Of a DNA stretch of 64,000 nucleotides, positions 1 through 64,000 are shown one piece after another (within the stretch, counting starts at the first letter, position 1; each line of letters starts with the position of its first letter). The stretch is from Candidatus Omnitrophota bacterium (GTDB lineage: Bacteria > Omnitrophota > Gorgyraeia > Zapsychrales > Zapsychraceae), in assembly GCA_028280285.1 (NCBI GenBank), contig JANQMA010000026.1, positions 822-64,821 on the forward strand. The letters run 5' to 3'. Both the position numbers and the translations under genes were made by a program. The notes under the pieces were generated by a model, which worked only from the letters and a program-made list of their open reading frames with translations, ran no database searches and was not told the origin of the DNA.

Positions 1-3000
1 CATTCACAATTATCAGGTGTTTCTGACTGATAGCCATCTAAAGGTTATGCTGGAAAAGGACCTTTTTGCCGCACGCCAGGAAATTGGCGCAGATGTAGCG
101 CACATGGAGGCGGCAGGCGAACTGGTCAGCTCGGAAGAAGTAGCTGCTGTGATCCGTGAAGTGCTTATTCCTGAGATTGAGTACGAGATCAATCATGGTA
201 AAAATTTCGCGACACTCCGTCAGATTTTTAACTCTGTTATTTTGGCCTCTTGGTATAAAGACAATCTAAAGGAGTCTTTACTCGGGAAGGTGTATGTTGA
301 TCAAAATAAGCTTGAAGGAATCAATGACAATGATACGGCCACCAATGAAGCGATCTACAATCAGTATTTAGAGGCATTTAAAGCCGGTGTCTATGACTAT
401 ATTAAGGAAGGGTACGATCCGAGCGCCCAGCAAATGACAGCCAAAAAATACTTCTCAGGCGGAATTGCAGATTTAGTTAGTTTAAAGCGTAAAGATAATG
501 GAGTATTAGGCAAAGATCTTACGGGCAGTGATAGTGCGACTTTAGCTAATCAATTGCGTATTCGAATAGCGAATTTTGAAGTAAACCTTCTTGAGTGGGT
601 TAAAGAACTTACTTCTGGTATTGAGGAAAGGGCAAAACAAAAACATGAAGCAGCTGTCCGTTATCGGGATTTTATTGATACAAAAGAACGGGTTAACATA
701 GAAAAAGGTTTATCAAATTTACCTGAAAAATATGAAAGAGCTGCCAGAGCTTTAATGGAATTACCAAAAGCATATTTTTCACAGAGACAGATTAGAAGTT
801 TACAAACAAGAATTATAAAGTCACCTAGGCGTCAGTTAGAGAGTACAAGTGAAAGCATTGCACAGAGTTTAGAGCTCAAATTAACTAAGTCTATGTCTGC
901 TAATACTGAATATAATTATAACAACATAATACGCTTTGTGTTCAAAGATGTGGTTAGTGGAGCAAAAGCTTTGCATATTATTAGTACTGATATGAGTGGG
1001 AATTATCATGAACAACCTTGGATTAGGCCAAGTAAGGATATTAAATTAGTTGTTGATCTTTTTCGGAGATTTGCTGAGTTACAACCGGATCCCACTACGT
1101 TTAAAAAAGCAGATAATCTTTTGGCGAATTATTTTAACGATGGTAGCGCCACGGCTTGGGCTGCGATAGGTCTTGGTAATACAGAAATTACAGATCCGGA
1201 TTTCTATAGGGAGTTAATGGCAGGAAATCTTAGGCGTGAACAAATTGCCCAAAAGATTTTATATTTTTCAGAGATTGTAGATGAATATGAATCTGTTAAG
1301 CTTGATCGCACGACAGCCGTAACCGAAGATAAACTTATTGGATTTAATGGATTGAGGCCAGCAAGTGTGCTTGATGTGCTTCGTGAGCTAGTTGATATCG
1401 AAAAAATAATAAAAACCAGCGATGCCGCCTCTATTGCAGACATTCCCGATGATGTCATATCTCCTAAAAGGAAACAAGAGCACATAAATAAGCTTAAAAA
1501 AGCTGGTACGCTCGCCAGCAGTGTAGAGAAGCAAAAACTGAGAACTGACACGATTAAGGCTATGCTACAGGATTTTTATGAGTATACTCAAAGGATTTTA
1601 CGTGAGAACGACAAAAAAAGAAGCAGCAATAGTTTGACAACGCTAGGTTATTTTATGCCTGATATAAAGAGCATGGAGTTTCAGTATAATCAAAGTGAGT
1701 ATGAATTAGTAGAACAAGACAACAGTTTAGTTGTTTATTCTCTTGGTGACGAGCGCTCGATTTTACCAAATCAAGATATTACGAGTAATTTGCTTGTAGA
1801 GATTTCTAAGGTATTGAAGCAACGGGCAGACCGCATGACTCAAAAGACAGAAGAGGCTGTTAAAAAATCTTCAGACGAAGAGTGGGAAGAAATTTATAAC
1901 CTTGTTGGTGATGAAAGTGATGCATGGTTAGATTTAGATTCCGCTGAAGGCCAGATGAAAGATGAGGCCTCACTAGACACGCTGCTGATTGATTATAAAG
2001 GTCATGATCCTGAGTTGCGCGATGTGACCAATGTGATTAATGCGTTGCCTAAAAAATATCGTGAGGCAATAGAAGAAGCAGATCGTCCTTCATCTGTTGC
2101 TGATATAATTACGAAAGCTGAATCAGAGGGTTTGGTTGAATTTGCAATAATTACCAAGAGCGATCAGGTACGGCCAGCCATAAGGCGTTTATTTTATGAT
2201 GAAGAGCTGCTGCCAGTTACATCTGCGAGCTTGGCAGTGAATTATACTGGAAAAACTCAAATCACTAAGCGAGTTACTGAAGTGCTTAACGCCGAGGCAA
2301 AAGATGATTCAGATTTTGATCAACAATTAAGGGGAGGACTATTAAAGAGAGAAGTCATTATTGAAAGGGTTATGAATTCTAAACATGCGCCGGATGATTT
2401 GCGCGCAGGAGATAGATATGTTCTTATCGGCGCTGCGATCGATGAGTTGGTCGAACGGGGAAATATGAAAACCAGCGACGCCGCCGCGCTTGGGCAGGAA
2501 ACCGTGGACGAATTTGATGCGGCGGACTTGGATATCGAAAAAGAGGATGATTGGGATGATATCATAAAAGCTGTTCGTCAATTAAAGCCAGGGAAGACAG
2601 AAGAAGGTTTACATGAGGCTATTATGGCGTATATGAAGAGACACCAAAAAATGTTTAAGGTTGATCAGGGAGCATATGAGATGTATGTTCTTCCGCAAAT
2701 GAGTAGGATCTTTGCTGAATTTTATGAAATGGGGGGGATACCCCTGTACATGCTAAAAGGCCTTAAAGATCATCTTGATGAAATTTCAAAGGCACCGACA
2801 AGAGATGAACAGGTTTTTTTCCTAGCTACAGTAACTCTAAATATTTTGGGTCTACATGAATATGATGCGAAGAAGATTTTTTCTGATTCTTCTTTGCCGA
2901 TGCAGGACTCCGGTATTAGCAAAGAAGATAGAATTAATACAATTACCAAAAACTATGACGCACTGAAAGAAAAGGCCCAATTTTTAAGTGTAATTGAATC

Positions 3001-6000
3001 AAGACTTAAAGCTAAAAATAATCAAGGAGATGCGGATGCAGATAAGCTGCTACTTAGGCATCGTTTGTTGACCGATATAATACGGTCTAGTTTAGTTAGG
3101 TTCAGTGTATCTTTAGATCGTATGATTTCTGAGATGCGATTATCACTTGAAGTAGATGAAGAATCGGTTCAGGAAGTGGATCTGCATTATGTGGACTACA
3201 CTCTTCGGGCGATACATTTGACTTTAGACTTTTTAATAACAGATGTAGACAAAGCCGCGCTTGAGCAGACTGATGCGGCGATATTATTAAGTCCTGAGGA
3301 GGAAGAAAGAGCGCTATTATTAACAGCAGCTGAAGATCGAATTAATACGCTTTTGGATGAGCAGTACAAATCAGGAAGTGTAACAAAAGAAATTTATGAA
3401 AAATCAAGGAAAAGCGCCTTTAAAAATTTTAAAGAATGGACAGAAAGCGAAGAGCTGTACCGCTTAGCACCGGGGATTCGCATGGCCAATTTGCAGGCTG
3501 TCCGTGATGGACGTTTTAATGATATCGTGGAGGCTTATCGTCAAGAAATCGCCTTTGGAACAGCAGGTATTCGCGGGAAAGCGGCACTAACTCTGGATGA
3601 ACTTTTTAAAATGAAAGAGGATGGTCCAGCGGCAGCAATTCTTAAGGGAATTAACACAATTAATGATGTCGTTCTTCTACATAAAACAGCCGGTGTTATC
3701 AAATATGCACAGGAGACAGGGCGCACACGTATTGTGCTTGGGTATGATAGCCGCATCGGCGGATCAGAATTTATTGATATGATTGCGCGTTTATTCATTA
3801 AAGCGTCCAAGCCCGAACATGAATTTAAACTTTTTATTTTTGACGAATCGGCGCCTTTTCCAGAGCTGTCTTTTGGTATTACAACAAAAGAAGTTCAAGG
3901 GCATATCGGTATTTTTATATCGGCAAGCCATAACCCTGCGGATTATAACGGATACAAAATTACACTGGAAACAGGAGCCCAATTGAACCAAGAAAATAAA
4001 AATCTTGTATTGGATGCGGTAAATAGAACAACATTTGCAGATATTGTGTTAGCAGATTCACTTGCGGATGCTAAACCTGGACAAATTGTATGGTTAGGTG
4101 GGAAAGAAAGGCTAGAAGATAAGCAGTATTATGGATTTGATTTGATCGATATGCATACATTACATGTTGAACAGGTAAAAAAGTTGATTCTTGATAAAGA
4201 AGCGATCACGCGTGAAGGGCGTAATGTTAATATCGGATTTGCTGCATTTAATGGGGCCGGGCGCAAAGCAGTACCACGTTTGTTGGATGAAACAGATTTT
4301 GATAATGTAAAGGTTGTGTCAAAACTCCAAGAGTTAGACGGGCTTTTTCCTGCCTTTAAATATGGAGAACAACCCGATCCAGGTGACCCAATTGCAGGGG
4401 AAATTGCCGTCAATGAGTTCATTAAGGAGCATGGGCAAGAAGCGTTTGATGAACTAGATCTTCTGGTGGGAACTGATCCTGATTCTGATCGTATGGGCGC
4501 GGTACTGAAAGTCCCTGAAAGCCAACAAGCACAATTTGGAAAATATAGATTAATATCAGCCAATGATGCCTGGACACTCCTTACATGGTACAGACTTATG
4601 AAAAAGAAGGAGATGGGTTTATTAGAAAATCCCGAAAACCATCTTGTTGTAACAACACATGCAACGAGTGATGCGATTGCTGAAGTTGCTGAACAGGAAT
4701 TTGGTGTTGGTTCATATGGAAGAATGTTAGATATGAATAAAAAAGAAGATCGTGGAGATTATTTAAATGGTCAGCGCACATGGGTTGGCTTTACATATGT
4801 CTCAGAGGCTTTTGAGGAAATTTTAAAGATGGGGAAAGTTGCCGAAGGCGGTTATGAAGAATCTAATGGAATGAGTTTGCACGGACACACAAATGATAAA
4901 GATGGAACTTTGGCGGCCATTTTATTTGCGGAAATGGCGGCTTATGCGAAATCAGAAGGAACAACGCTATTTGAAATGCTCGATGAAATTTATTTAAAAA
5001 TAGGGCATTTTGGAACGGCTAACAAACCGTTACCAAGGGTTGGTTCGTTTGAAGGGGCAGCAGGCGTTTCAGAGAAAATTAATATATTAAAGAAAGCACA
5101 AGAGTGGGCGGCTGAAGCAAATAGTCGTGCCGGAACAGATAATCCTTTTATGATTGCCGGCCGTGAGGTTATCGGAGCCGTTGAGTTTAAATCGGGGCGC
5201 ATTGATCATAATCACTATGAAGGCGTACCTGATGAAGGAATTAGATTTTTCTTTAAAGATGAAAACATGAAAGAGGGGGATCATTTTATAAAGAGTAAAA
5301 ATTATGTAATGATTCGCCCTTCCGGTACATCTCAGACATTACGATTCTATACACAACTTCTTAAAAAAGTTGATCGTGAAAATATTGCTCAGCAAAAGCT
5401 GGAAAATTATATAGCGACAGAGCAATTAGCGCTTATGACGCAAAGGCAAATCTTGGGAGATGTTGGTTTGACTAAATATTTTGCAATGGTGGATGCACAA
5501 CTAGCGGAAGTAAGTCTTTCTAATGATAACGCAGCAATTGAAGAGGAAAAAGAAGATGCAGCAAGCTTGGCCGCTGAAGTTGCCTTGAAGCAGCTGGAAC
5601 GGGCCATTGGGGATGATTTTTCCTTTTTTATGAATTATACAGCAAAATTAGAGTATCAAGGTAATGTTAGAAATATTTATTATAACGATAATAGGCCTTT
5701 AGAATTAGAAATGTTAGAAAAAGTTATGCGTCATTATCAGAAATTGTTAATTGACCATGGGTTTTTCGATTTGGAGGTCAAGCGTCTGCGCATTCAAGGA
5801 TTACCGATTGACAATGAAGTCCTTAAGGTAACCCGTCAATCAGAATTTGAGTATGCTATAAATTTAGGCGATAGCAAGCCGGTTAGCATGAGTATTGATG
5901 ATATTCGTTCATTTATTAGACAAGCCCGGGCTAAGCTTCTTAAGAATGGAGATATAAGAAACGGTATTTTAACGCAACTGGCAAAACAATTAAGTAAAAA

Positions 6001-8059
6001 GGGTATTGCGCGTCTAGAGATTCAGCCATTCCTACCGTGGACTTCGGGATGGGTTTTTGAGTCTCATCCTGAGGGTAAGTTTGAGTTGTTGAGAAAGGGC
6101 AAGCCCGTTGAGGTGACGGAAGGGCTGTTGACTCGAATTGCAAACAAAGCTATAGAAGAACTAAACCGTAAAAAAGCTGAGAAGGATTTTAAAAACAAAG
6201 GATTTAAAAAATTACTCGAAGACGCCGCGGCATTTACAAAAGAAGATTTAGCAAGTATCGCCCGTATTTCAACAGAAATTATCTCAGAAGAAAAAATGAA
6301 AACAATTATAGCGAAACTAAAGGCAATTCGTGAATCATCAAGTACACCTTCAGAGCTAAAAGAATCACGTGAAAGTGCTGTGCAAGGAATGCTAAATGAC
6401 TTTCAAGAGTATGCTACGCAGGTTTTAGGCGAAATTAATACCCTAAGAGCGAAAGCAAATCAAGATCCTATTGAGGAATTTATTGGTAAATATGATACAT
6501 TCAATCATGATGGAAAAGATTATCATATTACTATGAACGAATCGCTCACAATTTTTGCTCAACATTGGAATGGTCCATTTCCTCTGGAAAGAGTTACTGG
6601 GGCTTTGTTAAGGGCAATATCAGTTAAACTTACTACTCAGAAAGACAATTTACAGGAGGATGTTAAGGCGTTAAATGCAGAAGCATTGGAAGCTGAGCAA
6701 AGTAAAATTGATGAGTTTCTTGATGATGCGGCATTAACAGTAGTTGAAGCAACGCCTGCCGACGCCGCGGCATTGAATATGGTAGAGAAATTGGCTAAAG
6801 GGCTTAACGGTCAAACAATAGGTCTGTTGACTCTGGATTATGATTCTGATGAGAGTAAAAGATCGGATACTAAAGGACTCGCTGTCTTTGAATTGAATAT
6901 GAAACAAGCAACTTCTATTAATGCATTTATGGAACTTCATGTTGGCGTTGAACGGATCAAAAAAGCCAAAGGTGAGAAGAAAGATACGATGCGTGTGTAT
7001 GTGAATTTGTCAGGACAGATTAAAGAGCAGACTGCTGATGGGATAGAGAGATTTGATGTGTTAGAAATTATTCAGGAAAGAGGTGAAGATCGAAAGATTG
7101 TGGAGGAGTTTGCTCATCAATTAATGGACAGACTTCCTTCCATTGTTGAGTTTGGGAATAGGGTTTTGCAGATTGATTTTGAAAAAAATATTGTTGATAC
7201 GGTAGGTGAGACAGAGCTTAAAGAGTACTTTGCAGAGCGTAAGGCTAAAGTAAAGGTTACACAATATGCCGGTGGACCTGTTATGAGTGTAATATTTGGT
7301 CCTGCCGCACTTGAGCAGGAAGGGCAAGACGGGTCCAATGATTATCTATTGTTTTCTGTATTAGCGAACTCAAAAGTTTTAACAAAAGATGATAAAAACG
7401 CACTTAATTTTACATATACCCGGGTTGATGACTACGTTGATTCAGTAAAGAGAACGCAAGATTTATATTGGGATGTTGTTGAAAAAATAGGTGATCGGTT
7501 AAAAGAAAAAGGGATTCTCAACGCGGAAATGACTTCACTTAAAATGAGGGCACCTGTCCTTGGAAAGTTTAGGGGAAAGACAATTATTTTTAAAGAAAAT
7601 CCGAATAGATTTAACGTTAACCAATATACGGCGCCGTCAACGAAATATGCTTTATTTAGATATGAAGGTGTGAAGGAAGTGATAATGAAGCCTGATGAGA
7701 TTACAGAATCTATGCTTCGTAAGGTAATTAAAGCGGCAAATAAAGCATTGGAAGATCACGCGGCACTTGACCCGCTTGGGGGTATTGATCTTAATCCTGA
7801 CCTTTTGGATCTGCAAATTAAGCGCGACGGCCGCGGTATTCCACTGCCACTTGATCAACAACCGCTTGAAAATATGCAAATTGACGGTTTTCTACCTATT
7901 ATTATTAATATTAATCCAGTTGCCAATTTGCCGCTTCTTTTGGGGCTTCTAGATGAGGATGGAGAGACCAATGAGGCTGAGGCGGATGCCTCTCAATCAG
8001 CGCAACTATATGGAAGAGAAGAACTTAGCTATTTAAGAGAAGGTGACAGCGAATTCTAA
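1..8059 (+). CDS. Giant secreted multidomain protein, paralog 1 of 3. It is 5'-truncated by the window (ORF track 17..8059, at least 2680 aa). It carries a conserved N-terminal domain shared with the next two ORFs, an internal phosphohexomutase domain and a conserved C-terminal module.
   Basis: Uninterrupted ORF from the window edge. Its first ~150 aa align with aa ~205-355 of the ORFs at 8193 and 14001 (for example FLTDSHLKVMLEKD and HGKNF..LRQIFNSVILASWYK). The C-terminal block GGIDLNPDLLDLQIKRDGRGIPLP...NPVANLPLLLGLL is shared with both paralogs. Confidence 0.85.
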   Translation, partial: IHNYQVFLTDSHLKVMLEKDLFAARQEIGADVAHMEAAGELVSSEEVAAVIREVLIPEIEYEINHGKNFATLRQIFNSVILASWYKDNLKESLLGKVYVDQNKLEGINDNDTATNEAIYNQYLEAFKAGVYDYIKEGYDPSAQQMTAKKYFSGGIADLVSLKRKDNGVLGKDLTGSDSATLANQLRIRIANFEVNLLEWVKELTSGIEERAKQKHEAAVRYRDFIDTKERVNIEKGLSNLPEKYERAARALMELPKAYFSQRQIRSLQTRIIKSPRRQLESTSESIAQSLELKLTKSMSANTEYNYNNIIRFVFKDVVSGAKALHIISTDMSGNYHEQPWIRPSKDIKLVVDLFRRFAELQPDPTTFKKADNLLANYFNDGSATAWAAIGLGNTEITDPDFYRELMAGNLRREQIAQKILYFSEIVDEYESVKLDRTTAVTEDKLIGFNGLRPASVLDVLRELVDIEKIIKTSDAASIADIPDDVISPKRKQEHINKLKKAGTLASSVEKQKLRTDTIKAMLQDFYEYTQRILRENDKKRSSNSLTTLGYFMPDIKSMEFQYNQSEYELVEQDNSLVVYSLGDERSILPNQDITSNLLVEISKVLKQRADRMTQKTEEAVKKSSDEEWEEIYNLVGDESDAWLDLDSAEGQMKDEASLDTLLIDYKGHDPELRDVTNVINALPKKYREAIEEADRPSSVADIITKAESEGLVEFAIITKSDQVRPAIRRLFYDEELLPVTSASLAVNYTGKTQITKRVTEVLNAEAKDDSDFDQQLRGGLLKREVIIERVMNSKHAPDDLRAGDRYVLIGAAIDELVERGNMKTSDAAALGQETVDEFDAADLDIEKEDDWDDIIKAVRQLKPGKTEEGLHEAIMAYMKRHQKMFKVDQGAYEMYVLPQMSRIFAEFYEMGGIPLYMLKGLKDHLDEISKAPTRDEQVFFLATVTLNILGLHEYDAKKIFSDSSLPMQDSGISKEDRINTITKNYDALKEKAQFLSVIESRLKAKNNQGDADADKLLLRHRLLTDIIRSSLVRFSVSLDRMISEMRLSLEVDEESVQEVDLHYVDYTLRAIHLTLDFLITDVDKAALEQTDAAILLSPEEEERALLLTAAEDRINTLLDEQYKSGSVTKEIYEKSRKSAFKNFKEWTESEELYRLAPGIRMANLQAVRDGRFNDIVEAYRQEIAFGTAGIRGKAALTLDELFKMKEDGPAAAILKGINTINDVVLLHKTAGVIKYAQETGRTRIVLGYDSRIGGSEFIDMIARLFIKASKPEHEFKLFIFDESAPFPELSFGITTKEVQGHIGIFISASHNPADYNGYKITLETGAQLNQENKNLVLDAVNRTTFADIVLADSLADAKPGQIVWLGGKERLEDKQYYGFDLIDMHTLHVEQVKKLILDKEAITREGRNVNIGFAAFNGAGRKAVPRLLDETDFDNVKVVSKLQELDGLFPAFKYGEQPDPGDPIAGEIAVNEFIKEHGQEAFDELDLLVGTDPDSDRMGAVLKVPESQQAQFGKYRLISANDAWTLLTWYRLMKKKEMGLLENPENHLVVTTHATSDAIAEVAEQEFGVGSYGRMLDMNKKEDRGDYLNGQRTWVGFTYVSEAFEEILKMGKVAEGGYEESNGMSLHGHTNDKDGTLAAILFAEMAAYAKSEGTTLFEMLDEIYLKIGHFGTANKPLPRVGSFEGAAGVSEKINILKKAQEWAAEANSRAGTDNPFMIAGREVIGAVEFKSGRIDHNHYEGVPDEGIRFFFKDENMKEGDHFIKSKNYVMIRPSGTSQTLRFYTQLLKKVDRENIAQQKLENYIATEQLALMTQRQILGDVGLTKYFAMVDAQLAEVSLSNDNAAIEEEKEDAASLAAEVALKQLERAIGDDFSFFMNYTAKLEYQGNVRNIYYNDNRPLELEMLEKVMRHYQKLLIDHGFFDLEVKRLRIQGLPIDNEVLKVTRQSEFEYAINLGDSKPVSMSIDDIRSFIRQARAKLLKNGDIRNGILTQLAKQLSKKGIARLEIQPFLPWTSGWVFESHPEGKFELLRKGKPVEVTEGLLTRIANKAIEELNRKKAEKDFKNKGFKKLLEDAAAFTKEDLASIARISTEIISEEKMKTIIAKLKAIRESSSTPSELKESRESAVQGMLNDFQEYATQVLGEINTLRAKANQDPIEEFIGKYDTFNHDGKDYHITMNESLTIFAQHWNGPFPLERVTGALLRAISVKLTTQKDNLQEDVKALNAEALEAEQSKIDEFLDDAALTVVEATPADAAALNMVEKLAKGLNGQTIGLLTLDYDSDESKRSDTKGLAVFELNMKQATSINAFMELHVGVERIKKAKGEKKDTMRVYVNLSGQIKEQTADGIERFDVLEIIQERGEDRKIVEEFAHQLMDRLPSIVEFGNRVLQIDFEKNIVDTVGETELKEYFAERKAKVKVTQYAGGPVMSVIFGPAALEQEGQDGSNDYLLFSVLANSKVLTKDDKNALNFTYTRVDDYVDSVKRTQDLYWDVVEKIGDRLKEKGILNAEMTSLKMRAPVLGKFRGKTIIFKENPNRFNVNQYTAPSTKYALFRYEGVKEVIMKPDEITESMLRKVIKAANKALEDHAALDPLGGIDLNPDLLDLQIKRDGRGIPLPLDQQPLENMQIDGFLPIIININPVANLPLLLGLLDEDGETNEAEADASQSAQLYGREELSYLREGDSEF
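3480..5400 (+). other. Alpha-D-phosphohexomutase (phosphoglucomutase/phosphomannomutase) domain embedded inside giant protein 1
   Basis: All four signature loops are present in the canonical order. The catalytic phosphoserine loop is SASHNP (~nt 3924-3940). The metal loop GTDPDSDR corresponds to the DGDGDR type. The sugar loop NGMSLHGH corresponds to the GEMSGH type. The phosphate-binding loop is RPSGTSQ (~nt 5312-5335). There is also an N-terminal GTAGIRGK motif (~nt 3551-3580). Confidence 0.75.
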
Positions 8060-8192
8060 CAAGGCCACACACTATCCCCCAAACCGTTTCAATCTTGAAT
8101 TGGCTTAACAGCATGCTATACTTATAACTATAATATTAGAAATTAAGGCATTTAGGTGCTGTTTGTATACTTTTACCAGGGAAGGGGTAAAT

Positions 8193-11100
8193 ATGTCTAT
8201 TAGTTTTAAATCATCCAGTAAATCTCCATTGACTCAGATTACATCCCTATTTGTCGCGTTTATATTTTGTTTTACTTCCGTTATTGCTCCCGGCTCGGCC
8301 CGGGCACAATTTATCCCGACACCGGCTGTCATGCCGGCAGTCGGCAGTATGGTGCAGATTTCCAATGCCTTTGATCCGCTTATTATCAAGGGTCTTACCA
8401 TTCATCCGGAGAATCCTCTGGAGTTTTCATTTTTAGTCGATTTAGGCGATACCAATTATAGCGAAACAAAGATCAAAGATGAGTCGCAGCGGCTGATTAC
8501 CTATTTTATGGCCGGTTTAACGGTCCCTGAAAGCGAGCTGTGGGTCAACCTTTCCCCTTATGAGAATAACCGTATTATTCCCGACAGCCTTGGCCAGACA
8601 GCCATGGGGCGTGATCTTCTCGCGCAAGACTATCTGCTTAAGCAGTTAACCGCGTCTTTAATGTATCCGGAAGATGAACTGGGCGATAAATTCTGGACAC
8701 AGATTAAACAGCGTGTGGAAGCTTTATATGGTCCGGGCGTTGATATCCCGACCAATGTGTTTAACAAGGTCTGGATTATGCCGGAAAGTGCGGAAATCTA
8801 TATTCATAACACCAGTGTTTTTCTTTTGGGTAGCCGTCTTCAGGTTATGCTGGAAGAAGATTATGTGGCGGCGCGCAAGGCCATTGGCGCGGATGTTGCG
8901 CATATGGAGACTGCCGGAGAGTTATTGGGCCATCAAGAGGTAGCGGAGGTTGTCCGTGAAGTGATCCTGCCGGCTATTGAAGAAGAAGTCAACTTTGGCG
9001 AAAACTTTTCTACCCTGCGGCAAATCTTTAATTCGATTATCCTTGCCTCCTGGTACAAAGACAATCTGAAAGAAACGATTTTAGGCCAGATTTATGCCGA
9101 TCAAAACAAGCTTAAAGGGATTGATGAAAACGACAAGCAAACAAATCAGCAGATTTATCAAAAGTATTTAGAGGCCTTTGAAGAGGGTGTTTATAACTAT
9201 ATTAGAGAAGAGTACGATCCGGCTAAGCAGCAGATTATTCCACGCAAATACTTCTCCGGCGGATGGCTTCATGATCAGGCAGCGCTACTCACTCATGAAA
9301 ATACAGTAGTGGAAGGCCAGTACGGCCAACCCCTTGATGCAGCCGTGCTTCAGAATTTTGGCAAGGCTATGACTCCTGAAGTTGTGAGGAAAATGAAACG
9401 AGTTAGGGCTCAATTGGCTCAAGAAAGTGCGAAAACGCATACAGTTGAGTCAATTGCTTACCAACCGCTTTTGTCTAATATTCCAAAGACAATAATTAAT
9501 AATGTGGAGGCTAGCCAACTAACCGATTTATTACAAGAAGATCAAATTAATCTCATCGCCAGAAAAACGCTGCTTGAGCTTATTAATCAGAGGGGTGTTT
9601 TGGATTATGGGATTGATGTTAATGTGCAAGCGGGTGAAGCGATCGATTTTATTTTTAACACAGACATGGATGACCGGATTATGCGTGCCGTGCGCACAGA
9701 ATTGCAATCGGAAGAAGAGTTGAGCACGCAACGCATGCTTGATTTGTTAGATGCATTTAGTGTAGAAGTTACGATTGTTGAAGGTGGTGCTTCTCGTTCT
9801 GAGGAAATGAGTTTGCGTGATTATATTCAAGGTAATCTCCAACATGCCGTTTATTTGGCCCATGCTGTCGGTAATGCGGATGAAAGAGGTGATGAGTCGA
9901 CGCGTGTAAGAAAGCGAAGAGGAATAAGAGAACAATTAGAACGTAGCTTTCCCGGTGTTAGCTCGGTAACTCTTAGAACTATTGCGCGTGATTTGGTTAA
10001 ATTACAAAGGAACAGATTAAATGATGATCATATGTCATTAATCGTACAAGCTGTTTCTGATAAGGTCCAGGCTAAGGTTAGTTTTGATCAGGTATACACA
10101 ACAGATGAATTTTCTTTCCGTGTTAGAAAGCAAGGGCAACTGGAAATCGCCGCGGCACGGGGAAACATTTTTAGTGATGTATCGTGGGGTAGCTTAACAG
10201 TCAATCAGCTAGGCCTTATAGCCCAGGCGGTTGACAATGCTTCGATACAAGATCCCGTCGAACCCGGTACGATTCAACAGCAATCAATGGTGAAAGAATC
10301 CGCTGATTTTAACCGGATTACTTCATATGCGGGGCAATCTTTCCAAAGAGATAATTTGTCTCAATTGATGCGTGAAGCAAGCTTTGTATCAGAGAGCCGT
10401 GAAAATTTTGTTGAGTTAAGAGATCAATTCGAACGCATACGAACGGCGTCAGATCCGCAGGGTAGCATTGTTGGTATTAAGGTTATTGAAAATACTCAGC
10501 CTCTTCAATATGGAGGGGGTTTTGAGCTTGACGGCATAGTATATGTTGAACAAAGCTTATTAGATCATATCGAAAAGAATAATAACCCTTTTAATATGCG
10601 TGAACGTATGTTGCGCAATTTCTTTCGTAAAGGAACTGCCCTTGAGAGAAAAATTGCGGAATATGATGAATTGGTTCAAAAATACGGAGAATCCAGGTTA
10701 AACTTATTTCCGGAAGGCCGTGTCCTACAAAGCTATCGCGATACGCTTTATGGGCAATTACCGGCAGATAAAAATAATACAGAAAGGCTTAATATTATAC
10801 TTGAAAAACACGGATTCAATAATGTTAAAATTACTGAGCCTGATGAAAAAGCGATTGAATTAACTAATATATTAAAGGAACACATTGATATTGCTTTATA
10901 CACAATGGCGATCAATTCGGCGAATAAATTTATTGATTTAAATAAAAATATCCGTATGCATACGGATGATCCTTTATTGGATTCAAATGAGGAGTATGTA
11001 GCTAATTTTTTTGCTTTCGCCGCTTATCCAGCGACTGTTGCGCACTTTATTACTGTTGCCTTAAAAGGAGGCGCGCTGTCCTATTCGGATGATAATATTT

Positions 11101-13742
11101 TTTATGTGTCCAAAGATCAGCTAAAACCAGAGGCCTATCGTGAATATGATAGTCGTTATGATATTACGGAAGCCGTAGTGGAAAATACTATGCAAGGTCT
11201 GGCACGGTTAATGCCCAAAACGACTGAAAGGCAGGGCAAAAATGGAGAAAACATGTTGCTTCCTCTGGCTGAAAAGAATATAGGAGCTAAGCAAATCACT
11301 TTTAATTATATGATTGGGGAGGATCATTGGCTTGCCTTTGCGCGCTATACTGAAGACCATGTGAAAAAAGCAAAGCGAACAATTAATGATCTTGAGAAAG
11401 AAAAAGAGCAATTAAACAGTAAGATAAAAAATGCTGAGGTGCCAGAAGAAAAAGATCAAACGGAGTTTCGAGTAGAAATTAATAGGCGCCTAACAGAGAT
11501 TGATCAAAAAATAGAGCACAACCAGAATATTAAGGCGGGAGGTATTATACCCACCCGTGTAAAGTTGGATGAAGCGGATTTTATGGTTATGGAGGGGTAT
11601 CTGGATTTATTGAAATTATTGCTTGAGAAGGATAAAGAAAGCTTAACAGATCAGCAGGTTGAGGCCATTGAAGTACTCCTTGACCAAAGAGCTCTTTTCT
11701 TAGATGAATTGTCTGATGCGGCTGAGGAAGATAGGAAGTTAGATAACGATGACCCTGAAGATACGCCACATTTGTTTGAAGTATTTAAAAAATATGGTAT
11801 TTCAGAAGTTCCTAAGCTGGACACAGCCGGAAAGATTCATTTATCGGCAAAGGAATTTAAAAAACGTCATCCGGATCAGCCTATTGAAATGAGGGTTGTA
11901 ATTACCAAGCGCGGCAGTATTATGGAAGATAAAATTCGCGATGAGCTTAAAGTTCCACATACTATTAATCCAGGTTTGGACTATCCGGTTTCTTCAACCG
12001 CACTGAGAACTGCGCTTGTGAATATTCCACGTGATAGGTTAGACCGAGGTGAATTGCCTTTTGTATTTATCGATACCGTGGATGAATTATTAGAATCTCA
12101 GAGGAGAGAACATCTTTATTCATTGTTATTGACAAAAAGTGAACCAACCCTAGCTAATGCACTTGAAGTTGTATTTCCTAAAAATCAAGCAAGAAAAGAA
12201 CAGCGGCATACTCAATTAAGAGCAGATCTTCAACAGGCGCTTCAAGAGGGATATTATACCAACAATGTAAATGTTGATGGGCATGTTGAGCCCAAAAACA
12301 ACCGTTCTGTATTGGACATTCAAGTTAATGACGATAAATTTCGTGTTGTCTATAATGTTGTCAATCGTGCAAAGACAAAGGGAAACATAGTTCGATTTGC
12401 TGTTAGCGATCAGAATAATAAAGAAATTAGTCAGACGGAGTGGTCAGAAAAATCTGTTTTAAGTAGTGCCGTAGAAGAATATTTGAAAAGTTATACTGGC
12501 GCTGTTGTTACGACATACTTGCCACTTGAGGAGTTAAGTAAACGTGAGCTTGTCCATCAAAGAGGTAAGGATCTCAATTTTCTTTCCAGCAATGATGGTC
12601 AAATTATGCAATTCATGCAAGAGTTTGCGCAGGAATTCACACATGATACTACTACTGAATCCCGTGAACAAGAATTATCAGAAGACTTTGAGCTTGTTGT
12701 CTTTGACCGCCCACGATTTTTACGTCAAGATGGGCGGATTGAGATTCAATTTACTCATCAAATATTTAATGATCCAGTTAATAAGGCATGGACAGCAGAT
12801 GGATATTTTCAATATATTGATGAAAAAATTGTTTCTGAGCTAAATTGGTTTTTAAGTGATAGGCGACTAAAAGCCGAAGCGCTAAACAATACGTTAACGA
12901 TCAATAAGAATAGAGACGGCATGCCTTACGTTACAATGGAAATTGAAATATCTAAGGTCTCGGCTACTTTGGGGCAAAAAGACAGTGAAAACGAGTCCGA
13001 CGCCCCGACTATGACCAGTGGACAAAGATTATTTGTTGTTAACGAATCGCAGAATAAGGTAAACCAATTTAGTGTAGAGGATATGGATCCTGATTTTGGA
13101 AGGATAAAAAGCACGGCAACGGTACGGTTTCTTCCGTCGAACGGTAACGGTGTTGTCAAGGGTATGGTGAGGTATATTCCTAATCAACGTGATAATTCAA
13201 ATCAAAATGAATTAAATAAATTAAAATTTAAATTAAAAGAAAAATATGTGCAGAATAATGAACAAGAAAAGCGCGATATCGAAGAGGAAATTAAAACACT
13301 TGAGACTAAGCTTAAAGAAAGCAGGGAAAATGTTTTAACAAAACTTGAAAAGGAGTTAAATTCTTTAAACGATGACCTCAATCCCGGAGAAACACAGGAG
13401 TATGATGTTAAACCTTCTCGACTCGTTACCAATGATGGCTTTGAACTAACCATTACGTTGCAGGATAACGCAGCGGTTACAGCCGATCCGGTGGGTGGTA
13501 TTGATCTTAATCCCGAGATGCTTGATCTTCAGATCAAACGCGACGCAAGCGGCATGCCGCTTCCGGTGAGTCAGCAGCCGATTATCAATATGGATATCGA
13601 AGGGTTTGTGCCGGTTATTATTAATATCACGCCTGTTACCAATGTTCCGCTTATGCTGGGTTTAATTAATGAAGGAACGATTGAGGTAGAAGAAGAGCCG
13701 CTTGAGGCCGTTCAGGCCGTCCGGTTTGATGAGTTGAGTTAA
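8193..13742 (+). CDS. Giant secreted protein, paralog 2 (about 1849 aa). It has a signal peptide, the conserved N-terminal domain, a unique central region with coiled coil, and the conserved C-terminal GGIDLNP module.
   Basis: An ATG at 8193 is preceded by GGAAGGGG, and the track's TTG at 8163 is less likely. The signal peptide is LTQITSLFVAFIFCFTSVIAPGSARA. The N-terminal domain is homologous to paralogs 1 and 3. The C-terminal module is GGIDLNPEMLDLQIKRDASGMPLP...PVTNVPLMLGLI, followed by an acidic tail. Confidence 0.85.
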   Translation: MSISFKSSSKSPLTQITSLFVAFIFCFTSVIAPGSARAQFIPTPAVMPAVGSMVQISNAFDPLIIKGLTIHPENPLEFSFLVDLGDTNYSETKIKDESQRLITYFMAGLTVPESELWVNLSPYENNRIIPDSLGQTAMGRDLLAQDYLLKQLTASLMYPEDELGDKFWTQIKQRVEALYGPGVDIPTNVFNKVWIMPESAEIYIHNTSVFLLGSRLQVMLEEDYVAARKAIGADVAHMETAGELLGHQEVAEVVREVILPAIEEEVNFGENFSTLRQIFNSIILASWYKDNLKETILGQIYADQNKLKGIDENDKQTNQQIYQKYLEAFEEGVYNYIREEYDPAKQQIIPRKYFSGGWLHDQAALLTHENTVVEGQYGQPLDAAVLQNFGKAMTPEVVRKMKRVRAQLAQESAKTHTVESIAYQPLLSNIPKTIINNVEASQLTDLLQEDQINLIARKTLLELINQRGVLDYGIDVNVQAGEAIDFIFNTDMDDRIMRAVRTELQSEEELSTQRMLDLLDAFSVEVTIVEGGASRSEEMSLRDYIQGNLQHAVYLAHAVGNADERGDESTRVRKRRGIREQLERSFPGVSSVTLRTIARDLVKLQRNRLNDDHMSLIVQAVSDKVQAKVSFDQVYTTDEFSFRVRKQGQLEIAAARGNIFSDVSWGSLTVNQLGLIAQAVDNASIQDPVEPGTIQQQSMVKESADFNRITSYAGQSFQRDNLSQLMREASFVSESRENFVELRDQFERIRTASDPQGSIVGIKVIENTQPLQYGGGFELDGIVYVEQSLLDHIEKNNNPFNMRERMLRNFFRKGTALERKIAEYDELVQKYGESRLNLFPEGRVLQSYRDTLYGQLPADKNNTERLNIILEKHGFNNVKITEPDEKAIELTNILKEHIDIALYTMAINSANKFIDLNKNIRMHTDDPLLDSNEEYVANFFAFAAYPATVAHFITVALKGGALSYSDDNIFYVSKDQLKPEAYREYDSRYDITEAVVENTMQGLARLMPKTTERQGKNGENMLLPLAEKNIGAKQITFNYMIGEDHWLAFARYTEDHVKKAKRTINDLEKEKEQLNSKIKNAEVPEEKDQTEFRVEINRRLTEIDQKIEHNQNIKAGGIIPTRVKLDEADFMVMEGYLDLLKLLLEKDKESLTDQQVEAIEVLLDQRALFLDELSDAAEEDRKLDNDDPEDTPHLFEVFKKYGISEVPKLDTAGKIHLSAKEFKKRHPDQPIEMRVVITKRGSIMEDKIRDELKVPHTINPGLDYPVSSTALRTALVNIPRDRLDRGELPFVFIDTVDELLESQRREHLYSLLLTKSEPTLANALEVVFPKNQARKEQRHTQLRADLQQALQEGYYTNNVNVDGHVEPKNNRSVLDIQVNDDKFRVVYNVVNRAKTKGNIVRFAVSDQNNKEISQTEWSEKSVLSSAVEEYLKSYTGAVVTTYLPLEELSKRELVHQRGKDLNFLSSNDGQIMQFMQEFAQEFTHDTTTESREQELSEDFELVVFDRPRFLRQDGRIEIQFTHQIFNDPVNKAWTADGYFQYIDEKIVSELNWFLSDRRLKAEALNNTLTINKNRDGMPYVTMEIEISKVSATLGQKDSENESDAPTMTSGQRLFVVNESQNKVNQFSVEDMDPDFGRIKSTATVRFLPSNGNGVVKGMVRYIPNQRDNSNQNELNKLKFKLKEKYVQNNEQEKRDIEEEIKTLETKLKESRENVLTKLEKELNSLNDDLNPGETQEYDVKPSRLVTNDGFELTITLQDNAAVTADPVGGIDLNPEMLDLQIKRDASGMPLPVSQQPIINMDIEGFVPVIINITPVTNVPLMLGLINEGTIEVEEEPLEAVQAVRFDELS

Positions 13743-14000
13743 ATTTATTAGATCCTAGATCCTTGATTCTTGATGCTAGATATCCAGAATCTAGAATCCA
13801 GGATCAAGCATCTAGAATGTGAATTTTTTGTAACACGTCTTCGCATTTCCCAAAATCGTATAAGTCATTTATCATCAGTAGTTTAGATTTATTCTATCCT
13901 GCGCCCTCCTATTGAATTCCCTCTAATTTACGTTATACTTTTACTACAGTATTTCTGTGACACAGTATTGTTCAATTCTACCAAATAGAAGGAGTTACCA

Positions 14001-17000
14001 TTGAAGTCGCTTAAATCTTTCATCCTATCTAAAGTCATTTCATCGCTTACTATATTAATATTTTTATTAGGTAATATTATTATTCCAACCAATACATACG
14101 CAGAGCAAATTGCCACGCCTGTCTTTATGCCGCCTGTAGGTAGTATGATAGGCGCAAGTGAAATGTATACGCCAACGATTATCAACGGATTAATCATCAA
14201 TCCCGATGATCCACTGCAATTTTCATTCCTTGTCGATGCCGGTGATGCGAATCTTCAAGGCGAGGCGTTTAAAGAAGAGTCGCAACGCTTAGTGAATTAT
14301 TTTATGGCGGGGTTAGCTGTTCCGGAAGATGAGATATGGGTTAACTTGTCGCCCTATGAGAAAAATCGTATTGTTCCTGATGCCTTAGGGCAAACAGCGA
14401 TGGGGCGTGACTTGCTTGCCCAAGATTATTTGCTTAAACAATTTACAGCTTCTCTGATGTATCCGGAAGATGAAATGGGTAAAGCCTTCTGGAAGCGAAT
14501 TAAAGAGAAGGTAAGCACCAAACATGGCATTGATGATATCCCGACTAATATGTTTAGTAAAGTTTGGATCGTCCCAGAAAGTGCAAAGATTTATATTCAC
14601 AATATGACAGTATTTTTAACGGATAGTCATTTAAAGGTTATGCTTGAAAAAGACTATTTAGCGACGCGTGAGGCGGTAGGTGATGATGTATCGCATATGG
14701 AAACAGAGCAGGAGCTTTTATCTTCAGAAAATGTTGCCTCTATCATACGAGACATCATTATTCCTGAAATTGAGCATGAGGTAAATCATGGCAAAAACTT
14801 TGCACCTCTTCGCCAAATCTTTAACTCGGTTATTCTTGCTTCCTGGTACAAGGCGAACTTAAAAGAGTCTTTGCTCGGACAAATCTATATTGACCAAAAC
14901 AAAATCGAAGGCATTAATGACAATGCGCCGGCAACGAATCAAGCGATTTACGACCAGTATCTAGAGGCCTTTAAAGCAGGCGTTTATAATTATGTGAAAG
15001 AAGAGTATGACCCTGCAGCCCAGCAAATGGTGGCGCAAAAATATTTTTCCGGCGGGATCGCAAACGATTTTGCAGCAATGGTTGATAATTCCAAATTACA
15101 AACAGTTGGAAAAATAATGGACGGGTTGGATCCGGCCAACATATCTGATTTGCAGAATAGCAATAGTGGGAGTATTCAAAGAGTAGATGTTGAAGTAAAG
15201 CCTGAAGAAATAAATCTTACTACAGTGGATGCTGCCATTTTAGAAGAAATTTCTTACATAAAAGCACTACTGGAACTTTCCTTTGAAGAAGAAGGTAATA
15301 ATGGTGATGAGGAATTTATTGAGGAAATCATGAGCAGTACATCGAGAATAATTGATTACTTCAAAGGTGCTGAAGAAAAGGATTTTAAATCTGACTATGA
15401 AGAAACTGTCCAACACTTAGTTTGGTGGCTTGGGTTCAAATTGCGTGAGGCTAGCTCTCCTGAGGATGGGTTAAATAAGACAATTCAAGTTAATTTCTTA
15501 CATAAAGGCAATGAATATGAGTACGTAGAAAAAAATGATATTAATAGGTCGATGGTAAGGGTTAAAAGTGACAGTTGGAAGAAGGAAGTTAGTCCAATAA
15601 ATACTCCAAGTCTTGCTGAGAACATCAGTTTACTTGAAGTCATGTTGGCTAGCAGTAGGCGAAACCTTGATACACATGTAAGGCGTCCAGTCAAAAACGA
15701 TGTCATTGAGCGTGTCAGGAAATGGCCTTTATTTGTTTTTGAGAATAACGCCGAAAGAAGATGGGTTCTTGATGCGCTTACAAGGAGACGTAATAAAGAT
15801 ATTAATTTAGGTAGCCTCCAGCTTGACGGCTTTGATGCTATTTTAGACAGAATTATTTCACGCCAACTAAAGGGTCAAAAGCGTAATGTAACCGTTGACG
15901 AAAAGCAAATACTTTTAAATCCTATTAATAACAGAAAAACTCTTTACGGAGGGGCGGATATAAGCAGCATACCTATTTTGGTATTACTTAGTATTGTTGA
16001 AGAGATTTACGAGCTGAAGATGTCTAATGAGGTTATTGAGACTACCAGGAAAAAGATGGAGTCAGTTAAGGATAATACTTGGAATATAGTTCGAAAATTT
16101 ATTGATGAGCAAATGAGCGAATATGAGGATCATGAATTGGTTTGGTCGATATATACGAAACCTGATTCTGATTTTAATACAGAAACAGTGTTGGTTATTG
16201 TTCCAAAGAAAGAAAATATAGATCGAGAAAAATTTAATCGGCAGATTGGTATTTTAAGTGAAGCGATTATTGAAAATGTAAATCTTCCCGAGGGGATAAA
16301 TATATTTAAACAAGGGGATAAAAACGCTTCAGATAAAGATTTATTAATCTTCAGAGAAAAAGAAGATGTTAAATTTACTGATGCTGAATCAGGAGAAATA
16401 TTGGAGTTTTATGAAGGAGTAAAGTTGCGTATTAAGCATGCTCCCGAATTTTTCCAACTTGACGGGAAAGGTAATCAATCAGTATTATCACAAAATGACC
16501 GCGAAAAACGGGCTGTGCGCAATATTACACGTGATTTTTATTTGGATTTACGTGTGGCAGATGAAACAAAAGACGATTTAAAACGGATCGATGTCCATTA
16601 TTATTATGGGCTTTCCTCTGGTCGTCGAGGGGTTGTGCCTATTTATGTAAAACAAGATGAGGATATTAACAATATTGCTGATGCGTTGTTGTTTGGTGTG
16701 CAGAGCCAGGTTAATGAAACTAATTTTTATAGACTTATATTTAATGATGTGCGCAGTACTTTAGTTAGACTTTTTGATGGAGAAAATCAAAAAAGACTTA
16801 ACCAGTTTGATAAAATTATTGCCGAAGCGGTAAAAAAAGGAAAATTTGCAAGCGAAGCAAAAGAAAAAATCTTTAAATGGGGCAGAGAAAATCAGCAGTA
16901 TACAGATAAAGAAGGATTAGAAGAGTTTCTACGTGCGCAATACGCGACTTTTAATATTGATTCAGAAATTATACTTAAGCATCTTCTTGACTCAGACTAC

Positions 17001-17330
17001 TTTTCCCAAATAAAAGATATAGTCCGCGGGTTTGACTTGAGCGCAGATAATGCTCATCTGACACCCGGTGGTATTGACCTTAATACCAAGATGCTTGATC
17101 TTAAGCTTGAGTATGATGGCAGCAATATACTGCCTACCGTGGATCCTGCGGTCTTAAAAGACATCAACATTAAAGGGCTTACCCCAATTATTACGAATGT
17201 GGTGCCGATCAGCAATTTGCCGCTTATGCTCGGGTTTGGTGATGGGCCGGGTTCGGATGACTCCGGGCCCTATACGATGGGGTCTGTTGGCGATCTTTCC
17301 TATCTTAAGTCGCAGGAGTTATATAAGTAA
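14001..17330 (+). CDS. Giant secreted protein, paralog 3 (1109 aa), with a TTG start
   Basis: AGGAG lies 7 nt upstream of the TTG at 14001. The signal peptide is MKSLKSFILSKVISSLTILIFLLGNIIIPTNTYA. The N-terminal domain is about 80% identical to the visible part of paralog 1. The C-terminal module is GGIDLNTKMLDLKLEYDGSNILP...PISNLPLMLGF, followed by an acidic or Gly tail. Confidence 0.85.
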   Translation: MKSLKSFILSKVISSLTILIFLLGNIIIPTNTYAEQIATPVFMPPVGSMIGASEMYTPTIINGLIINPDDPLQFSFLVDAGDANLQGEAFKEESQRLVNYFMAGLAVPEDEIWVNLSPYEKNRIVPDALGQTAMGRDLLAQDYLLKQFTASLMYPEDEMGKAFWKRIKEKVSTKHGIDDIPTNMFSKVWIVPESAKIYIHNMTVFLTDSHLKVMLEKDYLATREAVGDDVSHMETEQELLSSENVASIIRDIIIPEIEHEVNHGKNFAPLRQIFNSVILASWYKANLKESLLGQIYIDQNKIEGINDNAPATNQAIYDQYLEAFKAGVYNYVKEEYDPAAQQMVAQKYFSGGIANDFAAMVDNSKLQTVGKIMDGLDPANISDLQNSNSGSIQRVDVEVKPEEINLTTVDAAILEEISYIKALLELSFEEEGNNGDEEFIEEIMSSTSRIIDYFKGAEEKDFKSDYEETVQHLVWWLGFKLREASSPEDGLNKTIQVNFLHKGNEYEYVEKNDINRSMVRVKSDSWKKEVSPINTPSLAENISLLEVMLASSRRNLDTHVRRPVKNDVIERVRKWPLFVFENNAERRWVLDALTRRRNKDINLGSLQLDGFDAILDRIISRQLKGQKRNVTVDEKQILLNPINNRKTLYGGADISSIPILVLLSIVEEIYELKMSNEVIETTRKKMESVKDNTWNIVRKFIDEQMSEYEDHELVWSIYTKPDSDFNTETVLVIVPKKENIDREKFNRQIGILSEAIIENVNLPEGINIFKQGDKNASDKDLLIFREKEDVKFTDAESGEILEFYEGVKLRIKHAPEFFQLDGKGNQSVLSQNDREKRAVRNITRDFYLDLRVADETKDDLKRIDVHYYYGLSSGRRGVVPIYVKQDEDINNIADALLFGVQSQVNETNFYRLIFNDVRSTLVRLFDGENQKRLNQFDKIIAEAVKKGKFASEAKEKIFKWGRENQQYTDKEGLEEFLRAQYATFNIDSEIILKHLLDSDYFSQIKDIVRGFDLSADNAHLTPGGIDLNTKMLDLKLEYDGSNILPTVDPAVLKDINIKGLTPIITNVVPISNLPLMLGFGDGPGSDDSGPYTMGSVGDLSYLKSQELYK

Positions 17331-17445
17331 TAAAATAAAGAGAGGTTATGTTTGGGCTAGAACACTGAACACTAAGTTATTGCCCTATCCGCACTTTCGT
17401 GTATAATAAACTCACCCTTTAACTTCTACTATTCTTACTAATATA

Positions 17446-18513
17446 ATGATTAATATAGCGATCATCGGCTGCGGATATTGGGGGCCGAATCTTTTAAGAA
17501 ACTTCCAAGATATTGGTAATGTGCAGGTTACGCTTGTCGTGGATTTGGATAATGACCGTTTGGCGTATGCCGCGGAAAAATATCCCAAGATAAGGGTTAG
17601 CAAAGATTACCATGATGCGTTTGCCGGTGACATCGATGCTATTGTCATTGCCACACAGCCGACCAATCATTATCAACTCACCAAAGAGGCACTGGAACAT
17701 AATAAACATGTGCTTGTCGAAAAACCATTGGCCATGTCTGTCAGTGAAGCAGAAGAATTGGTGCGGATGGCCGATGCCCGTGATTGTATATTAATGGTGG
17801 GTCATACCTTTGAATACAATCCTGCTGTACGACTATTAAAACGTGAGATCGATTGTGGTACGATCGGCAAACCTTATTACTTTTATACCCAGCGTCTTAA
17901 CTTCGGTATTGTGCGTCAGGATGTCAGCTCCCTGTGGAGTTTGGCCCCGCATGATATTTCTATTCTCAATTATTTGATTGGAGGTATGCCAGAGCGTGTG
18001 GCGGCCCATGGGTTTGATTTTATCCAACCGCAACTGGCAGATGTGGTGTTTATGGTCTTGCATTATCCGGGGGGTGTCAAGGCACATGTGCAGGTCAGCT
18101 GGCTTGATCCGCGCAAGGTGCGTTCTTTAACGGTCGTCGGCAGTGAAAAGATGATTGTCTATGATGATATGGCCGATAGCAAAATACAGATTTATGATAA
18201 AGGGATCAAGCGTCAGAATATTGATGAGTCATTGGGACCTTATGATGATTTTGGTAAATACCAACTGATTAAATCAGCGGGCGATGTTACTTTTCCTAAA
18301 ATTGATTTTACCGAACCGCTGAGAAGTGAATGTGAAGAGTTTATTGAATGTATTACTGAATCAAGAAGACCCCAGGCGGATGGGCTCAATGGTCTTCAGG
18401 TTGTTTCTGTCCTTGAGGCTGCTGACCGGTCGATTAAAACAGGTGGAGAAGAAGTAGTAATAGAAGAGATAAAAGAAATAAGTGGCACGAAAGCTAGAAC
18501 CTATTACCTATAG
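17446..18513 (+). CDS. Gfo/Idh/MocA-family NAD-dependent oxidoreductase (WbpB/GnnA-like UDP-sugar 3-dehydrogenase), copy 1
   Basis: The N-terminal Rossmann motif is IAIIGCGYWGPN. The EKP motif and a dimerisation domain are present. It is followed directly by a DegT aminotransferase. Confidence 0.8.
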   Translation: MINIAIIGCGYWGPNLLRNFQDIGNVQVTLVVDLDNDRLAYAAEKYPKIRVSKDYHDAFAGDIDAIVIATQPTNHYQLTKEALEHNKHVLVEKPLAMSVSEAEELVRMADARDCILMVGHTFEYNPAVRLLKREIDCGTIGKPYYFYTQRLNFGIVRQDVSSLWSLAPHDISILNYLIGGMPERVAAHGFDFIQPQLADVVFMVLHYPGGVKAHVQVSWLDPRKVRSLTVVGSEKMIVYDDMADSKIQIYDKGIKRQNIDESLGPYDDFGKYQLIKSAGDVTFPKIDFTEPLRSECEEFIECITESRRPQADGLNGLQVVSVLEAADRSIKTGGEEVVIEEIKEISGTKARTYYL

Positions 18514-18524
18514 ATTCGAACAAG

Positions 18525-19622
18525 ATGAATATTCCCCTCGTCGATCTAAAGACCCAATATAAATCTATTGAACAAGAGATTATGCTGGCGGTTGAAGAAG
18601 TTTTCACGTCGTGCGGTTTTATTGGTGGGCCACATATCAAGCAGTGCGAAGATGATTTTGCGGCGATGTGCGGTGCTGCCTGTGGTGTTGCGACCAGTTC
18701 CGGCACAACCGCGCTTCATGTGGCCTTAGACAGCCTTGGGATCACAGACGGCGATGAGGTGATTACTGTATCAAACACCTTTGCGGCAACCGTTGAGGCC
18801 ATTATCCAAACCGGTGCGACGGTTAAGTTTTGTGATATTGATCGTGATACGTACAATATTGATGTGACCCGAATCGAAGGGCTTATCACCGGTCAAACAA
18901 AAGCGATTGTTCCGGTTCACCTCTATGGGCAGCCGTGCGACATGGATGCGATTCTTGCTCTGGCCGATAAACATAATCTATGGGTGATTAATGATACGGC
19001 CCAAGCCCATCTTGCGCAATATAAAGGCAAGCCGCTTGGATCATACGGGCATTGTGGGTGTTACAGTTTTTATCCGGGTAAAAATCTGGGATGCTATGGC
19101 GACGGGGGAATGGTCATTACCAATGATGCACAGCTTGCAACCAAGATGAGAATGCTGACTAATCATGGAACGAGCAGTAAATATGTGCATGAAATGCCGG
19201 GATACAATTATCGTTTGGATGCTGTGCAGGCGGCTATTCTTAATGTGAAGCTTAGACATATTGTCAATTGGACCAAGCTTCGTCAAAAAGCCGCTGCCTT
19301 GTATACAGAAAAACTGAAAGATGTGGATGTTGTCACGCCATTTATTCAGGACGATATTGCACATGTCTTTCATTTGTATGTTGTACGTGTTGAAAATCGG
19401 GATGAGGTGTTTAAACACATGCAGGATCAGGGGATTGGGGTTGGTCTCCACTATCCTGTGCCTTTGCATCTGCAAAAAGCTTTTGCATCGCTCGGTTACG
19501 GCGAAGGAAGTTTGCCGGTGACCGAAGAGGTGGCGGGCAAAATTTTGTCTTTACCTATGTTTCCGGAGATCACCGAGGAGCAGATTGACTACATTTGTGA
19601 GAATTTGAAAGATAATGTATAG
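18525..19622 (+). CDS. DegT/DnrJ/EryC1/StrS-family PLP aminotransferase (WbpE/GnnB-like), copy 1
   Basis: Family-typical sequence, for example SSGTTALHVAL and YSFYPGKNLGCYGDGGMVITND. It is adjacent to a WbpB-like dehydrogenase. Confidence 0.85.
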   Translation: MNIPLVDLKTQYKSIEQEIMLAVEEVFTSCGFIGGPHIKQCEDDFAAMCGAACGVATSSGTTALHVALDSLGITDGDEVITVSNTFAATVEAIIQTGATVKFCDIDRDTYNIDVTRIEGLITGQTKAIVPVHLYGQPCDMDAILALADKHNLWVINDTAQAHLAQYKGKPLGSYGHCGCYSFYPGKNLGCYGDGGMVITNDAQLATKMRMLTNHGTSSKYVHEMPGYNYRLDAVQAAILNVKLRHIVNWTKLRQKAAALYTEKLKDVDVVTPFIQDDIAHVFHLYVVRVENRDEVFKHMQDQGIGVGLHYPVPLHLQKAFASLGYGEGSLPVTEEVAGKILSLPMFPEITEEQIDYICENLKDNV

Positions 19623-20562
19623 AGATAAAAAAATAGCCTTAGTTATTCCCTGTTATAACGAAGAAAAGTTGATCAGACCGACGCTTGAAAATGTGCCGGA
19701 AAAAATCGACCGTATTTTTGTCGTCGATGATTGCAGTACAGATAATATGGATGCGGTTGTGCGTGCCTTGGCGGCGGCGGATCAGCGTATTAACTATACG
19801 CGTCACGCAACCAATCAAGGGCCGGGCCAGGCGATTATCACCGGATACAAAAAATCATCGGAGGAAGGATGTGATATCACGGTCGTTGTCGGGGGAGATT
19901 ATCAAATGCCGCTTGAGGAGGTCGACCGTTTTCTTGATCCGCTCATTGACGGCCGTGCCGATTATACCAAGGGCAACCGGTTTTTTGTCTGGGAGAAAAC
20001 GAAGGTCAAGATGCCGAAGATTCGTATTTTAGGCAATATCATCATTACCGCACTGACTAAAATGGCGTCAGGTTATTATAAGATTATGGACGTTGTCGAC
20101 GGGTATACGGCGATTACCAAAGATGCGATTGACCGTGTTGATTGGGATCGTGCATGGAAAAAGTACGGTTATCCAATGGATTTTTTGATCCGTATGAATG
20201 CCTATGGGCTTCGCGTGCGTGATATTCCACGCACGCCGATTTATTTGGAGGGTGAGAGGCAATCACAGATCAAAGGCATGAAGTATGCGCTGCGTGTCTC
20301 CCCTATGCTTGTGCGCGGATTTTTTTGGCGGATGTTTTTTAAGTATATCTATCTTGATTTTCATCCGCTGTTTTTCTTTTATATGCTTGGTCTTTTGTTT
20401 GTCCCGATTGGGCTTGTGCTCGGGTGTCATCAACTATATGCCGAGTTTTTCGGTGGGGGGGCCACAGGGCCCATGTCTATACTTTGTGCGCTGACAACGA
20501 TTACGGGTTTGCAGTTTTTATTATTCGGAATGTGGTTTGATATGGAAGTGGGAAAGGGGTAA
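19615..20562 (+). CDS. GT2 polyprenol-phosphate glycosyltransferase (GtrB/ArnC/DPM1-like) with C-terminal transmembrane helices
   Basis: N-terminal GT-A fold with IPCYNEE and a DDCS/DxD-type motif. There are two C-terminal hydrophobic helices, LFFFYMLGLLFVPIGLVLG and ILCALTTITGLQFLLFGMWF. It overlaps the upstream gene by 8 nt. Confidence 0.75.
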   Translation: MYRDKKIALVIPCYNEEKLIRPTLENVPEKIDRIFVVDDCSTDNMDAVVRALAAADQRINYTRHATNQGPGQAIITGYKKSSEEGCDITVVVGGDYQMPLEEVDRFLDPLIDGRADYTKGNRFFVWEKTKVKMPKIRILGNIIITALTKMASGYYKIMDVVDGYTAITKDAIDRVDWDRAWKKYGYPMDFLIRMNAYGLRVRDIPRTPIYLEGERQSQIKGMKYALRVSPMLVRGFFWRMFFKYIYLDFHPLFFFYMLGLLFVPIGLVLGCHQLYAEFFGGGATGPMSILCALTTITGLQFLLFGMWFDMEVGKG

Positions 20563-20761
20563 AAATTAAAAAATAAAAAAGAAAAAGTAAAAAAGAAAAT
20601 TGAGAATTGAGAAAGAATGAGAATTTAAAAAATAGTATTTGGTAATTGGTAGTTAGTAATTGGTCACAACATGCATTTTTTCCAGTTTAATTTTGATTTT
20701 TAAATTTATTTAATTTTTTAATTTTTACTTTTATTTTTTCATTCTAACTTTTTAATTAGTT
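20563..20761. repeat. AT-rich intergenic region forming a long imperfect inverted repeat. The arms are roughly 20563-20630 and 20700-20761. It encloses a copy of the TAATTGGT-type element.
   Basis: Left-arm sequences such as aaaaagtaaaaaag and gaaagaatgagaattt are mirrored by ttttacttttatttttt and cattctaact on the right. The centre contains gtatttggtaattggtagttagtaattggtc. Confidence 0.6.
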
Positions 20762-21853
20762 ATGGCAGATAATAATCGTCCAAAGAAGATACTCTTTTTT
20801 CTCAACCACCCGGCTCATTTTCATTTGTTTAAGTTTATTATCCGGCGTCTTAGAGAAAAAGACTTTGACGTTATTATTTATATTGTCACCAAAGATGTAC
20901 TGGAAGACTTGGTCAAAGCAGAGGGGTGGGACTATGTTAATCTTTTCCCAAAGGGCAGACGCAGCAAAGTTTTGCCGAAGGTATTGTCGACGGCCCTTTT
21001 TATGCTGTTGACGCAGATCAAATTGTTTCTGAAGCTCCTTTTTAACAGAGTCGATCTTTTAATCGGCAGTGAACGGACCATTACGCATGTAGGGCGGATG
21101 CTTTTTATTCCGTCTTTGTATGTCAACGAAGATGATACGATTTCCATTGATAATTACATCACGTATCCTTTTGCGACCAAAGTCATTGTGCCGGAGTGTT
21201 GCGACCGTAACCGGTGGAATGGCAAAAAGATCACGTATAATGGCAACCATGAACTGGCATATTTAAGGCCTGAGCATTTCACCCCGGATGAAGCGGTGGT
21301 AAGAAAATTTAATCCGGGTATGGAACGGTATTTCATTCTGCGTCTGGTTTCTTTAACGGCCAGTCATGATATCGGCAAACAAGGGATCAATGATGACTTT
21401 GCCCGACGGATTATTGCCACATTAGAAGAGTATGGCAAGGTGTATATCACAGCGGAAAGACCTTTGGCCGATGAGTTTGAGCGCTATCGTCTTCCGGTGG
21501 CAGCCTATGATATTCATCATGTGATGTATTTTGCCGATCTTTTTATAGGAGATAGTTTATCGATGGCGATGGAGGCCTCTGTTCTCGGTACGCCTTCTTT
21601 GCGACTCAATGATTTTGTTGGTATCATCAGTGTTCTGAATGAAATGGATGAGGATTATGAATTATCGTATGGGTTTAAGACAGATCAAAAAGAAGAATTG
21701 ATAGAAAAGCTTAAGGAGCTTTTGGCTCTTCAGGATATTAAGGATGAGTGGCGACAAAAACGCGAGCGTCTTTTAAATGACAAGGATGATGTAGTAGGAT
21801 TTTTTGTTGAGACAATAGAAAAATACGCTAATAATAGAGTAATAAAAAATTAA
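20762..21853 (+). CDS. DUF354-like protein with a GT-B/epimerase-like fold, usually found next to UDP-GlcNAc 2-epimerase
   Basis: The N-terminus KILFFLNHPAHFHLFKFII resembles DUF354 proteins. It sits immediately upstream of a WecB-like epimerase. The family assignment is from memory of the motif. Confidence 0.5.
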   Translation: MADNNRPKKILFFLNHPAHFHLFKFIIRRLREKDFDVIIYIVTKDVLEDLVKAEGWDYVNLFPKGRRSKVLPKVLSTALFMLLTQIKLFLKLLFNRVDLLIGSERTITHVGRMLFIPSLYVNEDDTISIDNYITYPFATKVIVPECCDRNRWNGKKITYNGNHELAYLRPEHFTPDEAVVRKFNPGMERYFILRLVSLTASHDIGKQGINDDFARRIIATLEEYGKVYITAERPLADEFERYRLPVAAYDIHHVMYFADLFIGDSLSMAMEASVLGTPSLRLNDFVGIISVLNEMDEDYELSYGFKTDQKEELIEKLKELLALQDIKDEWRQKRERLLNDKDDVVGFFVETIEKYANNRVIKN

Positions 21854-21945
21854 GTGGTCTGTTGTCTGTGGTCAGTGGTCATAAACTAAAACTGATCACA
21901 GAGCACCGAACACAGAACACAAATGTTTACATTTATAGCTAATTC

Positions 21946-22992
21946 ATGAAGATTATTTCTGTAGTTGGAGCGCGTCCCAATTTTATAAAAATCAAGCCCG
22001 TTTTAGATGCCTTTGCCAAACGTAAAAGCATTAAGTCGATTTTGGTCCATACGGGACAGCATTATGATGCGCTCATGAGCCGTAAGTTTTTTAAGGAGCT
22101 GAATATCCCGAAGCCTGACATTAATTTGGATGCGGGATCGGGAACCCATGGTAAACAGACGGCTAAAATCCTTGAGAAATTTGAGCGTGTTCTTTTAAAA
22201 GAAAAGCCTGACTGTGTTTTGGTTGTCGGGGATGTTAACTCAACATTTGCCTGTAGTTTAGCCGCCAGTAAACTGGGTATTAAAATCGCGCATGTTGAGG
22301 CCGGTAAGCGCAGTTATAACCGGGCGATGCCTGAGGAGATTAACCGCGTTTTAACCGATCAGATATCCGATTATCTATTTGTCCCGAGCGCAGCGGAAAA
22401 GAAAATATTGCGCGGCGAAGGCATTGCCGCCAACAAAATTCATGTTGTCGGGAATGTCATGGCCGACACCTTGCTTGGCCTTAAACGCAAGGCTGTGAAG
22501 ACAAAAGATACGTATGGTGTTCTGACATTGCATCGTCCGCATAATGTGGATGATAAAGCCAGATTTAAGCAAGCGGTCAAAATTATTAACACAATTGCCC
22601 GGAAAACAGATATAATTTTTCCGGCACATCCACGGACGGTTAAACAATTAAAGGCGTTTAAATTAAAGGCAAAGTTGAGCAAGAATGTGAAGATGATTGA
22701 ACCTGTCGGATATAAAACTATGGTTAACCTGGTTGACGGGGCCCAATTTATTTTAACTGATTCCGGAGGGCTTCAGGCCGAGGCGGTGATATTGAAAACG
22801 CCGTGCATCACACTGCGTGATCAAACCGAGTGGACGGAGACGCTTGGCTGGGGTAATACGTTGACAGGCCTCAATGAACGCAAAATTAAAACGGCTGTCA
22901 ATAAGGCCTTGGCAGGCCAAGTAAAGTTTAAAACAATTCCCTATTGGGATGGAAAAAGTGCGGAGCGTATTGCGCGCGCACTGATGAAATGA
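21946..22992 (+). CDS. UDP-N-acetylglucosamine 2-epimerase, non-hydrolysing (WecB/MnaA/WbpI family)
   Basis: MKIISVVGARPNFIKIKPV...HTGQHYD...VVGDVNSTFA...HVEAG are hallmark epimerase_2 motifs. Confidence 0.85.
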   Translation: MKIISVVGARPNFIKIKPVLDAFAKRKSIKSILVHTGQHYDALMSRKFFKELNIPKPDINLDAGSGTHGKQTAKILEKFERVLLKEKPDCVLVVGDVNSTFACSLAASKLGIKIAHVEAGKRSYNRAMPEEINRVLTDQISDYLFVPSAAEKKILRGEGIAANKIHVVGNVMADTLLGLKRKAVKTKDTYGVLTLHRPHNVDDKARFKQAVKIINTIARKTDIIFPAHPRTVKQLKAFKLKAKLSKNVKMIEPVGYKTMVNLVDGAQFILTDSGGLQAEAVILKTPCITLRDQTEWTETLGWGNTLTGLNERKIKTAVNKALAGQVKFKTIPYWDGKSAERIARALMK

Positions 22993-23969
22993 TGGACAAA
23001 AATATCGGTATTATTGGTTTAGGGTATTGGGGCAAAAATCTTGTGCGGAATTTTGCCCAGATCGGTGTTTTATATGGTCTCTGTGATATTAATGAAGCAC
23101 AACTGAAAAATTTTTCCGATCAATATGATGTTAGTTTAGCGACGACGAATTCTAGTGATTTAATCAACGACAAATCGGTTAAGGCGGTTGTTATCGCCAC
23201 ACCGGCCGTAACACATTATACCCTTGTTAAAGAAGCGCTTGAGGCGGGTAAGGATGTGTTTGTTGAAAAGCCATTGGCGCTTCATGTCGATGAAGCCACG
23301 GAGCTTAAGCAGCTTGCCGATCAAAAACAGTGTGTTTTAATGGTTGATCATATTTTATTGTATCATCCGGCGCTTAAGAAACTTAAAGAGCTCATTGAAG
23401 ATGGCGCACTGGGAGACTTGCGTTATATTTATTCTAACCGTTTAAACATCGGCCTTTTGCGCAGGGAAGAAAATATTTTGTGGAGTTTTGCGCCACATGA
23501 TATTTCTCTTATTCTTCATTTAACCGCTCAGCGTCCACTGAGTGTTGAGGCATTTGGTGAGGCGTATCTGCAACCCGCTGTTTTTGATACGACGCTTATG
23601 AATTTGACGTTTGATCATAAACTAAAGGCCCATATTTATGTCAGCTGGCTCCATCCGTTTAAAGAACAGAAACTCGTTGTCATCGGCAGTAAAAATATGG
23701 CTGTCTTTAATGATATGGAAAAAGATAATAAGCTGATGCTTTATCCGCATAAGGTTGATTGGGTGGATGAAGTTCCCGTCGCGAATAGAGCGCAGGGAGA
23801 AGCGGTCGCTTTTGATGTAAAAGAACCTCTGCGCGAGGCCTGCTTGCATTTTTGTGACTGTATAAAAACGCGCAGACGCCCGCTGACGGATGGGGATGAG
23901 GCCATTAATGTCTTATCTGTTATTGCCCAGGCGCAAGAATCAGTGCAAAGGAATATACAACATGTCTGA
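22989..23969 (+). CDS. Gfo/Idh/MocA-family oxidoreductase (WbpB-like), copy 2
   Basis: The start is placed at ATG 22989 ([17 protein letters not shown]), which overlaps the epimerase stop in an ATGA junction. It is about 40% identical to copy 1. Confidence 0.8.
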
Positions 23970-24543
23970 GCAACAATATTTTGTGCATGAATCTTCTTAT
24001 GTGGACGACGGGGCAGTGATTGGCGAAGGCACGTCGATCTGGCATTTTTCGCATGTTATGAGTGGGGCGAAGATCGGGAGAAATTGTAAATTAGGTCAAA
24101 ACGTTGTTATTCATCCGACGGTGGTTATCGGTAATGATGTGAAAGTGCAAAACAGTGTGTCCATTTATGATGGGGTGATTTTAGAAAATAGTGTTTTTTG
24201 TGGGCCGTCATGTGTCTTTACCAATGTCGTCAGCCCGCGTTCGGCTTATCCGAAAGACTTAGAAGAGTATTCTAAAACGCTTGTAAAAAAAGGAGCAACG
24301 ATCGGGGCCAACGCAACAATTGTTTGTGGCGTGACCATTGGGCAATTTGCATTTGTCGGCGCCGGTGCTGTTGTTACCCGTAATGTGCCTGATTATGCGG
24401 TTGTCTACGGCAATCCAGCTATAGAAAAGGGCTACAGATGTGAGTGCGGAGAAAAAATCGATTTTACTGGTAGTGAAGGTGAGTGTCGGGGAAAATGTGA
24501 AAAGAAGTATCAAATTATAGAAGGGGTGGTGGTTGAAAAATGA
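23962..24543 (+). CDS. Left-handed beta-helix (hexapeptide-repeat) N-acetyltransferase (WbpD-like) with a C-terminal Cys-rich zinc-ribbon-like tail
   Basis: Hexapeptide repeats run through ...VVYGNPA. The start at MSEQQYF overlaps the upstream gene by 8 nt. The C-terminal tail is [26 protein letters not shown]. Confidence 0.75.
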
Positions 24544-25646
24544 GTATAGAATTTGTTGATTTAGTTGCGCAGTATAATAAGTATAAAACAGAAATTGATC
24601 GTAGCATTAATGATGTTGTATCCAAAGCCCACTTTGTTATGGGGCCGCAAGTAACTGAACTGGAAGAAAAATTGGCCAATTATGTTGGTGTCAAAAGTGC
24701 GATTGGCTGTGGTTCAGGAACAGACGCCCTGCAGCTTGCGCTGATGGCTTATAATATCGGCCCCGGTGATGAGGTGATTGTGCCGGCGTATTCATTTATC
24801 GCAACGGCGGAAGTAATCACTTTTCTCGGCGCCAAACCTGTTTTTGTGGATGTTGAAAAAGAGACATGGAATATTGATCCTGCAAAAATCAAGGCAGCCA
24901 TTACACCCCATACCCGTGGGATCATTACCGTTAATATGTTTGGCTTGCCGTGTGATTATGATACGGTCAATAAAGTTGCACGTGACGGCAATCTTTTTGT
25001 GATTGAAGATGCGGCTCAATCTTTTGGCGCGGAGTATAAGGGGCAGAAATCTTGCGGTCTGACGGATATTGGATGCACATCGTTTTTTCCTGCCAAGATT
25101 TTGGGGGCCTATGGCGACGGAGGGATGATTTTTACCGATAATGTTGAGCTGGCTGAGAAAATGAAATCTATTCGTATTCATGGCAAGGGGGGCAGTAAAT
25201 ACGACAATATACGACAAGGAATTAATTCCCGTCTTGATACTATTCAAGCCGCGATATTGCTGGTTAAATTTAACCACATGCAAGAAGAAATCACGTTGCG
25301 GCAAAGAATTGCACAAGCTTATGATAATATTCTCCTCGAACATGGTGATTTGCAAATTGCCCCGTCGGATATGCAACATACACGATGTAATTACTGTGTA
25401 TTAACGGCCCAACGTGATGTTTATAAAGAGGCTTTAACGGCCAAGGGTATACCTACACATATCTATTATATTAAGCCTCTTCATTTGCAAGAAGTATTTG
25501 ATAACTTGGGCTATAAACCAGGGGATATGCCGGTGACAGAAGATATTTGCCAAAGAAATCTTGCCCTTCCTATGCATCCGTTTTTATCTAGTGATGATAT
25601 CGCTCTTATCACGCAGACATTTAAAGAAACCAAGTTAGCTGTTTAA
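24540..25646 (+). CDS. DegT-family PLP aminotransferase (WbpE-like), copy 2
   Basis: Paralogous to the 18525 gene. It carries [11 protein letters not shown] and [22 protein letters not shown]. Confidence 0.85.
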
Positions 25647-25659
25647 CGACAATTGTTTT

Positions 25660-26703
25660 ATGAAAATTGCCATTGCCTGCGGACTATCTGATCATAAGCT
25701 TTCCAGTATCTTAAAGCCTTTATCCGCGTTGGGTTTTATCGACGGGATATCGTTAATCCGCCATAAAAAACTTGATTTTCCCGGCATTGTCTCACTTGTC
25801 CCCCCGGTCATTATCCGAAGCATTTTACCTCTAAGAGAAGTGTGCAGATGTGCCGTCCTCTTTTATTTGTGTTTAGCCAAAAAGGTTGATTATCTGGTAG
25901 GGATTCATTTTCGTATGCATTGTGTTTATGTGGGGGTGTTAGGGTGCGTGTTTAATCTTCCTTATTGCATGATGATTATTGAAGATCCGAAAAAATATCA
26001 TGGCAGTGCGATATTCCGGTATTTCGTGCAAAAGGCAGATAAAGTTAGCGTGCGTGGGGAAATCTCGAAGCAGTACCTGATTAACCAATGCAAAGCTGAT
26101 ACTAATAAGATATTTGTTCTTCCTGATGTCATTGATTTAAATGGCAACATCACCGGGGAGAAAGAGTATGATTTTATTTTTATCGGCAATATGGTGCAGG
26201 AGAAGCGGCCTGATGTGCTCATCGATATTTTTGATGCTCTTAAAAAAAAGGGATTGTCTTTTAAAGCCGCTATTCTGGGGCAGGGACCTTTAGCCAATCA
26301 GGTTCAGAAAAAAATAAACACCTGCGCCCTTGAAAGTCATGTTGAGTTTTTAGGTCATCAAGACAATGTTTTTGATTATTTAAAGAGGAGTAAATATTTA
26401 CTTATGACGTCTCAAACGGAAGGCCTGCCTGTTGTTATTTTGGAAAGTTATAGTTGTGGTGTGCCGGTGATTGTGCCGGATATTGCCGATATTTCTGATG
26501 TGGTTCAAGATGGGCAAACAGGCTTTGTGGTTGAGCGTTTAGATTTTGATCAGTATTGCGCTGTCTGCGAAAAGGCACTTAAGGACGATAGCGTTTATGA
26601 GACTTTAGCTAAAGGTGTTTGTGATTTTAGGATAAAAAATTCACAAAGGTATACCCAGCAAGAAGTTACAGATATTTGGCAGGGCGCTCTAAATAAGAGT
26701 TGA
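25660..26703 (+). CDS. GT4 (GT-B fold) glycosyltransferase
   Basis: The C-terminal domain has an EX7E-type motif, TSQTEGLPVVILESYSCGVPVI. Confidence 0.7.
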   Translation: MKIAIACGLSDHKLSSILKPLSALGFIDGISLIRHKKLDFPGIVSLVPPVIIRSILPLREVCRCAVLFYLCLAKKVDYLVGIHFRMHCVYVGVLGCVFNLPYCMMIIEDPKKYHGSAIFRYFVQKADKVSVRGEISKQYLINQCKADTNKIFVLPDVIDLNGNITGEKEYDFIFIGNMVQEKRPDVLIDIFDALKKKGLSFKAAILGQGPLANQVQKKINTCALESHVEFLGHQDNVFDYLKRSKYLLMTSQTEGLPVVILESYSCGVPVIVPDIADISDVVQDGQTGFVVERLDFDQYCAVCEKALKDDSVYETLAKGVCDFRIKNSQRYTQQEVTDIWQGALNKS

Positions 26704-26787
26704 ACTCACATATCTTCACATATATAATACACACCTCAAAGAAGCGACAGCCCCTAATTTATTACTATTAATATAAAGGAGTTACAG

Positions 26788-27108
26788 ATGCCAGCGCTAC
26801 AATTAAAAGAAGATACGTTTGAGACAGAAGTATTAAAGTCGGATATACCGGTCTTGGTTGATTTTTGGGCCGAGTGGTGTGGGCCGTGTAAAGCCATTGC
26901 TCCGGTTGTGGATGAGTTGGCCGATGAGTTAAGCGGTAAGGTCAAGATTACCAAGCTTGATGTTGATTCAGCCCAAGAACTTGCGATGAAATATAATGTT
27001 ATGTCTATTCCAACGATGATGATTTTTAAAAGTGGTGAGCCGGTTGACCAGCTGGTCGGCGCGCTTCCTAAGAATCAGATACTTGAAAAGATTAATGCGA
27101 ATTTATGA
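26788..27108 (+). CDS. trxA: Thioredoxin
   Basis: WAEWCGPCK active site, 106 aa. Confidence 0.9.
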   Translation: MPALQLKEDTFETEVLKSDIPVLVDFWAEWCGPCKAIAPVVDELADELSGKVKITKLDVDSAQELAMKYNVMSIPTMMIFKSGEPVDQLVGALPKNQILEKINANL

Positions 27109-27452
27109 TAATCGAAATTGTTAAATCCAAAATTGCCCACGCAACGATTAAAGAAGCGAACCTTCATTATGAAGGCAGCATCACGATCGATACGGACTTG
27201 CTCGACCAAGCAAATATTATTATCGGAGAAAAAGTGCAGGTGCTCAACATCAATAATGGAGAGCGCTTTGAAACCTATGTGATTGAAGGGGAAGCAGGCT
27301 CCGGCCAGATTTGTTTAAACGGTCCTGCCGCAAGGCTTGGTCTCGTCGGTGATAAAATTATGATTATCAGCTATTGCATGGTTGAGCGAGAAAAGGTAAG
27401 TTCAGTTAAACCGGTTGTTCTTAATCTCGATGATAACAATCAAGTGCGATAG
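27105..27452 (+). CDS. panD: Aspartate 1-decarboxylase
   Basis: KSKIHRATV-like N-terminus (KSKIAHATIKEANLHYEGSITID) with the Gly-Ser self-cleavage site, then ERFETYVIEGE and ICLNGPAARL. Confidence 0.85.
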   Translation: MIIEIVKSKIAHATIKEANLHYEGSITIDTDLLDQANIIIGEKVQVLNINNGERFETYVIEGEAGSGQICLNGPAARLGLVGDKIMIISYCMVEREKVSSVKPVVLNLDDNNQVR

Positions 27453-27489
27453 AAACATATCTAATCGTAATTACTAACTACCAAATAAA

Positions 27490-27996
27490 ATGTCCCAACT
27501 CAAAATACGCCTATATGGAGATCCTTGTCTTCGCCAAAAATGCGACACCGTGACGGATGTCGGTTCTGCCGAGAGAATGTTAATCCAATCAATGATTCAA
27601 ACAATGCACGCGCATAAAGGCATTGGTCTAGCCGCTCCTCAGGTTGGCATTAACCGGCGGATCCTTGTTATCGATATTAATGACGGGCAGGGGCCGCTGG
27701 CCATGATTAATCCTACAATTGTTAAGACAAATCGTTATGCGGATATGGAAGAAGGGTGTTTGAGCATACCCAATGTCCACATTGTCGTGGAGCGTCCTTA
27801 TGAAATTATTGTGCGTTATACCAATGCCGATAACAAAGAAGAGGAAAAACGTTTTACAGAGCTAATGGCGCGCGCAGTTCAGCATGAAATGGATCATCTT
27901 GATGGGAAACTGATAGTGGACTATGCGTCTGATGAGGAATTGGATAAGTATAGAGATAAACTGGAAGAAATAAAAAAGCAGGCCAAAAATAATTGA
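27490..27996 (+). CDS. def: Peptide deformylase
   Basis: Motifs GIGLAAPQVG, EGCLS and HEMDHL. Confidence 0.9.
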   Translation: MSQLKIRLYGDPCLRQKCDTVTDVGSAERMLIQSMIQTMHAHKGIGLAAPQVGINRRILVIDINDGQGPLAMINPTIVKTNRYADMEEGCLSIPNVHIVVERPYEIIVRYTNADNKEEEKRFTELMARAVQHEMDHLDGKLIVDYASDEELDKYRDKLEEIKKQAKNN

Positions 27997-27997
27997 T

Positions 27998-28070
27998 ATA
28001 AGGTTTCGGGTTTTAGGTGTTAGGTTTTAAAAAACAGACCTAACACCCAACACCTCAAACCTTACACCTA
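27998..28070. repeat. Intergenic palindromic element, GGTGTTAGGT family, copy 1
   Basis: ggttttaggtgttaggtttt is followed by cagacctaacacccaacacctcaaacc. The arms are complementary. Confidence 0.7.
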
Positions 28071-28072
28071 AT

Positions 28073-28981
28073 ATGACAAATAAAACTGCCAATATTTCAC
28101 ACAAGCTTCCAAGTTGGTTCAAGCAAGAACTGCCCGACATGGATAAAATCCGTGCAATGAAGGGCATGTTCCGTAAGTCCAAACTCCATACGGTTTGTGA
28201 AAGTGCTTTGTGTCCGAACATGGGCGAGTGCTGGGGTGCCGGCGTTGCGACGTTTATGATTCTCGGGGACATTTGCACGCGCGCCTGCCGTTTTTGTGCG
28301 ATTAAAGCAGGTCGGCCGCTTGCGGTTGATCCTAATGAACCGCAGGAAGTGGCTGAGGCCGTCAAACAGCTTAATCTGCGTTATGTTGTGGTGACATCTG
28401 TTGCACGGGACGATCTTCCCGATGAGGGAGCTGAGCAGTTTTATCAAACTATCACAGAGATCCGCAAATTAATGCCACAGACCAAGATCGAGGTATTGAT
28501 TCCGGATTTTTCCAACAAGATGCAAAGTATAGAACGTCTCATCGCCGCACGGCCTGATGTGGTGAGTCATAATATTGAAACGGTACGCCGTTTATCTGAA
28601 TATGTGCGTTCTAAAGCTTTGCATGACCGTTCACTTAAAGTATTGCGTAACTTTAAACGTATCGCCCCGGATATTATTACCAAATCGAGTTTTATGGTGG
28701 GGATGGGAGAAGAGCACGATGATATTGAAGCTGTGATGAAAGAGCTGGTGGAGGCCGGTGTTGATATTTTAACGATTGGTCAATATCTTCGTCCGACGGG
28801 GCTTAAGCGGCACATTCCGGTTGAGAAATTTTATACACCATCGGAATTCAAGTTTTATAAAGAGTTTGGTGAGCACACAGGTTTTAAATATGTCGAAAGC
28901 GGGCCTAAGGTGCGCAGTTCATTTATTGCCGAGGAAGGTTACCGTCGGTGTATTCAGATTTTGGAGGCAGCTTATTCATGA
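28073..28981 (+). CDS. lipA: Lipoyl synthase (radical SAM)
   Basis: CESALCPNMGECW and CTRACRFCAIK cysteine clusters. Confidence 0.9.
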   Translation: MTNKTANISHKLPSWFKQELPDMDKIRAMKGMFRKSKLHTVCESALCPNMGECWGAGVATFMILGDICTRACRFCAIKAGRPLAVDPNEPQEVAEAVKQLNLRYVVVTSVARDDLPDEGAEQFYQTITEIRKLMPQTKIEVLIPDFSNKMQSIERLIAARPDVVSHNIETVRRLSEYVRSKALHDRSLKVLRNFKRIAPDIITKSSFMVGMGEEHDDIEAVMKELVEAGVDILTIGQYLRPTGLKRHIPVEKFYTPSEFKFYKEFGEHTGFKYVESGPKVRSSFIAEEGYRRCIQILEAAYS

Positions 28982-29970
28982 CAGAAAAAATTAAAGGTGT
29001 TTTATCATTTATTTTGCGGTTCGGCTTAAGCGGACTTCTTTTGTGGTGGTTGTTCACCAAGATTGATACAGAGAAGACCATTGCCGTTTTAAAAGAGGCT
29101 GATCCGTTTTTTATCGGATTGGCTATCGCTGTATTTTTCGTTAACAATGCGATACTTATTTGGCGTTGGTTTGTTTTCATTGATGCTTTGGATTTAAAGG
29201 CCAAGGCGTTCGACATTATCCGTTATTATTTGTTTGGTTTGTTTGGTAATCTTTTTTTACCAAGTGCAGTGGGAGGCGACATTATTAAAGCGGTCGGGTT
29301 GTGTAGCCAAAGTGATCAGAAGCCGCGAGTGGTGGCCTCGATTCTCCTCGACAGATTATCGGGTTTTGTCGGGTTGGTTATCCTGGCTGTTGTGACCTAT
29401 TGTGTTGGATATAAACTTGTTAATGATCCGAGTTTAATGAAGTTTATCATTATTTTGGCTGTCGGGCCGTGTACGCTTGCGGTGGTTCTTTTTAATGAAA
29501 CGATTTTTCCTTTTGGATGCAAGGTTTTTGGATTTTGGCCGAAGCTTAAAAACGCTTTGATTACTATGCACGACGATATTCAAATGCTTAAAGGCAAACA
29601 AGCCCAAGGCTGGTTCGCGATTTTTCTTTCTGTTTTAGGGCAGTTTATTTTTTCCATTTGTTTTTTTCTTATTGCCCGGGCCCTTCATCAGGATGTTAAC
29701 TTAATTCACTTTTTAATCTTTGTGCCGATGATTTGTGTTGTGTCATCGCTGCCGTCTATCGGGGGACTGGGTGTGCGTGAAGTCGGCGCGGTGTATCTGT
29801 TTTCCAAAATCGGTATCGCCGAAGGAGTTTCGGTTAGTATTTCTCTTATGGTTTTTCTACTTATGGTATTAGTTGGTATTATCGGCGGAATATTTTATGT
29901 CACTACAGTATCTTCTGGACGGTTACAATCTGATTCACAAGATGGCAAATCTCAGCTCAAAGAAGCTTGA
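28978..29970 (+). CDS. Flippase-like / lysylphosphatidylglycerol-synthase TM-domain family (UPF0104) membrane protein
   Basis: Multi-TM protein starting MTEKIKGVLSF in an ATGA overlap with lipA. It has the family-typical GGDIIKA motif. Confidence 0.55.
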   Translation: MTEKIKGVLSFILRFGLSGLLLWWLFTKIDTEKTIAVLKEADPFFIGLAIAVFFVNNAILIWRWFVFIDALDLKAKAFDIIRYYLFGLFGNLFLPSAVGGDIIKAVGLCSQSDQKPRVVASILLDRLSGFVGLVILAVVTYCVGYKLVNDPSLMKFIIILAVGPCTLAVVLFNETIFPFGCKVFGFWPKLKNALITMHDDIQMLKGKQAQGWFAIFLSVLGQFIFSICFFLIARALHQDVNLIHFLIFVPMICVVSSLPSIGGLGVREVGAVYLFSKIGIAEGVSVSISLMVFLLMVLVGIIGGIFYVTTVSSGRLQSDSQDGKSQLKEA

Positions 29971-30364
29971 GGAGCAAAGAGCGGGGCTTATCCGCTATAT
30001 TGAACTTAAAAGCCCCCAAGGCAATAATTCTGTAACCATTGTTTTTGATGGAAAAGAAGATGTTTATTCGCCTGCCGTTGATTCGAAGGTCAGAATTATT
30101 TATACGAAGGGTGAGTCGGCGGATGAGAAGATCAAGAAGATGGTTAAGGCCTCTTCTCAGGTCAAGTCGATTGTTGTGGTGACTGATGACCGGGACATTC
30201 AATATTCGGTGAGAGCCGCCGGAGCTAAAATAAGCAGCGTACATGATTTTTTACATCAAAAACCAGCTCCCAAGTCGGGCCGAAGCCGTAAGGTGTCCAG
30301 AGAGTCTGAGCAAAAAATCAATGAAGAATTGAAAGATATCTGGCTAAAAGATAATAATGAATGA
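29897..30364 (+). CDS. NYN/PIN-like YacP-family predicted RNA-binding nuclease
   Basis: LLDGYNLIHK and VVVTDDRDIQ motifs. The start is placed at ATG 29897 and overlaps the upstream gene by ~74 nt. Confidence 0.55.
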   Translation: MSLQYLLDGYNLIHKMANLSSKKLEEQRAGLIRYIELKSPQGNNSVTIVFDGKEDVYSPAVDSKVRIIYTKGESADEKIKKMVKASSQVKSIVVVTDDRDIQYSVRAAGAKISSVHDFLHQKPAPKSGRSRKVSRESEQKINEELKDIWLKDNNE

Positions 30365-30366
30365 TA

Positions 30367-30442
30367 GGAGGTGTTAGGTTGTAGGTGTTGGGTGCTAGTA
30401 TACTAAAACCTAAAACCCAGAACCTAACACCTTTTATCATTT
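30367..30442. repeat. Intergenic palindromic element, GGTGTTAGGT family, copy 2
   Basis: The right arm ctaaaacctaaaacccagaacctaacacc differs by 1 nt from the copy at 51887. Confidence 0.75.
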
Positions 30443-30454
30443 TCTTTTACTACT

Positions 30455-31225
30455 ATGTCTACTATTATTTCTCATATTACCAATACTATCCTTGCCATTG
30501 GTGAATCGTTTTGGTTTTTGGTTGATGTTTTGCGTAATATTTGTCTCGGACGCATACGCATCGGTGAAGTCCTTAAGCAGATGTATGAGCAGGGGATTCA
30601 ATCGATTATTATTATTGCGTTGACATCACTGGCTTCGGGTGTGGTGCTTGCTTTGCAGAGTTCGGTTGTGTTGGAGCGTTTCGGGGCCAAGGAATTTATT
30701 GCACCGCTGGTTGCCTTATCTTTGGTGCGTGAACTAAGTCCTGTCTTTACAGCGCTTATTTTTTCCGGTAAGGCCGGGGCGCGGATTACCGCCGAGCTTG
30801 GGGCAATGAATGTTAACAGCCAAATACTTGCCACACGCACGATGGGGGTGGATCCGATTGAGTTTTTGGTCCTACCGCGGTTTCTGGGATGTTTTTTGGT
30901 GCTTCCGGTTCTAACGGTTTTTTCGGAATTAGTCGGGATATTCGGCGGGTATATGATCGGTGTTTATGAGGCGAATGTGCCATCAACCTTTTATATCAAT
31001 CAGACGATTGATTCGATTCGTTATGTGGACTTTTTCAGCGGGTTTTTCAAGGTATTCTTTTTCTCGATATTGATCGGATGGACGTGTTGTTTTCAAGGAT
31101 ATGTGGCGCGTGGCGGATCACTGGGGGTTGGGCGTTTTACGACAAAAGCAGTTGCGTTTTCCTATATATTTGTCATAATTTCAAATACATTGTTAACCAA
31201 GTTAATTTTGGTCTATTGGGGATAA
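30455..31225 (+). CDS. mlaE: ABC transporter permease, MlaE family
   Basis: MlaE-like TM organisation and conserved sequence. Confidence 0.8.
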   Translation: MSTIISHITNTILAIGESFWFLVDVLRNICLGRIRIGEVLKQMYEQGIQSIIIIALTSLASGVVLALQSSVVLERFGAKEFIAPLVALSLVRELSPVFTALIFSGKAGARITAELGAMNVNSQILATRTMGVDPIEFLVLPRFLGCFLVLPVLTVFSELVGIFGGYMIGVYEANVPSTFYINQTIDSIRYVDFFSGFFKVFFFSILIGWTCCFQGYVARGGSLGVGRFTTKAVAFSYIFVIISNTLLTKLILVYWG

Positions 31226-31226
31226 A

Positions 31227-31565
31227 ATGAATAATAAAGTATGTACCACAATTACCGCCCTATTCTGTATTTTTACTATTTTGACTATGATTTCATGTCA
31301 AACGACTACAAGTAGAAGGCATTTGGACCGCAGTTATCCCTTTGAGGCTATTGAAGCGGATTGGATTGTAAATGGTGAGCCGATAGAGTTTGAAGGAGAA
31401 CAATGGTATCCTCAGGATGGTATCGAAGTCTTTACAGATCAGGAAATGCATTTGCTTGGTGAGTATCGTGATGTTCAGTTTTTTGTCGATAAAGTGGATG
31501 TGCGGCCGTTTGCGCGGCTCTATACGAAGTTTGATAATAATAAGTTCCGTTATTATAAAAAATGA
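31227..31565 (+). CDS. Small lipoprotein of unknown function
   Basis: Signal peptide with an ILTMISC lipobox. Confidence 0.5.
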   Translation: MNNKVCTTITALFCIFTILTMISCQTTTSRRHLDRSYPFEAIEADWIVNGEPIEFEGEQWYPQDGIEVFTDQEMHLLGEYRDVQFFVDKVDVRPFARLYTKFDNNKFRYYKK

Positions 31566-32281
31566 TCATTGAAGTCGATAATCTTCACAAATCATTTAAG
31601 GGCCAACCGGTGCTTGACGGTGTTTCATTTACGGTCAATGCAGGCGAAACACTGGTGATTCTTGGGGAGAGTGGCACGGGCAAAAGCGTTCTTTTAAAAC
31701 ATATGATTGGTTTGCTTAAACCCGATCGTGGTTCAGTGAAAATCGAAGGCGAAGAAATCACATCTCTTCGGGAGAAGAGGCTGCTTAAGATCAGGCAGAA
31801 GATGGGATATATGTTTCAGGAAGGGGCCTTGTACGATTTTATGAATGTCTATGAGAATATTGCCTTTCCGCTGCGCGAGCATACCGTCCTGAGTGCTGAA
31901 GAAATCAGCGCTAAAATTTATGAATTGCTTGAGTTGATTGATTTAAAAGATGTGGCGTCTAAGTATCCATCGGAGTTGAGCGGCGGGATGAAAAAACGTG
32001 TCGCGCTTGCGCGGAGTATGGTTTTGGGTTCGAAAGTACTTTTTTGTGACGAGCCGACTTCCGGACTTGATCCGATCCGCAGTAGGGATATTTCGGATCT
32101 TATCAAGCAGGTGAGCCGTGAGAAAAAATGCACGACGATTATAACATCACATGATATGAAGAACTCATTTCGCATTGCCGACAGGTTGCTTTTACTTAGA
32201 AATGGTAAGATAGTTTTAATGGGGAAGGAGGAGAACTTCGTTAATTCTTCCGATTCATTCGTCAGGGAGTTTGTTGATTAG
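31562..32281 (+). CDS. mlaF: ABC transporter ATP-binding protein, MlaF family
   Basis: Walker A GESGTGKS, LSGGMKKRVALAR signature, Walker B LFCDEPTSGLD. Confidence 0.85.
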   Translation: MIIEVDNLHKSFKGQPVLDGVSFTVNAGETLVILGESGTGKSVLLKHMIGLLKPDRGSVKIEGEEITSLREKRLLKIRQKMGYMFQEGALYDFMNVYENIAFPLREHTVLSAEEISAKIYELLELIDLKDVASKYPSELSGGMKKRVALARSMVLGSKVLFCDEPTSGLDPIRSRDISDLIKQVSREKKCTTIITSHDMKNSFRIADRLLLLRNGKIVLMGKEENFVNSSDSFVREFVD

Positions 32282-32375
32282 AACTTGAGGTATAGTACTT
32301 AGGACATAGGACTTGGGACTTAGGGTGCCAACCTCCAGGTCCTAAGTCCCAACGCCTAAGTACAATAAAAATAAC
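32282..32375. repeat. Intergenic palindrome built of ACTTAGGAC-type units
   Basis: gtacttaggacataggacttgggacttagg is paired with cctaagtcccaacgcctaagtac. Confidence 0.6.
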
Positions 32376-32376
32376 T

Positions 32377-33048
32377 ATGACTAACAACGATTTTATCAAA
32401 CGATTTTCGGCCGGTGTTTTTCTTATAGCCGGTGTTGTGATGATTTTTATGTTTATCGCAACGCTCGGTAGAGACAAAGGTCTTGCGCGGGATAAATTTC
32501 AAGTAACTGTTCTTTACCGCAATATTGGCGGTCTAGTTATTGGTGCGCCCACACGGCTTGCCGGGGTTAATGTGGGGAGTGTGACCGAAATTGCTTTTCT
32601 TGATGAGGAAATAGAGGGTAGACAGGTTAAAATAGTTCTTAATATTTTCAACCGATATAAAAAGCAGTTTGCTCAGGGACTTGTTTTTGCGATCCGTACC
32701 GAAGGTGTGTTGGGATCAAAGATTGTTGAAATTTATCCGGTCGAAGGAGCTCCGGCTATTGATATTACACGCCCGGTATTGGGTAATGATCCGATTGACG
32801 TTCAGGATCTAGCCAAGGAATTTTCTCAAGCGGCCGAAGCATTCACTAAAACAGCCCAAGAGATGAGCCGTATTGACATGTTTGAATTATCAGAGGTAAT
32901 GATTGAATCCTCGCGCGCGCTTCTGGAGACATCCAAAGGGATTAATGGCATTTTAGATGAAATGGAAGATATAACCATTAAGTCGAAAAGAATGTTTGAC
33001 CGTATTGAAGAAAAGGTCATTAATGATGAACTGTTTAAAGTGTTTTAA
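32377..33048 (+). CDS. mlaD: MCE-domain protein MlaD
   Basis: An N-terminal TM helix followed by an MCE domain, right after mlaE and mlaF. Confidence 0.8.
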   Translation: MTNNDFIKRFSAGVFLIAGVVMIFMFIATLGRDKGLARDKFQVTVLYRNIGGLVIGAPTRLAGVNVGSVTEIAFLDEEIEGRQVKIVLNIFNRYKKQFAQGLVFAIRTEGVLGSKIVEIYPVEGAPAIDITRPVLGNDPIDVQDLAKEFSQAAEAFTKTAQEMSRIDMFELSEVMIESSRALLETSKGINGILDEMEDITIKSKRMFDRIEEKVINDELFKVF

Positions 33049-33059
33049 AAGGGGAGATT

Positions 33060-33353
33060 ATGTTTGTCTTAAGTAATTTTATTGTGGCCATAGCCAAGCT
33101 TGTGAATATTTTTTTAACGATCATGTATTGGCTTATTTTGATCCGGGCGCTCATTAGCTGGGTGAACCCTGATCCGTATAATGCGATTGTGCAATTTTTG
33201 CATCGCACGACCGAACCGATATTGCAACCGGTCAGACGCATGCTGCCGCCAATGGGGATTGATATTTCGCCGATTATTGTTTTTATTGCTATTATTTTCT
33301 TGCAGTCTTTTTTGGTTAGAACGCTTTATGATATAGCGCATAGCTTGCGCTAA
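33060..33353 (+). CDS. yggT: YggT family membrane protein
   Basis: ISWVNPDPYNAIVQFLHRTTEPILQPVRRMLPPMGIDISP. Confidence 0.75.
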   Translation: MFVLSNFIVAIAKLVNIFLTIMYWLILIRALISWVNPDPYNAIVQFLHRTTEPILQPVRRMLPPMGIDISPIIVFIAIIFLQSFLVRTLYDIAHSLR

Positions 33354-33488
33354 GGCCTATTCAGTCCTAAAAAAAGGTTGCAAAACAGTCCCATAGAGGG
33401 TAATATTCGTAGTTTGGCTACGAAAGTTATATAAAAATAGATAGCCAATATGTAGAAAAAAGAGGTAAAGAGGTATTATATAAACATT

Positions 33489-33559
33489 TTAAAACATTAA
33501 ACTTTAAACACTTAACAGATTTATTTCCAAACAGTTTAATGTTTATTGTTTAAAGTTTG
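33489..33559. repeat. Intergenic palindromic element, AAACTTTAAACA family, copy 1
   Basis: aaacattaaactttaaaca is paired with tgtttattgtttaaagttt. Confidence 0.7.
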
Positions 33560-33590
33560 AATTTATCTCTATTATTAAGATAGGAGCAAA

Positions 33591-33875
33591 GTGATGTTCG
33601 ATAAAATGAAAGAAATGATGGAAATGAAAAAGCAGGCCGATACGATCAAGAAGACTCTTGATAAGGATCTGCTAACGGTAACAGATGTACGTGGCATCAA
33701 AATCGTTATAAATGGTTCGCAAATGATTCAGTCGATTGAGATTGAGGAAGGTTTTCATAAAAACTCATCTCGTGAGCGTTTGGAAAAAGATTTTATGCGG
33801 GCTGTCAATACAGCGATCGGTAAATCACAAAAGGCAGCTGCTAAGAAAATGCAAGGCATGATGCCGGGATTTTAG
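33591..33875 (+). CDS. ybaB: Nucleoid-associated protein YbaB/EbfC
   Basis: MMFDKMKEMMEMKKQA N-terminus and typical family sequence. Confidence 0.8.
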   Translation: MMFDKMKEMMEMKKQADTIKKTLDKDLLTVTDVRGIKIVINGSQMIQSIEIEEGFHKNSSRERLEKDFMRAVNTAIGKSQKAAAKKMQGMMPGF

Positions 33876-33909
33876 TCAAAATTGTTCAATAATTAATAAA
33901 GGAGATAAA

Positions 33910-34143
33910 ATGCCGTACGATAAGTCACTTGACATTGAGTCATTTAAAGAAACAAAAGAATGGGAAGAAACACGAATCTCTGTTGGGGTTTTTTCATATA
34001 ATGAAGGAGCTAAAAAACTACAGTTATCACGTGAAAATCTGGGTTCAACCGGTGAATGGCGCTTTGCCAAATTGGGGCGTATGAACAAAGAAGAAGCACA
34101 AGAAATTGTTCCGATTATGATGAAGGCCATTGAGAATATGTAA
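33910..34143 (+). CDS. Small hypothetical protein, possibly a PC4/YdbC-like ssDNA-binding fold
   Basis: Strong RBS AAAGGAG. The pattern WEETRISVGVFSYNEG...GEWRFAKLGRMNKEEAQEI resembles B. subtilis YdbC. This is recalled from memory and is low confidence. Confidence 0.4.
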   Translation: MPYDKSLDIESFKETKEWEETRISVGVFSYNEGAKKLQLSRENLGSTGEWRFAKLGRMNKEEAQEIVPIMMKAIENM

Positions 34144-34228
34144 TGTAGGGAGTAGGGAATAGGGCATAGGGAACAGTGTTACACTTACTGTTACCTAACC
34201 CCTAATCCCTATTCCCTAAATAAGGAGC
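34141..34228. repeat. Intergenic palindrome built of TAGGGAA units
   Basis: gtagggagtagggaatagggcataggg is paired with cccctaatccctattcccta, with an inner hairpin aacagtgttacacttactgtt. Confidence 0.6.
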
Positions 34229-34232
34229 AAGT

Positions 34233-34706
34233 ATGGACGATATTTATGTAACACGTGAATTTTTTCATAAACTTAATGATAATCTTGAGAAATTGAAAAA
34301 AGACAGCATTAAGATTGCCGGTCAAATAGAGGAAGCTCGCCTTTTGGGGGATTTAAAGGAAAATGCTGAGTATCATGCGGCGAAAGAGGCGCAAGCCCAT
34401 AATGCGGCCCGCCAATCAGATTTAGAAGATAAAATTTCACGTGCCAAAATTATCGAAGATCAAAACATACCGTCCGATAAAATATATATCGGGGCATATG
34501 CGACGGTTCAAGATTTGAAAAGCAAAGAAGAAATTGTCTACATGCTTGTTTCGGCTGAAGAATCTGATTTCGAAGCCAATAAGATATCAATTTTGTCTCC
34601 CATTGGAAAAGGTCTTCTGGGTAAAGCCGAAGGCGAAGAGGTTGAAATTGATGTTCCTGCCGGCAAAATTAATTATAAGATTTTAAAAATTGAGCGACCA
34701 AGCTAA
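34233..34706 (+). CDS. greA: Transcription elongation factor GreA
   Basis: A coiled-coil N-terminal domain with LKENAEYHAAKE and a C-terminal FKBP-like domain. Confidence 0.85.
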   Translation: MDDIYVTREFFHKLNDNLEKLKKDSIKIAGQIEEARLLGDLKENAEYHAAKEAQAHNAARQSDLEDKISRAKIIEDQNIPSDKIYIGAYATVQDLKSKEEIVYMLVSAEESDFEANKISILSPIGKGLLGKAEGEEVEIDVPAGKINYKILKIERPS

Positions 34707-35381
34707 ATGCTTTCGGTTATCATCCCTGTCTATAATGAAGAAAGGACCGTATCAGAAGTTATTGATAAGGTCCTTTCTTCTAGCCTGCCTACGAAACTTT
34801 CTTTAGAGATTATTGCCATTAATGACGGTTCAACTGACGGGACACGTGCTATTCTTGATAACATCAAGTATCCGCAGCTGCGCGTTTTTCATCAGGAGAC
34901 CAATCGGGGAAAGACGTCAGCTGTTAGAAAGGGGATTTTTGAAGCAAAGGGTTCATTGATCATTATCCAAGATGCCGATCTAGAATATTCACCGGTTGAT
35001 TATGCCGCTATTATTCAGAAAATGGATGATACTGGTGCAGAGGTAGTGTACGGCTCCAGATTTCTAGGAGAGATCAAGGATATGGCGCCGATCAATTGGA
35101 TGGCTAATCGCATATCGAATATTGTCTTTAACTTAAAGTTTAAAACGAATATTACAGATATTAATACATGTTTTAAATTATTTAAAGCGGATGTGCTTAA
35201 ACAATTAACCATTGAGTCTGATCATTTTGGTTTTGAAACCGAGGTTACCACCAAGCTAATACGGCAGGGAGTAAGGATCATCGAAACGCCCATTTCTTAT
35301 CATGCGCGCACCAAAGCCGAAGGTAAAAAAATCGATTGGGCTAAGGCGGTGCAAATGTTTTTAGGGATGTTTAGATATTAA
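34707..35381 (+). CDS. GT2 glycosyltransferase (DPM1-like, soluble)
   Basis: VIIPVYNEE, INDGSTDGT and QDADLEY motifs. Confidence 0.75.
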   Translation: MLSVIIPVYNEERTVSEVIDKVLSSSLPTKLSLEIIAINDGSTDGTRAILDNIKYPQLRVFHQETNRGKTSAVRKGIFEAKGSLIIIQDADLEYSPVDYAAIIQKMDDTGAEVVYGSRFLGEIKDMAPINWMANRISNIVFNLKFKTNITDINTCFKLFKADVLKQLTIESDHFGFETEVTTKLIRQGVRIIETPISYHARTKAEGKKIDWAKAVQMFLGMFRY

Positions 35382-35395
35382 ACTAGGAGGCTAGT

Positions 35396-36328
35396 TTAAT
35401 ACGGTTTTAAGCTGATCCGGGCGAGCTGCTCGCTGAAAGTTAAACGGCCCAGTTTTTTTGACTTATCTATTTCTGCTTGAATTACCGCAGCAGCTTTTTT
35501 CTTATCGACTCTATTTAGAATTTCTTTCATCATCACAAGTGTATCAATCTGATAAGGATTTTGAACAAGAATCTTCTGGGCGATCTTAACCGCCTGGTCG
35601 CCTTTGTTGTTTTTTAAGGCGATTTGAGCCAGGGCATAATTATAAAATGTTTCTCGTTTAGGGTCTATTTTTTTGCCGAGATTAATATGCTGCACTGCCC
35701 GGGGTGTTTGATTTAAAGTAAGGTAGCATTTAAGTAGGAGTGCATTTGCGTTTTGTTTGGCAATGAGTAGTTCATTTTGTAACTCTTTAGGGCCCGTGAT
35801 GCCTGCAGTCTTTAAAACAGGTCCATAAATCATAGGAGAGTGTAGGGTTTTTAAAATGGTTGATTTTTCATTGGCCTGCATAGCCAGTGTTAATGATTGT
35901 GCGGCAAGGTCGTATTTTTTTTCTTTGTGGTAAATAATACCTGCATTATAGTGTGCCCAAAACCAATCGGGATATTTTTTGCTGACGTGGTTATAGGCTT
36001 CTAGGGCTTTTTGATGTTGTCCTAAAGCTGCATATGTGGCGCCGAGCAGACCCCATGCCGCAGTCATATCGGGCCTGAATTCAATGGCTTTTTTGTAATA
36101 AAAGTTAATTTGGTTGAGCGTGCGTGGATTGATATTTTCGTCATTATGTTCCAATATCGATAATAGATGATGATAATGATAAGGCTTTGGAATAGATGCA
36201 TTTAATGTCCGGACATGATAGGCATTTTTGATTTTTTGATTATCCGTCAGCAGATTACAGCAAACAAATACGGCGATATACAGTAGAAGGACTCTAGTAA
36301 TAAAAGGTTTTATTTTTTTAAGCATCAT
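35396..36328 (-). CDS. TPR-repeat protein with an N-terminal membrane anchor
   Basis: Multiple TPR-like repeats, for example AWGLLGATYAALGQHQKALEAYN. Confidence 0.6.
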   Translation of the reverse strand: MMLKKIKPFITRVLLLYIAVFVCCNLLTDNQKIKNAYHVRTLNASIPKPYHYHHLLSILEHNDENINPRTLNQINFYYKKAIEFRPDMTAAWGLLGATYAALGQHQKALEAYNHVSKKYPDWFWAHYNAGIIYHKEKKYDLAAQSLTLAMQANEKSTILKTLHSPMIYGPVLKTAGITGPKELQNELLIAKQNANALLLKCYLTLNQTPRAVQHINLGKKIDPKRETFYNYALAQIALKNNKGDQAVKIAQKILVQNPYQIDTLVMMKEILNRVDKKKAAAVIQAEIDKSKKLGRLTFSEQLARISLKPY

Positions 36329-38408
36329 GTCTTTTTCTTCGGCAGCAGTGAATATAGTATCCCAAAGTACAGATGAATATAATCCAGAGTATTATTTTCA
36401 ATCCCATTAATTGGGGGTTTATGTATCTTAAGGTGATAGTGTTTTGCCCTGCCGGGGCTAATACCCCTTTGAAACTCAAATTGCTGCGCAAAATTTCGGT
36501 TTCTTGACCGTTAATATAGGCTTTCCAGTCTTTATGGTAAGAATCAGTGTAAATAATGAATTTCTCAGACGGAAAATCAGTTGTGAAGGTTATATAATTA
36601 GGAGAAAAATCAATTACACTAAACTCCTTGGAATCCTCTGTGATGACGTTTGCATTGGCAGGGGCAGAGGGATTGATCAAGCGGTTGTTTGTATCTTTTG
36701 ATTCGACAAAAGCTATATTGGAAAAATTTTGCATACTTTTTTCAATGGCAGAAAAATTATTGAAACCAGGCGTGATCAACTGTGTATTGTCATAAATGAA
36801 AATTAGATGATTGGCATAGTTTTTAAATATACTCGGTGTTATGTGGGCATACATGCGATTGACCGAACGAGTCGCCACGTAGGTGACTAGTTTGTCGTTA
36901 ATATCAATACTTCTTTTATAGGAGAAGTCTAAATTAAGTGGCGGATAGTTTATGCGCTGCTTTCTTTGGTAGTTTTGGCTTAAATGAAGGTAAGGATTGA
37001 GTGCCGGGATGATAATGAGTAATGAGAAGAGAGTCAAGAAAATTGGTTTGTGGGGGTGTAGTTTTTTAAGAATGCAGGATATAAGAAGCAGAAATATTAA
37101 AATAGAACAAATAAACAGCAGCCAGTTGACATTGTCGATTGATGTAAGAAAAAAGATAAATGTAAAAAATCCTAATGTTGTAGATATGATATGGTAAATT
37201 TTCTTTTTTTGGTCTTCGCTATCATAAAAAATTATCTGCCTCGCAAGGGACGTGCCGAATAATATAATCAATGGCAGCAGGCCTAACCAAGTAAAAAAGA
37301 TCGAGTTTCTAAAAAGTTTGAAAAAGAAGACGTGTTTATACAAGAAAGGATAGACAGGTGTCGCGTTATTCAGACCGATCATATAAATTAAGACAATCCA
37401 CAGGGCCCAAAAGATATGTTGACGCTTCAGGCGGTTAAATATCCCGGCAAAAAAACAGATTATGATAAAAGCCGGTATATAGATGCGGTCTAAACTTATA
37501 TGTAAGAAATTGGTAAACATATTTTCAACAATAAAAGGAAGGACAATGCCTCCGGCAGAAACAGACTGTTCTGTGACTTGCAGCACATTAGTGTCGCTGA
37601 CAGCACCATGCCTGACAGCTAAAGCCAATTCGGACTTTCCGGAGAGCAGCATCAGAACACCCGGCGTGAGAGATGCGATAATCAGAAAAATGCATATAAG
37701 GCTTAACAGTTTATGTTTTACGATAAAGGCGAGATACTTTTTAAGAATCAAACAAAATTTATGCCAGTAGACAATGATAAAGCTTATTAAAAAGGTGAGG
37801 AAGATCGTTAGAAAATAGAACGGTATATATGTGCTTAACAAGATCATGAGACAAAAGACCGCACCAATCAAATGCTGTTTTTTTGTTTTTTCTGTAAATG
37901 AAACAAGAAAATAAAAGAAGCCGGTCATCGGGGTGAAGACCAGAATGATAAAGGAATTGAATATTTGTGTTCCCATCGATGAGAAGAGTAGCGCAGAAAA
38001 GGCGATGTAGGCCAGAACGTTATTTTTAAATATTTTTTTTGCTAACAGAAAAAAGAATACTGTCCCAATAAAGAAATATAGTATCTGAAAAACCATGTAT
38101 ACAGGCGGAAACGGCAACCCTATTTTGTAGAACAGAACGAGCACTAGATAGAGCGGATTTAAATCGTTAAAGCGTCTTAGGAAAAAGTCATTTGGCAGTC
38201 CATATTCCCACAAATGACTCCAGAAAGGGAATGTGCCTTTAGAGAGGCCGGTGACAAAGTATTGAATATGGTAAAAATAAGAAAAGGCATCTCTTTGTAG
38301 AGGTGCCCAAAAGGTAATAAAGGTGTAAAATACGGCACACCATATGCAAAATAAAACTATCATAAATAAAAAAATATGGCGGCTGGATTTTATCTGTTTA
38401 TGACTCAT
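36318..38408 (-). CDS. Large polytopic membrane protein, YfhO-like (putative GT-C-type glycosyl/polymer transferase)
   Basis: About 14 TM helices, then a C-terminal extracytoplasmic domain ending YHKDWKAYINGQETEILRSNLSFKGV...TITLRY, which resembles YfhO. Confidence 0.45.
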   Translation of the reverse strand: MSHKQIKSSRHIFLFMIVLFCIWCAVFYTFITFWAPLQRDAFSYFYHIQYFVTGLSKGTFPFWSHLWEYGLPNDFFLRRFNDLNPLYLVLVLFYKIGLPFPPVYMVFQILYFFIGTVFFFLLAKKIFKNNVLAYIAFSALLFSSMGTQIFNSFIILVFTPMTGFFYFLVSFTEKTKKQHLIGAVFCLMILLSTYIPFYFLTIFLTFLISFIIVYWHKFCLILKKYLAFIVKHKLLSLICIFLIIASLTPGVLMLLSGKSELALAVRHGAVSDTNVLQVTEQSVSAGGIVLPFIVENMFTNFLHISLDRIYIPAFIIICFFAGIFNRLKRQHIFWALWIVLIYMIGLNNATPVYPFLYKHVFFFKLFRNSIFFTWLGLLPLIILFGTSLARQIIFYDSEDQKKKIYHIISTTLGFFTFIFFLTSIDNVNWLLFICSILIFLLLISCILKKLHPHKPIFLTLFSLLIIIPALNPYLHLSQNYQRKQRINYPPLNLDFSYKRSIDINDKLVTYVATRSVNRMYAHITPSIFKNYANHLIFIYDNTQLITPGFNNFSAIEKSMQNFSNIAFVESKDTNNRLINPSAPANANVITEDSKEFSVIDFSPNYITFTTDFPSEKFIIYTDSYHKDWKAYINGQETEILRSNLSFKGVLAPAGQNTITLRYINPQLMGLKIILWIIFICTLGYYIHCCRRKRHDA

Positions 38409-39756
38409 GATTGTTTGAAAACATCACTTTAAAATTAAAAAATAATACCGATGGCAGAAGATAGAACATAATACGCTTAAGCGTAAATGTCAATCGCCAC
38501 GCTAAATCAAAATTGATTGTCGTTAAGTAGATTATGATAATTACACCACAATAACCTAAAAAGAAAAGCGTGAATAATATATTTTTTTTATCAAAGTATT
38601 GCCTGATCGACAAAATAAACATGGCCAGGATTAAGATCCAAATATAAGCCCATTGCGGGTGTATCAGTTGCACGAGAAATGCTTTTAGAATTAATAGAAG
38701 TCCGTTGAGATTCAAAAATTCATATTCGACATTACTTGCAAATAAAACAATATCGGGATTTTTAGGCGTGAGAAACAGTTTAAATGATGCTGTGATAGCG
38801 GCGATGGCTGCATAGGCCACCATTAGATATATTATGTGTTTCAGATGTTTTTTGTCTTTGAGTTGACGGATCACTAGATGAAGAGTCATGAGCGCTATCA
38901 GGATAAGGCTTAGGACAATGCCTTCATTTTTGGTAAATGTCATAAGCCCTAAAAAGATACCGGTTAAAAGACACAATCGCGGATCTTGATGTTTGAAGTA
39001 AAGCGCTATGCTGAGAAAAGAGGCGAGCAGATAAAAGGCCAGGAGAATATCTGCATATTGTGAGGTCGATAATAAGATGTAATAGGGATTGCCTAACATA
39101 AGAATAGCGGCCAATAAAGCTATTTCTCGTCGGATAAATTGTTTGAGTCCTGTAAATAAAAGCAGACCTGTTGAGCCGGATAATACAATGGCTGTTATGA
39201 AGGGTATTTTATTTATACTGGTTTTGGCAAAGGACAAAAGCCATGTATTGATGCAAGACAGCAGTAAAGGATAGTCCGGCTGTGCGTGCCAATGGATTTC
39301 TGTAAATATACTTTTCCACTCTTTGCCGCCCAACAGCATGAATTTTGTTTTCATATTCCATAAAGCCCAGCCGTCCCAGCCCCCATAAGGATAGCGTGCA
39401 GCAAGTAAGCCCACACAGGCCGTTAACGCAATAAACACGATCAAGGCAAAGTAGTCAAAGACGGATTTATCTTTTATCTGCATTATTATGTCTGTGAATG
39501 TATTTTTGATATGGTTACGGTCAATGATAATAAAAGTTATGAGTATCAGGATATGCAATGCGATCAAAAAAAAGGGGGAATAGTGGCCAAATCCTAATAA
39601 TGTTAAAAATGTCAGTAGTCCGGATAAACCAAGCCCAAGGCCTAGGGCCAGCGCGCATTTTAACCCAATGCTGATGATTTTAGATGTGCCGGTGATTTTT
39701 TCAATGAGTAAAAACCCGATAAGGCTTGAAATGATATAGGAAAGCGCTAATGTCAT
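38398..39756 (-). CDS. Polytopic integral membrane protein (possible GT-C/EpsG-like glycosyltransferase or polymerase)
   Basis: About 11 TM helices with a YPYGGWDGWALWN loop. It overlaps the neighbours on both sides, so it sits in an operon. Confidence 0.35.
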   Translation of the reverse strand: MTLALSYIISSLIGFLLIEKITGTSKIISIGLKCALALGLGLGLSGLLTFLTLLGFGHYSPFFLIALHILILITFIIIDRNHIKNTFTDIIMQIKDKSVFDYFALIVFIALTACVGLLAARYPYGGWDGWALWNMKTKFMLLGGKEWKSIFTEIHWHAQPDYPLLLSCINTWLLSFAKTSINKIPFITAIVLSGSTGLLLFTGLKQFIRREIALLAAILMLGNPYYILLSTSQYADILLAFYLLASFLSIALYFKHQDPRLCLLTGIFLGLMTFTKNEGIVLSLILIALMTLHLVIRQLKDKKHLKHIIYLMVAYAAIAAITASFKLFLTPKNPDIVLFASNVEYEFLNLNGLLLILKAFLVQLIHPQWAYIWILILAMFILSIRQYFDKKNILFTLFFLGYCGVIIIIYLTTINFDLAWRLTFTLKRIMFYLLPSVLFFNFKVMFSNNHES

Positions 39757-40172
39757 TTGATTTTTATCGCAATGGTTTTACCGTGTTTGTTGATATAAAG
39801 GGGTTTAAGTTTGTGTTGTTGCAAAATGGCCACCAGGGCTTCTTTGCTGGTTGTGCTGATGATGTTTACTGTGTGTGTTTGGCCAAGATCAAGAACGATG
39901 GGGGCCAGGGCATACTGGGCCATCAGAAATTCGCCATCATTTTTTTCAGAAGAGACGTCCTTATTGGTGAGATAGCCGGCTATTTTAAGGCTCTTGAGTT
40001 TGTCTTTCAGGTCTAGAAAAGCGGCCCCGGGGTAGGGCTTGTCATTACTCCAATTTTTCCTAACTTTAATGATTTCAGGTGTTAATGTATAAAACGAAAT
40101 AATAGTAAGAATAATAGCACTGCAGAGCACACAAAACTGCAGGACTTGGGTATATCTTTGGGTCAATTTCAT
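39753..40172 (-). CDS. Small membrane-anchored hypothetical protein
   Basis: An N-terminal TM helix. It is the first gene of a minus-strand three-gene operon. Confidence 0.4.
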   Translation of the reverse strand: MKLTQRYTQVLQFCVLCSAIILTIISFYTLTPEIIKVRKNWSNDKPYPGAAFLDLKDKLKSLKIAGYLTNKDVSSEKNDGEFLMAQYALAPIVLDLGQTHTVNIISTTSKEALVAILQQHKLKPLYINKHGKTIAIKIK

Positions 40173-40329
40173 AAGAATGTAACGGGTTGGATTTCAGATA
40201 TTTGCAAGAATTATACTATATTGCCCTTTAAATAGAAATAAAAACTTTGAAATTAATACTAATAAAGTATAATAATGGCTGTAAACTTCATAAACACAAC
40301 TTTTTCCCAATCCCATCAAAGGAATAAGA

Positions 40330-41343
40330 ATGGTTAATATTGGTATTATCGGCTGTGGTCATTGGGGGCCGAATCATATACGCGTGTTTACTCAGCTTAA
40401 AGGGTGTGAGGCGGTTATCTGTAGTGATTTGGACGCAGAGAGGCTTGCCAAAATGAAGGCCGTTTATCCCGACATTGAAACAACACAAGATTATAAGCCA
40501 GTGTTTGAAAATGACGATATTCATGCGGTGTGCGTATCGACCCCAACTAATACGCATTATCAAATAACCAAAGAAGCGCTTCAGGCAGGCAAGCATGTGT
40601 TGTGTGAAAAACCATTGGCATTAACATACGAAGAATCCAATGAGTTATACCAGTTGGCTCAAGAGGTGGACAAAATTTTGATGGTGGGCCATGTTTTTCT
40701 GTTTAATGCAGGGATATTGTGGCTTAAAGAATTTATTGATAGCGGTGAGCTGGGCGATGTACAATATGCTTACGCTACACGTACTAATTTGGGTCCGTTT
40801 AGATATGATGTGAATGCATTGTGGGATTTGGCGCCACATGATATATCCATTTTCAATTTTTTATTTAATGCCCCACCCTTTAGCGCATCCGGGCGCGGAC
40901 ATAAATGTTTGGGTAACACGTTAGAAGATCTGGCCTTTGCCGCGCTTAATTATGACAATAATGTTGTGGCGCACCTTCATGTCAGCTGGCTGGATCCTAA
41001 AAAGGTGCGGCAAATAACGGTTGTTGGGGATAAGAAGATGGTTGTGTGGGATGATTTGGATGGGGAAGGGCCGATTAAGGTGTATGATAAATATGTCGAG
41101 AAAACATCACGGTTTTACGAAACGTACGGGGAGTTTCAATTACTGTCCAAAGAAGGAAGTATTACAATTCCCAAGATCCCATCACAAGAACCGCTGAAGG
41201 CGCAAGGCCAATTTTTTCTTGATTGCATTAATGCAAAAGAATCGGTTGAAAAAGTCGACGGGCATAAAGCAGGCGACGTGATTAAAACACTGATAGCGGT
41301 ACAAAAGTCGATGGATAGCGATGGGAAGACTTTGACTTTGTAG
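40330..41343 (+). CDS. Gfo/Idh/MocA-family oxidoreductase (WbpB-like), copy 3
   Basis: IGIIGCGHWGPNH and EKP motifs. It is followed by a hexapeptide acetyltransferase. Confidence 0.8.
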   Translation: MVNIGIIGCGHWGPNHIRVFTQLKGCEAVICSDLDAERLAKMKAVYPDIETTQDYKPVFENDDIHAVCVSTPTNTHYQITKEALQAGKHVLCEKPLALTYEESNELYQLAQEVDKILMVGHVFLFNAGILWLKEFIDSGELGDVQYAYATRTNLGPFRYDVNALWDLAPHDISIFNFLFNAPPFSASGRGHKCLGNTLEDLAFAALNYDNNVVAHLHVSWLDPKKVRQITVVGDKKMVVWDDLDGEGPIKVYDKYVEKTSRFYETYGEFQLLSKEGSITIPKIPSQEPLKAQGQFFLDCINAKESVEKVDGHKAGDVIKTLIAVQKSMDSDGKTLTL

Positions 41344-41356
41344 ATAAGGAAGATGA

Positions 41357-41857
41357 ATGGAATATTTCAAACATGAACAAGCTATAGTTGATGATAAGGC
41401 TCAAATCGGCCGTGGAACACGTATTTGGGCGTTTTCCAATATTCAAGAAGGTGCTGTTGTCGGAGAGGATTGTAACTTGTGCGACGGATGTTTTATAGAA
41501 GGCGGGGCGGTTGTCGGGAATAATGTAACGGTTAAACATCATGTTTCGATTTTTGATGGGGTGACGATTGAAGATGATGTTTTTATCGGATCTAATATTG
41601 CGTTTATCAATGACAGGTTTCCGCGCAGCAAGGCGCATGATATTGAGTGGGACAAGACATTGATCAAACAAGGGGCGTCGATCGGCACTAATGCTGTTGT
41701 ATTAGGTGGTATTACCGTCGGGCGCTATGCCTTTGTCGGGGCCGGCAGTGTGGTAACGCGTGATGTGCCTGATTATGGGCTTGTTTACGGTAATCCGGCT
41801 CAATTGCATGGGTATGTGACCAAAGACGGAAAGCGCACAGACCAGCCACCTGAGTGA
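41357..41857 (+). CDS. Hexapeptide-repeat N-acetyltransferase (WbpD-like), copy 2, without a zinc ribbon
   Basis: A left-handed beta-helix repeat protein ending ...LVYGNPAQLHGYV. Confidence 0.75.
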   Translation: MEYFKHEQAIVDDKAQIGRGTRIWAFSNIQEGAVVGEDCNLCDGCFIEGGAVVGNNVTVKHHVSIFDGVTIEDDVFIGSNIAFINDRFPRSKAHDIEWDKTLIKQGASIGTNAVVLGGITVGRYAFVGAGSVVTRDVPDYGLVYGNPAQLHGYVTKDGKRTDQPPE

Positions 41858-42015
41858 TAAATTTTATTCGGTTATAGTTACGGTTGCGAAGCCCGCTTCG
41901 TATGTTCGTTTAACGGTTGTCGTCATAAAACACGTTTAACGTAACCAAAAGCCGATACGGGCATCGATACCGAATAACGAATGACATAACCGGATTATTG
42001 ATAAACTGAAAAAAT

Positions 42016-42750
42016 ATGTCCAATAGAATTCTAGTAAGCCCGATAGCGTTCAATGAGAATGTTAAGTTAAAGAGTGTTATCGACCGTTTTTTGACATCGC
42101 GTTTTTATGGACAGGCCGATTATTTGGTGATGGATGATTGTTCTGATGACGGCACTTCGGCCATTGTGGCAGAATATGCAGCGCAAGGTGTTAAGACAAT
42201 CCGGCATGATCAACGCAGCGGTGTCGGCGCATCGATTCGCACGGTTATTCAATATGCGCGTGAGCACGGTTACACTATTTTGGTGATTATGGCGGGCAAT
42301 GATAAAGACAATCCGGAAGAAATTTCTGCTCTTGTGGATCCGATCGTTAAGGAAGACTATGATTTTGTCCAGGGTTCGCGTTATTTAAAAAAAGATGGCG
42401 TCGGAGGAGATATGCCGTTTTACCGTAAGATTGCAACACGCATTCATCCGCTTCTTATGCGTGTTATTACCGGTAAAAAAGTTACCGATACAACTAATGG
42501 TTTTCGTGCATTTAAATTGTCTATTTTCGACGATGATCGTATTAATATTGATCAAACATGGCTTAATCAATATGAATTAGAGCCGTATGTTTTGTATAAA
42601 GTATTAAAATGCGGATACAAATGTAAAGAGGCGCCGGTGACAAAAATATATCCATCTAGATCTTTAGGCTATACAAAAATGAAGCCTCTTGTCGGATGGT
42701 GGAGTATTTTAAAGCCGCTGATTTATTTAGGGTTAGGGATTAAAAAGTAA
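42016..42750 (+). CDS. GT2 glycosyltransferase
   Basis: LVMDDCSDDGT plus a DxD-type motif. It is preceded by a 158-nt untranslated region that looks structured. Confidence 0.7.
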   Translation: MSNRILVSPIAFNENVKLKSVIDRFLTSRFYGQADYLVMDDCSDDGTSAIVAEYAAQGVKTIRHDQRSGVGASIRTVIQYAREHGYTILVIMAGNDKDNPEEISALVDPIVKEDYDFVQGSRYLKKDGVGGDMPFYRKIATRIHPLLMRVITGKKVTDTTNGFRAFKLSIFDDDRINIDQTWLNQYELEPYVLYKVLKCGYKCKEAPVTKIYPSRSLGYTKMKPLVGWWSILKPLIYLGLGIKK

Positions 42751-42771
42751 ACCATAACAAAGGATATTATT

Positions 42772-43044
42772 ATGAAAAAACTGTTTCTTGTTGTTTTGTG
42801 TTTAAGTGCCGTTGGATGTGCAGACATGTCGAAAGAGGGAATTAAGTTTAGAGAATATTTTATGCAGCCACGTAATTTTATTAATGATCCGCATTTTGCT
42901 GATTATAAAGCCAAAAGAGATGCGATTGAAAGTATGTATTTAAGTAAAGAGATTGATTATGTCGAATATACACGGCGTATGGAAGACTTAGAGAATAAAT
43001 ATACCGCCGAGGTTCAGGCGAGGGACTATAAAATTCATAATTAA
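42772..43044 (+). CDS. Small lipoprotein of unknown function
   Basis: Signal peptide with a LSAVGC lipobox. Confidence 0.5.
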   Translation: MKKLFLVVLCLSAVGCADMSKEGIKFREYFMQPRNFINDPHFADYKAKRDAIESMYLSKEIDYVEYTRRMEDLENKYTAEVQARDYKIHN

Positions 43045-43046
43045 TC

Positions 43047-43787
43047 ATGCGACTATTCGGTAAAAATCCAGTTATAGAGCGCTTACGTTCTGACCCGCAA
43101 AGTATCCAAAAGATTTATATTGAAGAGGGAACAAGCGGGGCGGCGTTAGTGCGTAAAAAAGCTAAACAGCATAATATCCCTGTTATGACGGTCAATGCGT
43201 CTAAAATGATTAAAATGGCGCGTCATAAAAACACACAGGGTGTTATGAGTGTCATCACGGGCTTTGAATATGAAGACTATGACGACTTGCTGGCCAATGC
43301 GCTTAAAAACAAGCGTTGTCCCATATTTTTAGACGGTATCACCGATCCTCAAAATCTCGGGGCTATGATTCGTAGTGTGGCCTGCCTCGGCAAATTCGCG
43401 ATTGTCTTACCAACACATGATTCGGTGGGTGTGACCGAAACAGTTTTGCGTATTGCCTCCGGCGGAGAGAACTATGTTCCTATTGCGCAGGTCGCTAATA
43501 TCAACAAGGCACTACGCAAGGCTAAAGATTTAGGCTTTTGGATTATTGGTTCGGTTGTTGACAATGGTGAGGTTCTGGGGGAGGCGAGTCTTCCTCTGCC
43601 TAATGCGCTCGTGATCGGCTCAGAACAAAAAGGTATCCGTGAAGTTATTTTGAAAAACATTGATGTTAAGGTGACCATTCCTATGTCGGCACAGACATTA
43701 TCATTTAATGCATCGCATGCCGCAAGTATCCTATGTTATGAAATCACAAGGCAAAAAAAAGAGCACAAAAAAGAAAAAAGCAAATAA
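43047..43787 (+). CDS. rlmB: 23S rRNA 2'-O-methyltransferase, SpoU/TrmH family (RlmB-like)
   Basis: An N-terminal substrate-binding domain and a SPOUT domain (FLDGITDPQNLGAMIRSVACLG, LVIGSEQKGI). Confidence 0.75.
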   Translation: MRLFGKNPVIERLRSDPQSIQKIYIEEGTSGAALVRKKAKQHNIPVMTVNASKMIKMARHKNTQGVMSVITGFEYEDYDDLLANALKNKRCPIFLDGITDPQNLGAMIRSVACLGKFAIVLPTHDSVGVTETVLRIASGGENYVPIAQVANINKALRKAKDLGFWIIGSVVDNGEVLGEASLPLPNALVIGSEQKGIREVILKNIDVKVTIPMSAQTLSFNASHAASILCYEITRQKKEHKKEKSK

Positions 43788-44361
43788 TACATACGTTAAT
43801 GCATTAAACTTTTTCGCCGAGGCCGGACTTCTTAAACATGTAAAAAGAAGCGGGTGGTGGGTGGCAGGCATCAAGGATCCGGAAAGTGTCGCCGAGCATT
43901 CTTTTCGTTGTGCGATTATTGCGTATTATTTAGCGCATTTGGAATGTGTTGATGCCAGCCGCACAATGCTTATGGCACTTTTCAATGATATCCATGAGGC
44001 GCGGATTAATGATTTGCATAAAATGGGACACTATTATATCGATTTTAGAGATGCTGAGAAAAAAGTATTTGCCGATCAAATATACAGGTTGGATCCTTCT
44101 GTTCAAAAAGATATGACACATTTCAGAAAAGAATATGAAGCACAAAAAACTAAAGAAAGTATAGTCGCGCGTGATGCGGATGTGTTGGAATGTTTGCTGC
44201 AGGCTAAAGAATATGTAGATAACGGGTATACAAAGGCAAAGAAGTTTTTTCAAAAAGCGCCGGATTTTTTACACACAGTTTCGGCTAAAAAGATATGGAA
44301 GGAAGTTAAAACCTGGGACAGCGGCAGCTGGTGGGAAGAGGTTGTGAAATTTGAGCGATGA
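43738..44361 (+). CDS. HD-domain phosphohydrolase (YfbR-like 5'-deoxynucleotidase family)
   Basis: LKHVKRSGW...ESVAEHS...NDIHEARINDL. The start is ambiguous, and the chosen ATG overlaps rlmB by 50 nt. Confidence 0.65.
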   Translation: MKSQGKKKSTKKKKANNTYVNALNFFAEAGLLKHVKRSGWWVAGIKDPESVAEHSFRCAIIAYYLAHLECVDASRTMLMALFNDIHEARINDLHKMGHYYIDFRDAEKKVFADQIYRLDPSVQKDMTHFRKEYEAQKTKESIVARDADVLECLLQAKEYVDNGYTKAKKFFQKAPDFLHTVSAKKIWKEVKTWDSGSWWEEVVKFER

Positions 44362-44370
44362 CCTTGCTCA

Positions 44371-45180
44371 TTGATTGGCAAAAAACAGACTATGGTTTTT
44401 TTTCGTTTTTATATTTTTTTCATTCTTGTTCTTTTGATAATGGCGCAAGGATGCGCCTCTTTCGGCACGTATAACCCAGCGACGGGGAAAAAAGAGTTTG
44501 TCGCCGTGTCAACGCGTCAAGAAATCAGTATGGGCGCGACCGTTCACAATCGGCTCAAACAGAGGATGACGTTTTCGAATGATCCTGTGAAGTTAAGCCG
44601 GCTTGAAAAGATTGGTCAGCGCGTGGCCCTTGTCTCCGATAGACAGGATTATATATATCAGTTTTATTTGGTTGAAGACGAGACTTTAAATGCCTTTACC
44701 ACGCCGGGGGGCAATATTTATTTTAATACCGGGCTTATGGAAAAATTAGAAAATGATGATCAGGTTGCCTTTGTCATCGCACATGAGATCGGGCACTGTG
44801 CCGCTAAACATGTGGCGAAAAAATATCAGGCGGCGCTCGGTTATGATTTAATCGGGTCGATCATTCTTGATCAAGTTTCGGGAGGAGGCTATGCCAAAAG
44901 CCTGGCATCGCTCGGTTCCGATGTTCTGATGAATTTGGTGTTTTCAGCCTACAGTCGTAAGGATGAACGCGAGGCGGATCTTTTAGCCGTTAAATATTCT
45001 TACCTTGCCGGGTATGACCCGGAAGAAGGGGTTAAGACGTTCATTATCTTGAAGAAACATTCTAAGGGAACAATGGTTCCGCATATGTTGCGTTCTCATC
45101 CCGACTTACTGGAAAGGATTGAAAATGTGGAAAAAGAAGCGAAAAGGGTCAAATTAGAATACGGAAAATTTTCAAAATAA
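44371..45180 (+). CDS. M48-family zinc metallopeptidase lipoprotein (BepA/LoiP-like)
   Basis: Lipobox MAQGC. HEXXH motif VIAHEIGHCAAKH with a downstream E. Confidence 0.8.
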   Translation: MIGKKQTMVFFRFYIFFILVLLIMAQGCASFGTYNPATGKKEFVAVSTRQEISMGATVHNRLKQRMTFSNDPVKLSRLEKIGQRVALVSDRQDYIYQFYLVEDETLNAFTTPGGNIYFNTGLMEKLENDDQVAFVIAHEIGHCAAKHVAKKYQAALGYDLIGSIILDQVSGGGYAKSLASLGSDVLMNLVFSAYSRKDEREADLLAVKYSYLAGYDPEEGVKTFIILKKHSKGTMVPHMLRSHPDLLERIENVEKEAKRVKLEYGKFSK

Positions 45181-45185
45181 GGTAA

Positions 45186-45222
45186 ACTTATTATTCGGCT
45201 CGAGTTAGCCGCTTGCATTGGA
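45186..45222. promoter_or_regulatory. Conserved ~35-nt motif CTTATT..GGYTCGAGTTRGCCGCTTGCATTGGA, copy 1. The second copy is at 55388-55420.
   Basis: The two loci share a nearly identical core, tcgagtt(a/g)gccgcttgcattgga. Both are intergenic and lie upstream of plus-strand genes. Confidence 0.5.
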
Positions 45223-45251
45223 ATACTACCTGACAAACTGGTGGAGTTATT

Positions 45252-45566
45252 ATGAAACGTATCGGTGTTGCCGCGAGTAAGATCGCAAAAGATAATTATT
45301 GGTTGTACTACTTTTATGTGATTTTGATCTCCCTTATGTTGTCTCTGCTGCTTTTTCTTGTGGTGGGAATGGTTGTTATCTTTGCCATTGCGGTTTTAAC
45401 ATATGTTGCTACCGAGCTTATGGGCTATGATTTTGCTGAAAAGCGCAATACTATCGTGACCATTTGTATGGCGACACTCACGGTGGTGATTCTCTTATTT
45501 AATGTTTTTTCCATACTGTGTAATATCAATTTTTCAAAAGAAAGTGACAAAAAGGTAGAAAATTAG
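45252..45566 (+). CDS. Small membrane protein of unknown function
   Basis: Two predicted TM helices. Confidence 0.45.
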   Translation: MKRIGVAASKIAKDNYWLYYFYVILISLMLSLLLFLVVGMVVIFAIAVLTYVATELMGYDFAEKRNTIVTICMATLTVVILLFNVFSILCNINFSKESDKKVEN

Positions 45567-45610
45567 GAAATATTTCCTTATGATCGAATTGTCTAATGGA
45601 AGGATAAAAA

Positions 45611-45961
45611 ATGGGCCAAAATGTTGTTGATTTAGATGAATTAAAAGAGCGCGTTCAAAACGATACTGAGCTTTTGCTTGAGTTGTTTGATATTTTTACA
45701 GAAGACTATGAGCCAAAGCGCAAGCAATTGGAAGCAAGCCTTTCGGGGGGTAATTTTGAAGAGGTTAGAAATATTGCGCATTCACTTAAAGGAGCCTCCG
45801 GGAACATATCTGCCAAAGATCTACGTGAAAAACTAATCATTTTTGAGGAAATGGGCGCAAAGAACGATGCGCAAGGTTTCGAAGACTTATTAAAAGAGCT
45901 CGATGCTTCTTACGCAGAGTTAGTTGTGCGGATTACGGAAATCAAAAAAGATTTAGCATAA
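45611..45961 (+). CDS. Hpt (histidine phosphotransfer) domain protein
   Basis: AHSLKGASGNISA phospho-histidine motif. Confidence 0.75.
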   Translation: MGQNVVDLDELKERVQNDTELLLELFDIFTEDYEPKRKQLEASLSGGNFEEVRNIAHSLKGASGNISAKDLREKLIIFEEMGAKNDAQGFEDLLKELDASYAELVVRITEIKKDLA

Positions 45962-45986
45962 TAGACCCTTCCCTGGAGTTATCACA

Positions 45987-46691
45987 ATGTCCTCAATGAC
46001 GATAGCGATCGGCCTCTGTATTATCACGGTTATTTGTTTAGGTATTATCTTTATGATGCCTGATGAAAAGTCTATGGCGCAGAAAAGAAAACAAGAAAAG
46101 GCCGAAAGACGCCGTGAGAGGAAACAAGAACAGCAGACATCGCACAAAGATTGGGAAAAAACCGCTCGGCGCTATCAATCTCAACTGCACCAAGTCAAAA
46201 ATGAATTAGAGTCCCATGCTCAGCAGATACGTGAGCTTCAAAAACAGCTTTTAGCTGAGCAGGTTAAGACAGAAAAAATTAAAGAAAAATATAATAAAGT
46301 AAAAGAGTGGATTGCCAAAAAAGAAAGTGATGTCGGTAAAAAAGAAAAAGGAATGACGGATATCAAACAGGAGTTAAAAAAGGTTCAAGATCTTTATAGT
46401 GATGAGCATGTTAAAAATATTCATCTGCAAAAGCAACTGGATGAGCTTAAAAAAGAGCATGAATTAACCGTTGAACAAAGACGCCTGGCTGAAAATGAAA
46501 GCGCGACCCTCAAGGCGAAAAACGACATCCACCGTCAAGAAATAGCTCATCTCAAAAAGGACATCGCGATCTTAACCAAAAAAAAGAATGACGAAACCTT
46601 TGTGGCGCGGTCTGAGTTTTTAAAACTCGAAAAAGAATTAAAAGAAAAAAATAAAGAAATAGAACGCCTTAATCGGCAAAAAGAAAGTTAA
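45987..46691 (+). CDS. Membrane-anchored coiled-coil protein (K/E-rich)
   Basis: An N-terminal TM helix followed by about 200 aa of heptad-like charged sequence. Confidence 0.5.
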   Translation: MSSMTIAIGLCIITVICLGIIFMMPDEKSMAQKRKQEKAERRRERKQEQQTSHKDWEKTARRYQSQLHQVKNELESHAQQIRELQKQLLAEQVKTEKIKEKYNKVKEWIAKKESDVGKKEKGMTDIKQELKKVQDLYSDEHVKNIHLQKQLDELKKEHELTVEQRRLAENESATLKAKNDIHRQEIAHLKKDIAILTKKKNDETFVARSEFLKLEKELKEKNKEIERLNRQKES

Positions 46692-46743
46692 AGGGGTCAG
46701 AGCATTTTTTCATTCATGATGAAAAAATGCTCTGACCCCTTTA
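46692..46743 (+). terminator. Perfect 21-bp-stem hairpin (probable intrinsic terminator)
   Basis: aggggtcagagcattttttcat / atgaaaaaatgctctgacccct, followed by TTT. Confidence 0.7.
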
Positions 46744-46749
46744 GGAGAT

Positions 46750-47916
46750 GATAAGATCCGCTTTGCTGAAAGAACAAATTGGGATTTCACCCCCAATGAA
46801 ATATCTGCACTTATTGACCGTTACAAAAAAGAAAAGACAGCCTATATCGATTTAACGGTCTCTAACCCTACGGAATGCGCATTTTCTTTTTATTCAAAAC
46901 ATTTATTAGGGCCATTCACGGCCATTGATAATCTCACATATCATCCAAGCTCCTCAGGGCTCGATGCTCCGCGCGCCGCAATTACTCAATACTATCATGA
47001 CGACGGTTATACTGTTGATTGTGAGCGTATTATTTTAACCGCGTCAACCTCGGAGAGCTATTCGTATCTTTTTAAGCTTTTATTAAATCCGGACGAAGAG
47101 GTATTGTGCCCTCAGCCAAGTTATCCATTATTTTCCTTTTTAGGTGATGTCAATGATGTACGGATGGTACCGTACAGATTAACCTATGCTGCGTCTTGGC
47201 GCATTGATTTCGATTCCTTGGAAAACAGTATTACAGATAGTACGCGTGCGGTTTTGTTGGTCAATCCGAATAATCCGACAGGGTCTTTTATTAAAAGAGA
47301 CGAAATCGAACGCCTCAATGGCATATGCCAAAAACATAATTTGGTGATTATGAGTGATGAAGTATTTAATAATTATGCGATTGATGATGAAGAAAAATTG
47401 TCACTTATAAATAACACAGAGGTGCTCACTTTCGTTTTAAGCGGGCTGTCAAAGGTATTGGCTTTGCCACAGATGAAATTGGCCTGGATTATTATGAATG
47501 GTCCGCACGATCAGATGAAAGACGCTTACAGCCGTCTGGAAATGATCGCCGATACATATTTGTCTGTCAGCACGCCTGTTCAAAATGCCTTGGTGCATTG
47601 GCTGTCATTAAGGAAAGAAATTCAAAATGACATACGCAATCGAATTGAAGACAATCTTGCAATTATCGAAAAATTACTGGATAATCATATATCCACACTG
47701 CTTAAATTTGAGGGTGGGTGGAGTGCGGTATTAAGGTTTAACGGCCTAACTGATGACTTTGCTTACAGGTTGCTTGATCAACACAAGGTCTATATCCATC
47801 CCGGTTATTTTTATGATTTTGATGAGGCGAGCTATTGTGTGCTAAGCTTATTGACACCGACGAACATATTAGCAGAGGGATTGGAGAGAATACTCAAATG
47901 TCAAAATGGAGGATAA
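46750..47916 (+). CDS. Class I/II PLP-dependent aminotransferase (AlaT-like). Its 5' end is anomalous: the conserved N-terminus has no in-frame canonical start.
   Basis: The ORF track only starts at 47104, but the same frame reads DKIRFAERTNWDFTPNEISALIDRYKKEKTAYIDLTVSNPTE... back to nt 46750. The only ATG (46748, abutting AGGAG) is in a different frame. Confidence 0.6.
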   Translation, partial: DKIRFAERTNWDFTPNEISALIDRYKKEKTAYIDLTVSNPTECAFSFYSKHLLGPFTAIDNLTYHPSSSGLDAPRAAITQYYHDDGYTVDCERIILTASTSESYSYLFKLLLNPDEEVLCPQPSYPLFSFLGDVNDVRMVPYRLTYAASWRIDFDSLENSITDSTRAVLLVNPNNPTGSFIKRDEIERLNGICQKHNLVIMSDEVFNNYAIDDEEKLSLINNTEVLTFVLSGLSKVLALPQMKLAWIIMNGPHDQMKDAYSRLEMIADTYLSVSTPVQNALVHWLSLRKEIQNDIRNRIEDNLAIIEKLLDNHISTLLKFEGGWSAVLRFNGLTDDFAYRLLDQHKVYIHPGYFYDFDEASYCVLSLLTPTNILAEGLERILKCQNGG

Positions 47917-48318
47917 ATGATGACTATGCGCAAAGTGTTGGTCGCTGATGACGAGGAGGAAGTATTGGAAATCATGGCCAAAAAGGTTACCCTGGAGGGT
48001 TATTGTGTCATCGAGGCGGCTGACGGCCAAGAGGCCTGGGATAAGATTAAGGAAGAGAATCCGGATATTATTGTGCTTGATTTGAATATGCCGCGTATGC
48101 ATGGCTTTGAAGTGCTTCAACTTATCCGGGAAAATCCGCTCTCTAAAAAATGGCAGCCGGTGATTATTGTCTCAGCTCAAAATGAACTCGCGGACATACA
48201 AAAAGGATATTCACTTGAGGCTGACCACTACATTGCTAAACCCTGTTCCATGACCGATATTGTGAAAGCCATTAAATTAATGGAAAGTTTGATCCCACAG
48301 AGAGTGAGTGAAGAATAA
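47917..48318 (+). CDS. Single-domain response regulator (CheY-like receiver)
   Basis: VLVADDEEE...DIIVLDLNMP...IIVSAQ...KP. Confidence 0.8.
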   Translation: MMTMRKVLVADDEEEVLEIMAKKVTLEGYCVIEAADGQEAWDKIKEENPDIIVLDLNMPRMHGFEVLQLIRENPLSKKWQPVIIVSAQNELADIQKGYSLEADHYIAKPCSMTDIVKAIKLMESLIPQRVSEE

Positions 48319-49116
48319 ATGAAAATATTAGTGATACTTGTTAGTTTTTGCTTCGCGTTTTTTCTTTATGTACGGTATTTAGAGAAAAAGACGATATTTT
48401 ATCCGGATAAGAATATTGAAATGATTCCGACGGATTATCATTTAGAGTACGCGGATGTTCACTTTCTATCGGGTGGGAACAAGCTCCATGGATGGTGGAT
48501 TCCAAAAGACGGCGCCACGCACACAATCATTTATTTGCATGGCAATGCAGGCAATATTTCCGGAAGGCTTGAAAAAGTAAGCATTTTAAATGCCCTTGGT
48601 GTTAATGTCTTTATTTTTGATTATCGCGGCTACGGGTTGAGTGAAGGCTCTCCTTCGGAAGAAGGGCTGTATGAAGATGCCGATGCGGCCTATGATTATC
48701 TGATTCAGGAAAGAAAGCTTGATCCGAACAGTATTGTAATCTATGGCGCTTCGTTGGGTGGGGCCCCGGCTGTTGATTTAGCCTCAAAAGTTGATTGTGG
48801 GGCGCTTATTCTAAATTCAACATTTACCTCTGGCGTTGATATGGGCAAACATATCTATCCGTTTATTCCATCGTTTTTGGTTAATATCAAATTAGATTCG
48901 GTGAGTAAAATCAAAAATATAACGGTACCAAAATTATTTATTCACAGTGTGGATGATAAAGTCGTTCCATTTGTGCTGGGGGAAAAATTATTTAACGCAG
49001 CCGCTGAACCGAAAAGATTCGAACGCATGGTCGGCGATCATGTCAATGCGCATTTTTATGAATATGACCGGTATAAAAAAGTTTTAGGTGATTTCTTAAA
49101 AGGCCTTGCCATATGA
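48319..49116 (+). CDS. Alpha/beta hydrolase (S9/S33-like) with an N-terminal membrane anchor
   Basis: HGNAGN, a GASLGG nucleophile elbow, and a downstream D and H. Confidence 0.7.
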   Translation: MKILVILVSFCFAFFLYVRYLEKKTIFYPDKNIEMIPTDYHLEYADVHFLSGGNKLHGWWIPKDGATHTIIYLHGNAGNISGRLEKVSILNALGVNVFIFDYRGYGLSEGSPSEEGLYEDADAAYDYLIQERKLDPNSIVIYGASLGGAPAVDLASKVDCGALILNSTFTSGVDMGKHIYPFIPSFLVNIKLDSVSKIKNITVPKLFIHSVDDKVVPFVLGEKLFNAAAEPKRFERMVGDHVNAHFYEYDRYKKVLGDFLKGLAI

Positions 49117-50312
49117 AAAATTTTTTGAGGGTCAAGGGAACAAAAATTTATGACGGCCGTAAACAGGCTGTCTCACTACGGGGGGTTAATCTCGGCGGAT
49201 GGCTTATGATGGAAGCGTACTTCATGCATTCGCCTAATACGGCCGAGCAGCTTTTTAAGAAGAATTTTGTCAAACATCTTTCCCCTTCGGCTCTTAAGAG
49301 TTTTGAAAAGTCGTTTAGAGATAATTTTATCCGTGAAGCTGATATTAAAACAATCAAATCGCTTGGTTTTAATTGTATGCGTGTGCCGTTTAATTGCCGT
49401 TTAATTGAAACAAAGCCGTACAGTTACAGTAAGACAGGACTTAGTTATTTGGATAGGGTTGTCGCTTGGGCGCGCAAATACAAAATATGGGTTATTTTGG
49501 ATTTGCATGCCGCCCCTGGGGCGCAAAATAACGATTGGCATGGCGACAGCCTCGGGCCGGCGGATTTGTGGGCCAAGGAGTCTAATCGCAAACGAGTCTA
49601 TGCGCTTTGGCAGTTTATTGCCAAACGCTACAAAGAGGAAGAATGGGTTGCCGGATATGATGTCCTCAATGAATCGGTGACAACGAACACTAAGTTACTC
49701 AATAGTTTTTACAAAAAGGCAATAGAAGCGATCCGCGCAGTGGATACAAAACACATCCTTTTTATTGAAGGTAATAATTGGGCGACAGATATTAAATGTT
49801 TAGATGAATTTGATGATGATAATTATGTGTTGAGTATTCATAATTATGAGCCGCTTGATCTCACCTTTAATTTTGTCCCGTTTCTTAAGTATCCCTTAAA
49901 ATCTAAAAAACGCACGTACAATAAAGCTTTGCTTAAAAAACATCTCGATCAGTATGTGAAGATTTCGAAAAAACGTAATGTTCCCATCTATGTGGGAGAG
50001 TTTGGCGTGCATTACAGGAAAAATACATGCGGGGAGATTGATTGGCTTACAGATGTTTTGGATTTATTTAATAAAAATAATTTTCACTGGACATATTGGA
50101 CGTACAAGGCGGTCAAACACTACATGTTTCCCGACGGTATTTTTAGTTATTATGAAAATCCTCCTTGGGTGAACCGTCCGGGGCCTGTCACCGGATGGAA
50201 TACCTATTACCTGCATTGGCGTAAGTCAAAAGCCGCTATGATCCGTTCTTGGCGCTCAAAGGAGTTCAAAGAGAATAAACTTACCCTAAAAGCATTAAGA
50301 AATCATGTCTAA
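49113..50312 (+). CDS. Glycoside hydrolase family 5
   Basis: A VLNE catalytic acid/base region and a GEFG nucleophile (IYVGEFG). NCMRVPF is near the N-terminus. Confidence 0.75.
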   Translation: MKNFLRVKGTKIYDGRKQAVSLRGVNLGGWLMMEAYFMHSPNTAEQLFKKNFVKHLSPSALKSFEKSFRDNFIREADIKTIKSLGFNCMRVPFNCRLIETKPYSYSKTGLSYLDRVVAWARKYKIWVILDLHAAPGAQNNDWHGDSLGPADLWAKESNRKRVYALWQFIAKRYKEEEWVAGYDVLNESVTTNTKLLNSFYKKAIEAIRAVDTKHILFIEGNNWATDIKCLDEFDDDNYVLSIHNYEPLDLTFNFVPFLKYPLKSKKRTYNKALLKKHLDQYVKISKKRNVPIYVGEFGVHYRKNTCGEIDWLTDVLDLFNKNNFHWTYWTYKAVKHYMFPDGIFSYYENPPWVNRPGPVTGWNTYYLHWRKSKAAMIRSWRSKEFKENKLTLKALRNHV

Positions 50313-51084
50313 AAAAATAACAAGCGTAGCCAATACGCATATTAAACAGTGTGTGGCGCTTCGCAAAGCCCAGGTCCGCAAAAAACAGGGTGTCACGTTG
50401 GTTGATGGGATTAAAGAGCTCAATCATGCTGTTAAGGGTGGCGTGCGTATTGAGGAAATCTATGTGCTTAATGCAAAGGCGCGAGGGCTTGCGCCGCTCA
50501 TCAAGAAAGCTCAATCTGTTTTTGAAATAACCGAAGCTGTGTATGAAAAGATTGCCTATGGTGCGCGCGGCGATGGGGTTGTCGCTATTGTCAGACCAAA
50601 AATTTATTCACTTAATAATTTAAATTTAAACCAAGACGCGTTGTGCATTGTTTTAGAAAATGTGGAGAAGCCCGGTAATCTTGGGGCGATTTTAAGAACA
50701 GTTGACGCAGCCGGTGCCCACTGTGTGTTTGTTTGCGATCAGCAGACAGATATTTTTAATCCGAATGTTGTTCGTGCCAGTTTAGGAACGGTATTTACAA
50801 CTAAGGTGATTAGTATATCATCGGATGAATTGATTGATTATTTGAAAGCGCATAAAGTTAGTGTTTGTGCGACGACTCCTGATGCTGCGCAAGTGTACCA
50901 TGAAGCTGACTTAAGTGGGGCCAAGGCCATTGTTATGGGAGAAGAGCATAAAGGTTTAACAGATAAATGGCTTAAAGCAGCGGATGTGAAGGTTTCTATT
51001 CCGATGGGAGGCACTGTTGATTCTTTGAATGTTTCTGTCTCAACGGCGGTTATTTTGTATGAAGCTGTTAGGCAGCGTGGATAA
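50305..51084 (+). CDS. TrmH/SpoU-family RNA 2'-O-methyltransferase
   Basis: A SPOUT domain with LENVEKPGNLGAILRTVDAAG and IVMGEEHKGL. Confidence 0.75.
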   Translation: MSKKITSVANTHIKQCVALRKAQVRKKQGVTLVDGIKELNHAVKGGVRIEEIYVLNAKARGLAPLIKKAQSVFEITEAVYEKIAYGARGDGVVAIVRPKIYSLNNLNLNQDALCIVLENVEKPGNLGAILRTVDAAGAHCVFVCDQQTDIFNPNVVRASLGTVFTTKVISISSDELIDYLKAHKVSVCATTPDAAQVYHEADLSGAKAIVMGEEHKGLTDKWLKAADVKVSIPMGGTVDSLNVSVSTAVILYEAVRQRG

Positions 51085-51099
51085 TGAAAAACAATTTTT

Positions 51100-51158
51100 A
51101 AACAATAAACTTTAAACATTAAACAGGCTTGTTTAATGTTTAGTGTTTAAAGTTTAAT
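51100..51158. repeat. Intergenic palindromic element, AAACTTTAAACA family, copy 2
   Basis: aaacaataaactttaaacattaaaca is paired with tgtttaatgtttagtgtttaaagttt. Confidence 0.75.
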
Positions 51159-51166
51159 CAAATAGT

Positions 51167-51889
51167 ATGACCAAAATAAGACTACAAGTTTTCCTCTCCC
51201 GCAATGGCGTTTGTTCCCGCCGGGAGGCCATGGGACTTATTAAGGAAGGCCATGTTTCGGTCAATGGTCAAAAACAGGCGGAGCCGTCTTTTGCGGTTGA
51301 TCCGGATAAAGATAAAATTTGTTTTAAGGGAAAAGTAATTGAAACAAAACAATTAGAGTATGCACTTTTTCATAAACCACAAGGATATGTGACAACCAAG
51401 GCCGATCACGGTAGTCAGAAAAATATTTACAAAATTCTGCCGAACAAGTATAAACATTTGCTGCCTGTCGGGCGTTTGGATAAAAATACAGAAGGTTTGC
51501 TGTTATTGACCAATGATGGTGATTTGGCCTTTGCTTTAACGCATCCTAAGTTTCATGTCGATAAGACATATTTTGTTATTGCCAAAGGCGATGTAGAGCT
51601 AAAAACCATCAGCCGTTTGGAAACGGGTGTTGTGATTGAAGGCGGCAAAACGGCACCGGCGAAAATAAAAGAAGTTAGAAGTAAGGGGCGTGATACGCAT
51701 TTGAAAATAACCATTCATGAAGGCAAGAAGCGTCAAATACGACTTATGTTTGAGGCCGTGGGGCATAAGGTGAAATATTTAAAACGGTTAACCCAGGGGC
51801 CTATTGGATTGGGTTCATTGCCGGTTGGTAAGACGCGTGAACTTGATCGAAAAGAGATCAAGGCATTAAAGGCCATAAGCCATAGGTAA
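51167..51889 (+). CDS. RsuA/RluB-family pseudouridine synthase with an S4 domain
   Basis: An S4 domain, then HKPQGYVTT...PVGRLDKNTEGLLLLTNDGDLA. Confidence 0.8.
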   Translation: MTKIRLQVFLSRNGVCSRREAMGLIKEGHVSVNGQKQAEPSFAVDPDKDKICFKGKVIETKQLEYALFHKPQGYVTTKADHGSQKNIYKILPNKYKHLLPVGRLDKNTEGLLLLTNDGDLAFALTHPKFHVDKTYFVIAKGDVELKTISRLETGVVIEGGKTAPAKIKEVRSKGRDTHLKITIHEGKKRQIRLMFEAVGHKVKYLKRLTQGPIGLGSLPVGKTRELDRKEIKALKAISHR

Positions 51890-51947
51890 TAGGTTTTAGG
51901 TGTTAGGTGCTAGGAGACTAAAACCTAAAACCCATAACCTAACACCC
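51887..51947. repeat. Intergenic palindromic element, GGTGTTAGGT family, copy 3
   Basis: ggttttaggtgttaggtgctagg is paired with ctaaaacctaaaacccataacctaacacc. Confidence 0.75.
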
Positions 51948-51967
51948 CGATCTACAAATTACAGCAT

Positions 51968-53911
51968 ATGATTAGTTTAAATAATATTTCGATGGGATTC
52001 ACCGGGCGTACGCTTTTTCAAGATGTGACGCTTAGCATTTTTCCGAAAGAGCGGATTGGCCTAACCGGTCCCAATGGAGCGGGGAAGACGACATTATTTT
52101 CGATTATTCTCGGGGAGATGGAATCAACGACCGGTAATGTGCAGATTCAAAAGAATATTAACATCGGTTATCTGCCGCAGGAGGCCAAATTTAGCTCCGA
52201 GCAGACGGTGATGGAAGAAATTACTTCGGGTGATGCGCGTATCAAAAATCTCTTAACCGAAAAACATAAACTCGAAGATCAAGGGGAGGCGGCAAGTGAT
52301 CGTTATGGTGATATTTTATCCAAGCTTGAGCAACTCGGGATTTATGAGCTCGAACATAAGGCAGAGAAAATTCTGGCCGGATTAGGGTTTAAAGAGAGTG
52401 AATTTCACAAACCTGTTGTCGAACTTAGCGGCGGCTGGCAGATGCGCACGCTTCTCGCCAAACTCTTAACGTATTCTTATGATCTGCTTCTTCTCGATGA
52501 GCCGACCAACTATCTTGACTTGCATGCCACACTTTGGCTTAAGGATTATTTAAAAAGTTATCAAGGCGCCTATGTCTTGATATCCCATGACCGCGTCTTT
52601 CTTAATGATGTCACCAATTACACAATCATTTTAGAGCAGAACAAGATGACCAAGGTCAAAGGAAATTACGAGCAGTATGAAGAGCAAAAGGCAACGGAAC
52701 AAAAGTCGCTTGAGAAAAGGAAAAAGGTGGTTGATAAAAAACGTCAACAGCTTGAGCGGTTTACCCAGCGATTTCATGCCCAGCCGAACCGTGCTTCAGC
52801 TGTTAAGAATAAACAGAAGATGATCGAAAAGCTTGAGAATATCGAACTTGATCGGGAAGTGGTGAGTGTCGGTGATTTTTCTTTTGAAGATGTGCCAACG
52901 AGCGGTTATGTGGTGGCGACCGGGCAGAACTTACATAAGGCTTATGGTGAAAAGGTGGTGTATCAAGGTTTGGATCTTGAAATCACACGCGGGCAGAAGA
53001 TTTGTTTGGTTGGACCGAATGGCGCCGGGAAATCGACACTGCTTAAGATGCTTGCCGGGATTATCAATCCCGATCAAGGCAGTGTGAAATTAGGCCATGA
53101 TGTTAAACGTGGTTATTTTTCACAAACGCGACTGGATGTGCTTCAACCGAATCGCAATGTACTCGAAGAATTAACTTCGGCCACAACCAAGAGTATTCCG
53201 GCGACAAAACTCCGTACACTGCTTGGGCTTTTCAGTTTTCATGGGGATGATGTATTTAAGCTGGTTAAAGTCTTATCAGGCGGTGAGAAGTCGCGGTTGA
53301 TTTTAGCTAAGCTTCTCATTAATCCGCCTAACTTTATGCTTTTGGATGAGCCGACAACACATCTGGACCTTGATGGGGTTAAGGCGCTGACCGGCGCGTT
53401 CCAAAAGTTTGAAGAGACCATGTGTTTTATCAGTCATGATCTTTATTTTATTAAGGAAGTGGCTGACCATATTATTGAAGTTAATGAGGGTAAGATCAAA
53501 ATCTATCACGGCGGTTTAGATTATTACTTGTATAAAAAAGAAGGTAAGGATTTTAAGGATTTGAAAAAGAGTAAGTCGTCGGCGTCAGCCTCAGCGGTTG
53601 TTGCGGCAGATAAGAAAAACAAAAAAAAGGCCAAGGCTAATCCAAAAGTCGATAATCTGTATCAAAAGCATAAAGAGGCCAAGAAAAGACTATCACAGAT
53701 TAAAAAAGAAATTTCTAGTTTAGAAAAGGAAGCAAAGGAGCTTGATACCGAAAGTTATGTGAAGGCCAGGCAGATGAGCGATACGTACGGGAAAGATCCG
53801 AAGATAATCAAAGAGCTTGGTGTACGGCTTAAGGAAATCCAAACGCGTCTGCGGGAGATTGAAAGCCGGATTAAAGAATTGGAACAGGAAAAACGTGGGA
53901 TCAGCAGATAG
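51968..53911 (+). CDS. ABC-F family ATPase (two tandem ABC domains plus a C-terminal K-rich coiled coil)
   Basis: Two Walker A motifs (GPNGAGKTT, GPNGAGKST) and two LSGG signatures. There is no TM domain. Confidence 0.85.
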   Translation: MISLNNISMGFTGRTLFQDVTLSIFPKERIGLTGPNGAGKTTLFSIILGEMESTTGNVQIQKNINIGYLPQEAKFSSEQTVMEEITSGDARIKNLLTEKHKLEDQGEAASDRYGDILSKLEQLGIYELEHKAEKILAGLGFKESEFHKPVVELSGGWQMRTLLAKLLTYSYDLLLLDEPTNYLDLHATLWLKDYLKSYQGAYVLISHDRVFLNDVTNYTIILEQNKMTKVKGNYEQYEEQKATEQKSLEKRKKVVDKKRQQLERFTQRFHAQPNRASAVKNKQKMIEKLENIELDREVVSVGDFSFEDVPTSGYVVATGQNLHKAYGEKVVYQGLDLEITRGQKICLVGPNGAGKSTLLKMLAGIINPDQGSVKLGHDVKRGYFSQTRLDVLQPNRNVLEELTSATTKSIPATKLRTLLGLFSFHGDDVFKLVKVLSGGEKSRLILAKLLINPPNFMLLDEPTTHLDLDGVKALTGAFQKFEETMCFISHDLYFIKEVADHIIEVNEGKIKIYHGGLDYYLYKKEGKDFKDLKKSKSSASASAVVAADKKNKKKAKANPKVDNLYQKHKEAKKRLSQIKKEISSLEKEAKELDTESYVKARQMSDTYGKDPKIIKELGVRLKEIQTRLREIESRIKELEQEKRGISR

Positions 53912-53999
53912 TATTCTTCGCTCAGACAAACGCTGCGCTACCTTTTTCTATGGAAAAAGGTATGCACCGTAACTCGCTCGGGAATACTATCTGCTAATC

Positions 54000-54305
54000 A
54001 TGTCGTTAAAATTTTTCTACGAGCGACTAGCAACGATCAACCAGCAACTAAATATGAAACTAAAACTCGACCTCCATGACATCTATTCCAACGGCCGCAA
54101 GCTTGAGCAGGCGCTCATCGATGTTATGCAGGATGCGCAGGATAAAAGAGCGAAGGTGGTTGAAATTATTCCCGGCAAAGGATCCGGGCAGCTCAAAAAA
54201 TATGTGCTGAGATTCCTTGAGAAGAATTACAAAAACGTTTATCATAGGATAGAAAAAGATGATAAAAACTGGGGGCGTATCTTTGTTCACTTTCGCTGGA
54301 AATAA
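54000..54305 (+). CDS. Smr-domain protein
   Basis: LDLHD...EIIPGKGSGQLKKYV matches the Smr core (DLHG...IIHGKG). Confidence 0.65.
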   Translation: MSLKFFYERLATINQQLNMKLKLDLHDIYSNGRKLEQALIDVMQDAQDKRAKVVEIIPGKGSGQLKKYVLRFLEKNYKNVYHRIEKDDKNWGRIFVHFRWK

Positions 54306-54330
54306 AAATAGTACCTGGCACTATTTATTG

Positions 54331-54693
54331 ATGATCGCGGTTATTTTTGTCTCGGGCTGCTCGGTCACACAAAACCTCGAAGAGATCAAGACCTTACAAT
54401 CTGTGGCCAAAAGCCAAGAGCAAATAGAACAGGATATTGCCGCGGATGATAAGGTCTTTGCCACGATGATGGCCGAATATCAGTACAATCAACTGGCTGA
54501 ATACAAAACCCGGGATGATATTGTCAAAGCCTTTGGTGAGCCGGAAGGCCGCTGGGATATTAAGGAAGACAATCTTACCACCAAATGGCTTTACCGCGAG
54601 GCCGCCGACTTTTTCAAATCCGCCAAGCTCTATCTTTACTTCGATCATAACGAAAATCTCATCAAAATCGAATTCGTCCCTGTGCCACAATAA
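54331..54693 (+). CDS. Lipoprotein of unknown function
   Basis: Lipobox VSGC. The start is ambiguous: ATG 54331, TTG 54328, or the track's 54259 which overlaps smr. Confidence 0.45.
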   Translation: MIAVIFVSGCSVTQNLEEIKTLQSVAKSQEQIEQDIAADDKVFATMMAEYQYNQLAEYKTRDDIVKAFGEPEGRWDIKEDNLTTKWLYREAADFFKSAKLYLYFDHNENLIKIEFVPVPQ

Positions 54694-54705
54694 TTTCTTT
54701 CACTA

Positions 54706-55347
54706 ATGAGTAAATCGTATCAAAAAATCTACGACATCTTGTACGATCACTACGGTCCGCAGCATTGGTGGCCCGGGGATACACAGATCGAAATCATCGT
54801 TGGGGCGATTCTAACGCAAAATACGAATTGGAAGAATGTCGAGAAGGCCATCATTAATTTGAAGGATAACGGCGTTCTCACGGTGCCGGCGCTTAAGAGC
54901 ATTGCTGTCGACTCTTTGGCCGAATTTATCCGGCCGGCCGGGTATTTTAATGTGAAGGCCAAGCGTCTTAAGAATTTTATTCACTTTGTCTACGCGGAAT
55001 ATGATGGTGACCTAAAGATGATGGGCAAAGAGACGTTTGACGTTTTACGCCCTAAACTCCTCGCCGTCAACGGCATTGGGCAGGAGACGGCTGATTCGAT
55101 TTTACTCTATGCCTTTGACAAACCAATCTTTGTCGTCGATACCTACACCAAACGCATTTTGACCCGGCATCATTTGGTTCCGGAGGATATTGACTATCAT
55201 GGCCTTCAGGAGGAGTTTATGGCGGCTTTAGAGCCTGATGCGAAGCTGTTTAATGAGTATCATGCGCTTATTGTGCGCGTGGCTAAAGATTTCTACCAAA
55301 GAAAATCCAATGGGGCGGACTCTCCGCTGAATGTATTATTTGATTAA
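54706..55347 (+). CDS. HhH-GPD superfamily DNA glycosylase (endonuclease III-like)
   Basis: LTQNTNW and a helix-hairpin-helix LAVNGIGQETADSILLYAF followed by VDTY. Confidence 0.7.
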   Translation: MSKSYQKIYDILYDHYGPQHWWPGDTQIEIIVGAILTQNTNWKNVEKAIINLKDNGVLTVPALKSIAVDSLAEFIRPAGYFNVKAKRLKNFIHFVYAEYDGDLKMMGKETFDVLRPKLLAVNGIGQETADSILLYAFDKPIFVVDTYTKRILTRHHLVPEDIDYHGLQEEFMAALEPDAKLFNEYHALIVRVAKDFYQRKSNGADSPLNVLFD

Positions 55348-55387
55348 TCTCGTATTTTTGTGTAATATGGTCACGTAATTAGGGAGT

Positions 55388-55640
55388 CTTATTGGTTCGA
55401 GTTGGCCGCTTGCATTGGATTGTTGAGTGACTGAAATCGTCTTCTAAAAGGTAAACGATTTCCGGAACGAAACAACCAATGCAGAAGCCCAACGAGAACA
55501 ATAATTAAGGCTCTCGGGGTTCTGTATTGTATTGCTCCACTTTTGGGATTTCGTTCACTTGGCAAATCGAGCAAAGCGAGATTAATAAACGAAATCAATC
55601 GTTACGCAATACAATACAACCGGCCTCGAGCCGGAAGTTT
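55388..55640 (+). ncRNA. Candidate structured RNA or regulatory region upstream of rmuC. It consists of nested long imperfect hairpins and contains the second copy of the GCCGCTTGCATTGGA motif.
   Basis: gttggccgcttgcattgg (55401-55418) is paired with ccaatgcagaagcccaac (55477-55494). ctcggggttctgtattgtattgc (55512-55534) is paired with gcaatacaatacaaccggcctcgag (55606-55630), and gatttcg pairs with cgaaatc inside. There is no ORF in the span. Confidence 0.35.
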
Positions 55641-55649
55641 ATTCACAAC

Positions 55650-56912
55650 ATGACAACAATACTTCTAATAATTTCCATTCTTAATTTAGCTCTTATTGCT
55701 GTTCTTATCTTTAAACGCTCGGCCCAAAACGGGGGCGAGTTGCGCTCATCCCTTGATGCGCTGGATAAAAATCAACAACGGCTTGAAGGTATTATTAGAG
55801 AAGAACAGCAGAAGAATCTTAATACATTCTCTGAATCGCTTTTCTCACGCTTGAATGATGTCAACAATGCCAGTAAGAACCAACTGGATTCTTTCTCCAA
55901 ACAGCTGGCCCAGCTGACCCAACTTAATCAGGAAAAATTGGAACAACTCCGTTCGGCTATCGATAATCAACTCAAAGGGTTAAGGGATGATAATAGCCAA
56001 AAGCTTGAGAAAATGCGCGAAACGGTCGATGAAAAACTTCAGTCAACGCTTGAGAAACGTTTAGGCGAGTCTTTTCAAATCGTCAGCGAACGGCTTGAGA
56101 AAGTCCATCAAGGTTTAGGCGAAATGCAAAATCTAGCCTCCGGCGTTGGGGATCTGAAGAAAGTACTAACCAATGTTAAAACACGCGGCACATGGGGTGA
56201 GATTCAACTTGGTAATTTATTGGAAGAACTCCTCACACAGGATCAGTACGAGCATAATGTAATCACCAAAAAAGGTGGTCGTGATTCGGTCGAGTTTGCG
56301 GTTAAGCTGCCGGGGCGTGATGAAAAATATGTGTACTTGCCGATCGATGCGAAATTTCCTAAAGAAGATTATGAACGCCTGCAGTCAGCGCAAGACGCCG
56401 GTGATGTGGCCCAAATAGAAGAGGCAGGCAAGGCCATTGAAACACGCATAAAGCTTGAAGCCAAAAAGATCCGCGACAAATACATCGATCCGCCGCACAC
56501 AACCGACTTTGGGATTTTGTATTTGCCGATTGAAGGATTGTTTGCCGAAGTGGTGCGTCGTGACGGACTTGCTGATCTTCTGCAAAGGGAATACCGTATT
56601 AATATTGCCGGCCCGACGACCATTGCGGCGATGCTTAATAGTCTGCAGCTTGGCTTCAGGACATTGGCGGTGGAAAAACGGGCGAGTGAAGTTTGGACGC
56701 TGTTGGGTAAAGTTAAAACAGAGTTTGGTAAATTTGGCGGACTGCTTGAAAACACGCATAAAAAGCTAGAAACAGCCAGCCGTGAGATTGAAAAAGCGGC
56801 GAGCAAATCACGGACCATTGAACGCAAACTACGTGATGTCCAGGAACTTCCGGCCTCCAAACCGGCTGAGCTGATTGAGTCGAGTATGGGAGATTTTGAT
56901 GAGGAGGATTGA
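55650..56912 (+). CDS. rmuC: DNA recombination protein RmuC
   Basis: An N-terminal TM helix and coiled coil, then an RmuC core (GTWGEIQLGNLLE...YLPIDAKFP...ILYLPIEGLFAE). Confidence 0.8.
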   Translation: MTTILLIISILNLALIAVLIFKRSAQNGGELRSSLDALDKNQQRLEGIIREEQQKNLNTFSESLFSRLNDVNNASKNQLDSFSKQLAQLTQLNQEKLEQLRSAIDNQLKGLRDDNSQKLEKMRETVDEKLQSTLEKRLGESFQIVSERLEKVHQGLGEMQNLASGVGDLKKVLTNVKTRGTWGEIQLGNLLEELLTQDQYEHNVITKKGGRDSVEFAVKLPGRDEKYVYLPIDAKFPKEDYERLQSAQDAGDVAQIEEAGKAIETRIKLEAKKIRDKYIDPPHTTDFGILYLPIEGLFAEVVRRDGLADLLQREYRINIAGPTTIAAMLNSLQLGFRTLAVEKRASEVWTLLGKVKTEFGKFGGLLENTHKKLETASREIEKAASKSRTIERKLRDVQELPASKPAELIESSMGDFDEED

Positions 56913-57582
56913 TTGTTTCGGCGATGATGTGCTTGCGGCCATTACAGATGTGTCGACGGATTTTAAACTTACACCCGAGGACAATGATTTAAACGACACG
57001 CAGCGCACCTTTCTTAAAAATAATTTAAATCTAGATGATGTGGTTAATATCCGTCAGGTGCATGGCAACAGAGTTGTCTACGCACAAAGTAGTGATCAAC
57101 CGATCGAAGAGGCGGATGCCCTTATCACCGACAAAACAAATATTCCTATTACAATCCGCACCGCTGATTGTGTGCCGGTATTTATGTATGATCCGGCCCA
57201 TCATGTTATCGGTATTGTTCATGCCGGCTGGCAGAGCACGCATAAAAAAATTGTACAAACGACACTTGATATGTTAAAAGAGAAATTCGAAACTGATCCA
57301 AAAGATGTTAAGGTTTACATTGGTCCCTGCATTCGTAAAACAAGTTTTGAAGTAGGGCCTGAGTTTAAAGAGTATTTTCCGGATGAATATGAAGCTATTG
57401 ACGGTCAGGGGTTTGTTGATGTTGCCGAGGCGAATAAAAATCAGCTGCGTAGCCTAGGTGTTGTGGATAAAAATATTGAAGATTGTGGGGAAGATACGTA
57501 TACTGATAGCAATTGGTTTTCATTCCGCCGAGATGGTGAAGCCGCCGGGCGGATGCTGCATGTGATGATGCTTAAGGGTTGA
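56899..57582 (+). CDS. pgeF: YfiH/PgeF-family (DUF152) purine-nucleoside/peptidoglycan-editing enzyme
   Basis: QVHG, TADCVPV and HAGWQ motifs. GGGAG lies 6 nt upstream of ATG 56899. Confidence 0.75.
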   Translation: MRRIDCFGDDVLAAITDVSTDFKLTPEDNDLNDTQRTFLKNNLNLDDVVNIRQVHGNRVVYAQSSDQPIEEADALITDKTNIPITIRTADCVPVFMYDPAHHVIGIVHAGWQSTHKKIVQTTLDMLKEKFETDPKDVKVYIGPCIRKTSFEVGPEFKEYFPDEYEAIDGQGFVDVAEANKNQLRSLGVVDKNIEDCGEDTYTDSNWFSFRRDGEAAGRMLHVMMLKG

Positions 57583-57607
57583 GGGTAATTGAGTAATATG
57601 GAAAAAT

Positions 57608-57690
57608 GTAATTAGTAGTTAGTAATTGGTAATTGGTGGCCAATGTAGAATTTAGCTGACTAATTACTAAATACCAATTACCAAATACAT
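57608..57690. repeat. Intergenic palindromic element, TAATTGGT family. This is the full hairpin; the copy at 20634-20667 matches one arm.
   Basis: gtaattagtagttagtaattggtaattggtgg is paired with ccaattaccaaat/taattactaaat. The reverse complement of the right arm, gtatttggtaattggtatttagtaattagtc, differs from 20634-20664 by only 2-3 nt. Confidence 0.75.
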
Positions 57691-57724
57691 TTGTACAGAT
57701 TAATATCTAAAACAAGGAGCAGGT

Positions 57725-58042
57725 ATGTACATTGTGGTTTATGTAACAGCTAAAAGCACTCGAGAAGCCAATAAAATCGCAGAAGCGTGCGTTAAAGAAA
57801 AATTAGTCGCTTGTGCGAATGTTTTGACCGGAATGAATTCGATTTTTTGGTGGGATGGCAAGATTAACCGCGAAAAAGAAGTTTTAGTTGTTATGAAATC
57901 ACAGAAAAAGCTTTTCAAACGGATTATGGCAACCGTTAAGAAAAACCACAGCTATATTGTCCCCGAAATTATAGCTCTTCCAATTGCCGACGGTAATTTA
58001 GAGTATTTTAACTGGATTCGGCAGTCGACCAAGGTTAGTTAG
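57725..58042 (+). CDS. cutA: Divalent-cation tolerance protein CutA
   Basis: About 105 aa. Family-typical ...CANVL....S.FWW.GKI... and YIVPEIIALPI. Confidence 0.8.
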   Translation: MYIVVYVTAKSTREANKIAEACVKEKLVACANVLTGMNSIFWWDGKINREKEVLVVMKSQKKLFKRIMATVKKNHSYIVPEIIALPIADGNLEYFNWIRQSTKVS

Positions 58043-59528
58043 TTTCAGCCTCTTGCCTTTGCCGGGCAATAAGATCTTCCAAGTTAGCTTTTGCTCTAAG
58101 TGACGCGAGATATTGCTCAAAAGAAGCCGTGCGTTTTTGTGCAAGCAGTTGTTGCATAATCTTTTCTTTTTCTTCCACAAAGCCGGCCGGATCCGCACTT
58201 ACGTGACTGTCCAAATGAAGAATGTAAAATCCTGTTTCTGTTGAAACGATGCCGCTGATTTTATTGGTCTGACTGAGACGAAACGCAGCGTCTTGAAAAG
58301 AAGAAGAAATACCAATCTTGGGTAAATACTGCCCACGCAGAAATTCGGGCGTTTGTTTGATCTCTAAGCCAAGTTCTTCGGCGGCTTGACTAAAGTCGGT
58401 TGTTGCTGCGTACTTTTCTTCGAGAGAAGCCAAAGTTTTTTCAGCCTCGTTTTTGGCAATGTCTTTGGCGTTTATGCGGCGTACTTTATCCGCCACTTTT
58501 TCTTGAGCTTCCTCATATTCAGGCACGTAAGCCTCACGGCTTTCGGCTAATTTGATCAGCAAAACGCTTTGGCCTGATTGAATAGGAGGAAGGATATCGC
58601 CTTTTTCTAACTGAAAGATTTGGTTGAACACATCAAACGACCAACCGAGTGTCAGGTTTGGCTCTTCACGGCTAAAAAATCCGCTTGTTTGAATAGTAAG
58701 GCCGTTGTCTTGAGCCACAGCGGCGAGATCTTTTGATTCGAATGCCTTTTCATAGATCGTACTGGCTTTGTCGAATATTGCGTCGTTAACCGTTTGTGCG
58801 TCATCCCCATCTTCGATTAAATCAAATTTTACAAATTCAACGTTTATGCTGTAAGGCACGAGAAACTCTAGCTGGTTGTCGCTGTAATATTGTCGGGCTT
58901 CCTCTTCGGTATAAGAAGACTGGTCTTTGTAATTTTCCGGAGTGAAGAAGAGATAGCTGATTTGCACCTTTTCATTTTGTTTTTTAAAGACGTCTAAAGC
59001 TTCTTCTTCGGTTATTGCAATATCTTTGGTTGTTTGGGCGATGACTTTGGACATTTTGATTGAATCGCGAATACTTTCTTCAAAGTTACGCGGTTTCATC
59101 TCAAAAACATAACGGACAACATCGTTATAAAGAGGAGTGTCGAATTGGCCATTACGCTGGAAAAATTCATAATTTTGAATGGTGTCAACGATTTCTTGGT
59201 TTTTGACTTTGATCCCTAGACGGTCCGCTTCCTTAAGGACGATGAGCCGGTCCCAGGTTTGTGCTTCAAAATTAAGGTAGGGACGGACTTCATTATATTT
59301 ATCGCCGTAGCGGATAATGCTTTGCACGCGCACATCGGCCAAAGCTTTTTGATAGTCTTCAATACTTACCTTTTTGCCGAATATTTTTCCTGCGTAATTT
59401 GCACTGCCGGGATTAGTGTCATTGAGTAGATAGGCGGTTCCAAAAATACCGAATGATAAGATGATGATGACCGCGATAAACCAGATCAGCTTTTTCATTA
59501 CACCTTTTTTACGTAATAATTTAAGCAT
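58035..59528 (-). CDS. ppiD: Periplasmic chaperone/PPIase of the PpiD/SurA-N family (membrane-anchored)
   Basis: An N-terminal TM anchor (KKLIWFIAVIIILSFGIFGTAYLL) followed by a SurA_N-like chaperone domain. The start is placed at the ATG preceded by GGGAG (end 59528) rather than 59564. Confidence 0.6.
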   Translation of the reverse strand: MLKLLRKKGVMKKLIWFIAVIIILSFGIFGTAYLLNDTNPGSANYAGKIFGKKVSIEDYQKALADVRVQSIIRYGDKYNEVRPYLNFEAQTWDRLIVLKEADRLGIKVKNQEIVDTIQNYEFFQRNGQFDTPLYNDVVRYVFEMKPRNFEESIRDSIKMSKVIAQTTKDIAITEEEALDVFKKQNEKVQISYLFFTPENYKDQSSYTEEEARQYYSDNQLEFLVPYSINVEFVKFDLIEDGDDAQTVNDAIFDKASTIYEKAFESKDLAAVAQDNGLTIQTSGFFSREEPNLTLGWSFDVFNQIFQLEKGDILPPIQSGQSVLLIKLAESREAYVPEYEEAQEKVADKVRRINAKDIAKNEAEKTLASLEEKYAATTDFSQAAEELGLEIKQTPEFLRGQYLPKIGISSSFQDAAFRLSQTNKISGIVSTETGFYILHLDSHVSADPAGFVEEKEKIMQQLLAQKRTASFEQYLASLRAKANLEDLIARQRQEAETN

Positions 59529-59645
59529 TTGTACTCCCTTATATAAATATATGAATAGTTTCAACGATTATACGATTGCCTTTGTGATTTGACAAGGCGT
59601 TTTTGCCTGCAGCTTCGCTGCAGCGATAAATTCGCTTTACATTTC

Positions 59646-59677
59646 CAATACCCATGGCTATAATACGCTCTGTTTTA
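59646..59677 (+). promoter_or_regulatory. Sigma70-like promoter candidate upstream of hisG
   Basis: TTTACA-N17-TATAAT (ctttacatttccaatacccatggctataat). Confidence 0.4.
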
Positions 59678-59803
59678 TTAATGAGCCTTCAACTTATGAA
59701 GCCAAAGGCGAACATAAGTTTTTAGGCGAATTAATCCCGAGTTGCTGTCTTTAGCTGTTAGCAACGAGGGACCTAGTATAATATTTATAAATACGAGAGA
59801 TTT

Positions 59804-60685
59804 ATGACCGCAAAGAAGTTGAAACTAGGGTTACCAAAGGGCAGCCTTCAAGACGCAACGATCAAAGTCTTTGAACGAGCAGGGTTTAGGATCTATGTCT
59901 CGGGACGTTCTTATTTTCCGTCCATTGATGATGTCGAGATTGAGCCGGTTTTGTTAAGAGCCCAAGAGATGGCGCGTTACGTGGAAGAAGGGGCCTTGGA
60001 TTGCGGGATTACCGGGGCTGATTGGGTGTCGGAAAACAATTCAAAGGTTAATGTCCTTTCTAATTTAGTATATGCTAAGCAGAGTTCGGTGAAAGTCCGT
60101 TGGGTCCTTGCAGTTCCGGAAAAGTCAAAAATCAAAACGGCAAAAGATTTGGGTGGTAAAAAGATTGCAACGGAAGTGGTTAATATCACAAAGAAATATT
60201 TGCGTGATCATAAAGTAAAGGCTGAAGTCGAATTCAGCTGGGGTGCCACAGAAGCAAAGGTGGCCGACGGGTTGGTTGATGCGGTTGTTGAATTAACTGA
60301 GACTGGCAGCAGCTTACGTGCACACAAACTAAGGATAGTTGATACGGTGGCCGAGTCCATCACACAATTTATTGCGAATAAAAAAGCCACCAAAGATGCG
60401 TGGAAGAAGAAAAAAATGGATCAATTGTCAATGCTGCTCGAAGGAGCGATTGCGGCGAACAATATGGTGGGCCTTAAAATGAATGTGCACGAAAAAAATT
60501 ATGAAAAAGTGTTAAGTGTTTTATCATCACTGGAAAACCCGACGGTGTCGCCTCTCGCGAAGCCCGACTGGGTCGCGATTGAAACAGTCATTGACGAAGG
60601 TACAGTGCGTAACATTATTCCGCAACTGAAAAGTGCCGGAGCGACGGGGATTATTGAGTACCCATTGAATAAGTTGATATACTAA
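59804..60685 (+). CDS. hisG: ATP phosphoribosyltransferase, long form
   Basis: [10 protein letters not shown]...DCGITGADW, with a C-terminal regulatory domain. 293 aa. Confidence 0.9.
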
Positions 60686-60696
60686 AATAAAATTGA

Positions 60697-60778
60697 TTAA
60701 ACTTTAAACAATAAACATTAAACTGTTTGGCAAGATGTGAGTATATTGTTTAATGTTTAAAGTTTATTGTTTAAAAAT
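60697..60778. repeat. Intergenic palindromic element, AAACTTTAAACA family, copy 3
   Basis: aaactttaaacaataaacattaaac is paired with gtttaatgtttaaagtttattgtttaaa. Confidence 0.75.
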
Positions 60779-60808
60779 AATCCAAAACATTATCAGTCAG
60801 GTTACAAT

Positions 60809-60910
60809 ATGCCTTGCGGTAAAAAAAGAAAAGCCAGAAAAATTAGAACACATAAGCGTAAAAAACTACGCAAATCTATGCGTCACTTAAAGAAACGTAA
60901 ATCGCGTTAA
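60809..60910 (+). CDS. 33-aa highly basic peptide, a candidate ribosomal protein bS22-like (AURKAIP1/COX24-like) small protein
   Basis: MPCGKKRKARKIRTHKRKKLRKSMRHLKKRKSR. An AGGT RBS-like motif lies 6 nt upstream. It is below the ORF-track cutoff. The family resemblance is recalled from memory. Confidence 0.45.
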   Translation: MPCGKKRKARKIRTHKRKKLRKSMRHLKKRKSR

Positions 60911-60959
60911 TTCTTTACTTTCCTTGCATCAAATCGCCTACAGGGTGAACAGGAGTGAC

Positions 60960-61964
60960 ATGTTGGATAAAAGCAGACAAAAGTTAGTGGGCATTCTCAT
61001 TGCAATGATGCTCGTCGTTGCTTATCCAAAACAGGTGTGTGCCTTTGCATTCCAAGATCGCGTAGCTACCGCCAAGAGCCTTGCGCATTACATGACAGGC
61101 CAGATTTATGATCTTCTTGGGGATCCTAAACGCGCTGCCATGGCGTATAAGGCGGCGTCTCAGTTTGATCCTTCCAGCTATTTAATTCGTCTTCGTCTTG
61201 GCGTTGATTATGCCCGGCTTAATATGTTGGGAGCCGCCGTTGAAGAGCTTAATATGGTCGGTGAGCTCAATAAAGACGAACTGCAGTCACACTATCTGCT
61301 TGCCCTTATTTATTCTTCGACACGACAGTTTGATAAAGCCGCGGAAGAATACGAGTATATTCTAACCACATTTTCTGAGTCAGACCCGAAGAATATCGAG
61401 ATCCATGGGTATCTTGGTCAGCTTTATTATTCTCAAAAAAAATATGATCAGGCCTTAAAACAGTTTGAACAGATTTATGCCTTGGAACCGGAGAATGCCG
61501 ATATTATGTATCTTCTAGGCTCTCTGTATATTGAAACCGGAAGAAGTGAAGAGGCATTTGAGATCTTAAATAAATCTATTAAAATTAACCCTAATCACGA
61601 CGGTAGTTTAAATACTTTGGCCTACATGTATGCCGAAGAGAACCGCAATTTAGATGAGGCGCTTGAGTATGTCAAACTGGCGATTAGTTTGTCCCCTGAC
61701 AACGGGGCCTATATCGATACCTTAGGATGGGTTTATTTTAAGAAAAAAGAATACAAAAAGGCTTTAGAGGCTTTGGAAGATGCCAATGCATTACTTAAGG
61801 ATCCTATCATACTTGATCATCTCGGTGATGTTTATATGAAGTTGAACAAACCTGATAAAGCGATCGAAAATTGGGAAGCTTCGTTAAAACTTAAGCCCGC
61901 TCAAGAAGAAGTTACGCGCAAGTTAAACGAGGCCCGCAACAACAGTGCCCACCGTACCGAATAA
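60960..61964 (+). CDS. Secreted TPR-repeat protein
   Basis: The start is at ATG 60960 (CAGGAG RBS), giving a signal peptide MLDKSRQKLVGILIAMMLVVAYPKQVCAFA. There are at least six TPR units. Confidence 0.65.
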   Translation: MLDKSRQKLVGILIAMMLVVAYPKQVCAFAFQDRVATAKSLAHYMTGQIYDLLGDPKRAAMAYKAASQFDPSSYLIRLRLGVDYARLNMLGAAVEELNMVGELNKDELQSHYLLALIYSSTRQFDKAAEEYEYILTTFSESDPKNIEIHGYLGQLYYSQKKYDQALKQFEQIYALEPENADIMYLLGSLYIETGRSEEAFEILNKSIKINPNHDGSLNTLAYMYAEENRNLDEALEYVKLAISLSPDNGAYIDTLGWVYFKKKEYKKALEALEDANALLKDPIILDHLGDVYMKLNKPDKAIENWEASLKLKPAQEEVTRKLNEARNNSAHRTE

Positions 61965-61972
61965 CGACAAAC

Positions 61973-62902
61973 ATGAACACCCTCACCCTCAAGTCCCCGG
62001 CTAAAGTCAATCTCTATTTAGAGGTTCTCAACAAGCGCGCCGACGGCTTTCACTCGATTGAGACAGTTTTTGAGAGACTTGATTTATGCGATGAAATAAC
62101 CTTTAAAAAGACGGCCAAAGATGGTATTACGATCAAATGTGCACATCCGCATGTCCCCTGTGGGCCTAAGAATTTGGTCCATAAAGTGGCCGTCCGGATC
62201 CAAAAAGATTTTGGTATTAGTGCTGGCGTAACCGTAACGATTAAAAAAAATATCCCGGTGGCGGCCGGCCTGGCCGGGGGCTCCAGTAATGCGGCAACGA
62301 CTCTTTTGGCTCTTAACCAGTTGTGGAATATAGGTTTAAGTAAATCCCAGCTTGATCGCTATGCAGCTGATCTTGGGAGCGATATTAATTTTTTCCTTAA
62401 TAAAGCCAGTTTTGCCCTTGGCACCGACCGTGGCCAAGTGATCCAAAAGCTTAATATTAGACGGAAATTGTGGCATATTGTGGTTGTCCCCAAGGTTAAA
62501 GTTTATGCGAAAGATGTCTACCAAAGCCTGTCCATTTCACCTGCCTCAGATGCTGTAACTACCCGTCAAACCAGGAGGTTAGGATCCAAAGCGGAAGGTG
62601 TCACGAATGTGTTGACAAAGAAGAAGCAAGGTGTTAATATTCTAATCCATCATTTGGAAAAAGGCAGTCCTTTGCACATTGCGCAGGGGATGAGCAATGA
62701 TTTACAGCAGGTGGTTATCGGTCTTTGTCCTAAATTAGAGAAATTGCAGAAGAAGCTTAAGTCATTGAATGCTAAGGGGGTTATGGTTTCAGGAAGTGGC
62801 CCTGCGGTGTTCGGCTTAACTGATTCTCAAAAAGAAGCGCAGGAAATAAAACGTATTTTAACCAAAACGTATAGCCAGGTCTACGTAACGAGAACTCTTT
62901 AG
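61973..62902 (+). CDS. ispE: 4-diphosphocytidyl-2-C-methyl-D-erythritol kinase
   Basis: GHMP kinase motif PVAAGLAGGSSNAA and N-terminal KVNLYLEV. It is somewhat longer than usual because of a ~25-aa basic insertion. Confidence 0.8.
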   Translation: MNTLTLKSPAKVNLYLEVLNKRADGFHSIETVFERLDLCDEITFKKTAKDGITIKCAHPHVPCGPKNLVHKVAVRIQKDFGISAGVTVTIKKNIPVAAGLAGGSSNAATTLLALNQLWNIGLSKSQLDRYAADLGSDINFFLNKASFALGTDRGQVIQKLNIRRKLWHIVVVPKVKVYAKDVYQSLSISPASDAVTTRQTRRLGSKAEGVTNVLTKKKQGVNILIHHLEKGSPLHIAQGMSNDLQQVVIGLCPKLEKLQKKLKSLNAKGVMVSGSGPAVFGLTDSQKEAQEIKRILTKTYSQVYVTRTL

Positions 62903-62916
62903 AAAGAGGGGCGCCT

Positions 62917-63288
62917 ATGGAAGTGACAGAAGTTCGTGTCTTCCCAAAGGAAGGACAGGATAAAAAGTTAAAGGCATATGCAACAATTACGTTTGAAGAT
63001 GCGTTTGTTGTCAGAAACATTAAGGTTATAGAAGGTTCGAATGGACTTTTTATCGCTATGCCGTCGCGTAAAAATAAAATTTCGTGTTTAAGTTGCGGTT
63101 TTAAGAACGAAATCGGCAGCAAATTTTGTAATCAATGCGGTGTGAGGATTAATGAAGAAAGAGATCTCTCCGCAATCGATGTTAAGAACGAACATCGGGA
63201 CATTGCGCATCCTATCACGCAGCAATTTCGCGACTATCTACAGCAAAAAATCCTTAGTGAGTACAGTCGAGAAGTCGCTTCTGTATAG
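62917..63288 (+). CDS. spoVG: SpoVG-family protein with an inserted CxxC-x10-CxxC zinc ribbon
   Basis: MEVTEVRVFP...KAYATITFEDAFVVRNIKVIEGSNGLFIAMPSRKN and DIAHPI are SpoVG hallmarks. Between them lies ISCLSCGFKNEIGSKFCNQCGVRINEERDLSAIDVKNEH. Confidence 0.75.
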   Translation: MEVTEVRVFPKEGQDKKLKAYATITFEDAFVVRNIKVIEGSNGLFIAMPSRKNKISCLSCGFKNEIGSKFCNQCGVRINEERDLSAIDVKNEHRDIAHPITQQFRDYLQQKILSEYSREVASV

Positions 63289-63340
63289 GGTTTAGATAGT
63301 TTTTCTGCTTAACCGGTAGAAAATTTCATATTTAAACGAA

Positions 63341-63411
63341 TGCCCGGTGGTGTAATGGTAGCACACGAGAATTTGGATCTCGTTGTCTAGGTTCGAGTCC
63401 TGGCTGGGCAG
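63341..63411 (+). tRNA. tRNA-Gln (anticodon UUG)
   Basis: Folded by hand. Acceptor tgcccgg/ctgggca with a U1:A72 pair. D-arm gtgt/acac with the GG. Anticodon stem cgaga/tctcg with loop aTTTGga. T-arm ctagg-ttcgagt-cctgg. CCA is not encoded. Confidence 0.8.
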
Positions 63412-63509
63412 TTTATGTTGTCTAAGTAAGCGAGCATGGATGCTCGTTGCTGGTCGCTCGTCGCTCGCAAAAATCGAGCATCAAGCATCAAGCATCGAGC
63501 AACGAAAAA
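63412..63509. repeat. Intergenic low-complexity palindromic region built of GAGCATC/AGCATCA units
   Basis: gcgagcatggatgctcgttgc hairpin. gctcgtcgctcgc. Tandem agcatcaagcatcaagcatcgagc. Confidence 0.55.
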
Positions 63510-64000
63510 ATGAAAGATTTGCAAACAATCATATTAGCAGCGGGTAAAGGAACACGCATGAAATCAAGTGTTCCGAAAGTCCTGCACAGTGTTTGCGGTA
63601 AGCCGGTGATCCAGTATGTCTTGGATATTACCAAATCAGTCGGCTCTTTGAAAAATTATGTTGTGCTGGGTCATAAGGCCGATGAGGTGGCCACGCATCT
63701 TCCTCAGGAAGCGGTGATTGTAAAGCAGAATAAATTGCTTGGCACCGCCGATGCGGTGAGAACAGTTGAGAGTAAATTGAAGTCTTATCGGGGGCATGTG
63801 TTGATCCTTTGTGGGGATACGCCGCTTTTAAATAAGGTGGTTATCCGCGAGCTGATTCGTAAGCACAAAAAGACCAATGCCTCGGCCACAGTTCTCACAA
63901 CCGTTGTGCATGATCCACAAGGGTATGGGCGTATTATCCGTGATGAAAGTGGTAATATGATTGCTATCCGTGAAGAAAAAGATGCCGCTGGATTTGAAAA
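63510..64000 (+). CDS. glmU: Bifunctional GlmU (UDP-GlcNAc pyrophosphorylase / GlcN-1-P acetyltransferase), N-terminal part, truncated by the window end
   Basis: LAAGKGTRMKSSVPKVLH...GKPV and the nucleotidyltransferase N-domain. There is no stop before nt 64000. Confidence 0.8.
   Translation, partial: MKDLQTIILAAGKGTRMKSSVPKVLHSVCGKPVIQYVLDITKSVGSLKNYVVLGHKADEVATHLPQEAVIVKQNKLLGTADAVRTVESKLKSYRGHVLILCGDTPLLNKVVIRELIRKHKKTNASATVLTTVVHDPQGYGRIIRDESGNMIAIREEKDAAGFE

What the first reader, a model, noticed from the sequence alone, without database searches (positions are those of the whole stretch)
1..17330. Tandem trio of giant paralogous secreted proteins with conserved N- and C-terminal modules and unrelated central regions
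Three consecutive same-strand ORFs (at least 2680, ~1849 and 1109 aa) share a ~330-aa N-terminal domain directly after a signal peptide. Blocks such as PTPAVMPAVGSM, NLSPYENNRIIPD..GQTAMGRDLLAQDYLLKQ and HGKNF..LRQIFNS.ILASWYK are conserved. They also share a ~60-aa C-terminal module (GGIDLNPxxLDLQIKRDGxGxPLP....I.GF.PIIxNIxPV.NLPLMLG) followed by an acidic or Gly tail. Everything between the two ends is unrelated in sequence and length, from about 600 to more than 2000 aa. I could not match either conserved domain to a family I know. Conserved termini with a hypervariable middle is the layout of flagellins, pilins and some S-layer or adhesin proteins. It suggests that the termini assemble or dock together while the middle is displayed as cargo. 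Synonymous sites between the paralogs are saturated, so these are old maintained paralogs and not a recent duplication.
Basis: seen in the sequence. Interest (0 to 1): 0.85.

Follow-up and report, generated by a model that had tools for sequence, protein, structure and literature searches.

The report
Secreted cargo-carrier proteins of Omnitrophota
The three large genes belong to a huge, undescribed protein family of the uncultured phylum Omnitrophota in which an export signal, a conserved head domain and a short conserved tail that appear to fold together enclose almost any cargo, including complete sugar-metabolism enzymes, which may bear on how these tiny host-dependent bacteria use their very long proteins.

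The parts
1..8059 (+). ORF1, 5'-truncated by the window edge. The complete gene is 2888 aa and starts 608 nt before window position 1 (L080:145-8811).
1..463 (+). ORF1 N-domain, C-terminal 154 residues only, ending at YFSGG. The signal peptide MILTF...GAAAQ|L and the rest of the domain lie upstream of the window.
464..7777 (+). ORF1 cargo (2438 aa, no cysteine). D-x-A-A-[LIV] linker motifs at nt 2477, 3248, 3272, 5525, 6722, 6761 and 7754.
3554..5400 (+). Embedded alpha-D-phosphohexomutase (PGM/PMM) domain with all four catalytic loops: SASHNP 3920-3937, DPDSDR 4475-4492, GYEES 4850-4864, RPSGT 5315-5329. It is bracketed by linker motifs at 3272 and 5525.
7778..8059 (+). ORF1 C-module (GGIDLNPDLLDLQIKRDG...LPIIININPVANLPLLLG) plus a 40-aa acidic tail and the stop codon.
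8193..13742 (+). ORF2, 1849 aa from ATG 8193. A GGAAGGGG ribosome-binding site lies upstream, and a TTAACA-18-TATAAT promoter-like site at 8105-8134. The same protein is called on a public contig.
8193..8306 (+). ORF2 signal peptide (MSISFKSSSK...VIAPGSARA|Q).
8307..9263 (+). ORF2 N-domain (319 aa). AlphaFold model: pLDDT 81, pTM 0.79, mixed alpha/beta, no known fold.
9264..13493 (+). ORF2 cargo (1410 aa, no cysteine, no Pfam or PDB match). It is distantly similar (24-29%) to the cargo of four other family members. Linker motifs at 9273, 9336 and 13464.
13494..13742 (+). ORF2 C-module plus tail and stop codon.
14001..17330 (+). ORF3, 1109 aa, TTG start preceded by AGGAG.
14001..14102 (+). ORF3 signal peptide (..IIIPTNTYA|E).
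14103..15056 (+). ORF3 N-domain.
15057..17066 (+). ORF3 cargo (670 aa, no cysteine, no detectable homologue). Linker motifs at 15066 and 15228.
17067..17330 (+). ORF3 C-module plus a Gly/Asp-rich tail and stop codon.

Best explanation
The three genes are members of an Omnitrophota-wide family of exported modular carrier proteins.

Shown:
- Each protein starts with a canonical Sec signal peptide that has a conserved A|Q signal-peptidase site.
- A ~320-aa N-domain follows at the start of the protein.
- A ~60-aa C-module lies at the extreme C-terminus.
- Any cargo can sit between them, from 34 to more than 4,000 aa. It is often several modules, and some modules are intact enzymes.
- Cargo is almost free of cysteine.
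- Module boundaries carry a short D-x-A-(M/A)-hydrophobic motif.
- N-domain and C-module residues co-vary.

Inferred:
- The chain is threaded unfolded through SecYEG and the signal peptide is removed.
- The N-domain folds first. It is completed only when the C-module (the GGIDLN segment plus the hydrophobic beta-strand PVIINITPV) emerges and packs onto it.
- A full-length protein therefore becomes a closed loop held by a two-piece 'handle'.
- This handle, the only invariant part, is what a still-unknown partner recognises. That partner could be an outer-membrane export step, a surface anchor or a delivery device.
- Cargo modules then act outside the cytoplasm, on the cell surface or on or in a host or prey cell. 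They may be released by cleavage at the linker motif.

In this window the cargo is a phosphohexomutase flanked by unknown modules (ORF1) and two unknown cargos (ORF2, ORF3).
For: - Family and layout: 8,413 clusters at 50% identity match the N-domain, always at residues ~1-400 and in one copy, with protein lengths of 420-5312 aa. 77 ORFs in 79 genomic loci plus the window carry both the N-domain and a C-module, which ends 0-84 aa from the C-terminus. 101 of 123 further representatives also carry the C-module, ending at most 69 aa from the C-terminus. About 40% of loci hold same-strand tandem arrays.
- Export: in 153 members with called starts the n-region charge has median +3, the h-region hydropathy has median 2.26, an A|Q site occurs in 118, and S/A/V/G dominate position -3 (100 of the 133 sites scored).
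- Cysteine exclusion: 119 Cys in 249,898 cargo residues (0.048%) against 1.11% in 432 neighbouring ORFs. 176 of 237 cargos have none, and ORF1-3 have none after the signal peptide. W, M, Y and K frequencies are unchanged. In this window the SurA-like and MlaD envelope proteins are also Cys-free, while the cytoplasm-type sugar-nucleotide and transferase enzymes have 2-13 Cys.
- Two-piece handle: mean-field DCA on 248 members ranks N139 (GRD-L-LAQDY) x C38 (GGID-L-N) first of 84,255 pairs (score 3.13). N111 x C39 ranks 10th and shows a K/D charge swap. N73 x C71 shows an L/F size swap. Shuffling the N-C pairing gives a maximum of 1.44. DCA also recovers the two AlphaFold hairpins (pairs 195-209 and 68-76). 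AlphaFold of a 500-aa minimal member gives pTM 0.79 and C-module pLDDT 77-95.
- Generic carrier: only 23 of 2926 cargo pairs are similar. Cargo Pfam content spans PGM, PGK, enolase, TIM, GAPDH, PPDK, LpxC, radical SAM, kinases, PP2C, receiver domains, SNF2 helicase, NUDIX and HEAT.
- Linker motif: D.AM[LIVMA] occurs 218 times against 8.1+-2.6 after shuffling. It is absent from neighbouring genes, sits at domain borders (for example between PGK and enolase in L011), and its third codon positions are free.
Against: - Much of the cargo is cytoplasm-type and needs ATP, NAD(P), CoA or Fe-S clusters (PGK, GAPDH, radical SAM, LpxC, receiver domains). Such enzymes have no obvious role outside a cytoplasm unless delivered into another cell.
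- No secretion, anchoring or protease gene is consistently adjacent. The best neighbour family occurs in 11 of 79 loci and is a generic response regulator.
- About 13% of members have a strong TM-like segment just after the N-domain. That would leave their cargo in the cytoplasm.
- The docking evidence is indirect. I could not inspect model coordinates. One shuffle control removes phylogeny as well as contacts, and only 2 inter-module pairs clearly exceed it.
- Only 114 of 237 members carry the strict motif, and cleavage at it is pure inference.
- Signal peptides were judged by my own rules, not by SignalP.
Confidence: 0.5

Rival explanations
1. Effector-delivery platform (a sharper version of the best explanation). 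The handle takes the protein out of the predator or parasite and into or onto a host cell. There the cargo modules are cut apart at the D-x-A-M motif and act in the host cytoplasm, as MARTX toxins do with their central effector arrays.
For: - Cargo is of cytoplasmic type but Cys-free and sits behind a signal peptide.
- The punctuation motif lies exactly at domain borders.
- There are many paralogs per genome with unrelated cargo.
- Published work proposes a predatory or parasitic lifestyle for Omnitrophota (PMC10066038) and reports predator RNA inside dead prey (PMC13153191 abstract).
Against: - No protease, translocon or injection genes are linked.
- There are no RTX repeats and no cysteine protease domain.
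- Glycolytic enzymes are odd effectors.
- Half of the members lack the strict motif.
- Nothing shows entry into another cell.
Confidence: 0.2
2. Membrane- or envelope-tethered enzyme scaffolds for the cell's own metabolism. The N-terminal hydrophobic segment acts as an anchor, or the N-domain sits outside and a following helix returns the chain. The cargo then works in the cytoplasm, or in a periplasm that supports metabolism, held at the membrane.
For: - Cargo consists of housekeeping-type enzymes with intact motifs: ORF1 PGM, and L011 PGK E 1e-103 and enolase E 6e-86.
- About 10 of 77 members have a TM-like segment right after the N-domain, and a few have a second one before the C-module.
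- A 2026 preprint reads many long Omnitrophota proteins as membrane-anchored with cytoplasmic enzyme content (10.64898/2026.06.07.730766).
Against: - The A|Q cleavage site is conserved and the n-region is positively charged, which gives an N-in orientation and so an exported N-domain.
- Most members, including all three here, have no stop-transfer helix.
- The 23-fold cysteine depletion covers the enzyme domains themselves, while cytoplasmic neighbours have normal Cys content.
- N-C co-variation implies that both ends lie on the same side of the membrane.
Confidence: 0.15
3. Self-assembling surface coat. The N-domain plus C-module polymerise into a lattice or filament, as flagellin D0/D1 or S-layer anchoring domains do, and the middle is displayed on the outside.
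For: - The ends are conserved and probably co-fold, and the middle is variable.
- The proteins are Cys-free and acidic, like S-layer proteins and flagellins.
- An Omnitrophota species was named for an extracellular coat (PMC10066038).
- Surface-glycan biosynthesis genes lie directly downstream in this window.
Against: - There are thousands of family members and many per genome, with cargo up to more than 4,000 aa of unrelated enzymes, rather than one or a few abundant subunits.
- There is no fold similarity to flagellin, pilins or any S-layer protein.
- Glycan genes are not a conserved neighbour.
- No oligomer prediction could be run.
Confidence: 0.12
4. Not a functional unit: chance similarity, a recent duplication or gene conversion, or an assembly or gene-calling artefact.
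For: Some MAG loci show an N-domain ORF without a C-module followed by a C-module ORF without an N-domain (L012, L014, L032, L050, L062, L078). This shows that gene calls in this family are error-prone.
Against: E-values reach 1e-142. Synonymous sites are saturated while dN is 0.21-0.27. The same architecture occurs in hundreds of independent genomes and 8,413 clusters. An independent assembly carries the same three genes.
Confidence: 0.01

Closest known systems
Type IX secretion cargo (Sec signal peptide + functional domains + conserved C-terminal domain, CTD)
   Same: Both have an N-terminal Sec signal, arbitrary cargo and a short conserved beta-rich module at the extreme C-terminus. Both have many paralogs per genome. 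In both, the conserved module is plausibly what a second-step machine recognises.
   Different: There is no match to the T9SS CTD models. The C-module is ~60 aa with three predicted strands, not a 7-strand Ig-like sandwich. An obligatory 320-aa N-domain exists and co-varies with the C-module. The cargo is of cytoplasmic type. The phylum is different.
MARTX toxins (multifunctional autoprocessing RTX toxins)
   Same: Both are very long secreted proteins. Conserved N- and C-terminal regions flank a central, freely exchangeable array of enzymatic modules separated by short linker sites. This comparison rests on my own knowledge of the family.
   Different: MARTX toxins use type I secretion without an N-terminal signal peptide. 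They carry glycine-rich RTX-type repeats and an internal cysteine protease domain that cuts the linkers. None of these is detectable here, and cleavage at D-x-A-M is not shown.
Flagellin (conserved D0/D1 termini, hypervariable or even enzymatic central domain)
   Same: The N- and C-terminal segments fold together and the middle is an insertion of free length and content. Both are Cys-free.
   Different: Flagellin has no Sec signal. Its termini form a coiled coil that polymerises. Here the fold is mixed alpha/beta with no similarity to flagellin, and family multiplicity is far higher.
Two-partner secretion exoproteins (TpsA/CdiA) and autotransporter passengers
   Same: Both have a signal peptide followed directly by a conserved ~250-300-aa N-terminal domain, very long Cys-poor chains and variable functional ends. 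Cysteine paucity is linked to crossing the outer membrane unfolded (my own knowledge of the family).
   Different: The TPS domain is a beta-helix with a Pfam model, which does not match. The predicted fold here has nine helices and two hairpins. TpsA has no conserved C-terminal module, and no TpsB-like gene is adjacent.
Giant Omnitrophota proteins ('Archaeovorins' and others; West-Roberts 2023 preprint; 2026 complete-genome preprint)
   Same: They come from the same phylum, are long and carry signal peptides. Both embed sugar-metabolism and other cytoplasm-type enzyme domains, including PGM/PMM. Their function is equally unexplained.
   Different: Those papers treat proteins of about 10,000 to 147,000 aa defined by length, with dockerin, TSP3, C39 and SecA-like domains and many TM helices. 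Keyword searches of both texts found no description of this N-domain/C-module family, its linker motif or its cysteine exclusion. Whether the giants contain these modules was not tested.

Membership tests
T9SS cargo (C-terminal sorting domain) | C-terminal domain matches the Por_Secre_tail / T9SS CTD profile models | tested here: not met
   No Pfam or NCBIfam hit at E<=0.1 on any of the three proteins outside the PGM region.
T9SS cargo (C-terminal sorting domain) | CTD is a ~70-100-aa seven-strand Ig-like beta-sandwich | tested here: not met
   The AlphaFold model of the minimal member shows three strands plus a short helix in ~57 aa. There is no fold hit to solved CTDs.
T9SS cargo (C-terminal sorting domain) | Genome encodes the T9SS core (PorK/L/M/N, SprA, PorU/V) | not testable with these tools
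   Only a 64-kb window and 20-kb loci were available. None of these genes was seen in them.
Exosortase, rhombosortase, sortase and archaeosortase substrates (PEP-CTERM, GlyGly-CTERM, LPXTG, PGF-CTERM) | Signature motif, then a TM helix, then a basic cluster at the C-terminus, matched by NCBIfam models | tested here: not met
   There is no NCBIfam hit. The tail after the hydrophobic strand is short and not basic. The hydrophobic stretch contains three prolines, is predicted as a beta-strand, and co-varies with the N-domain.
Two-partner secretion TpsA | N-terminal TPS (haemagglutination activity) domain with a right-handed beta-helix fold | tested here: not met
Flagellin | Flagellin N and C helical domains (Pfam) and absence of a Sec signal | tested here: not met
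   There is no Pfam hit. A canonical signal peptide is present.
MARTX / RTX toxins | GGxGxDxUx nonapeptide or MARTX A/B/C repeats, an internal cysteine protease domain, no N-terminal signal peptide | tested here: not met
   There are no Pfam hits for RTX or CPD. There are no internal repeats. A signal peptide is present.
alpha-D-phosphohexomutase superfamily (embedded domain of ORF1 only) | Pfam domains I, II and III above their gathering scores | tested here: met
   PF02878 71.1 bits, PF02879 34.3 bits and PF02880 35.1 bits, all above cut-off. PDB phosphosugar mutases are matched at E 1e-6.
alpha-D-phosphohexomutase superfamily (embedded domain of ORF1 only) | Four catalytic loops: phosphoserine (T/S)ASHNP, metal DxDxDR, sugar GEES, phosphate RxSGT | tested here: met
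   SASHNP, DPDSDR, GYEES and RPSGT occur in the right order at window aa 1307, 1492, 1617 and 1772.
Sec-dependent secretory proteins | Positively charged n-region, hydrophobic h-region, small residues at -3 and -1 of the cleavage site | tested here: met
   Statistics on 153 members. ORF1 GAAA|Q, ORF2 ARA|Q, ORF3 TYA|E. These are rule-based calls; no SignalP run was possible.
Omnitrophota 'Archaeovorin' / dockerin-type giant proteins | Length above ~10,000 aa with dockerin, TSP3, C39 peptidase or SecA-like domains and multiple TM helices | tested here: not met
   Lengths are 1109-2888 aa. None of these Pfam domains is present. There is no convincing internal TM helix.

The most novel reading that the evidence does not exclude
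Omnitrophota export a large part of their enzyme repertoire, including whole glycolytic enzymes, as cysteine-free modular polyproteins. Each is locked into a loop by a two-piece handle of unprecedented fold. They deliver these polyproteins onto or into host or prey cells, where the modules are separated at the D-x-A-M linker sites and work in the foreign cytoplasm. This would be a new protein-delivery system. It would also give a mechanistic basis for the host-dependent, 'hyperactive' lifestyle of these nanobacteria, and possibly for their giant proteins.
Probability: 0.2. Interest if true: 0.95.

Novelty: categorically new. Interest (0 to 1): 0.82.

Why it matters
Omnitrophota are widespread, uncultured, ultra-small bacteria thought to live on other cells. 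Their very long proteins with embedded metabolic enzymes have been noted in the literature but not explained.

This finding isolates a simple, testable unit behind part of that puzzle. It consists of a signal peptide, a head domain and a tail module that appear to co-fold, a boundary motif, and near-total cysteine exclusion. The unit recurs in more than 8,000 sequence clusters around almost any cargo.

- If the handle is a sorting or delivery device, it defines a new secretion-substrate class, points to an unknown machine, and gives a direct way to list the exported proteome of a whole phylum from sequence alone.
- If the cargo instead serves the cell's own metabolism, it would be an unusual case of core metabolism placed behind a signal peptide.
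- In either case the N-domain is a confidently modelled fold with no solved relative, and the two-piece closure could be useful as a protein-engineering scaffold.

Tried and rejected
- Known-family assignment failed. Pfam, NCBIfam, PADLOC and PHROGs gave nothing for the N-domain or C-module. A PDB profile search gave nothing.
- The AlphaFold-database library was not available.
- I found no conserved neighbour or operon partner. Clustering 1,480 flanking ORFs gave only generic families: response regulator in 11 of 79 loci, then ABC ATPase, histidine kinase and trp genes.
- The family is not phage- or mobile-element-borne: only 3 hits in 2.9 million viral contigs.
- I disfavour the C-module as a transmembrane tail-anchor. 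It has three prolines, is predicted as a beta-strand, has no basic tail, and co-varies with the N-domain core.
- A DNA-level origin for the D-x-A-M motif (RBS or start-codon remnant, or a recombination site) is rejected. Synonymous positions vary freely, there is no upstream nucleotide conservation, and the window's own proteins use Ala instead of Met.
- There are no internal repeats in the three proteins.
- A multi-replicate shuffle control for the co-variation analysis timed out. Only one replicate was completed.
- Literature searches on Omnitrophota giant proteins, effectors, polyproteins and secretion found no description of this family.
- The three homologous-protein searches listed no hit longer than about 1.75 times the query. 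Full-length architecture therefore had to come from genomic loci and the representative search.


Full report
**1. What is in the window**

Three ORFs lie on the + strand at 1(cut)..8059, 8163..13742 and 14001..17330.

BLASTP quantifies the similarity:
- N-terminal regions: ORF2 vs ORF3 is 55% identical over 416 aa (E 1e-142). The truncated ORF1 is 60% identical to ORF2 and 68% to ORF3 over ~185 aa.
- C-terminal regions: 35-56% identity over 76-134 aa (E 4e-15 to 4e-28).
- Nothing else aligns, and there are no internal repeats.

A public contig carrying exactly the ORF2 protein (L080; window nt 1 = L080 nt 753) supplies the missing start of ORF1. ORF1 is 2888 aa and begins MILTFQRSSK...GAAAQ|LIPTPAPMP, followed by the full N-domain.

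ORF2 most likely starts at ATG 8193. A GGAAGGGG site lies before it and a TTAACA-18-TATAAT site lies at 8105-8134. ORF3 starts at TTG 14001 after AGGAG. Each gene can therefore be expressed on its own.

In all three proteins the N-domain ends at YFSGG and the C-module begins at GGIDL.

Mature N-domains are 66-72% identical, with dN 0.21-0.27. dS is 2.9 for ORF1/ORF2 and saturated for the other two pairs.

**2. The modules are not known**

Pfam and NCBIfam detect only phosphoglucomutase/phosphomannomutase domains I-III in the centre of ORF1. PADLOC finds nothing, and PHROGs hits only the same PGM region.

A 119-sequence profile of the N-domain finds no PDB sequence.

**3. It is a very large, phylum-restricted family with a fixed layout**

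- The N-domain finds 894 word-sharing relatives, almost all labelled Candidatus Omnitrophica/Omnitrophota and all 'hypothetical'.
- The C-module finds 284 relatives.
- An exhaustive HMMER pass over 1.84 billion representatives finds 8,413 clusters at E<=1e-3 (6,838 at E<=1e-30). Among the 150 best hits listed, the domain always starts within the first ~60 residues, almost always as a single stretch, in proteins of 420-5312 aa.
- A scan of one genome per species finds at least 548 loci, and the 80 best fetched are nearly all labelled Omnitrophota. A few are labelled Planctomycetales, or just 'bacterium'. Several loci come from the same genome.
- In the 79 fetched loci plus the window, 77 ORFs carry the N-domain at the start and the C-module 0-84 aa from the end. 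Their lengths run from 724 to more than 3,700 aa.
- About 40% of loci hold two to four family genes in same-strand tandem, as in this window.
- Of 123 further representatives, 101 end with the C-module. The rest look truncated.
- Only three hits occur in 2.9 million viral contigs.

**4. The middle is cargo, not a hypervariable domain**

Cargo length runs from 34 to 3,242 aa in the loci set, and only 23 of 2926 cargo pairs show any similarity. Most cargo has no Pfam match.

The recognisable part is diverse and largely of cytoplasmic type:
- PGK (3 of 26 sampled long members) and PGM (3 of 26).
- Enolase, TIM, GAPDH and PPDK.
- UDP-glucose pyrophosphorylase, ROK kinase and LpxC.
- Enoyl-CoA hydratase, SDR and an AMP-binding enzyme.
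- Radical SAM with a B12-binding domain, and glutamate dehydrogenase.
- Ser/Thr kinase, PP2C and response-regulator receiver domains.
- HAD, Macro and NUDIX domains, SNF2 helicase and methyltransferases.
- M48 and trypsin-like peptidases, and HEAT/TPR repeats.

In L011, PGK (E 1e-103) and enolase (E 6e-86) sit side by side in one 2819-aa member.

In the window:
- ORF1 carries a divergent phosphohexomutase that looks catalytically complete. SASHNP, DPDSDR, GYEES and RPSGT occur in order.
- ORF2's cargo is 24-29% similar to the cargo of four other members and is otherwise unknown.
- ORF3's cargo has no relative in anything fetched.

Two preprints on Omnitrophota giant proteins had already noted embedded PGM/PMM and glycolytic domains and were puzzled by their predicted extracellular position. 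By keyword search, neither describes this N-domain/C-module family.

**5. Evidence on location**

Among 153 members with called starts:
- The n-region has a median net charge of +3.
- The h-region has a median hydropathy of 2.26.
- 118 have an A|Q site.
- S, A, V or G dominate position -3.

This is a canonical cleavable Sec signal peptide with N-in orientation, so at least the N-domain is exported. Only ~13% of members have a strong hydrophobic helix after the N-domain, and the three proteins here have none.

The cargo is almost free of cysteine. It holds 119 Cys in 249,898 residues (0.048%), against 1.11% in 432 neighbouring ORFs of at least 250 aa. 176 of 237 cargos have no Cys, and so do 55 of 95 cargos of at least 1,000 aa. 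Trp, Met, Tyr and Lys frequencies are unchanged, and Asp and Glu are somewhat raised.

ORF1 has no Cys in 2888 aa. ORF2 has one Cys, inside its signal peptide, and ORF3 has none. The PGK-enolase stretch of L011 has none.

Within this window the envelope proteins are also Cys-free (SurA-like, 509 aa; MlaD, 223 aa). The cytoplasm-type sugar-nucleotide and transferase enzymes in the window have 2-13 Cys each.

From general knowledge, cysteine exclusion is typical of proteins that leave the cytoplasm. It is especially typical of those that must stay unfolded to cross a second barrier, such as autotransporter passengers, flagellins and S-layer proteins. This is the strongest argument that the whole chain is extracytoplasmic, enzymes included.

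**6. The two ends probably fold together**

I aligned 248 full-length members to the two module profiles (351 + 64 well-occupied columns, 227 effective sequences) and ran mean-field direct-coupling analysis.

- The top pair of all 84,255 is inter-module. It links the first Leu/Met of GRD-L-LAQDY in the N-domain to the Leu/Phe of GGID-L-N in the C-module (score 3.13; M/F co-occur 47 times against ~22 expected).
- Rank 10 links the adjacent C-module residue (N/D) to the D/E/K of VPE-D-ELW, with a K-to-D charge swap.
- A Leu/Phe size swap links NP-L-xFDF in the first hairpin to G-F-xPVI in the C-module strand.
- Intra-domain pairs 195-209 and 68-76 match the two AlphaFold hairpins, so the method does see contacts.

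Shuffling which C-module goes with which N-domain gives a maximum inter-module score of 1.44 and one inter-module pair in the top 40, against five observed.

Caveats:
- Only one shuffle was completed.
- The shuffle also destroys shared phylogeny.
- I could not read model coordinates.

It also argues that the hydrophobic PVIINITPV..LPLLLG stretch is a buried strand and not a membrane anchor.

**7. A boundary motif**

The cargo and linkers contain a short motif, D-x-A-M-[LIVMT]-[STAV].
- D.AM occurs 313 times against 30.2+-6.0 in shuffled cargo.
- D.AM[LIVMA] occurs 218 times against 8.1+-2.6.
- It is not enriched in neighbouring genes (21 against 23.4) and is nearly absent from the N-domain.
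- When it lies near a module edge, it falls 5-50 aa after YFSGG and 5-25 aa before GGIDL, and it also sits between cargo domains.

In L011 the motif falls at 408 | 1052 | 2099 | 2575 | 2720. Position 2099 lies between the end of PGK (2089) and the start of enolase (2114). Position 2575 lies after the end of enolase (2564). The C-module starts at 2734.

Codon third positions are free and there is no upstream nucleotide signal, so this is a peptide-level signal.

The window's proteins use D-x-A-A-[LIV], or D-x-A-A-M in ORF3. Sites at nt 3272 and 5525 bracket the ORF1 phosphohexomutase.

Only 114 of 237 members have the strict motif. I read it as a module-junction signal, most simply a protease site. 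That reading is inference.

**8. Context**

There is no conserved partner gene. The most frequent neighbour families are generic.

In this window the trio is followed by sugar-nucleotide and glycosyltransferase genes at 17.4-27 kb. Ordinary chromosomal genes follow, including an Mla system and a SurA-like chaperone, which indicate a diderm envelope.

**9. Interpretation**

- Best supported (about 0.5): Sec-exported modular carriers whose N-domain and C-module co-fold into a single handle once the whole chain has emerged. The handle is the invariant element recognised by an unknown partner, and the cargo acts outside the cytoplasm.
- The sharper effector-delivery version (MARTX-like, cleavage at the motif, action in a host or prey cytoplasm) would resolve the paradox of ATP- and NAD-dependent enzymes behind a signal peptide. 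It has no direct support (about 0.2).
- Tethered scaffolds for the cell's own metabolism (about 0.15) fit the enzyme content. They conflict with the cleavage site, the missing stop-transfer helices, the cysteine exclusion and the same-side requirement of docking.
- A polymeric coat (about 0.12) fits the conserved-ends layout and the Cys-free acidic composition. It does not fit the multiplicity or the enzyme cargo.

**10. Novelty and score**

All membership tests against known sorting or assembly families failed. The N-domain fold has no solved relative, and I found no description in the searchable literature.

The concept of a signal peptide plus cargo plus a conserved sorting module is familiar. 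The combination seen here has no described counterpart that I could find: an obligatory head and tail that co-vary, cytoplasm-type enzyme cargo, a junction motif and near-total cysteine exclusion across thousands of members.

I rate it categorically new as a family and architecture, with the mechanism still open. Interest is 0.82.

Noticed in passing
window 2477, 3248, 3272, 5525, 6722, 6761, 7754 (ORF1); 9273, 9336, 13464 (ORF2); 15066, 15228 (ORF3); also L011 and L004: A family-specific linker motif, D-x-A-(M/A)-hydrophobic, is enriched 10-27 fold over shuffled cargo. It is absent from neighbouring genes and sits at domain borders. It is a peptide-level signal, since codon third positions vary freely.
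   Followed up: yes
window 13749-13818: A degenerate 7-nt tandem repeat (TAGATCC / CTAGAAT, ~10 copies) lies in the ORF2-ORF3 intergenic region just after the ORF2 stop codon. Its function is unknown.
   Followed up: partly
window 17446-26703: Directly downstream lies a cluster for modified UDP-sugar synthesis and transfer: two GFO/IDH/MocA oxidoreductases, two DegT aminotransferases, a hexapeptide acyltransferase, a UDP-GlcNAc 2-epimerase, GT2 and GT1. The set resembles di-N-acetylated aminosugar pathways. It is not a conserved neighbour of the family.
   Followed up: partly
window 30455-33048 and 58035-59564 (- strand): MlaE/MlaF/MlaD genes and a SurA-like chaperone indicate a diderm envelope. 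Both MlaD (223 aa) and the SurA-like protein (509 aa) contain no cysteine, unlike the cytoplasmic enzymes of the window.
   Followed up: partly
L003, L008, L009, L026, L033, L045, L063 (family ORFs, aa ~400-585): About 13% of family members have a strongly hydrophobic, TM-like segment immediately after the N-domain, and a few have a second one before the C-module. This suggests a sub-class with a different topology.
   Followed up: no
L012, L014, L032, L050, L062, L078: In these loci an N-domain ORF without a C-module is followed by a C-module ORF without an N-domain, sometimes overlapping. These are probably frameshifts or assembly errors in MAGs, but real split genes are not excluded.
   Followed up: no
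L011:4181-12637: One 2819-aa member carries phosphoglycerate kinase and enolase side by side (E 1e-103 and 6e-86) in the order common in glycolytic operons. It looks as if an operon segment had been fused in frame.
   Followed up: partly
hits P0029, P0043, P0140; loci L002, L005, L015 and others: Some family members are deposited under Heimdallarchaeota, Pacearchaeota, Bathyarchaeia or 'uncultured Planctomycetales'. These are probably binning or labelling errors, since nearly all others are Omnitrophota.
   Followed up: no
window 3554-5400 (ORF1 PGM region): The embedded phosphohexomutase matches a phage protein family of unknown function (phrog_20109, E 3e-30) better than it matches any solved PGM (E 1e-6).
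   Followed up: no
window 8000-8056, 13700-13739, 17290-17327: The three C-terminal tails share a small extra motif, [DE]LS(YL), seen as EELSYLRE, FDELS and GDLSYLKS. A similar 'LS.L' appears in the family tail consensus.
   Followed up: no
window 49113-50312: This is a GH5 cellulase-family gene whose N-terminus has only weak hydrophobicity and which contains 4 cysteines. It may therefore not be exported in the usual way.
   Followed up: no

What the first reader, a model, noticed from the sequence alone, without database searches (positions are those of the whole stretch)
3480..5400. Apparently intact phosphoglucomutase/phosphomannomutase domain embedded in the middle of giant protein 1
All four catalytic loops of the alpha-D-phosphohexomutase superfamily are present in order: SASHNP (phosphoserine), GTDPDSDR (metal), NGMSLHGH (sugar) and RPSGTSQ (phosphate). 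This ~630-aa domain lies more than 1100 aa into a protein whose paralogs have signal peptides. An enzyme that acts on cytoplasmic sugar phosphates fused inside a giant, probably exported, protein is unexpected. It could be a moonlighting or binding module, an extracellular sugar-phosphate activity, or a sign that the protein is not exported after all.
Basis: partly seen in the sequence, partly recalled or inferred. Interest (0 to 1): 0.75.

Follow-up and report, generated by a model that had tools for sequence, protein, structure and literature searches.

The report
Phosphoglucomutase module inside exported Omnitrophota protein
A complete phosphoglucomutase-type enzyme with all its catalytic residues is built into the middle of a 2,888-residue, signal-peptide-bearing protein of an Omnitrophota bacterium; the fusion is real and recurs across that phylum, as two preprints have already noted, but why a cytoplasm-type sugar-phosphate enzyme sits in an export-type protein is still unexplained.

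Summary
Window 3284-5512 (+) encodes a full alpha-D-phosphohexomutase unit of about 740 aa. Pfam finds domains I-III. The AlphaFold model has pLDDT 96.5 and matches solved PGM/PMM structures over all four domains. The catalytic loops SASHNP, GTDPDSDR, EESNG and RPSGTSQ are all present.

The unit belongs to an unnamed "long" PGM-like family of about 740-aa stand-alone proteins found in many phyla. Here it lies in frame inside a 2,888-aa protein (full length recovered as P0241). That protein has a Sec-type signal peptide, no cysteine and no internal transmembrane segment. It also has a conserved N-terminal domain of about 330 aa and a conserved C-terminal "GGIDLN...PVIINIxPV...LLGL" domain. Both end domains are shared with the two downstream paralogs and with more than 1,100 Omnitrophota proteins that carry other enzyme cargo.

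Fourteen of the 16 related Omnitrophota genomes embed the same unit in larger proteins of at least 962 to at least 7,401 aa. All copies that are not cut off by a contig end keep every catalytic motif, while the flanking spacers are not alignable.

My best reading is an active mutase module carried as cargo of an exported, surface-displayed or prey-delivered scaffold protein. A cytoplasmic tethered metabolon is the main rival. PGM/PMM domains in Omnitrophota giant proteins are already reported, so this is a new member of a known kind.

The parts
2..8059 (+). Giant protein 1 (G1), 5'-truncated in the window. The full-length protein is P0241, 2,888 aa, of which 203 aa lie upstream of the window.
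   Evidence: continuous ORF. P0241 is identical over 2,685 aa, starts MILTFQRSSKTLSSRIFSFFLAFTFIFSSIMPTGAAA|QLIP, and has 0 Cys in 2,888 aa; no TM-like peak except at the C-terminal end.
2..463 (+). C-terminal half of the conserved N-terminal domain, ending at KYFSGG. The first half and the signal peptide lie upstream of the window.
   Evidence: Alignment with G2, G3 and P0001. N-domain HMM hit at aa 40-360 of P0241. The family has at least 1,115 members, with Omnitrophota the usual label where a source names the hit.
464..3283 (+). Spacer 1 (window aa 155-1094): no recognisable domain and not conserved in relatives.
   Evidence: no Pfam or NCBIfam hit. (no BLAST or phmmer similarity to paralogs, orthologue-like proteins or any held protein).
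3284..5512 (+). Complete long-type alpha-D-phosphohexomutase (PGM-like) unit: N-terminal helical extension plus four domains.
   Evidence: AF2 pLDDT 96.5, pTM 0.94. Foldseek hits to PGM/PMM structures, TM(target) 0.70-0.82; 49-62% identity to embedded copies elsewhere; 102 of 119 family-conserved positions kept.
3920..3937 (+). Phosphoserine loop SASHNP. The catalytic Ser is the second S.
   Evidence: Invariant S-A-S-H-N columns in 121 sequences. Present in all embedded copies.
4469..4492 (+). Metal-binding loop GTDPDSDR (D-x-D-x-D-R).
4853..4906 (+). Sugar-binding loop YEESNG, followed by a subclade-specific 13-aa deletion and the conserved H..DKDG.
   Evidence: The deletion is shown.
5315..5335 (+). 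Phosphate-binding loop RPSGTSQ in domain 4. SGTSQ is the family-wide variant of the canonical SGTEP.
   Evidence: R-P-S-G-T columns are invariant or nearly so. The loop is seen in 12 of the 13 embedded copies that extend that far; in L002 and L017 the strict pattern did not match, and L016 ends before this loop.
5513..7777 (+). Spacer 2 (window aa 1838-2592): no recognisable domain and not conserved.
7778..8056 (+). Conserved C-terminal domain (GGIDLNP...IDGFLPIIININPVANLPLLLGL) plus an acidic tail.
   Evidence: 55.7% identical to G2 over the last 95-97 aa. HMM hit at 2787-2887 of P0241.
8193..13742 (+). Paralog G2: signal peptide, N-domain, unrelated middle, C-domain. ATG 8193 is the more likely start; the ORF listing gives TTG 8163.
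14001..17330 (+). Paralog G3: signal peptide, N-domain, unrelated middle, C-domain.

Best explanation
Window 3284-5512 encodes a whole phosphoglucomutase-type enzyme of about 740 aa: four-domain fold, phosphoserine, a Mg2+ site, and sugar and phosphate loops. It comes from a distinct, unnamed 'long' branch of the alpha-D-phosphohexomutase superfamily.

In Omnitrophota this enzyme has been captured as a cargo module of modular export-type proteins. Here the host is a 2,888-aa protein with these parts in order:
- a cleavable-looking Sec signal peptide
- a conserved N-terminal domain of about 330 aa
- a fast-evolving spacer
- the PGM unit
- a second spacer
- a conserved C-terminal domain of about 70-90 aa

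Shown: the fusion is real, it recurs, and the unit is under strong purifying selection on its catalytic residues while the spacers drift freely.

Inferred: the protein is translocated by Sec. It stays cysteine-free because it must remain translocation-competent or work in an oxidising compartment. It is then displayed on the envelope or passed on to a host or prey cell.

Inferred: once there, the unit still works as a mutase, using the usual Ser-phosphate / bisphosphate-intermediate mechanism to interconvert sugar 1-phosphates and 6-phosphates. The substrate is unknown; hexose phosphates are most likely. In relatives it is often accompanied by enzymes of neighbouring steps (UDP-glucose pyrophosphorylase, PGI, PGK, aldose epimerase). 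Because these modules need cytoplasmic metabolites, the most coherent site of action for an exported version is the interface with, or the interior of, another cell.
For: Intact enzyme:
- Pfam domains I-III are found.
- The AF2 model has pLDDT 96.5.
- The top Foldseek hits are all PGM/PMM, GlmM-type or pentomutase structures.
- S-A-S-H-N, D-P-D-x-D-R, E-x-S-x-G and S-G-T are strictly invariant, and the R-P of the phosphate loop at least 90% conserved, in a 121-sequence alignment that includes the window.
- 102 of 119 positions at least 97% conserved in stand-alone relatives are retained.

Real and recurrent fusion:
- The ORF is uninterrupted.
- An identical 2,888-aa protein is on record from NCBI and from Logan.
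- L002 (2,243 aa) and L007 (2,480 aa) have the same N - spacer - PGM - spacer - C order. L003/P0001 (about 1,203 aa) is a minimal N-PGM-C version.
- 14 of 16 related genomes embed the unit in ORFs of at least 962 to at least 7,401 aa.
- 42 of the 145 best 50%-cluster representatives are at least 1,000 aa.

Selection:
- Only the N-domain, the PGM unit (49-62% identity) and the C-domain align between G1 and its relatives; the spacers do not.
- The phosphoserine, metal and sugar loops are present in all 14 embedded copies. The phosphate loop is seen in 12 of the 13 that extend that far.

Export:
- P0241 and the complete relatives have n/h/c-type signal peptides ending AxA|Q.
- There is no internal TM peak.
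- G1 has 0 Cys in 2,888 aa, against 1.24% in the other window ORFs (P about 3e-15 for 2,685 aa). The periplasmic SurA-like and MlaD proteins of the window are also Cys-free.
- The PGM core has 0-3 Cys in fused Omnitrophota forms and 2-13 in stand-alone forms.
- The N-domain family as a whole has 0.065% Cys, and 94 of 120 members have none after the signal peptide.
- In L013 the unit shares a polypeptide with polysaccharide deacetylase, peptidase M15 and beta-lactamase-type domains, which act on cell walls.

Literature:
- PGM/PMM domains were predicted extracellular in Omnitrophota giant proteins (10.1101/2023.11.21.568195).
- They occur in 88 of 916 long proteins, 94% of which have a signal peptide or TM segment (10.64898/2026.06.07.730766).
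Against: - No experiment or dedicated predictor (SignalP, DeepTMHMM) was available. The signal peptide was judged by eye and by a hydropathy scan.
- A mutase outside the cytoplasm lacks obvious substrates and the glucose-1,6-bisphosphate needed to prime the serine.
- Partner modules in relatives (UDPGP, PGK, REC, SAM methyltransferase, NUDIX) need UTP, ATP, SAM or a kinase, which points to a cytoplasmic milieu.
- Each of the 16 related genomes showed only one locus of this PGM clade. Stand-alone members in other phyla sit in housekeeping contexts. The embedded copy may therefore have to serve a cytoplasmic role.
- No secretion partner, outer-membrane translocation signal or known sorting domain was identified. 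The N- and C-domains match nothing known.
- Prey delivery is pure inference.
- The G1 subclade has lost 13 residues next to the sugar loop, so its activity or specificity may have changed.
Confidence: 0.5

Rival explanations
1. Cytoplasmic or inner-membrane-tethered metabolon. The N-terminal hydrophobic segment only anchors the protein, or the topology is otherwise misjudged. The bulk, including the PGM unit, stays on the cytoplasmic side. There it works as an ordinary mutase, channelling sugar phosphates to neighbouring modules or enzymes. UDP-sugar and polysaccharide genes lie directly downstream in the window.
For: - Cargo domains of the family need cytoplasmic cofactors: UDPGP, PGK, REC, NUDIX and epimerase by Pfam and a SAM-methyltransferase-like motif read by eye in P0172.
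- In L007, UDPGP lies immediately upstream of the PGM unit, and these are consecutive steps G6P->G1P->UDP-Glc. L017 has PGM-PGI.
- Only one locus of this PGM clade was seen per genome.
- Stand-alone relatives lack signal peptides and sit among housekeeping genes.
- The 2026 preprint reads the sugar-metabolism module as compatible with a cytoplasmic face for its TM-only class.
- Nucleotide-sugar genes start at 17446.
Against: - The N-termini look like cleavable Sec signal peptides: a positive n-region, an h-region of about 15 aa, then AxA|Q. Even if uncleaved, this would put the bulk outside.
- No further TM segment exists to bring the chain back in.
- The extreme, family-wide loss of cysteine, including inside enzyme cargo, matches the window's periplasmic proteins and not its cytoplasmic ones.
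- The unit co-occurs with cell-wall-acting domains in L013.
Confidence: 0.27
2. Non-catalytic module. The PGM fold has been kept as a phospho-sugar or glycan-binding domain, or as a purely structural domain of a surface protein (a pseudoenzyme), for example to bind phosphorylated cell-wall polymers of a host.
For: - The G1 subclade has a 13-aa deletion right after the sugar loop.
- It shows somewhat more changes at family-conserved positions than stand-alone Omnitrophota copies (17 against 9).
- There is no obvious extracellular substrate or priming cofactor.
Against: - The catalytic Ser, the His-Asn of the Ser loop, all three metal-loop Asp, the sugar-loop Glu and Ser and the phosphate-loop Arg, Ser and Thr are kept in G1. 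Across the other embedded copies, at only 49-62% identity, the first three loops are always present and the phosphate loop nearly always.
- Binding alone would not require the phosphoserine and metal residues.
Confidence: 0.1
3. Polyprotein precursor. The long chain is exported or made as one piece and then cut by a protease, releasing a free PGM-like enzyme of about 740 aa. The N- and C-domains would serve only for targeting or processing.
For: - The unit's boundaries coincide exactly with full-length stand-alone enzymes.
- The spacers are unconserved filler.
- West-Roberts et al. propose cleavage of giant proteins by C39/S8 peptidase domains.
Against: - No peptidase domain or conserved cleavage motif was found in G1-G3 or flanking the unit.
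- There are no conserved residues at the junctions.
Confidence: 0.1
4. Artefact. The fusion would result from mis-assembly, a missed stop or frameshift, or an unrecognised separate gene with its own start.
For: - One relative (L008, Ca. Zapsychrus exili) has a stop or frameshift inside the unit's N-terminal extension. This shows such errors occur in MAGs.
Against: - The ORF is uninterrupted for 8 kb.
- An identical protein is recorded from two sources.
- The same architecture occurs in independent genomes.
- No in-frame ATG/GTG/TTG with a Shine-Dalgarno-like motif lies near the unit's start.
- G+C composition is uniform.
Confidence: 0.02

Closest known systems
Alpha-D-phosphohexomutase superfamily (PGM, PMM/PGM, GlmM, PNGM; PGM2/PgcA-like enzymes)
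   Same: It has the four-domain fold. The four active-site loops lie in canonical order: phosphoserine T/SASHNP, metal DxDxDR, sugar E-x-S-x-G and phosphate R-x-SGT. The metal loop reads 'DPDxDR'; from my own knowledge, not tested here, this form and the N-terminal helical extension recall the PGM2/PgcA-like subgroup. The next-best library hits are proteins of 550-600 aa.
   Different: Sequence identity to any solved structure is only 13-21%. No NCBIfam equivalog reaches its cut-off: best 75 bits against 439. The unit is about 740 aa, with extra helices and insertions. The phosphate loop is SGTSQ, not SGTEP. The substrate is unknown. The unit is embedded in a signal-peptide protein instead of being a free cytoplasmic enzyme.
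Unnamed 'long' PGM-like family of about 740-aa stand-alone proteins (labels given by sources include Gemmatimonadetes, Latescibacteria, Zixibacteria, Calditrichaeota, Phycisphaerales, Bathyarchaeota and Omnitrophica)
   Same: Alignment runs end to end: 34-41% identity over 90-98% of the query for nearly all. All family-invariant residues are kept, and Omnitrophota stand-alone copies reach 51-52% identity.
   Different: Stand-alone members have no signal peptide, carry 2-13 Cys in the core and sit in housekeeping neighbourhoods. The window copy is internal to a 2,888-aa protein, has no Cys and lacks 13 aa after the sugar loop.
Omnitrophota giant / very long proteins with enzyme modules ('Archaeovorins' and 'multi-enzyme metabolic clusters'; bioRxiv 10.1101/2023.11.21.568195 and 10.64898/2026.06.07.730766; also eLife 10.7554/eLife.108061)
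   Same: The phylum is the same, and so is the puzzle. PGM/PMM domains (PF02878/79/80) and other sugar-phosphate enzymes lie inside long proteins that mostly carry signal peptides or TM segments and have unconserved filler between domains. Relatives of the window unit sit in ORFs of at least 3,900 to at least 7,400 aa.
   Different: G1 is 2,888 aa, far below those studies' thresholds of at least 10,000 aa or more than 30,000 aa. It has a single recognisable module. A term search of the two preprints for 'N-terminal' and 'C-terminal' returned no passage describing a conserved N-domain / C-domain scaffold like the one found here.
Secretion architectures that pair a Sec signal with a conserved terminal targeting domain: two-partner secretion TpsA proteins (N-terminal TPS domain), autotransporter passengers, type IX secretion cargo (C-terminal CTD)
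   Same: This is an analogy of layout only. All have a Sec signal peptide, a conserved terminal domain, and long variable or cargo regions. Passengers that cross the outer membrane unfolded are known, from the literature on autotransporters, to be poor in cysteine. The family here is almost Cys-free.
Moonlighting glycolytic enzymes on bacterial surfaces (enolase, GAPDH, PGK, PGM reported on streptococcal and other surfaces; from my own knowledge)
   Same: A cytoplasm-type sugar-phosphate enzyme is found outside the cytoplasm.
   Different: Moonlighting enzymes are the ordinary cytoplasmic proteins, without signal peptides. Here the enzyme is a dedicated copy, genetically fused into a signal-peptide protein.

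Membership tests
Alpha-D-phosphohexomutase superfamily | Four-domain fold: three alpha/beta/alpha domains plus a C-terminal TBP-like domain | tested here: met
   Pfam I, II and III are above gathering scores. AF2 gives pLDDT 96.5 and pTM 0.94. Foldseek aligns 630-690 columns to PGM/PMM structures, with TM(target) 0.70-0.82. Pfam domain IV is not detected by sequence, but the region is present in the model and carries the phosphate loop.
Alpha-D-phosphohexomutase superfamily | Phosphoserine loop T/S-A-S-H-N-P with the catalytic Ser | tested here: met
   SASHNP at nt 3920-3937. The columns are invariant in 121 sequences.
Alpha-D-phosphohexomutase superfamily | Metal-binding loop D-x-D-x-D-R | tested here: met
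   GTDPDSDR at nt 4469-4492. D, D, D and R are invariant.
Alpha-D-phosphohexomutase superfamily | Sugar-binding loop with conserved Glu and Ser (G-E-x-S-G type) | tested here: met
   YEESNG at nt 4853-4870. E, S and G are invariant. A 13-aa deletion follows in this subclade.
Alpha-D-phosphohexomutase superfamily | Phosphate-binding loop in domain 4 (R-x-S-G-T-x-P) | tested here: met
   RPSGTSQ at nt 5315-5335. S, G and T are invariant and R and P at least 90% conserved. The last two residues (SQ, not EP) differ from the canonical form throughout the long family.
Alpha-D-phosphohexomutase superfamily | Mutase activity through a phosphoenzyme and a bisphosphate intermediate | not testable with these tools
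   This needs an enzyme assay and mass spectrometry of the phosphoserine.
Named enzyme families (GlmM, Pgm, PMM/PGM, PgmG, CpsG) | Score above the curated NCBIfam equivalog cut-off | tested here: not met
   The best hit is TIGR03990 Arch_GlmM at 75 bits against a cut-off of 439, and the others are lower. The same holds for stand-alone family members. The unit should not be named GlmM, PGM or PMM.
Long (about 740-aa) PGM-like family | End-to-end alignment with the stand-alone proteins, including the N-terminal helical extension and the family-specific conserved positions | tested here: met
   34-41% identity over 90-98% of a 700-aa query for nearly all of more than 100 proteins. 102 of 119 highly conserved positions are kept. 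In an NJ tree without support values the unit falls in one cluster with the other Omnitrophota copies.
Omnitrophota N-domain / C-domain scaffold family (defined here) | Sec-type signal peptide | tested here: met
   P0241's N-terminus has a positive n-region, a 15-aa h-region and AAA|Q. G2, G3 and relatives are alike. This was judged by eye and a hydropathy scan, with no dedicated predictor.
Omnitrophota N-domain / C-domain scaffold family (defined here) | Conserved N-terminal domain of about 330 aa (WVNLSPxE, DYxLKQ, PExExEVNxGxNF, YFSGG) | tested here: met
   Window aa 1-154 align with G2, G3 and P0001. The HMM hit is at aa 40-360 of P0241. At least 1,115 homologues exist.
Omnitrophota N-domain / C-domain scaffold family (defined here) | Conserved C-terminal domain GGID(L/F)N ... 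GFxPVIxNIxP ... LLG(L/F) | tested here: met
   nt 7778-7951. It is found with the N-domain in 17 complete proteins of 565-734 aa, plus P0001 and P0003.
Omnitrophota 'giant proteins' as defined in the preprints | Length at least 10,000 aa (2026 preprint) or more than 30,000 aa (2023 preprint) | tested here: not met
   The protein is 2,888 aa. Its domain content and phylum match, but its size class does not.
Known secretion/sorting domains (TPS, autotransporter, T9SS CTD, PEP-CTERM and similar) | Match to the corresponding Pfam or NCBIfam model | tested here: not met

The most novel reading that the evidence does not exclude
The signal peptide + N-domain ... C-domain scaffold marks a so far undescribed, Omnitrophota-specific export or delivery system. 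Its cargo would be whole cytoplasm-type, cofactor-dependent enzymes: long-type PGM, UDP-glucose pyrophosphorylase, PGK, NUDIX, methyltransferase, receiver domains and ankyrin repeats. These proteins would be kept cysteine-free so that they can cross the envelope unfolded. They would then be displayed on the surface or injected into host or prey cells, where the PGM module would rewire the victim's sugar-phosphate pools.
Probability: 0.25. Interest if true: 0.8.

Novelty: new member of a known kind. Interest (0 to 1): 0.45.

Why it matters
Omnitrophota are uncultured nanobacteria suspected of preying on or parasitising other microbes. Their long proteins are among the least understood gene products known. 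This window offers a small, tractable example: 2.9 kaa with one recognisable module. A very similar minimal version of about 1.2 kaa (P0001) exists elsewhere.

The open question is whether these enzyme-studded proteins work outside the cell. Here the boundaries of the enzyme unit are exact. A stand-alone cytoplasmic counterpart exists for comparison. The scaffold's two end domains and its near-total lack of cysteine give concrete handles for testing export.

If export is confirmed, it would mean that bacteria ship whole sugar-phosphate and nucleotide-sugar enzymes out of the cytoplasm. That has implications for how episymbionts exploit hosts. If export is refuted, these proteins are membrane-tethered metabolons and the 'extracellular effector' reading of Omnitrophota giants needs revision.

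Tried and rejected
- Separate gene or internal start. In-frame ATG/GTG/TTG codons between nt 3050 and 3420 have no Shine-Dalgarno-like motif and none lies at the unit's start. Rejected, though many genes here lack an SD anyway.
- Degenerate domain. Rejected by motif and conserved-position counts.
- First genome-contig scan with the single protein found nothing, because the peptide patterns were too specific. The second scan, with the clade alignment, gave 16 Omnitrophota loci.
- Naming the enzyme. NCBIfam equivalogs are all far below their cut-offs. PDB sequence and profile searches reach only E about 1e-8 to 1e-9. The substrate is left open.
- Gene context of stand-alone relatives, examined for a functional hint. 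Only housekeeping neighbours were found (rplU-rpmA, rpmE-prfA-prmC), and once a canonical 456-aa PGM/PMM next door. Uninformative.
- The afdb50 fold library was unavailable.
- The G1 spacers were searched against paralogs, loci, N-domain family members and PGM representatives by BLAST and phmmer. Nothing was found.
- Another PGM gene in the window: none among the ORFs of at least 150 aa that were scanned.
- C-terminal hydrophobic stretch as a TM anchor. It is only moderately hydrophobic (1.64), has three Pro and three Asn, and is not predicted helical. Not accepted as a TM helix.


Full report
**1. What is in the sequence**

The region lies in one uninterrupted reading frame, window 2..8059 (+), which is open at the 5' end. 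Pfam finds PGM_PMM_I (aa 1219-1345, E 1e-19), PGM_PMM_II (1390-1501) and PGM_PMM_III (1592-1663). It finds nothing else in this protein or in the two large ORFs that follow.

- SASHNP at nt 3920-3937
- GTDPDSDR at nt 4469-4492
- NGMSLHGH at nt 4865-4888
- RPSGTSQ at nt 5315-5335

**2. The unit is a whole enzyme of a distinct family**

A 700-aa query gave two kinds of hit. Omnitrophota proteins matched at 50-64% identity. More than 100 stand-alone proteins of roughly 700-900 aa (most near 740 aa), whose source labels include Latescibacteria, Zixibacteria, Gemmatimonadetes, Calditrichaeota, Phycisphaerales and Bathyarchaeota, matched at 34-41% identity over 90-98% of the query for nearly all of them.

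The embedded segment therefore corresponds end to end to a free-living enzyme, including an N-terminal helical extension of about 90 aa. Its limits in the window are about nt 3284-5512 (aa 1095-1837), not the roughly 630 aa first estimated.

In a 121-sequence alignment the S-A-S-H-N, D-P-D-x-D-R, E-x-S-x-G and S-G-T columns are invariant and the R-P of the phosphate loop is at least 90% conserved. Conservation was also defined on the 105 stand-alone-type sequences alone. By that measure the window copy keeps 102 of 119 positions that are at least 97% conserved. Several of the differences are shared by the whole Omnitrophota clade.

AlphaFold2 with this alignment gives pLDDT 96.5 and pTM 0.94. 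All 50 listed Foldseek hits in the PDB are phosphohexo- or phosphopentomutases, with TM (target-normalised) 0.67-0.82 (0.70-0.82 for all but one) and only 13-21% sequence identity.

Sequence and profile searches of the PDB reach only E about 1e-8 to 1e-9. No NCBIfam equivalog comes near its cut-off: 75 bits against 439. The unit is thus a bona fide member of the alpha-D-phosphohexomutase superfamily, in an unnamed deep branch. Its substrate cannot be named.

One local peculiarity was seen. The subclade containing the window copy lacks 13 residues right after the sugar loop that all other members keep.

**3. The host protein**

The exhaustive representative search returned a 2,888-aa protein, P0241. 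Its last 2,685 residues are identical to the window ORF, and it is recorded from NCBI and from Logan on a 134-kb contig.

Its N-terminus is MILTFQRSSKTLSSRIFSFFLAFTFIFSSIMPTGAAA|QLIP. This has the n/h/c layout of a Sec signal peptide with an AxA site. The unit sits at aa 1298-2036.

The two downstream ORFs (8193..13742 and 14001..17330) share only two things with it. One is a domain of about 330 aa following the signal peptide. The other is a C-terminal domain of about 70-90 aa, GGIDLN...GFxPVIINIxPVxNLPLLLGL. The middles are unrelated.

A profile of the N-domain finds at least 1,115 proteins. Where a source names the hit, the label is almost always Omnitrophota or Omnitrophica. Seventeen of the best 120 are complete proteins of 565-734 aa with both end domains. 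Between the end domains, different members carry different cargo:
- ankyrin repeats
- phosphoglycerate kinase
- metallophosphoesterase
- NUDIX
- a CapD-like epimerase/dehydratase
- a receiver domain
- a SAM-methyltransferase-like segment (motif read by eye in P0172)

**4. The fusion is real and recurrent**

A scan of GTDB representative genomes with the clade alignment found 16 Omnitrophota-type loci. HMM mapping onto stop-to-stop ORFs gave these architectures:
- L002: 2,243 aa, N-domain - spacer - PGM - spacer - C-domain
- L007: 2,480 aa, the same order, flanked by two more paralogs as in the window
- L003/P0001: about 1,203 aa, N-PGM-C with no spacers, preceded by a paralog of about 1,940 aa
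- ORFs of 1,997 and 3,511 aa, and ORFs open at a contig end of at least 962, 1,874, 2,112, 2,342, 3,908, 4,951 and 7,401 aa, each with the unit inside
- one protein with a hydrophobic, transmembrane-like N-terminus (L004)
- one stand-alone copy (L015)

Among the 145 best 50%-cluster representatives, 42 are at least 1,000 aa with the unit embedded. Most of these have signal-peptide-like N-termini.

Between G1 and these relatives only the N-domain, the PGM unit (49-62% identity) and the C-domain are alignable. The spacers find nothing at all. The phosphoserine, metal and sugar loops are present in every embedded copy. The phosphate loop was seen in 12 of the 13 copies that extend that far. This is the signature of purifying selection on catalysis in a background of free drift.

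No in-frame start with a ribosome-binding motif lies near the unit's beginning. The single relative with a stop there (L008) has a frameshift inside the unit, most likely an assembly error.

**5. Where does it act?**

*For export.* The signal peptides support it. So does the absence of internal TM-like peaks. A compositional signal is the strongest evidence:
- The three proteins have one cysteine in 5,648 residues, and that one is in a signal peptide.
- The other ORFs of the window have 1.24% Cys (P about 3e-15 for G1).
- The window's periplasmic SurA-like and MlaD proteins are likewise Cys-free.
- The PGM core has 0-3 Cys in fused Omnitrophota forms but 2-13 in stand-alone forms, including 4-6 in stand-alone Omnitrophota copies.
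- Across the N-domain family, Cys is 0.065% after the signal peptide, and 94 of 120 proteins have none, enzyme cargo included.

In L013 the unit shares a polypeptide with polysaccharide deacetylase, peptidase M15 and beta-lactamase-family domains, which act on cell walls.

*Against export, or at least against activity in the periplasm.* The unit's companions in relatives are UDP-glucose pyrophosphorylase (directly upstream in L007), PGK, PGI, aldose epimerase and receiver domains. These modules need UTP, ATP or kinases. Only one locus of this PGM clade was seen per genome. Stand-alone members elsewhere sit among housekeeping genes.

*Reconciliation.* I favour this reading at about 0.5. The proteins are exported and act on the surface of, or inside, another cell, in line with the predatory or parasitic lifestyle proposed for Omnitrophota. 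The main rival, at about 0.27, is a membrane-tethered cytoplasmic metabolon. A non-catalytic binding module is disfavoured by the conservation of the phosphoserine and metal ligands.

**6. Relation to what is known**

West-Roberts et al. (bioRxiv 10.1101/2023.11.21.568195) list PGM/PMM, TPI, GPI, FBPase and aldolase domains in predicted extracellular parts of Omnitrophota giant proteins, and they raise the same localisation doubt.

A 2026 preprint (10.64898/2026.06.07.730766) finds PF02878/79/80 in 88/65/64 of 916 proteins of at least 10,000 aa. These co-occur with starch synthase, GT1, receiver and ROK-kinase domains, and 94% of the 916 proteins carry a signal peptide or TM segment.

Burroughs et al. 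(eLife 10.7554/eLife.108061) also note polysaccharide-biosynthesis and signalling domains in gigantic Omnitrophota proteins, in a predator-prey context.

The phenomenon is therefore known. This window adds:
- a small member (2.9 kaa) with a single recognisable module
- the identification of the module as a complete copy of a specific long PGM-like family
- a conserved N-/C-terminal scaffold that a term search of the two preprints did not turn up
- the cysteine-depletion argument for export

**7. Surroundings**

Downstream of the three paralogs lie several groups of genes:
- a nucleotide-sugar and glycosyltransferase cluster (GFO/IDH/MocA oxidoreductases, two DegT aminotransferases, a hexapeptide acetyltransferase, UDP-GlcNAc 2-epimerase, GT2 and GT4)
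- Mla transport genes
- PMT/YfhO-like membrane glycosyltransferases
- ordinary housekeeping genes

There is no other PGM gene among the scanned ORFs of the window. G+C content is even across the region.

**Verdict**

The finding is a new member of a known kind. The biological puzzle is real but has already been flagged in the literature. Interest: 0.45.

Noticed in passing
window 2-17330: Three tandem paralogous large proteins (2,888, about 1,850 and 1,109 aa) share only a signal peptide, an N-domain of about 330 aa and a C-domain of about 70-90 aa. Their middles are unrelated. The same tandem arrangement is seen in L003 and L007. The N-domain family has at least 1,115 members, labelled Omnitrophota in almost every case where a source names the hit, and has no Pfam, NCBIfam or PDB match.
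   Followed up: partly
window 2-17330; 32377-33048; 58035-59564: The three large proteins contain one Cys in 5,648 aa, and it lies in the G2 signal peptide. The MlaD and SurA-like periplasmic proteins also have none. The other ORFs of at least 150 aa in the window average 1.24% Cys. Extracytoplasmic proteins of this organism may be systematically cysteine-free.
   Followed up: partly
window 17446-26703 and 40330-42750: This is a nucleotide-sugar and polysaccharide gene cluster directly downstream of the paralogs, on the same strand. It holds GFO/IDH/MocA oxidoreductases, two DegT-type aminotransferases, hexapeptide acetyltransferases, a UDP-GlcNAc 2-epimerase, GT2 and GT4 transferases and DUF354. 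From my own knowledge it resembles a Wbp-like UDP-diacetamido-sugar pathway. It might glycosylate envelope proteins or LPS.
   Followed up: no
window 36318-39756 (-): Two adjacent membrane-protein ORFs match YfhO (E 3e-7) and PMT/PMT_2 (dolichyl-phosphate-mannose protein mannosyltransferase-like), next to a TPR protein. They are possible envelope or protein glycosylation machinery.
   Followed up: no
window 8163-8195: the ORF listing starts G2 at TTG 8163. However, ATG 8193 is preceded by a purine-rich Shine-Dalgarno-like GGGAAGGGG and gives a typical signal peptide (MSISFKSS...), so it is the more likely start.
   Followed up: partly
window 4871-4888 (after the sugar loop): The G1/P0001/P0002/P0003/P0005 subclade of the PGM unit lacks a 13-aa segment (consensus ILGGPxxxGExLGxxG) that every other family member keeps next to the active-site sugar loop. 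Substrate specificity may have changed.
   Followed up: partly
L007:6659-14098: An orthologue-like 2,480-aa protein has N-domain - UDP-glucose pyrophosphorylase (aa 743-1064) - long PGM (1126-1856) - receiver domain (2267-2377) - C-domain. Two consecutive steps of UDP-glucose synthesis are thus fused in one signal-peptide protein.
   Followed up: partly
L013:3-14855: An ORF of at least 4,951 aa carries a canonical PGM/PMM (domains I-IV), the long PGM unit, aldose 1-epimerase, NAGPA phosphodiester glycosidase, a beta-lactamase-family domain, polysaccharide deacetylase and peptidase M15_4. Sugar-phosphate enzymes and cell-wall-acting enzymes share one chain.
   Followed up: no
L009:562-6552 and L017:4625-15157: Other companions of the unit are PGK plus UDPGP (L009, 1,997 aa) and phosphoglucose isomerase (L017, 3,511 aa). 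Both proteins start with signal-peptide-like segments.
   Followed up: no
L008:9900-10060 (Ca. Zapsychrus exili JAVCCJ010000069.1): A stop codon separates a 2,027-aa N-domain ORF from the PGM ORF in the same frame. The alignment shows the break lies inside the unit's N-terminal helical extension and that another frame restores the match. It is probably a frameshift error in the MAG, less likely a pseudogene.
   Followed up: partly
L021:9177-10547 (Phycisphaerales CP070782.1): A 904-aa long-type PGM lies next to a canonical 456-aa PGM/PMM. The long family therefore coexists with, and presumably differs in function from, the standard mutase.
   Followed up: no
window 49113-50312: A GH5 cellulase-family ORF (E 3e-39) sits among housekeeping genes, next to an alpha/beta hydrolase ORF.
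   Followed up: no

Follow-up and report, generated by a model that had tools for sequence, protein, structure and literature searches.

Three look-alike hairpins in an Omnitrophota genome represent one type in a dense, recently expanded set of heptamer-repeat hairpins between genes

In 64,000 nucleotides of the genome of an uncultured Candidatus Omnitrophota bacterium (the window), three look-alike intergenic hairpins proved to be real, yet they represent one type within a dense population of heptamer-repeat hairpins between genes that has expanded recently. In each element, a short loop separates two inverted arrays, each made of about four imperfect 7-nt repeats. The elements fall in a known, widespread, and still unexplained type of bacterial repeat and are not a new REP or MITE family. 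We consider it probable that heptamer-array hairpins have bloomed at gene 3′ ends in this particular lineage, with the three as the GGTKTTA members, and that they fall within the heptameric simple-sequence-repeat class.

An initial annotation had placed three palindromic copies next to stop codons, and the sequences were found there as dispersed, structured, extragenic palindromes directly 3′ of stop codons. Flanking genes were assigned by Pfam. Copy 1 (H4; 27999..28068), with arrays at 28001-28029 and 28038-28071, occupies the 76 nt that separate the def stop (27994-27996) from the lipA ATG at 28073, and it ends 3 nt before that ATG. Copy 2 (H5; 30362..30439) lies between the NYN_YacP gene and mlaE; its stem starts on the NYN_YacP TGA stop, and a 23-nt T-rich tail follows the hairpin. 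Copy 3 (H10; 51881..51946) sits at the pseudouridine synthase/ABC-F junction, where its array overlaps the TAA stop (51887-51889) of the S4/PseudoU_synth_2 protein and its first units encode the final codons and stop of that synthase. As the annotation had supposed, all three fold strongly, with long, imperfectly paired stems on either strand (−23.5 to −41.9 kcal/mol; z of −3.4 to −8.3 against dinucleotide shuffles). Copy 1 reached −31.3 kcal/mol on the plus strand and −38.0 on the minus strand (z of −6.7 and −8.3), copy 2 reached −41.9 and −34.7, and copy 3 reached −23.5 and −29.9. The arms of these inverted repeats are 78 to 88% complementary, copy 2 having 45-nt arms at 82%. The repeated units previously read in the arms are real, but by TRF the true building block is a 7-nt tandem unit, GGTKTTA/TAAMACC, with about four units per arm. 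TRF returned period 7 with 3.6 to 4.9 copies in five of the six arms (4.1 and 4.9 in copy 1), while the heptamer array in the left arm of copy 2 was seen by eye only. Allowing at most one mismatch, GGTGTTAGGT occurs 17 times versus 1.95 expected, and 13 of the 17 occurrences are within the three copies.

The copies had been taken for a family of their own, a view that did not survive the discovery of ten further period-7 hairpins with other units in the same window. A TAGATCC-type hairpin (H1; 13748..13822; −29.1 kcal/mol) lies 3′ of an 1859-aa ORF, and TRF gave its arms period 7 with 4.7 and 6.0 copies. TRF also marked a composite 199-nt hairpin (H2; 20564..20757; −30.4 kcal/mol) and a GTGGTCW-type hairpin 3′ of a DUF354 gene (H3; 21854..21920; −25.7 kcal/mol). 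The outer heptamers of H2 are A-rich (TAAAAAA, GAGAATT) with T-rich partner arms, and they enclose a single GTAATTG-type array at 20636-20664. Both inverted-repeat detection and TRF identified a TAGGACN-type hairpin between mlaF (ABC_tran) and mlaD (H6; 32295..32363; −39.6 kcal/mol), a TAGGGNA-type hairpin 5′ of greA (H8; 34146..34218; −44.9 kcal/mol), and a GTAATTR-type hairpin 3′ of a Cu-oxidase_4 (YfiH-like) gene (H11; 57604..57692; −27.5 kcal/mol). TAAACNN-type hairpins, found as inverted repeats that fold and again by TRF, occur at yggT/ybaB (H7; 33497..33560), between a SpoU methylase and the pseudouridine synthase (H9; 51098..51157; −21.0 kcal/mol), and 3′ of hisG (H12; 60695..60782). 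Logan contig L001 ends within H7, and Logan contig L138 starts within H12; Logan contigs of the same run showed no differences from the window. The last hairpin, of GCTCGTY type by TRF, lies 28 nt 3′ of tRNA-Gln (H13; 63437..63505; −28.3 kcal/mol). A lone C-strand GTAATTR-type array (CGTAATTACTAACTACCAAATA; 27466..27487) forms an unpaired half-site between panD and def, and a 130-nt hairpin at 41866..41995 (−44.3 kcal/mol) is a probable degenerate member whose right arm retains, by eye only, the 7-nt phase ATACCGA ATAACGA ATGACAT. Among the Rfam 15 families, tRNA-Gln alone passed, with no curated family match for the hairpins; a hit of copy 2 to mir-196 was rejected as a chance-level match (25 bits versus 55; E of 0.26).

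The tally is therefore 13 hairpins in the window, plus the degenerate one and one more in the 5.7 kb beyond it, and inverted partners with strong folds are present at all 13 sites. About nine different heptamers coexist in the 64 kb, at about four units per arm, and several unit types occur three times each. When periods 4 to 12 were compared, period 7 yielded 16 segments versus 0 to 4 for the others; TRF found 24 arms of period 7 in the window, at a median copy number of 4.0. Many units contain TAG or TAA in phase, and arm polarity is G-first in 25 of 29. At seven hairpin-filled junctions, the following start has no Shine-Dalgarno left in front of it. Folding is stronger on the sense strand at seven sites and on the antisense strand at six, and the two strands have 24 and 27 G·U pairs, respectively; this lack of strand bias gives no sign of selection at the RNA level.

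Polymorphism between related strains had been suggested as a mark of mobility, and in this spirit the copies are missing at the orthologous junctions of related genomes. All three junctions are tight or overlapping in the nearest available relatives: L121 has 2 nt and L124 has 18 nt between def and lipA, the genes at the copy 2 site overlap in L121 and are 8 nt apart in L122, and those at the copy 3 site overlap by 4 nt in L148, where the pseudouridine synthase is 7 aa longer. Empty orthologous sites were also seen for H6 (a 6- to 17-nt mlaF/mlaD junction in L121, L122, and L124), H7 (no hairpin in L121 and L124), and H9 (a 2-nt gap in L148). The density is 14 to 15 hairpins in about 70 kb here versus 1 in 61.7 kb of relatives. 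Because these sites are empty, the hairpins are recent gains, acquired where the relatives have tight or overlapping junctions. At copy 3, the synthase ends in ...KALKAISHR* here versus ...KALMKIKHTVIKNKK* in L148, and the ABC-F N terminus is identical at 30 of 30 residues. Copy 3 has taken the place of the final codons of the synthase, whose stop codon it now provides.

Common ancestry had been claimed from the near-identical right arms of copies 2 and 3, and it holds for these two. Their 29-nt right arms are as first quoted and 1 nt apart (28/29), where no match is expected by chance, and the whole hairpins agree without gaps at 56 of 63 positions (89%), with equal 4+4 units and equal loop length. 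As a baseline, 595 pairs of comparable arms were taken from unrelated genomes, and only one pair reached at least 28/29. Identity of this order over the full hairpin implies shared ancestry, and copies 2 and 3 are homologous throughout, while copy 1 resembles them in unit type only. A 25-mer one position off the copy 2/3 arm was found in unrelated metagenome contigs with GC of 0.33 to 0.64, so near-identical arms do arise independently.

The annotation had likened the copies to REP or MITE elements. A non-autonomous family of REP/REPIN or MITE type, mobilised by a transposase supplied in trans (RAYT/IS200-type or other) and doubling as terminators, would fit the multiple copies within 24 kb, the full-length identity of copies 2 and 3, the emptiness of all three copy sites in relatives, the unit types present in triplicate, and the breaks of Logan contigs within two hairpins. 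We nevertheless regard it as unlikely. Filled and empty sites compared at copies 1 to 3 revealed no flanking direct repeat, target-site duplication, or conserved terminal motif. The copies have no terminal inverted repeats distinct from their arms, the whole element being the palindrome, and the 57 ORFs of the window that gave Pfam results include no transposase, RAYT, or RT. The conserved REP head (GTAG/CGTC, in a 20- to 40-nt palindrome) is absent from the three copies, whose alignment shows phased GGT/ACC cores only, with a different unit order in copy 1. As the window shows neither a target duplication nor a transposase, we do not class the elements as REPs or MITEs. In addition, about nine unrelated unit types would require many cognate enzymes, the TAAAC-family members have shuffled unit orders and unrelated loops, and near-identical arms arise in unrelated organisms. 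The REP, BIME, and REPIN sequences of Proteobacteria are likewise multicopy extragenic imperfect palindromes 3′ of stop codons that form mRNA stem-loops, and REPs less than 15 nt from a stop codon have been reported to affect translation. However, REPs have no internal tandem-repeat structure. They are 20- to 40-nt families of conserved sequence with a GTAG or CGTC head (PMC3733652) and are mobilised by RAYT (PMC3116915).

The terminator role also suggested for the copies became doubtful, as a T-rich tail is found in copy 2 only and copy 1 must be read through. Copies 1 and 3 have no T-run, and none of the hairpins was listed by a consensus scan for canonical intrinsic terminators, in which a GC-rich stem with a 3- to 8-nt loop leads straight into a U-tract. 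The hairpins could still be "I-shaped" terminators without a U-tract, or blocks to 3′-5′ exonucleases, selected in situ, with heptamers as the easiest route to a long stem. In the window, they start between −8 and +22 nt relative to a stop codon, and across phyla the median distance to the facing stop is 19 nt, with 15 of 50 classified hairpins between convergent genes and few (8 of 50) in divergent gaps. Moreover, H8 replaces a canonical GC-stem and T-run terminator of L121, no canonical terminators were found in the intergenic gaps at 20 to 40 kb, and copy 2 does carry its tail. However, the T-run is missing from most hairpins, and neither folding energy nor G·U pairing favors the sense strand. 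Copy 1, H6, and H9 stand 3 to 13 nt before the next start in conserved operons (def-lipA, mlaF-mlaD, and spoU-psiS; gaps of 2 to 17 nt in relatives), which requires read-through. We find this explanation distinctly improbable; because most hairpins have no T-run and some run right up to the following start codon, they are, judging from their sequences, not efficient terminators.

Alternatively, the arrays could be binding sites for a protein reading 7-nt steps. Candidate DNA binders would be an omega-type ribbon-helix-helix protein or a global regulator of the IHF/HU type, and candidate RNA binders a HutP-like UAG-N4 binder or cold-shock domains; the heptads of omega protein and the UAG repeats of HutP are precedents. 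The strict 7-nt phase, the four or so units per arm, and the in-phase TAG/TAA agree with such a binder, as do the paired tandem arrays of Geobacter metallireducens read as regulator sites (PMC2700814) and the Nostoc heptamer repeats that affect recF/recO expression (bioRxiv 10.1101/2022.06.06.494920). Yet about nine units in 70 kb would demand many specificities, the variable positions change from unit to unit, close relatives retain the genes but lack the sites, and no candidate binder was identified. We give this explanation very little credence.

Among known systems, the nearest are the heptameric simple-sequence repeats that occur as inverted pairs in Xanthomonas and Geobacter, together with the cyanobacterial STRR. 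Like such inverted pairs, copies 1 to 3 have at least three imperfect 7-nt units and a complementary array nearby on the other strand, and hairpins of this kind are intergenic, at or overlapping stop codons, at 13 sites in 64 kb. The STRR heptamers were reportedly described by Mazel in 1990, and Mrazek is said to have noted in 2007 that heptamer tandem repeats are generally overrepresented in the intergenic DNA of prokaryotes. The STRR share the intergenic 7-nt tandem units and the several unit families per genome. However, most STRR and TAACTGA arrays (PMC4679880) are direct and stand alone, often 5′ of start codons, whereas here nearly every array has an inverted partner and lies 3′ of a stop codon. 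In Xanthomonas, GGGAATC heptamers form 70 to 75 convergent pairs per genome, are transcribed, and differ in length between related species (Rehm et al. 2015, PLoS One, PMC4692102). They resemble our elements in their imperfect units (mostly about four per array), stem-loop-capable convergent pairing, strong bias to positions just 3′ of or overlapping stop codons, and G-rich array first on each strand (PMC4692102). They differ in the dominance of a single G-tract unit, for which G-quadruplex formation has been discussed, versus about nine units here, most of them G4-incapable and some A/T-rich, and in orthologous sites that are 83% conserved rather than empty in relatives. G. metallireducens has several classes of three to five tandem 7- to 9-nt units in opposite-strand pairs, some within one operon (proB-proA) and absent from a sister species, but also one octameric class and a variable inter-arm distance; these "global regulator sites" were interpreted as putative IHF/HU binding sites (Aklujkar et al. 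2009, PMC2700814). For the function of heptamer repeats, Mori et al. (2019) found "no clear clue" (PMC6344855).

The GGTGTTA hairpin design recurs in many phyla, in at least 119 GTDB stretches versus about 17 expected by simple arithmetic. At least three phased units are present in both arms in 74 of 122 GTDB matches, and adjoining period-7 hairpins of other units number 29, versus 0 to 10 for other periods.

Under the favored heptamer-bloom explanation, the hairpins would be DNA-level structures whose units arise and turn over via slipped-strand mispairing, with intrastrand template switching keeping the two arms alike. Whole hairpins or conversion tracts may occasionally be copied to new gene ends via microhomology. 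Copy 3, whose junction has CATA(C)GGTAATA in common with the ancestral coding sequence, may be an example. Such insertions might be tolerated because the hairpins avoid promoters, because a repeated 7-nt unit containing a stop triplet would close all three frames, and because the folded stem would rejoin the upstream stop and downstream start so that translational coupling survives. In mRNA, they would form 18- to 36-bp imperfect intercistronic or 3′ stem-loops, which may slow exonucleases, RNA polymerase, or ribosomes. As counterpoints, stop-codon proximity and convergent-gene placement across phyla are also expected from a 3′-end function, and H8 sits where L121 has its canonical terminator. 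G-first polarity and the narrow size of about four units hint that the elements are under a constraint not expected if they were purely neutral.

A broader, speculative reading, to which we attach a low but appreciable probability, is that heptamer-array hairpins are one mechanistically unified, pan-bacterial class of self-propagating DNA palindromes, with a G-rich array 5′ on both strands and about four units per arm, spread by a dedicated transposase-free process that is now active in the lineage blooms. Candidate processes would be nascent-strand snap-back, microhomology-primed template switching at gene ends, or an enzyme or binder yet to be named. If this were true, blooms such as that of this Omnitrophota genome would show where the spreading process is active now.

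The three palindromes of the initial annotation lie where it had placed them, each at a gene end. Copy 1 (27999-28068) occupies the whole 76-nt gap from the def stop to the lipA ATG, copy 2 (30362-30439) starts with the TGA stop of a gene named NYN_YacP by Pfam, and copy 3 (51881-51946) overlaps the TAA stop of a protein named S4/PseudoU_synth_2 by Pfam. Whichever strand is folded, each copy gives a long, imperfect stem-loop (-23.5 to -41.9 kcal/mol; z of -3.4 to -8.3). For copies 2 and 3, the 29-nt right arm reads as quoted, and the single-base difference between the two was confirmed. What had been missed is that every arm of the three copies is built from tandem repeats of a 7-nt unit, GGTKTTA (complement TAAMACC). 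With at most one mismatch, GGTGTTAGGT occurs 17 times in the window compared to 1.95 expected, and 13 of these 17 occurrences fall within the three copies. This signal is well above chance. Searching the window with the copy 2/3 arm gave no copies beyond copies 2 and 3, and Rfam scans using gathering scores and E values gave no relevant match. We rejected CRISPR, tRNA-derived, and riboswitch readings, as there was no spacer structure and neither ARAGORN nor Rfam gave support.

Using sliding autocorrelation, we identified 16 period-7 segments in the window compared to 0 to 4 for the other periods from 4 to 12. TRF reported 24 arrays of period 7 (median, 4.0 copies), and an inverted-repeat search matched up period-7 arrays as partners. 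In total, the 64-kb window has 13 heptamer hairpins (H1 to H13, with copies 1, 2, and 3 being H4, H5, and H10); a 14th clear one lies 1.7 kb past the window end, and 41866-41995 is a probable degenerate one. About nine unit types are in use: GGTKTTA (three hairpins, copies 1 to 3), TAAACNN (three hairpins), GTAATTR (one hairpin and two unpaired half-sites), and, for the remainder, TAGGACN, TAGGGNA, GTGGTCW, TAGATCC, GCTCGTY, A-rich units, and GTTGTYR. Every one of H1 to H13 lies in a gap between codirectional genes, with one following tRNA-Gln, and for 10 of them the distance from the upstream stop codon to the hairpin start is -8 to +22 nt. Logan contigs from the same run end or start inside H7 (33556) and H12 (60749), both TAAAC type, which suggests that these repeats, being either multicopy or palindromic, disrupt de Bruijn assembly. 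Shortly after H12 is an unannotated 33-codon ORF (60809-60910) for a very basic peptide (MPCGKKRKARKIRTHKRKKLRKSMRHLKKRKSR).

The closest named relatives of LipA and the pseudouridine synthase are from Candidatus Omnitrophota. The exact window proteins were found only in one NCBI MAG contig (133.8 kb) and in Logan contigs of run SRR20820735; the sole Logan contig wholly within the window is identical to it. Conserved synteny in the relatives allows filled sites to be set against empty ones. Relative L121 (LipA, 79% identity) has a def/lipA gap of 2 nt, overlapping NYN and mlaE genes, and an mlaF/mlaD gap of 17 nt. In L122 (LipA, 76%), the NYN/mlaE gap is 8 nt and the def-lipA gap carries a hairpin of another heptamer, GGCARTR (L122:5648-5778), while L124 (LipA, 73%) has no hairpins. 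For the pseudouridine synthase, L148 (74%) has a 2-nt gap to SpoU and a 4-nt overlap with ABC-F, and L150 (66%) has a gap of 16 nt. Overall, we counted 1 heptamer hairpin in 61.7 kb of the relatives versus 14 to 15 in 69.7 kb of the window lineage, implying that the hairpins are recent gains in a lineage-specific bloom. With the GGCARTR hairpin in L122, copy 1 in the window, and nothing in two other relatives, the def-lipA junction represents either a hot spot for insertion or the site of one old hairpin whose units have turned over. Upstream of greA, H8 (34146-34218; TAGGGNA units, no T-run) stands at the place of a canonical GC-stem and T-run terminator in L121 (L121:11586-11650).

Copy 3 changed a protein end. 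The pseudouridine synthase ends in KALKAISHR in the window and in KALMKIKHTVIKNKK in L148, while the N terminus of the downstream ABC-F protein is identical at 30 of 30 residues. The junction reads CATA-GGTAATA/GGTTTTAGG in the window versus the ancestral CATACGGTAATAAAG. By this comparison, the first "unit" is old coding sequence and the new stop comes from the array, and copy 3 shows a hairpin gain directly.

Common ancestry, as opposed to convergence, had been proposed from the right arms of copies 2 and 3. An ungapped alignment of these two copies spans the entire hairpin, with 56 of 63 bases identical (89%), equal 4+4 units, and equal loop lengths. Among comparable periodic arms from unrelated genomes, a 28/29 match was reached by 1 of 595 pairs; such a match is rare enough that we take common descent of these two copies, or else recent conversion between them, as real. 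By part, the right arms match at 28/29 and the left arm plus loop at only 28/34. Copy 1 has just the unit type in common with them. Convergence of heptamer arms does happen: in a JGI metagenome scan, a 25-mer differing from the copy 2/3 arm at the variable base alone was present in several unrelated contigs. For the arm itself, that scan returned unrelated arrays only, with another base at the variable position.

The suggested REP- or MITE-like identity was not borne out. No transposase, RAYT, or RT was present among the 57 window ORFs with Pfam results, there was no conserved head, and filled sites compared with the empty sites of relatives had no target-site duplications or common flanking motifs. 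The idea that the elements double as terminators also fails if efficient termination is meant, as a T-rich tail is found in copy 2 only and a scan for canonical terminators returned coding-region noise only. Copy 1 stops 3 nt short of the lipA ATG, and the next start follows H6 (mlaF/mlaD) by 13 nt and H9 (SpoU/pseudouridine synthase) by 9 nt, both hairpins lying within operons that are tight in relatives. No Shine-Dalgarno sequence is left at seven filled junctions. Transcription must thus pass through these hairpins, and coupled translation probably does as well. We found no bias indicating RNA-level selection: the better fold was sense at 7 sites and antisense at 6, with 24 versus 27 G.U pairs. 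All three frames are closed by 9 of 14 5' arms versus 7% of random 30-mers. We rejected this as a selected trait, since any repeated heptamer with a stop triplet does the same (about 0.4 expected at this GC by our estimate); with a period coprime to 3, frame closing is a by-product and not evidence of selection.

To look for the same design elsewhere, GTDB genome contigs were scanned for the palindromic core GGTGTTAGGT-N12-42-ACCTAACACC. It was present in at least 119 stretches, compared to about 17 expected by our own arithmetic, and the matches listed span Acidobacteriota, Armatimonadota, Gemmatimonadota, Bacteroidota, Balneolales, Cyanobacteria, Planctomycetota, Desulfobacterota, and Omnitrophota (GC, 0.39 to 0.71). 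Among the matches listed, 74 of 122 had at least three phased units in both arms, and hairpins of other units at these loci comprised 29 of period 7 versus 0 to 10 for periods 5, 6, and 8 to 10. As some 2,000 different units are possible and hairpins are very numerous, the same unit can appear in many phyla with no need of horizontal transfer. By crude ORF calls on the matches listed, the median distance to the facing stop codon was 19 nt, and 27 hairpins had codirectional, 15 convergent, and 8 divergent genes. As for polarity, 25 of 29 non-seed hairpins in other phyla carry the G-rich array as the 5' arm whichever strand is read (p = 1e-4), although these genomes had been picked via a G-first seed; in the window lineage, 9 were G-first versus 4 C-first. 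The polarity test in viral contigs gave 5 versus 7 matches, mostly not heptamer arrays and hence uninformative.

Within the scan, the GGTGTTA hairpins of Gracilimonas (L009, L014, L016, L038, L062, L116, and L119) have a common conserved nonheptamer interruption (TTGYAAC/TNGCAA), a feature that makes them look like a genuine sequence family; the two copies in L062 differ in their loops, yet their right flanks are identical. Five loci (L004, L033, L051, L103, and L109) carry simple inverted repeats of 12 bp (most GGTGTTAGGTAG ... CTACCTAACACC) with 17- to 20-nt loops, which are not heptamer arrays. L004, L033, and L051 are from Desulfurococcales archaea, with L004 and L033 having two such repeats per contig, 2 to 3 kb apart.

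The window also has features lacking the 7-nt period. A perfect 25+25-nt palindrome (TAAAGGGGTCAGAGCATTTTTTCAT/ATGAAAAAATGCTCTGACCCCTTTA; 46689-46743) spans from a stop codon to the next gene; at the orthologous position, L150 has a junction of 3 nt. The aminotransferase frame downstream (46723-47104; conserved AERTNWDF) lacks an ATG, GTG, or TTG codon ahead of 47104, with an ATG at 46748 lying one base out of frame, which could be a frameshift, pseudogene, or assembly error. After the ABC-F gene, a nested nonheptamer hairpin (53899-53999), with an 18-bp outer stem around CCTTTTTCTATGGAAAAAGG, takes up the entire gap to the next start codon. The 22-nt motif TCGAGTTRGCCGCTTGCATTGG, with no Rfam match, occurs upstream of a 104-amino-acid ORF (45200-45221) and of rmuC (55397-55418), with the rmuC copy serving as 5' arm in a long hairpin (55395-55499). 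Three consecutive giant ORFs are present at 17-8059 (2,680 amino acids), 8163-13742 (1,859), and 14001-17330 (1,109), with no Pfam domain in the two examined.

As the hairpins are neither REPs or MITEs nor efficient terminators and are not under detectable RNA-level selection, we read them as DNA-level microsatellite palindromes. Slippage of heptamers would make and shuffle the units, intrastrand template switching would keep the arms alike, and occasional microhomology-guided copying or conversion could seed new gene ends. They may be tolerated because they keep out of promoters, close reading frames, and, when folded, keep stop and start adjacent.

Among intergenic tandem repeats of prokaryotes, heptamers are reportedly the most abundant, and there is "no clear clue" to what they do (PMC6344855); their intergenic excess is general and unexplained (PMC6344855; PMC4679880). 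Xanthomonas has 70 to 75 inverted pairs of GGGAATC heptamers of about four units, transcribed and at or overlapping stop codons (PMC4692102), and Geobacter metallireducens has paired tandem arrays missing from its sister species (PMC2700814). The arrangement described here matches both systems and the general excess. The window hairpins thus belong to a known class of intergenic heptamer repeats and are notable for phylum, density, and unit diversity. Such hairpins should not be labeled REPs, MITEs, or terminators by default. As a natural experiment, the window is unusually clean, with a recent bloom, many unit types, and filled versus empty orthologous junctions. The insertions include some at junctions with coupled translation in essential operons and one that rewrote a protein C terminus, and two copies are still 89% alike. 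Polarity, arm size, the junction microhomology of copy 3, and the required read-through give testable handles on how these repeats originate, spread, and are tolerated.
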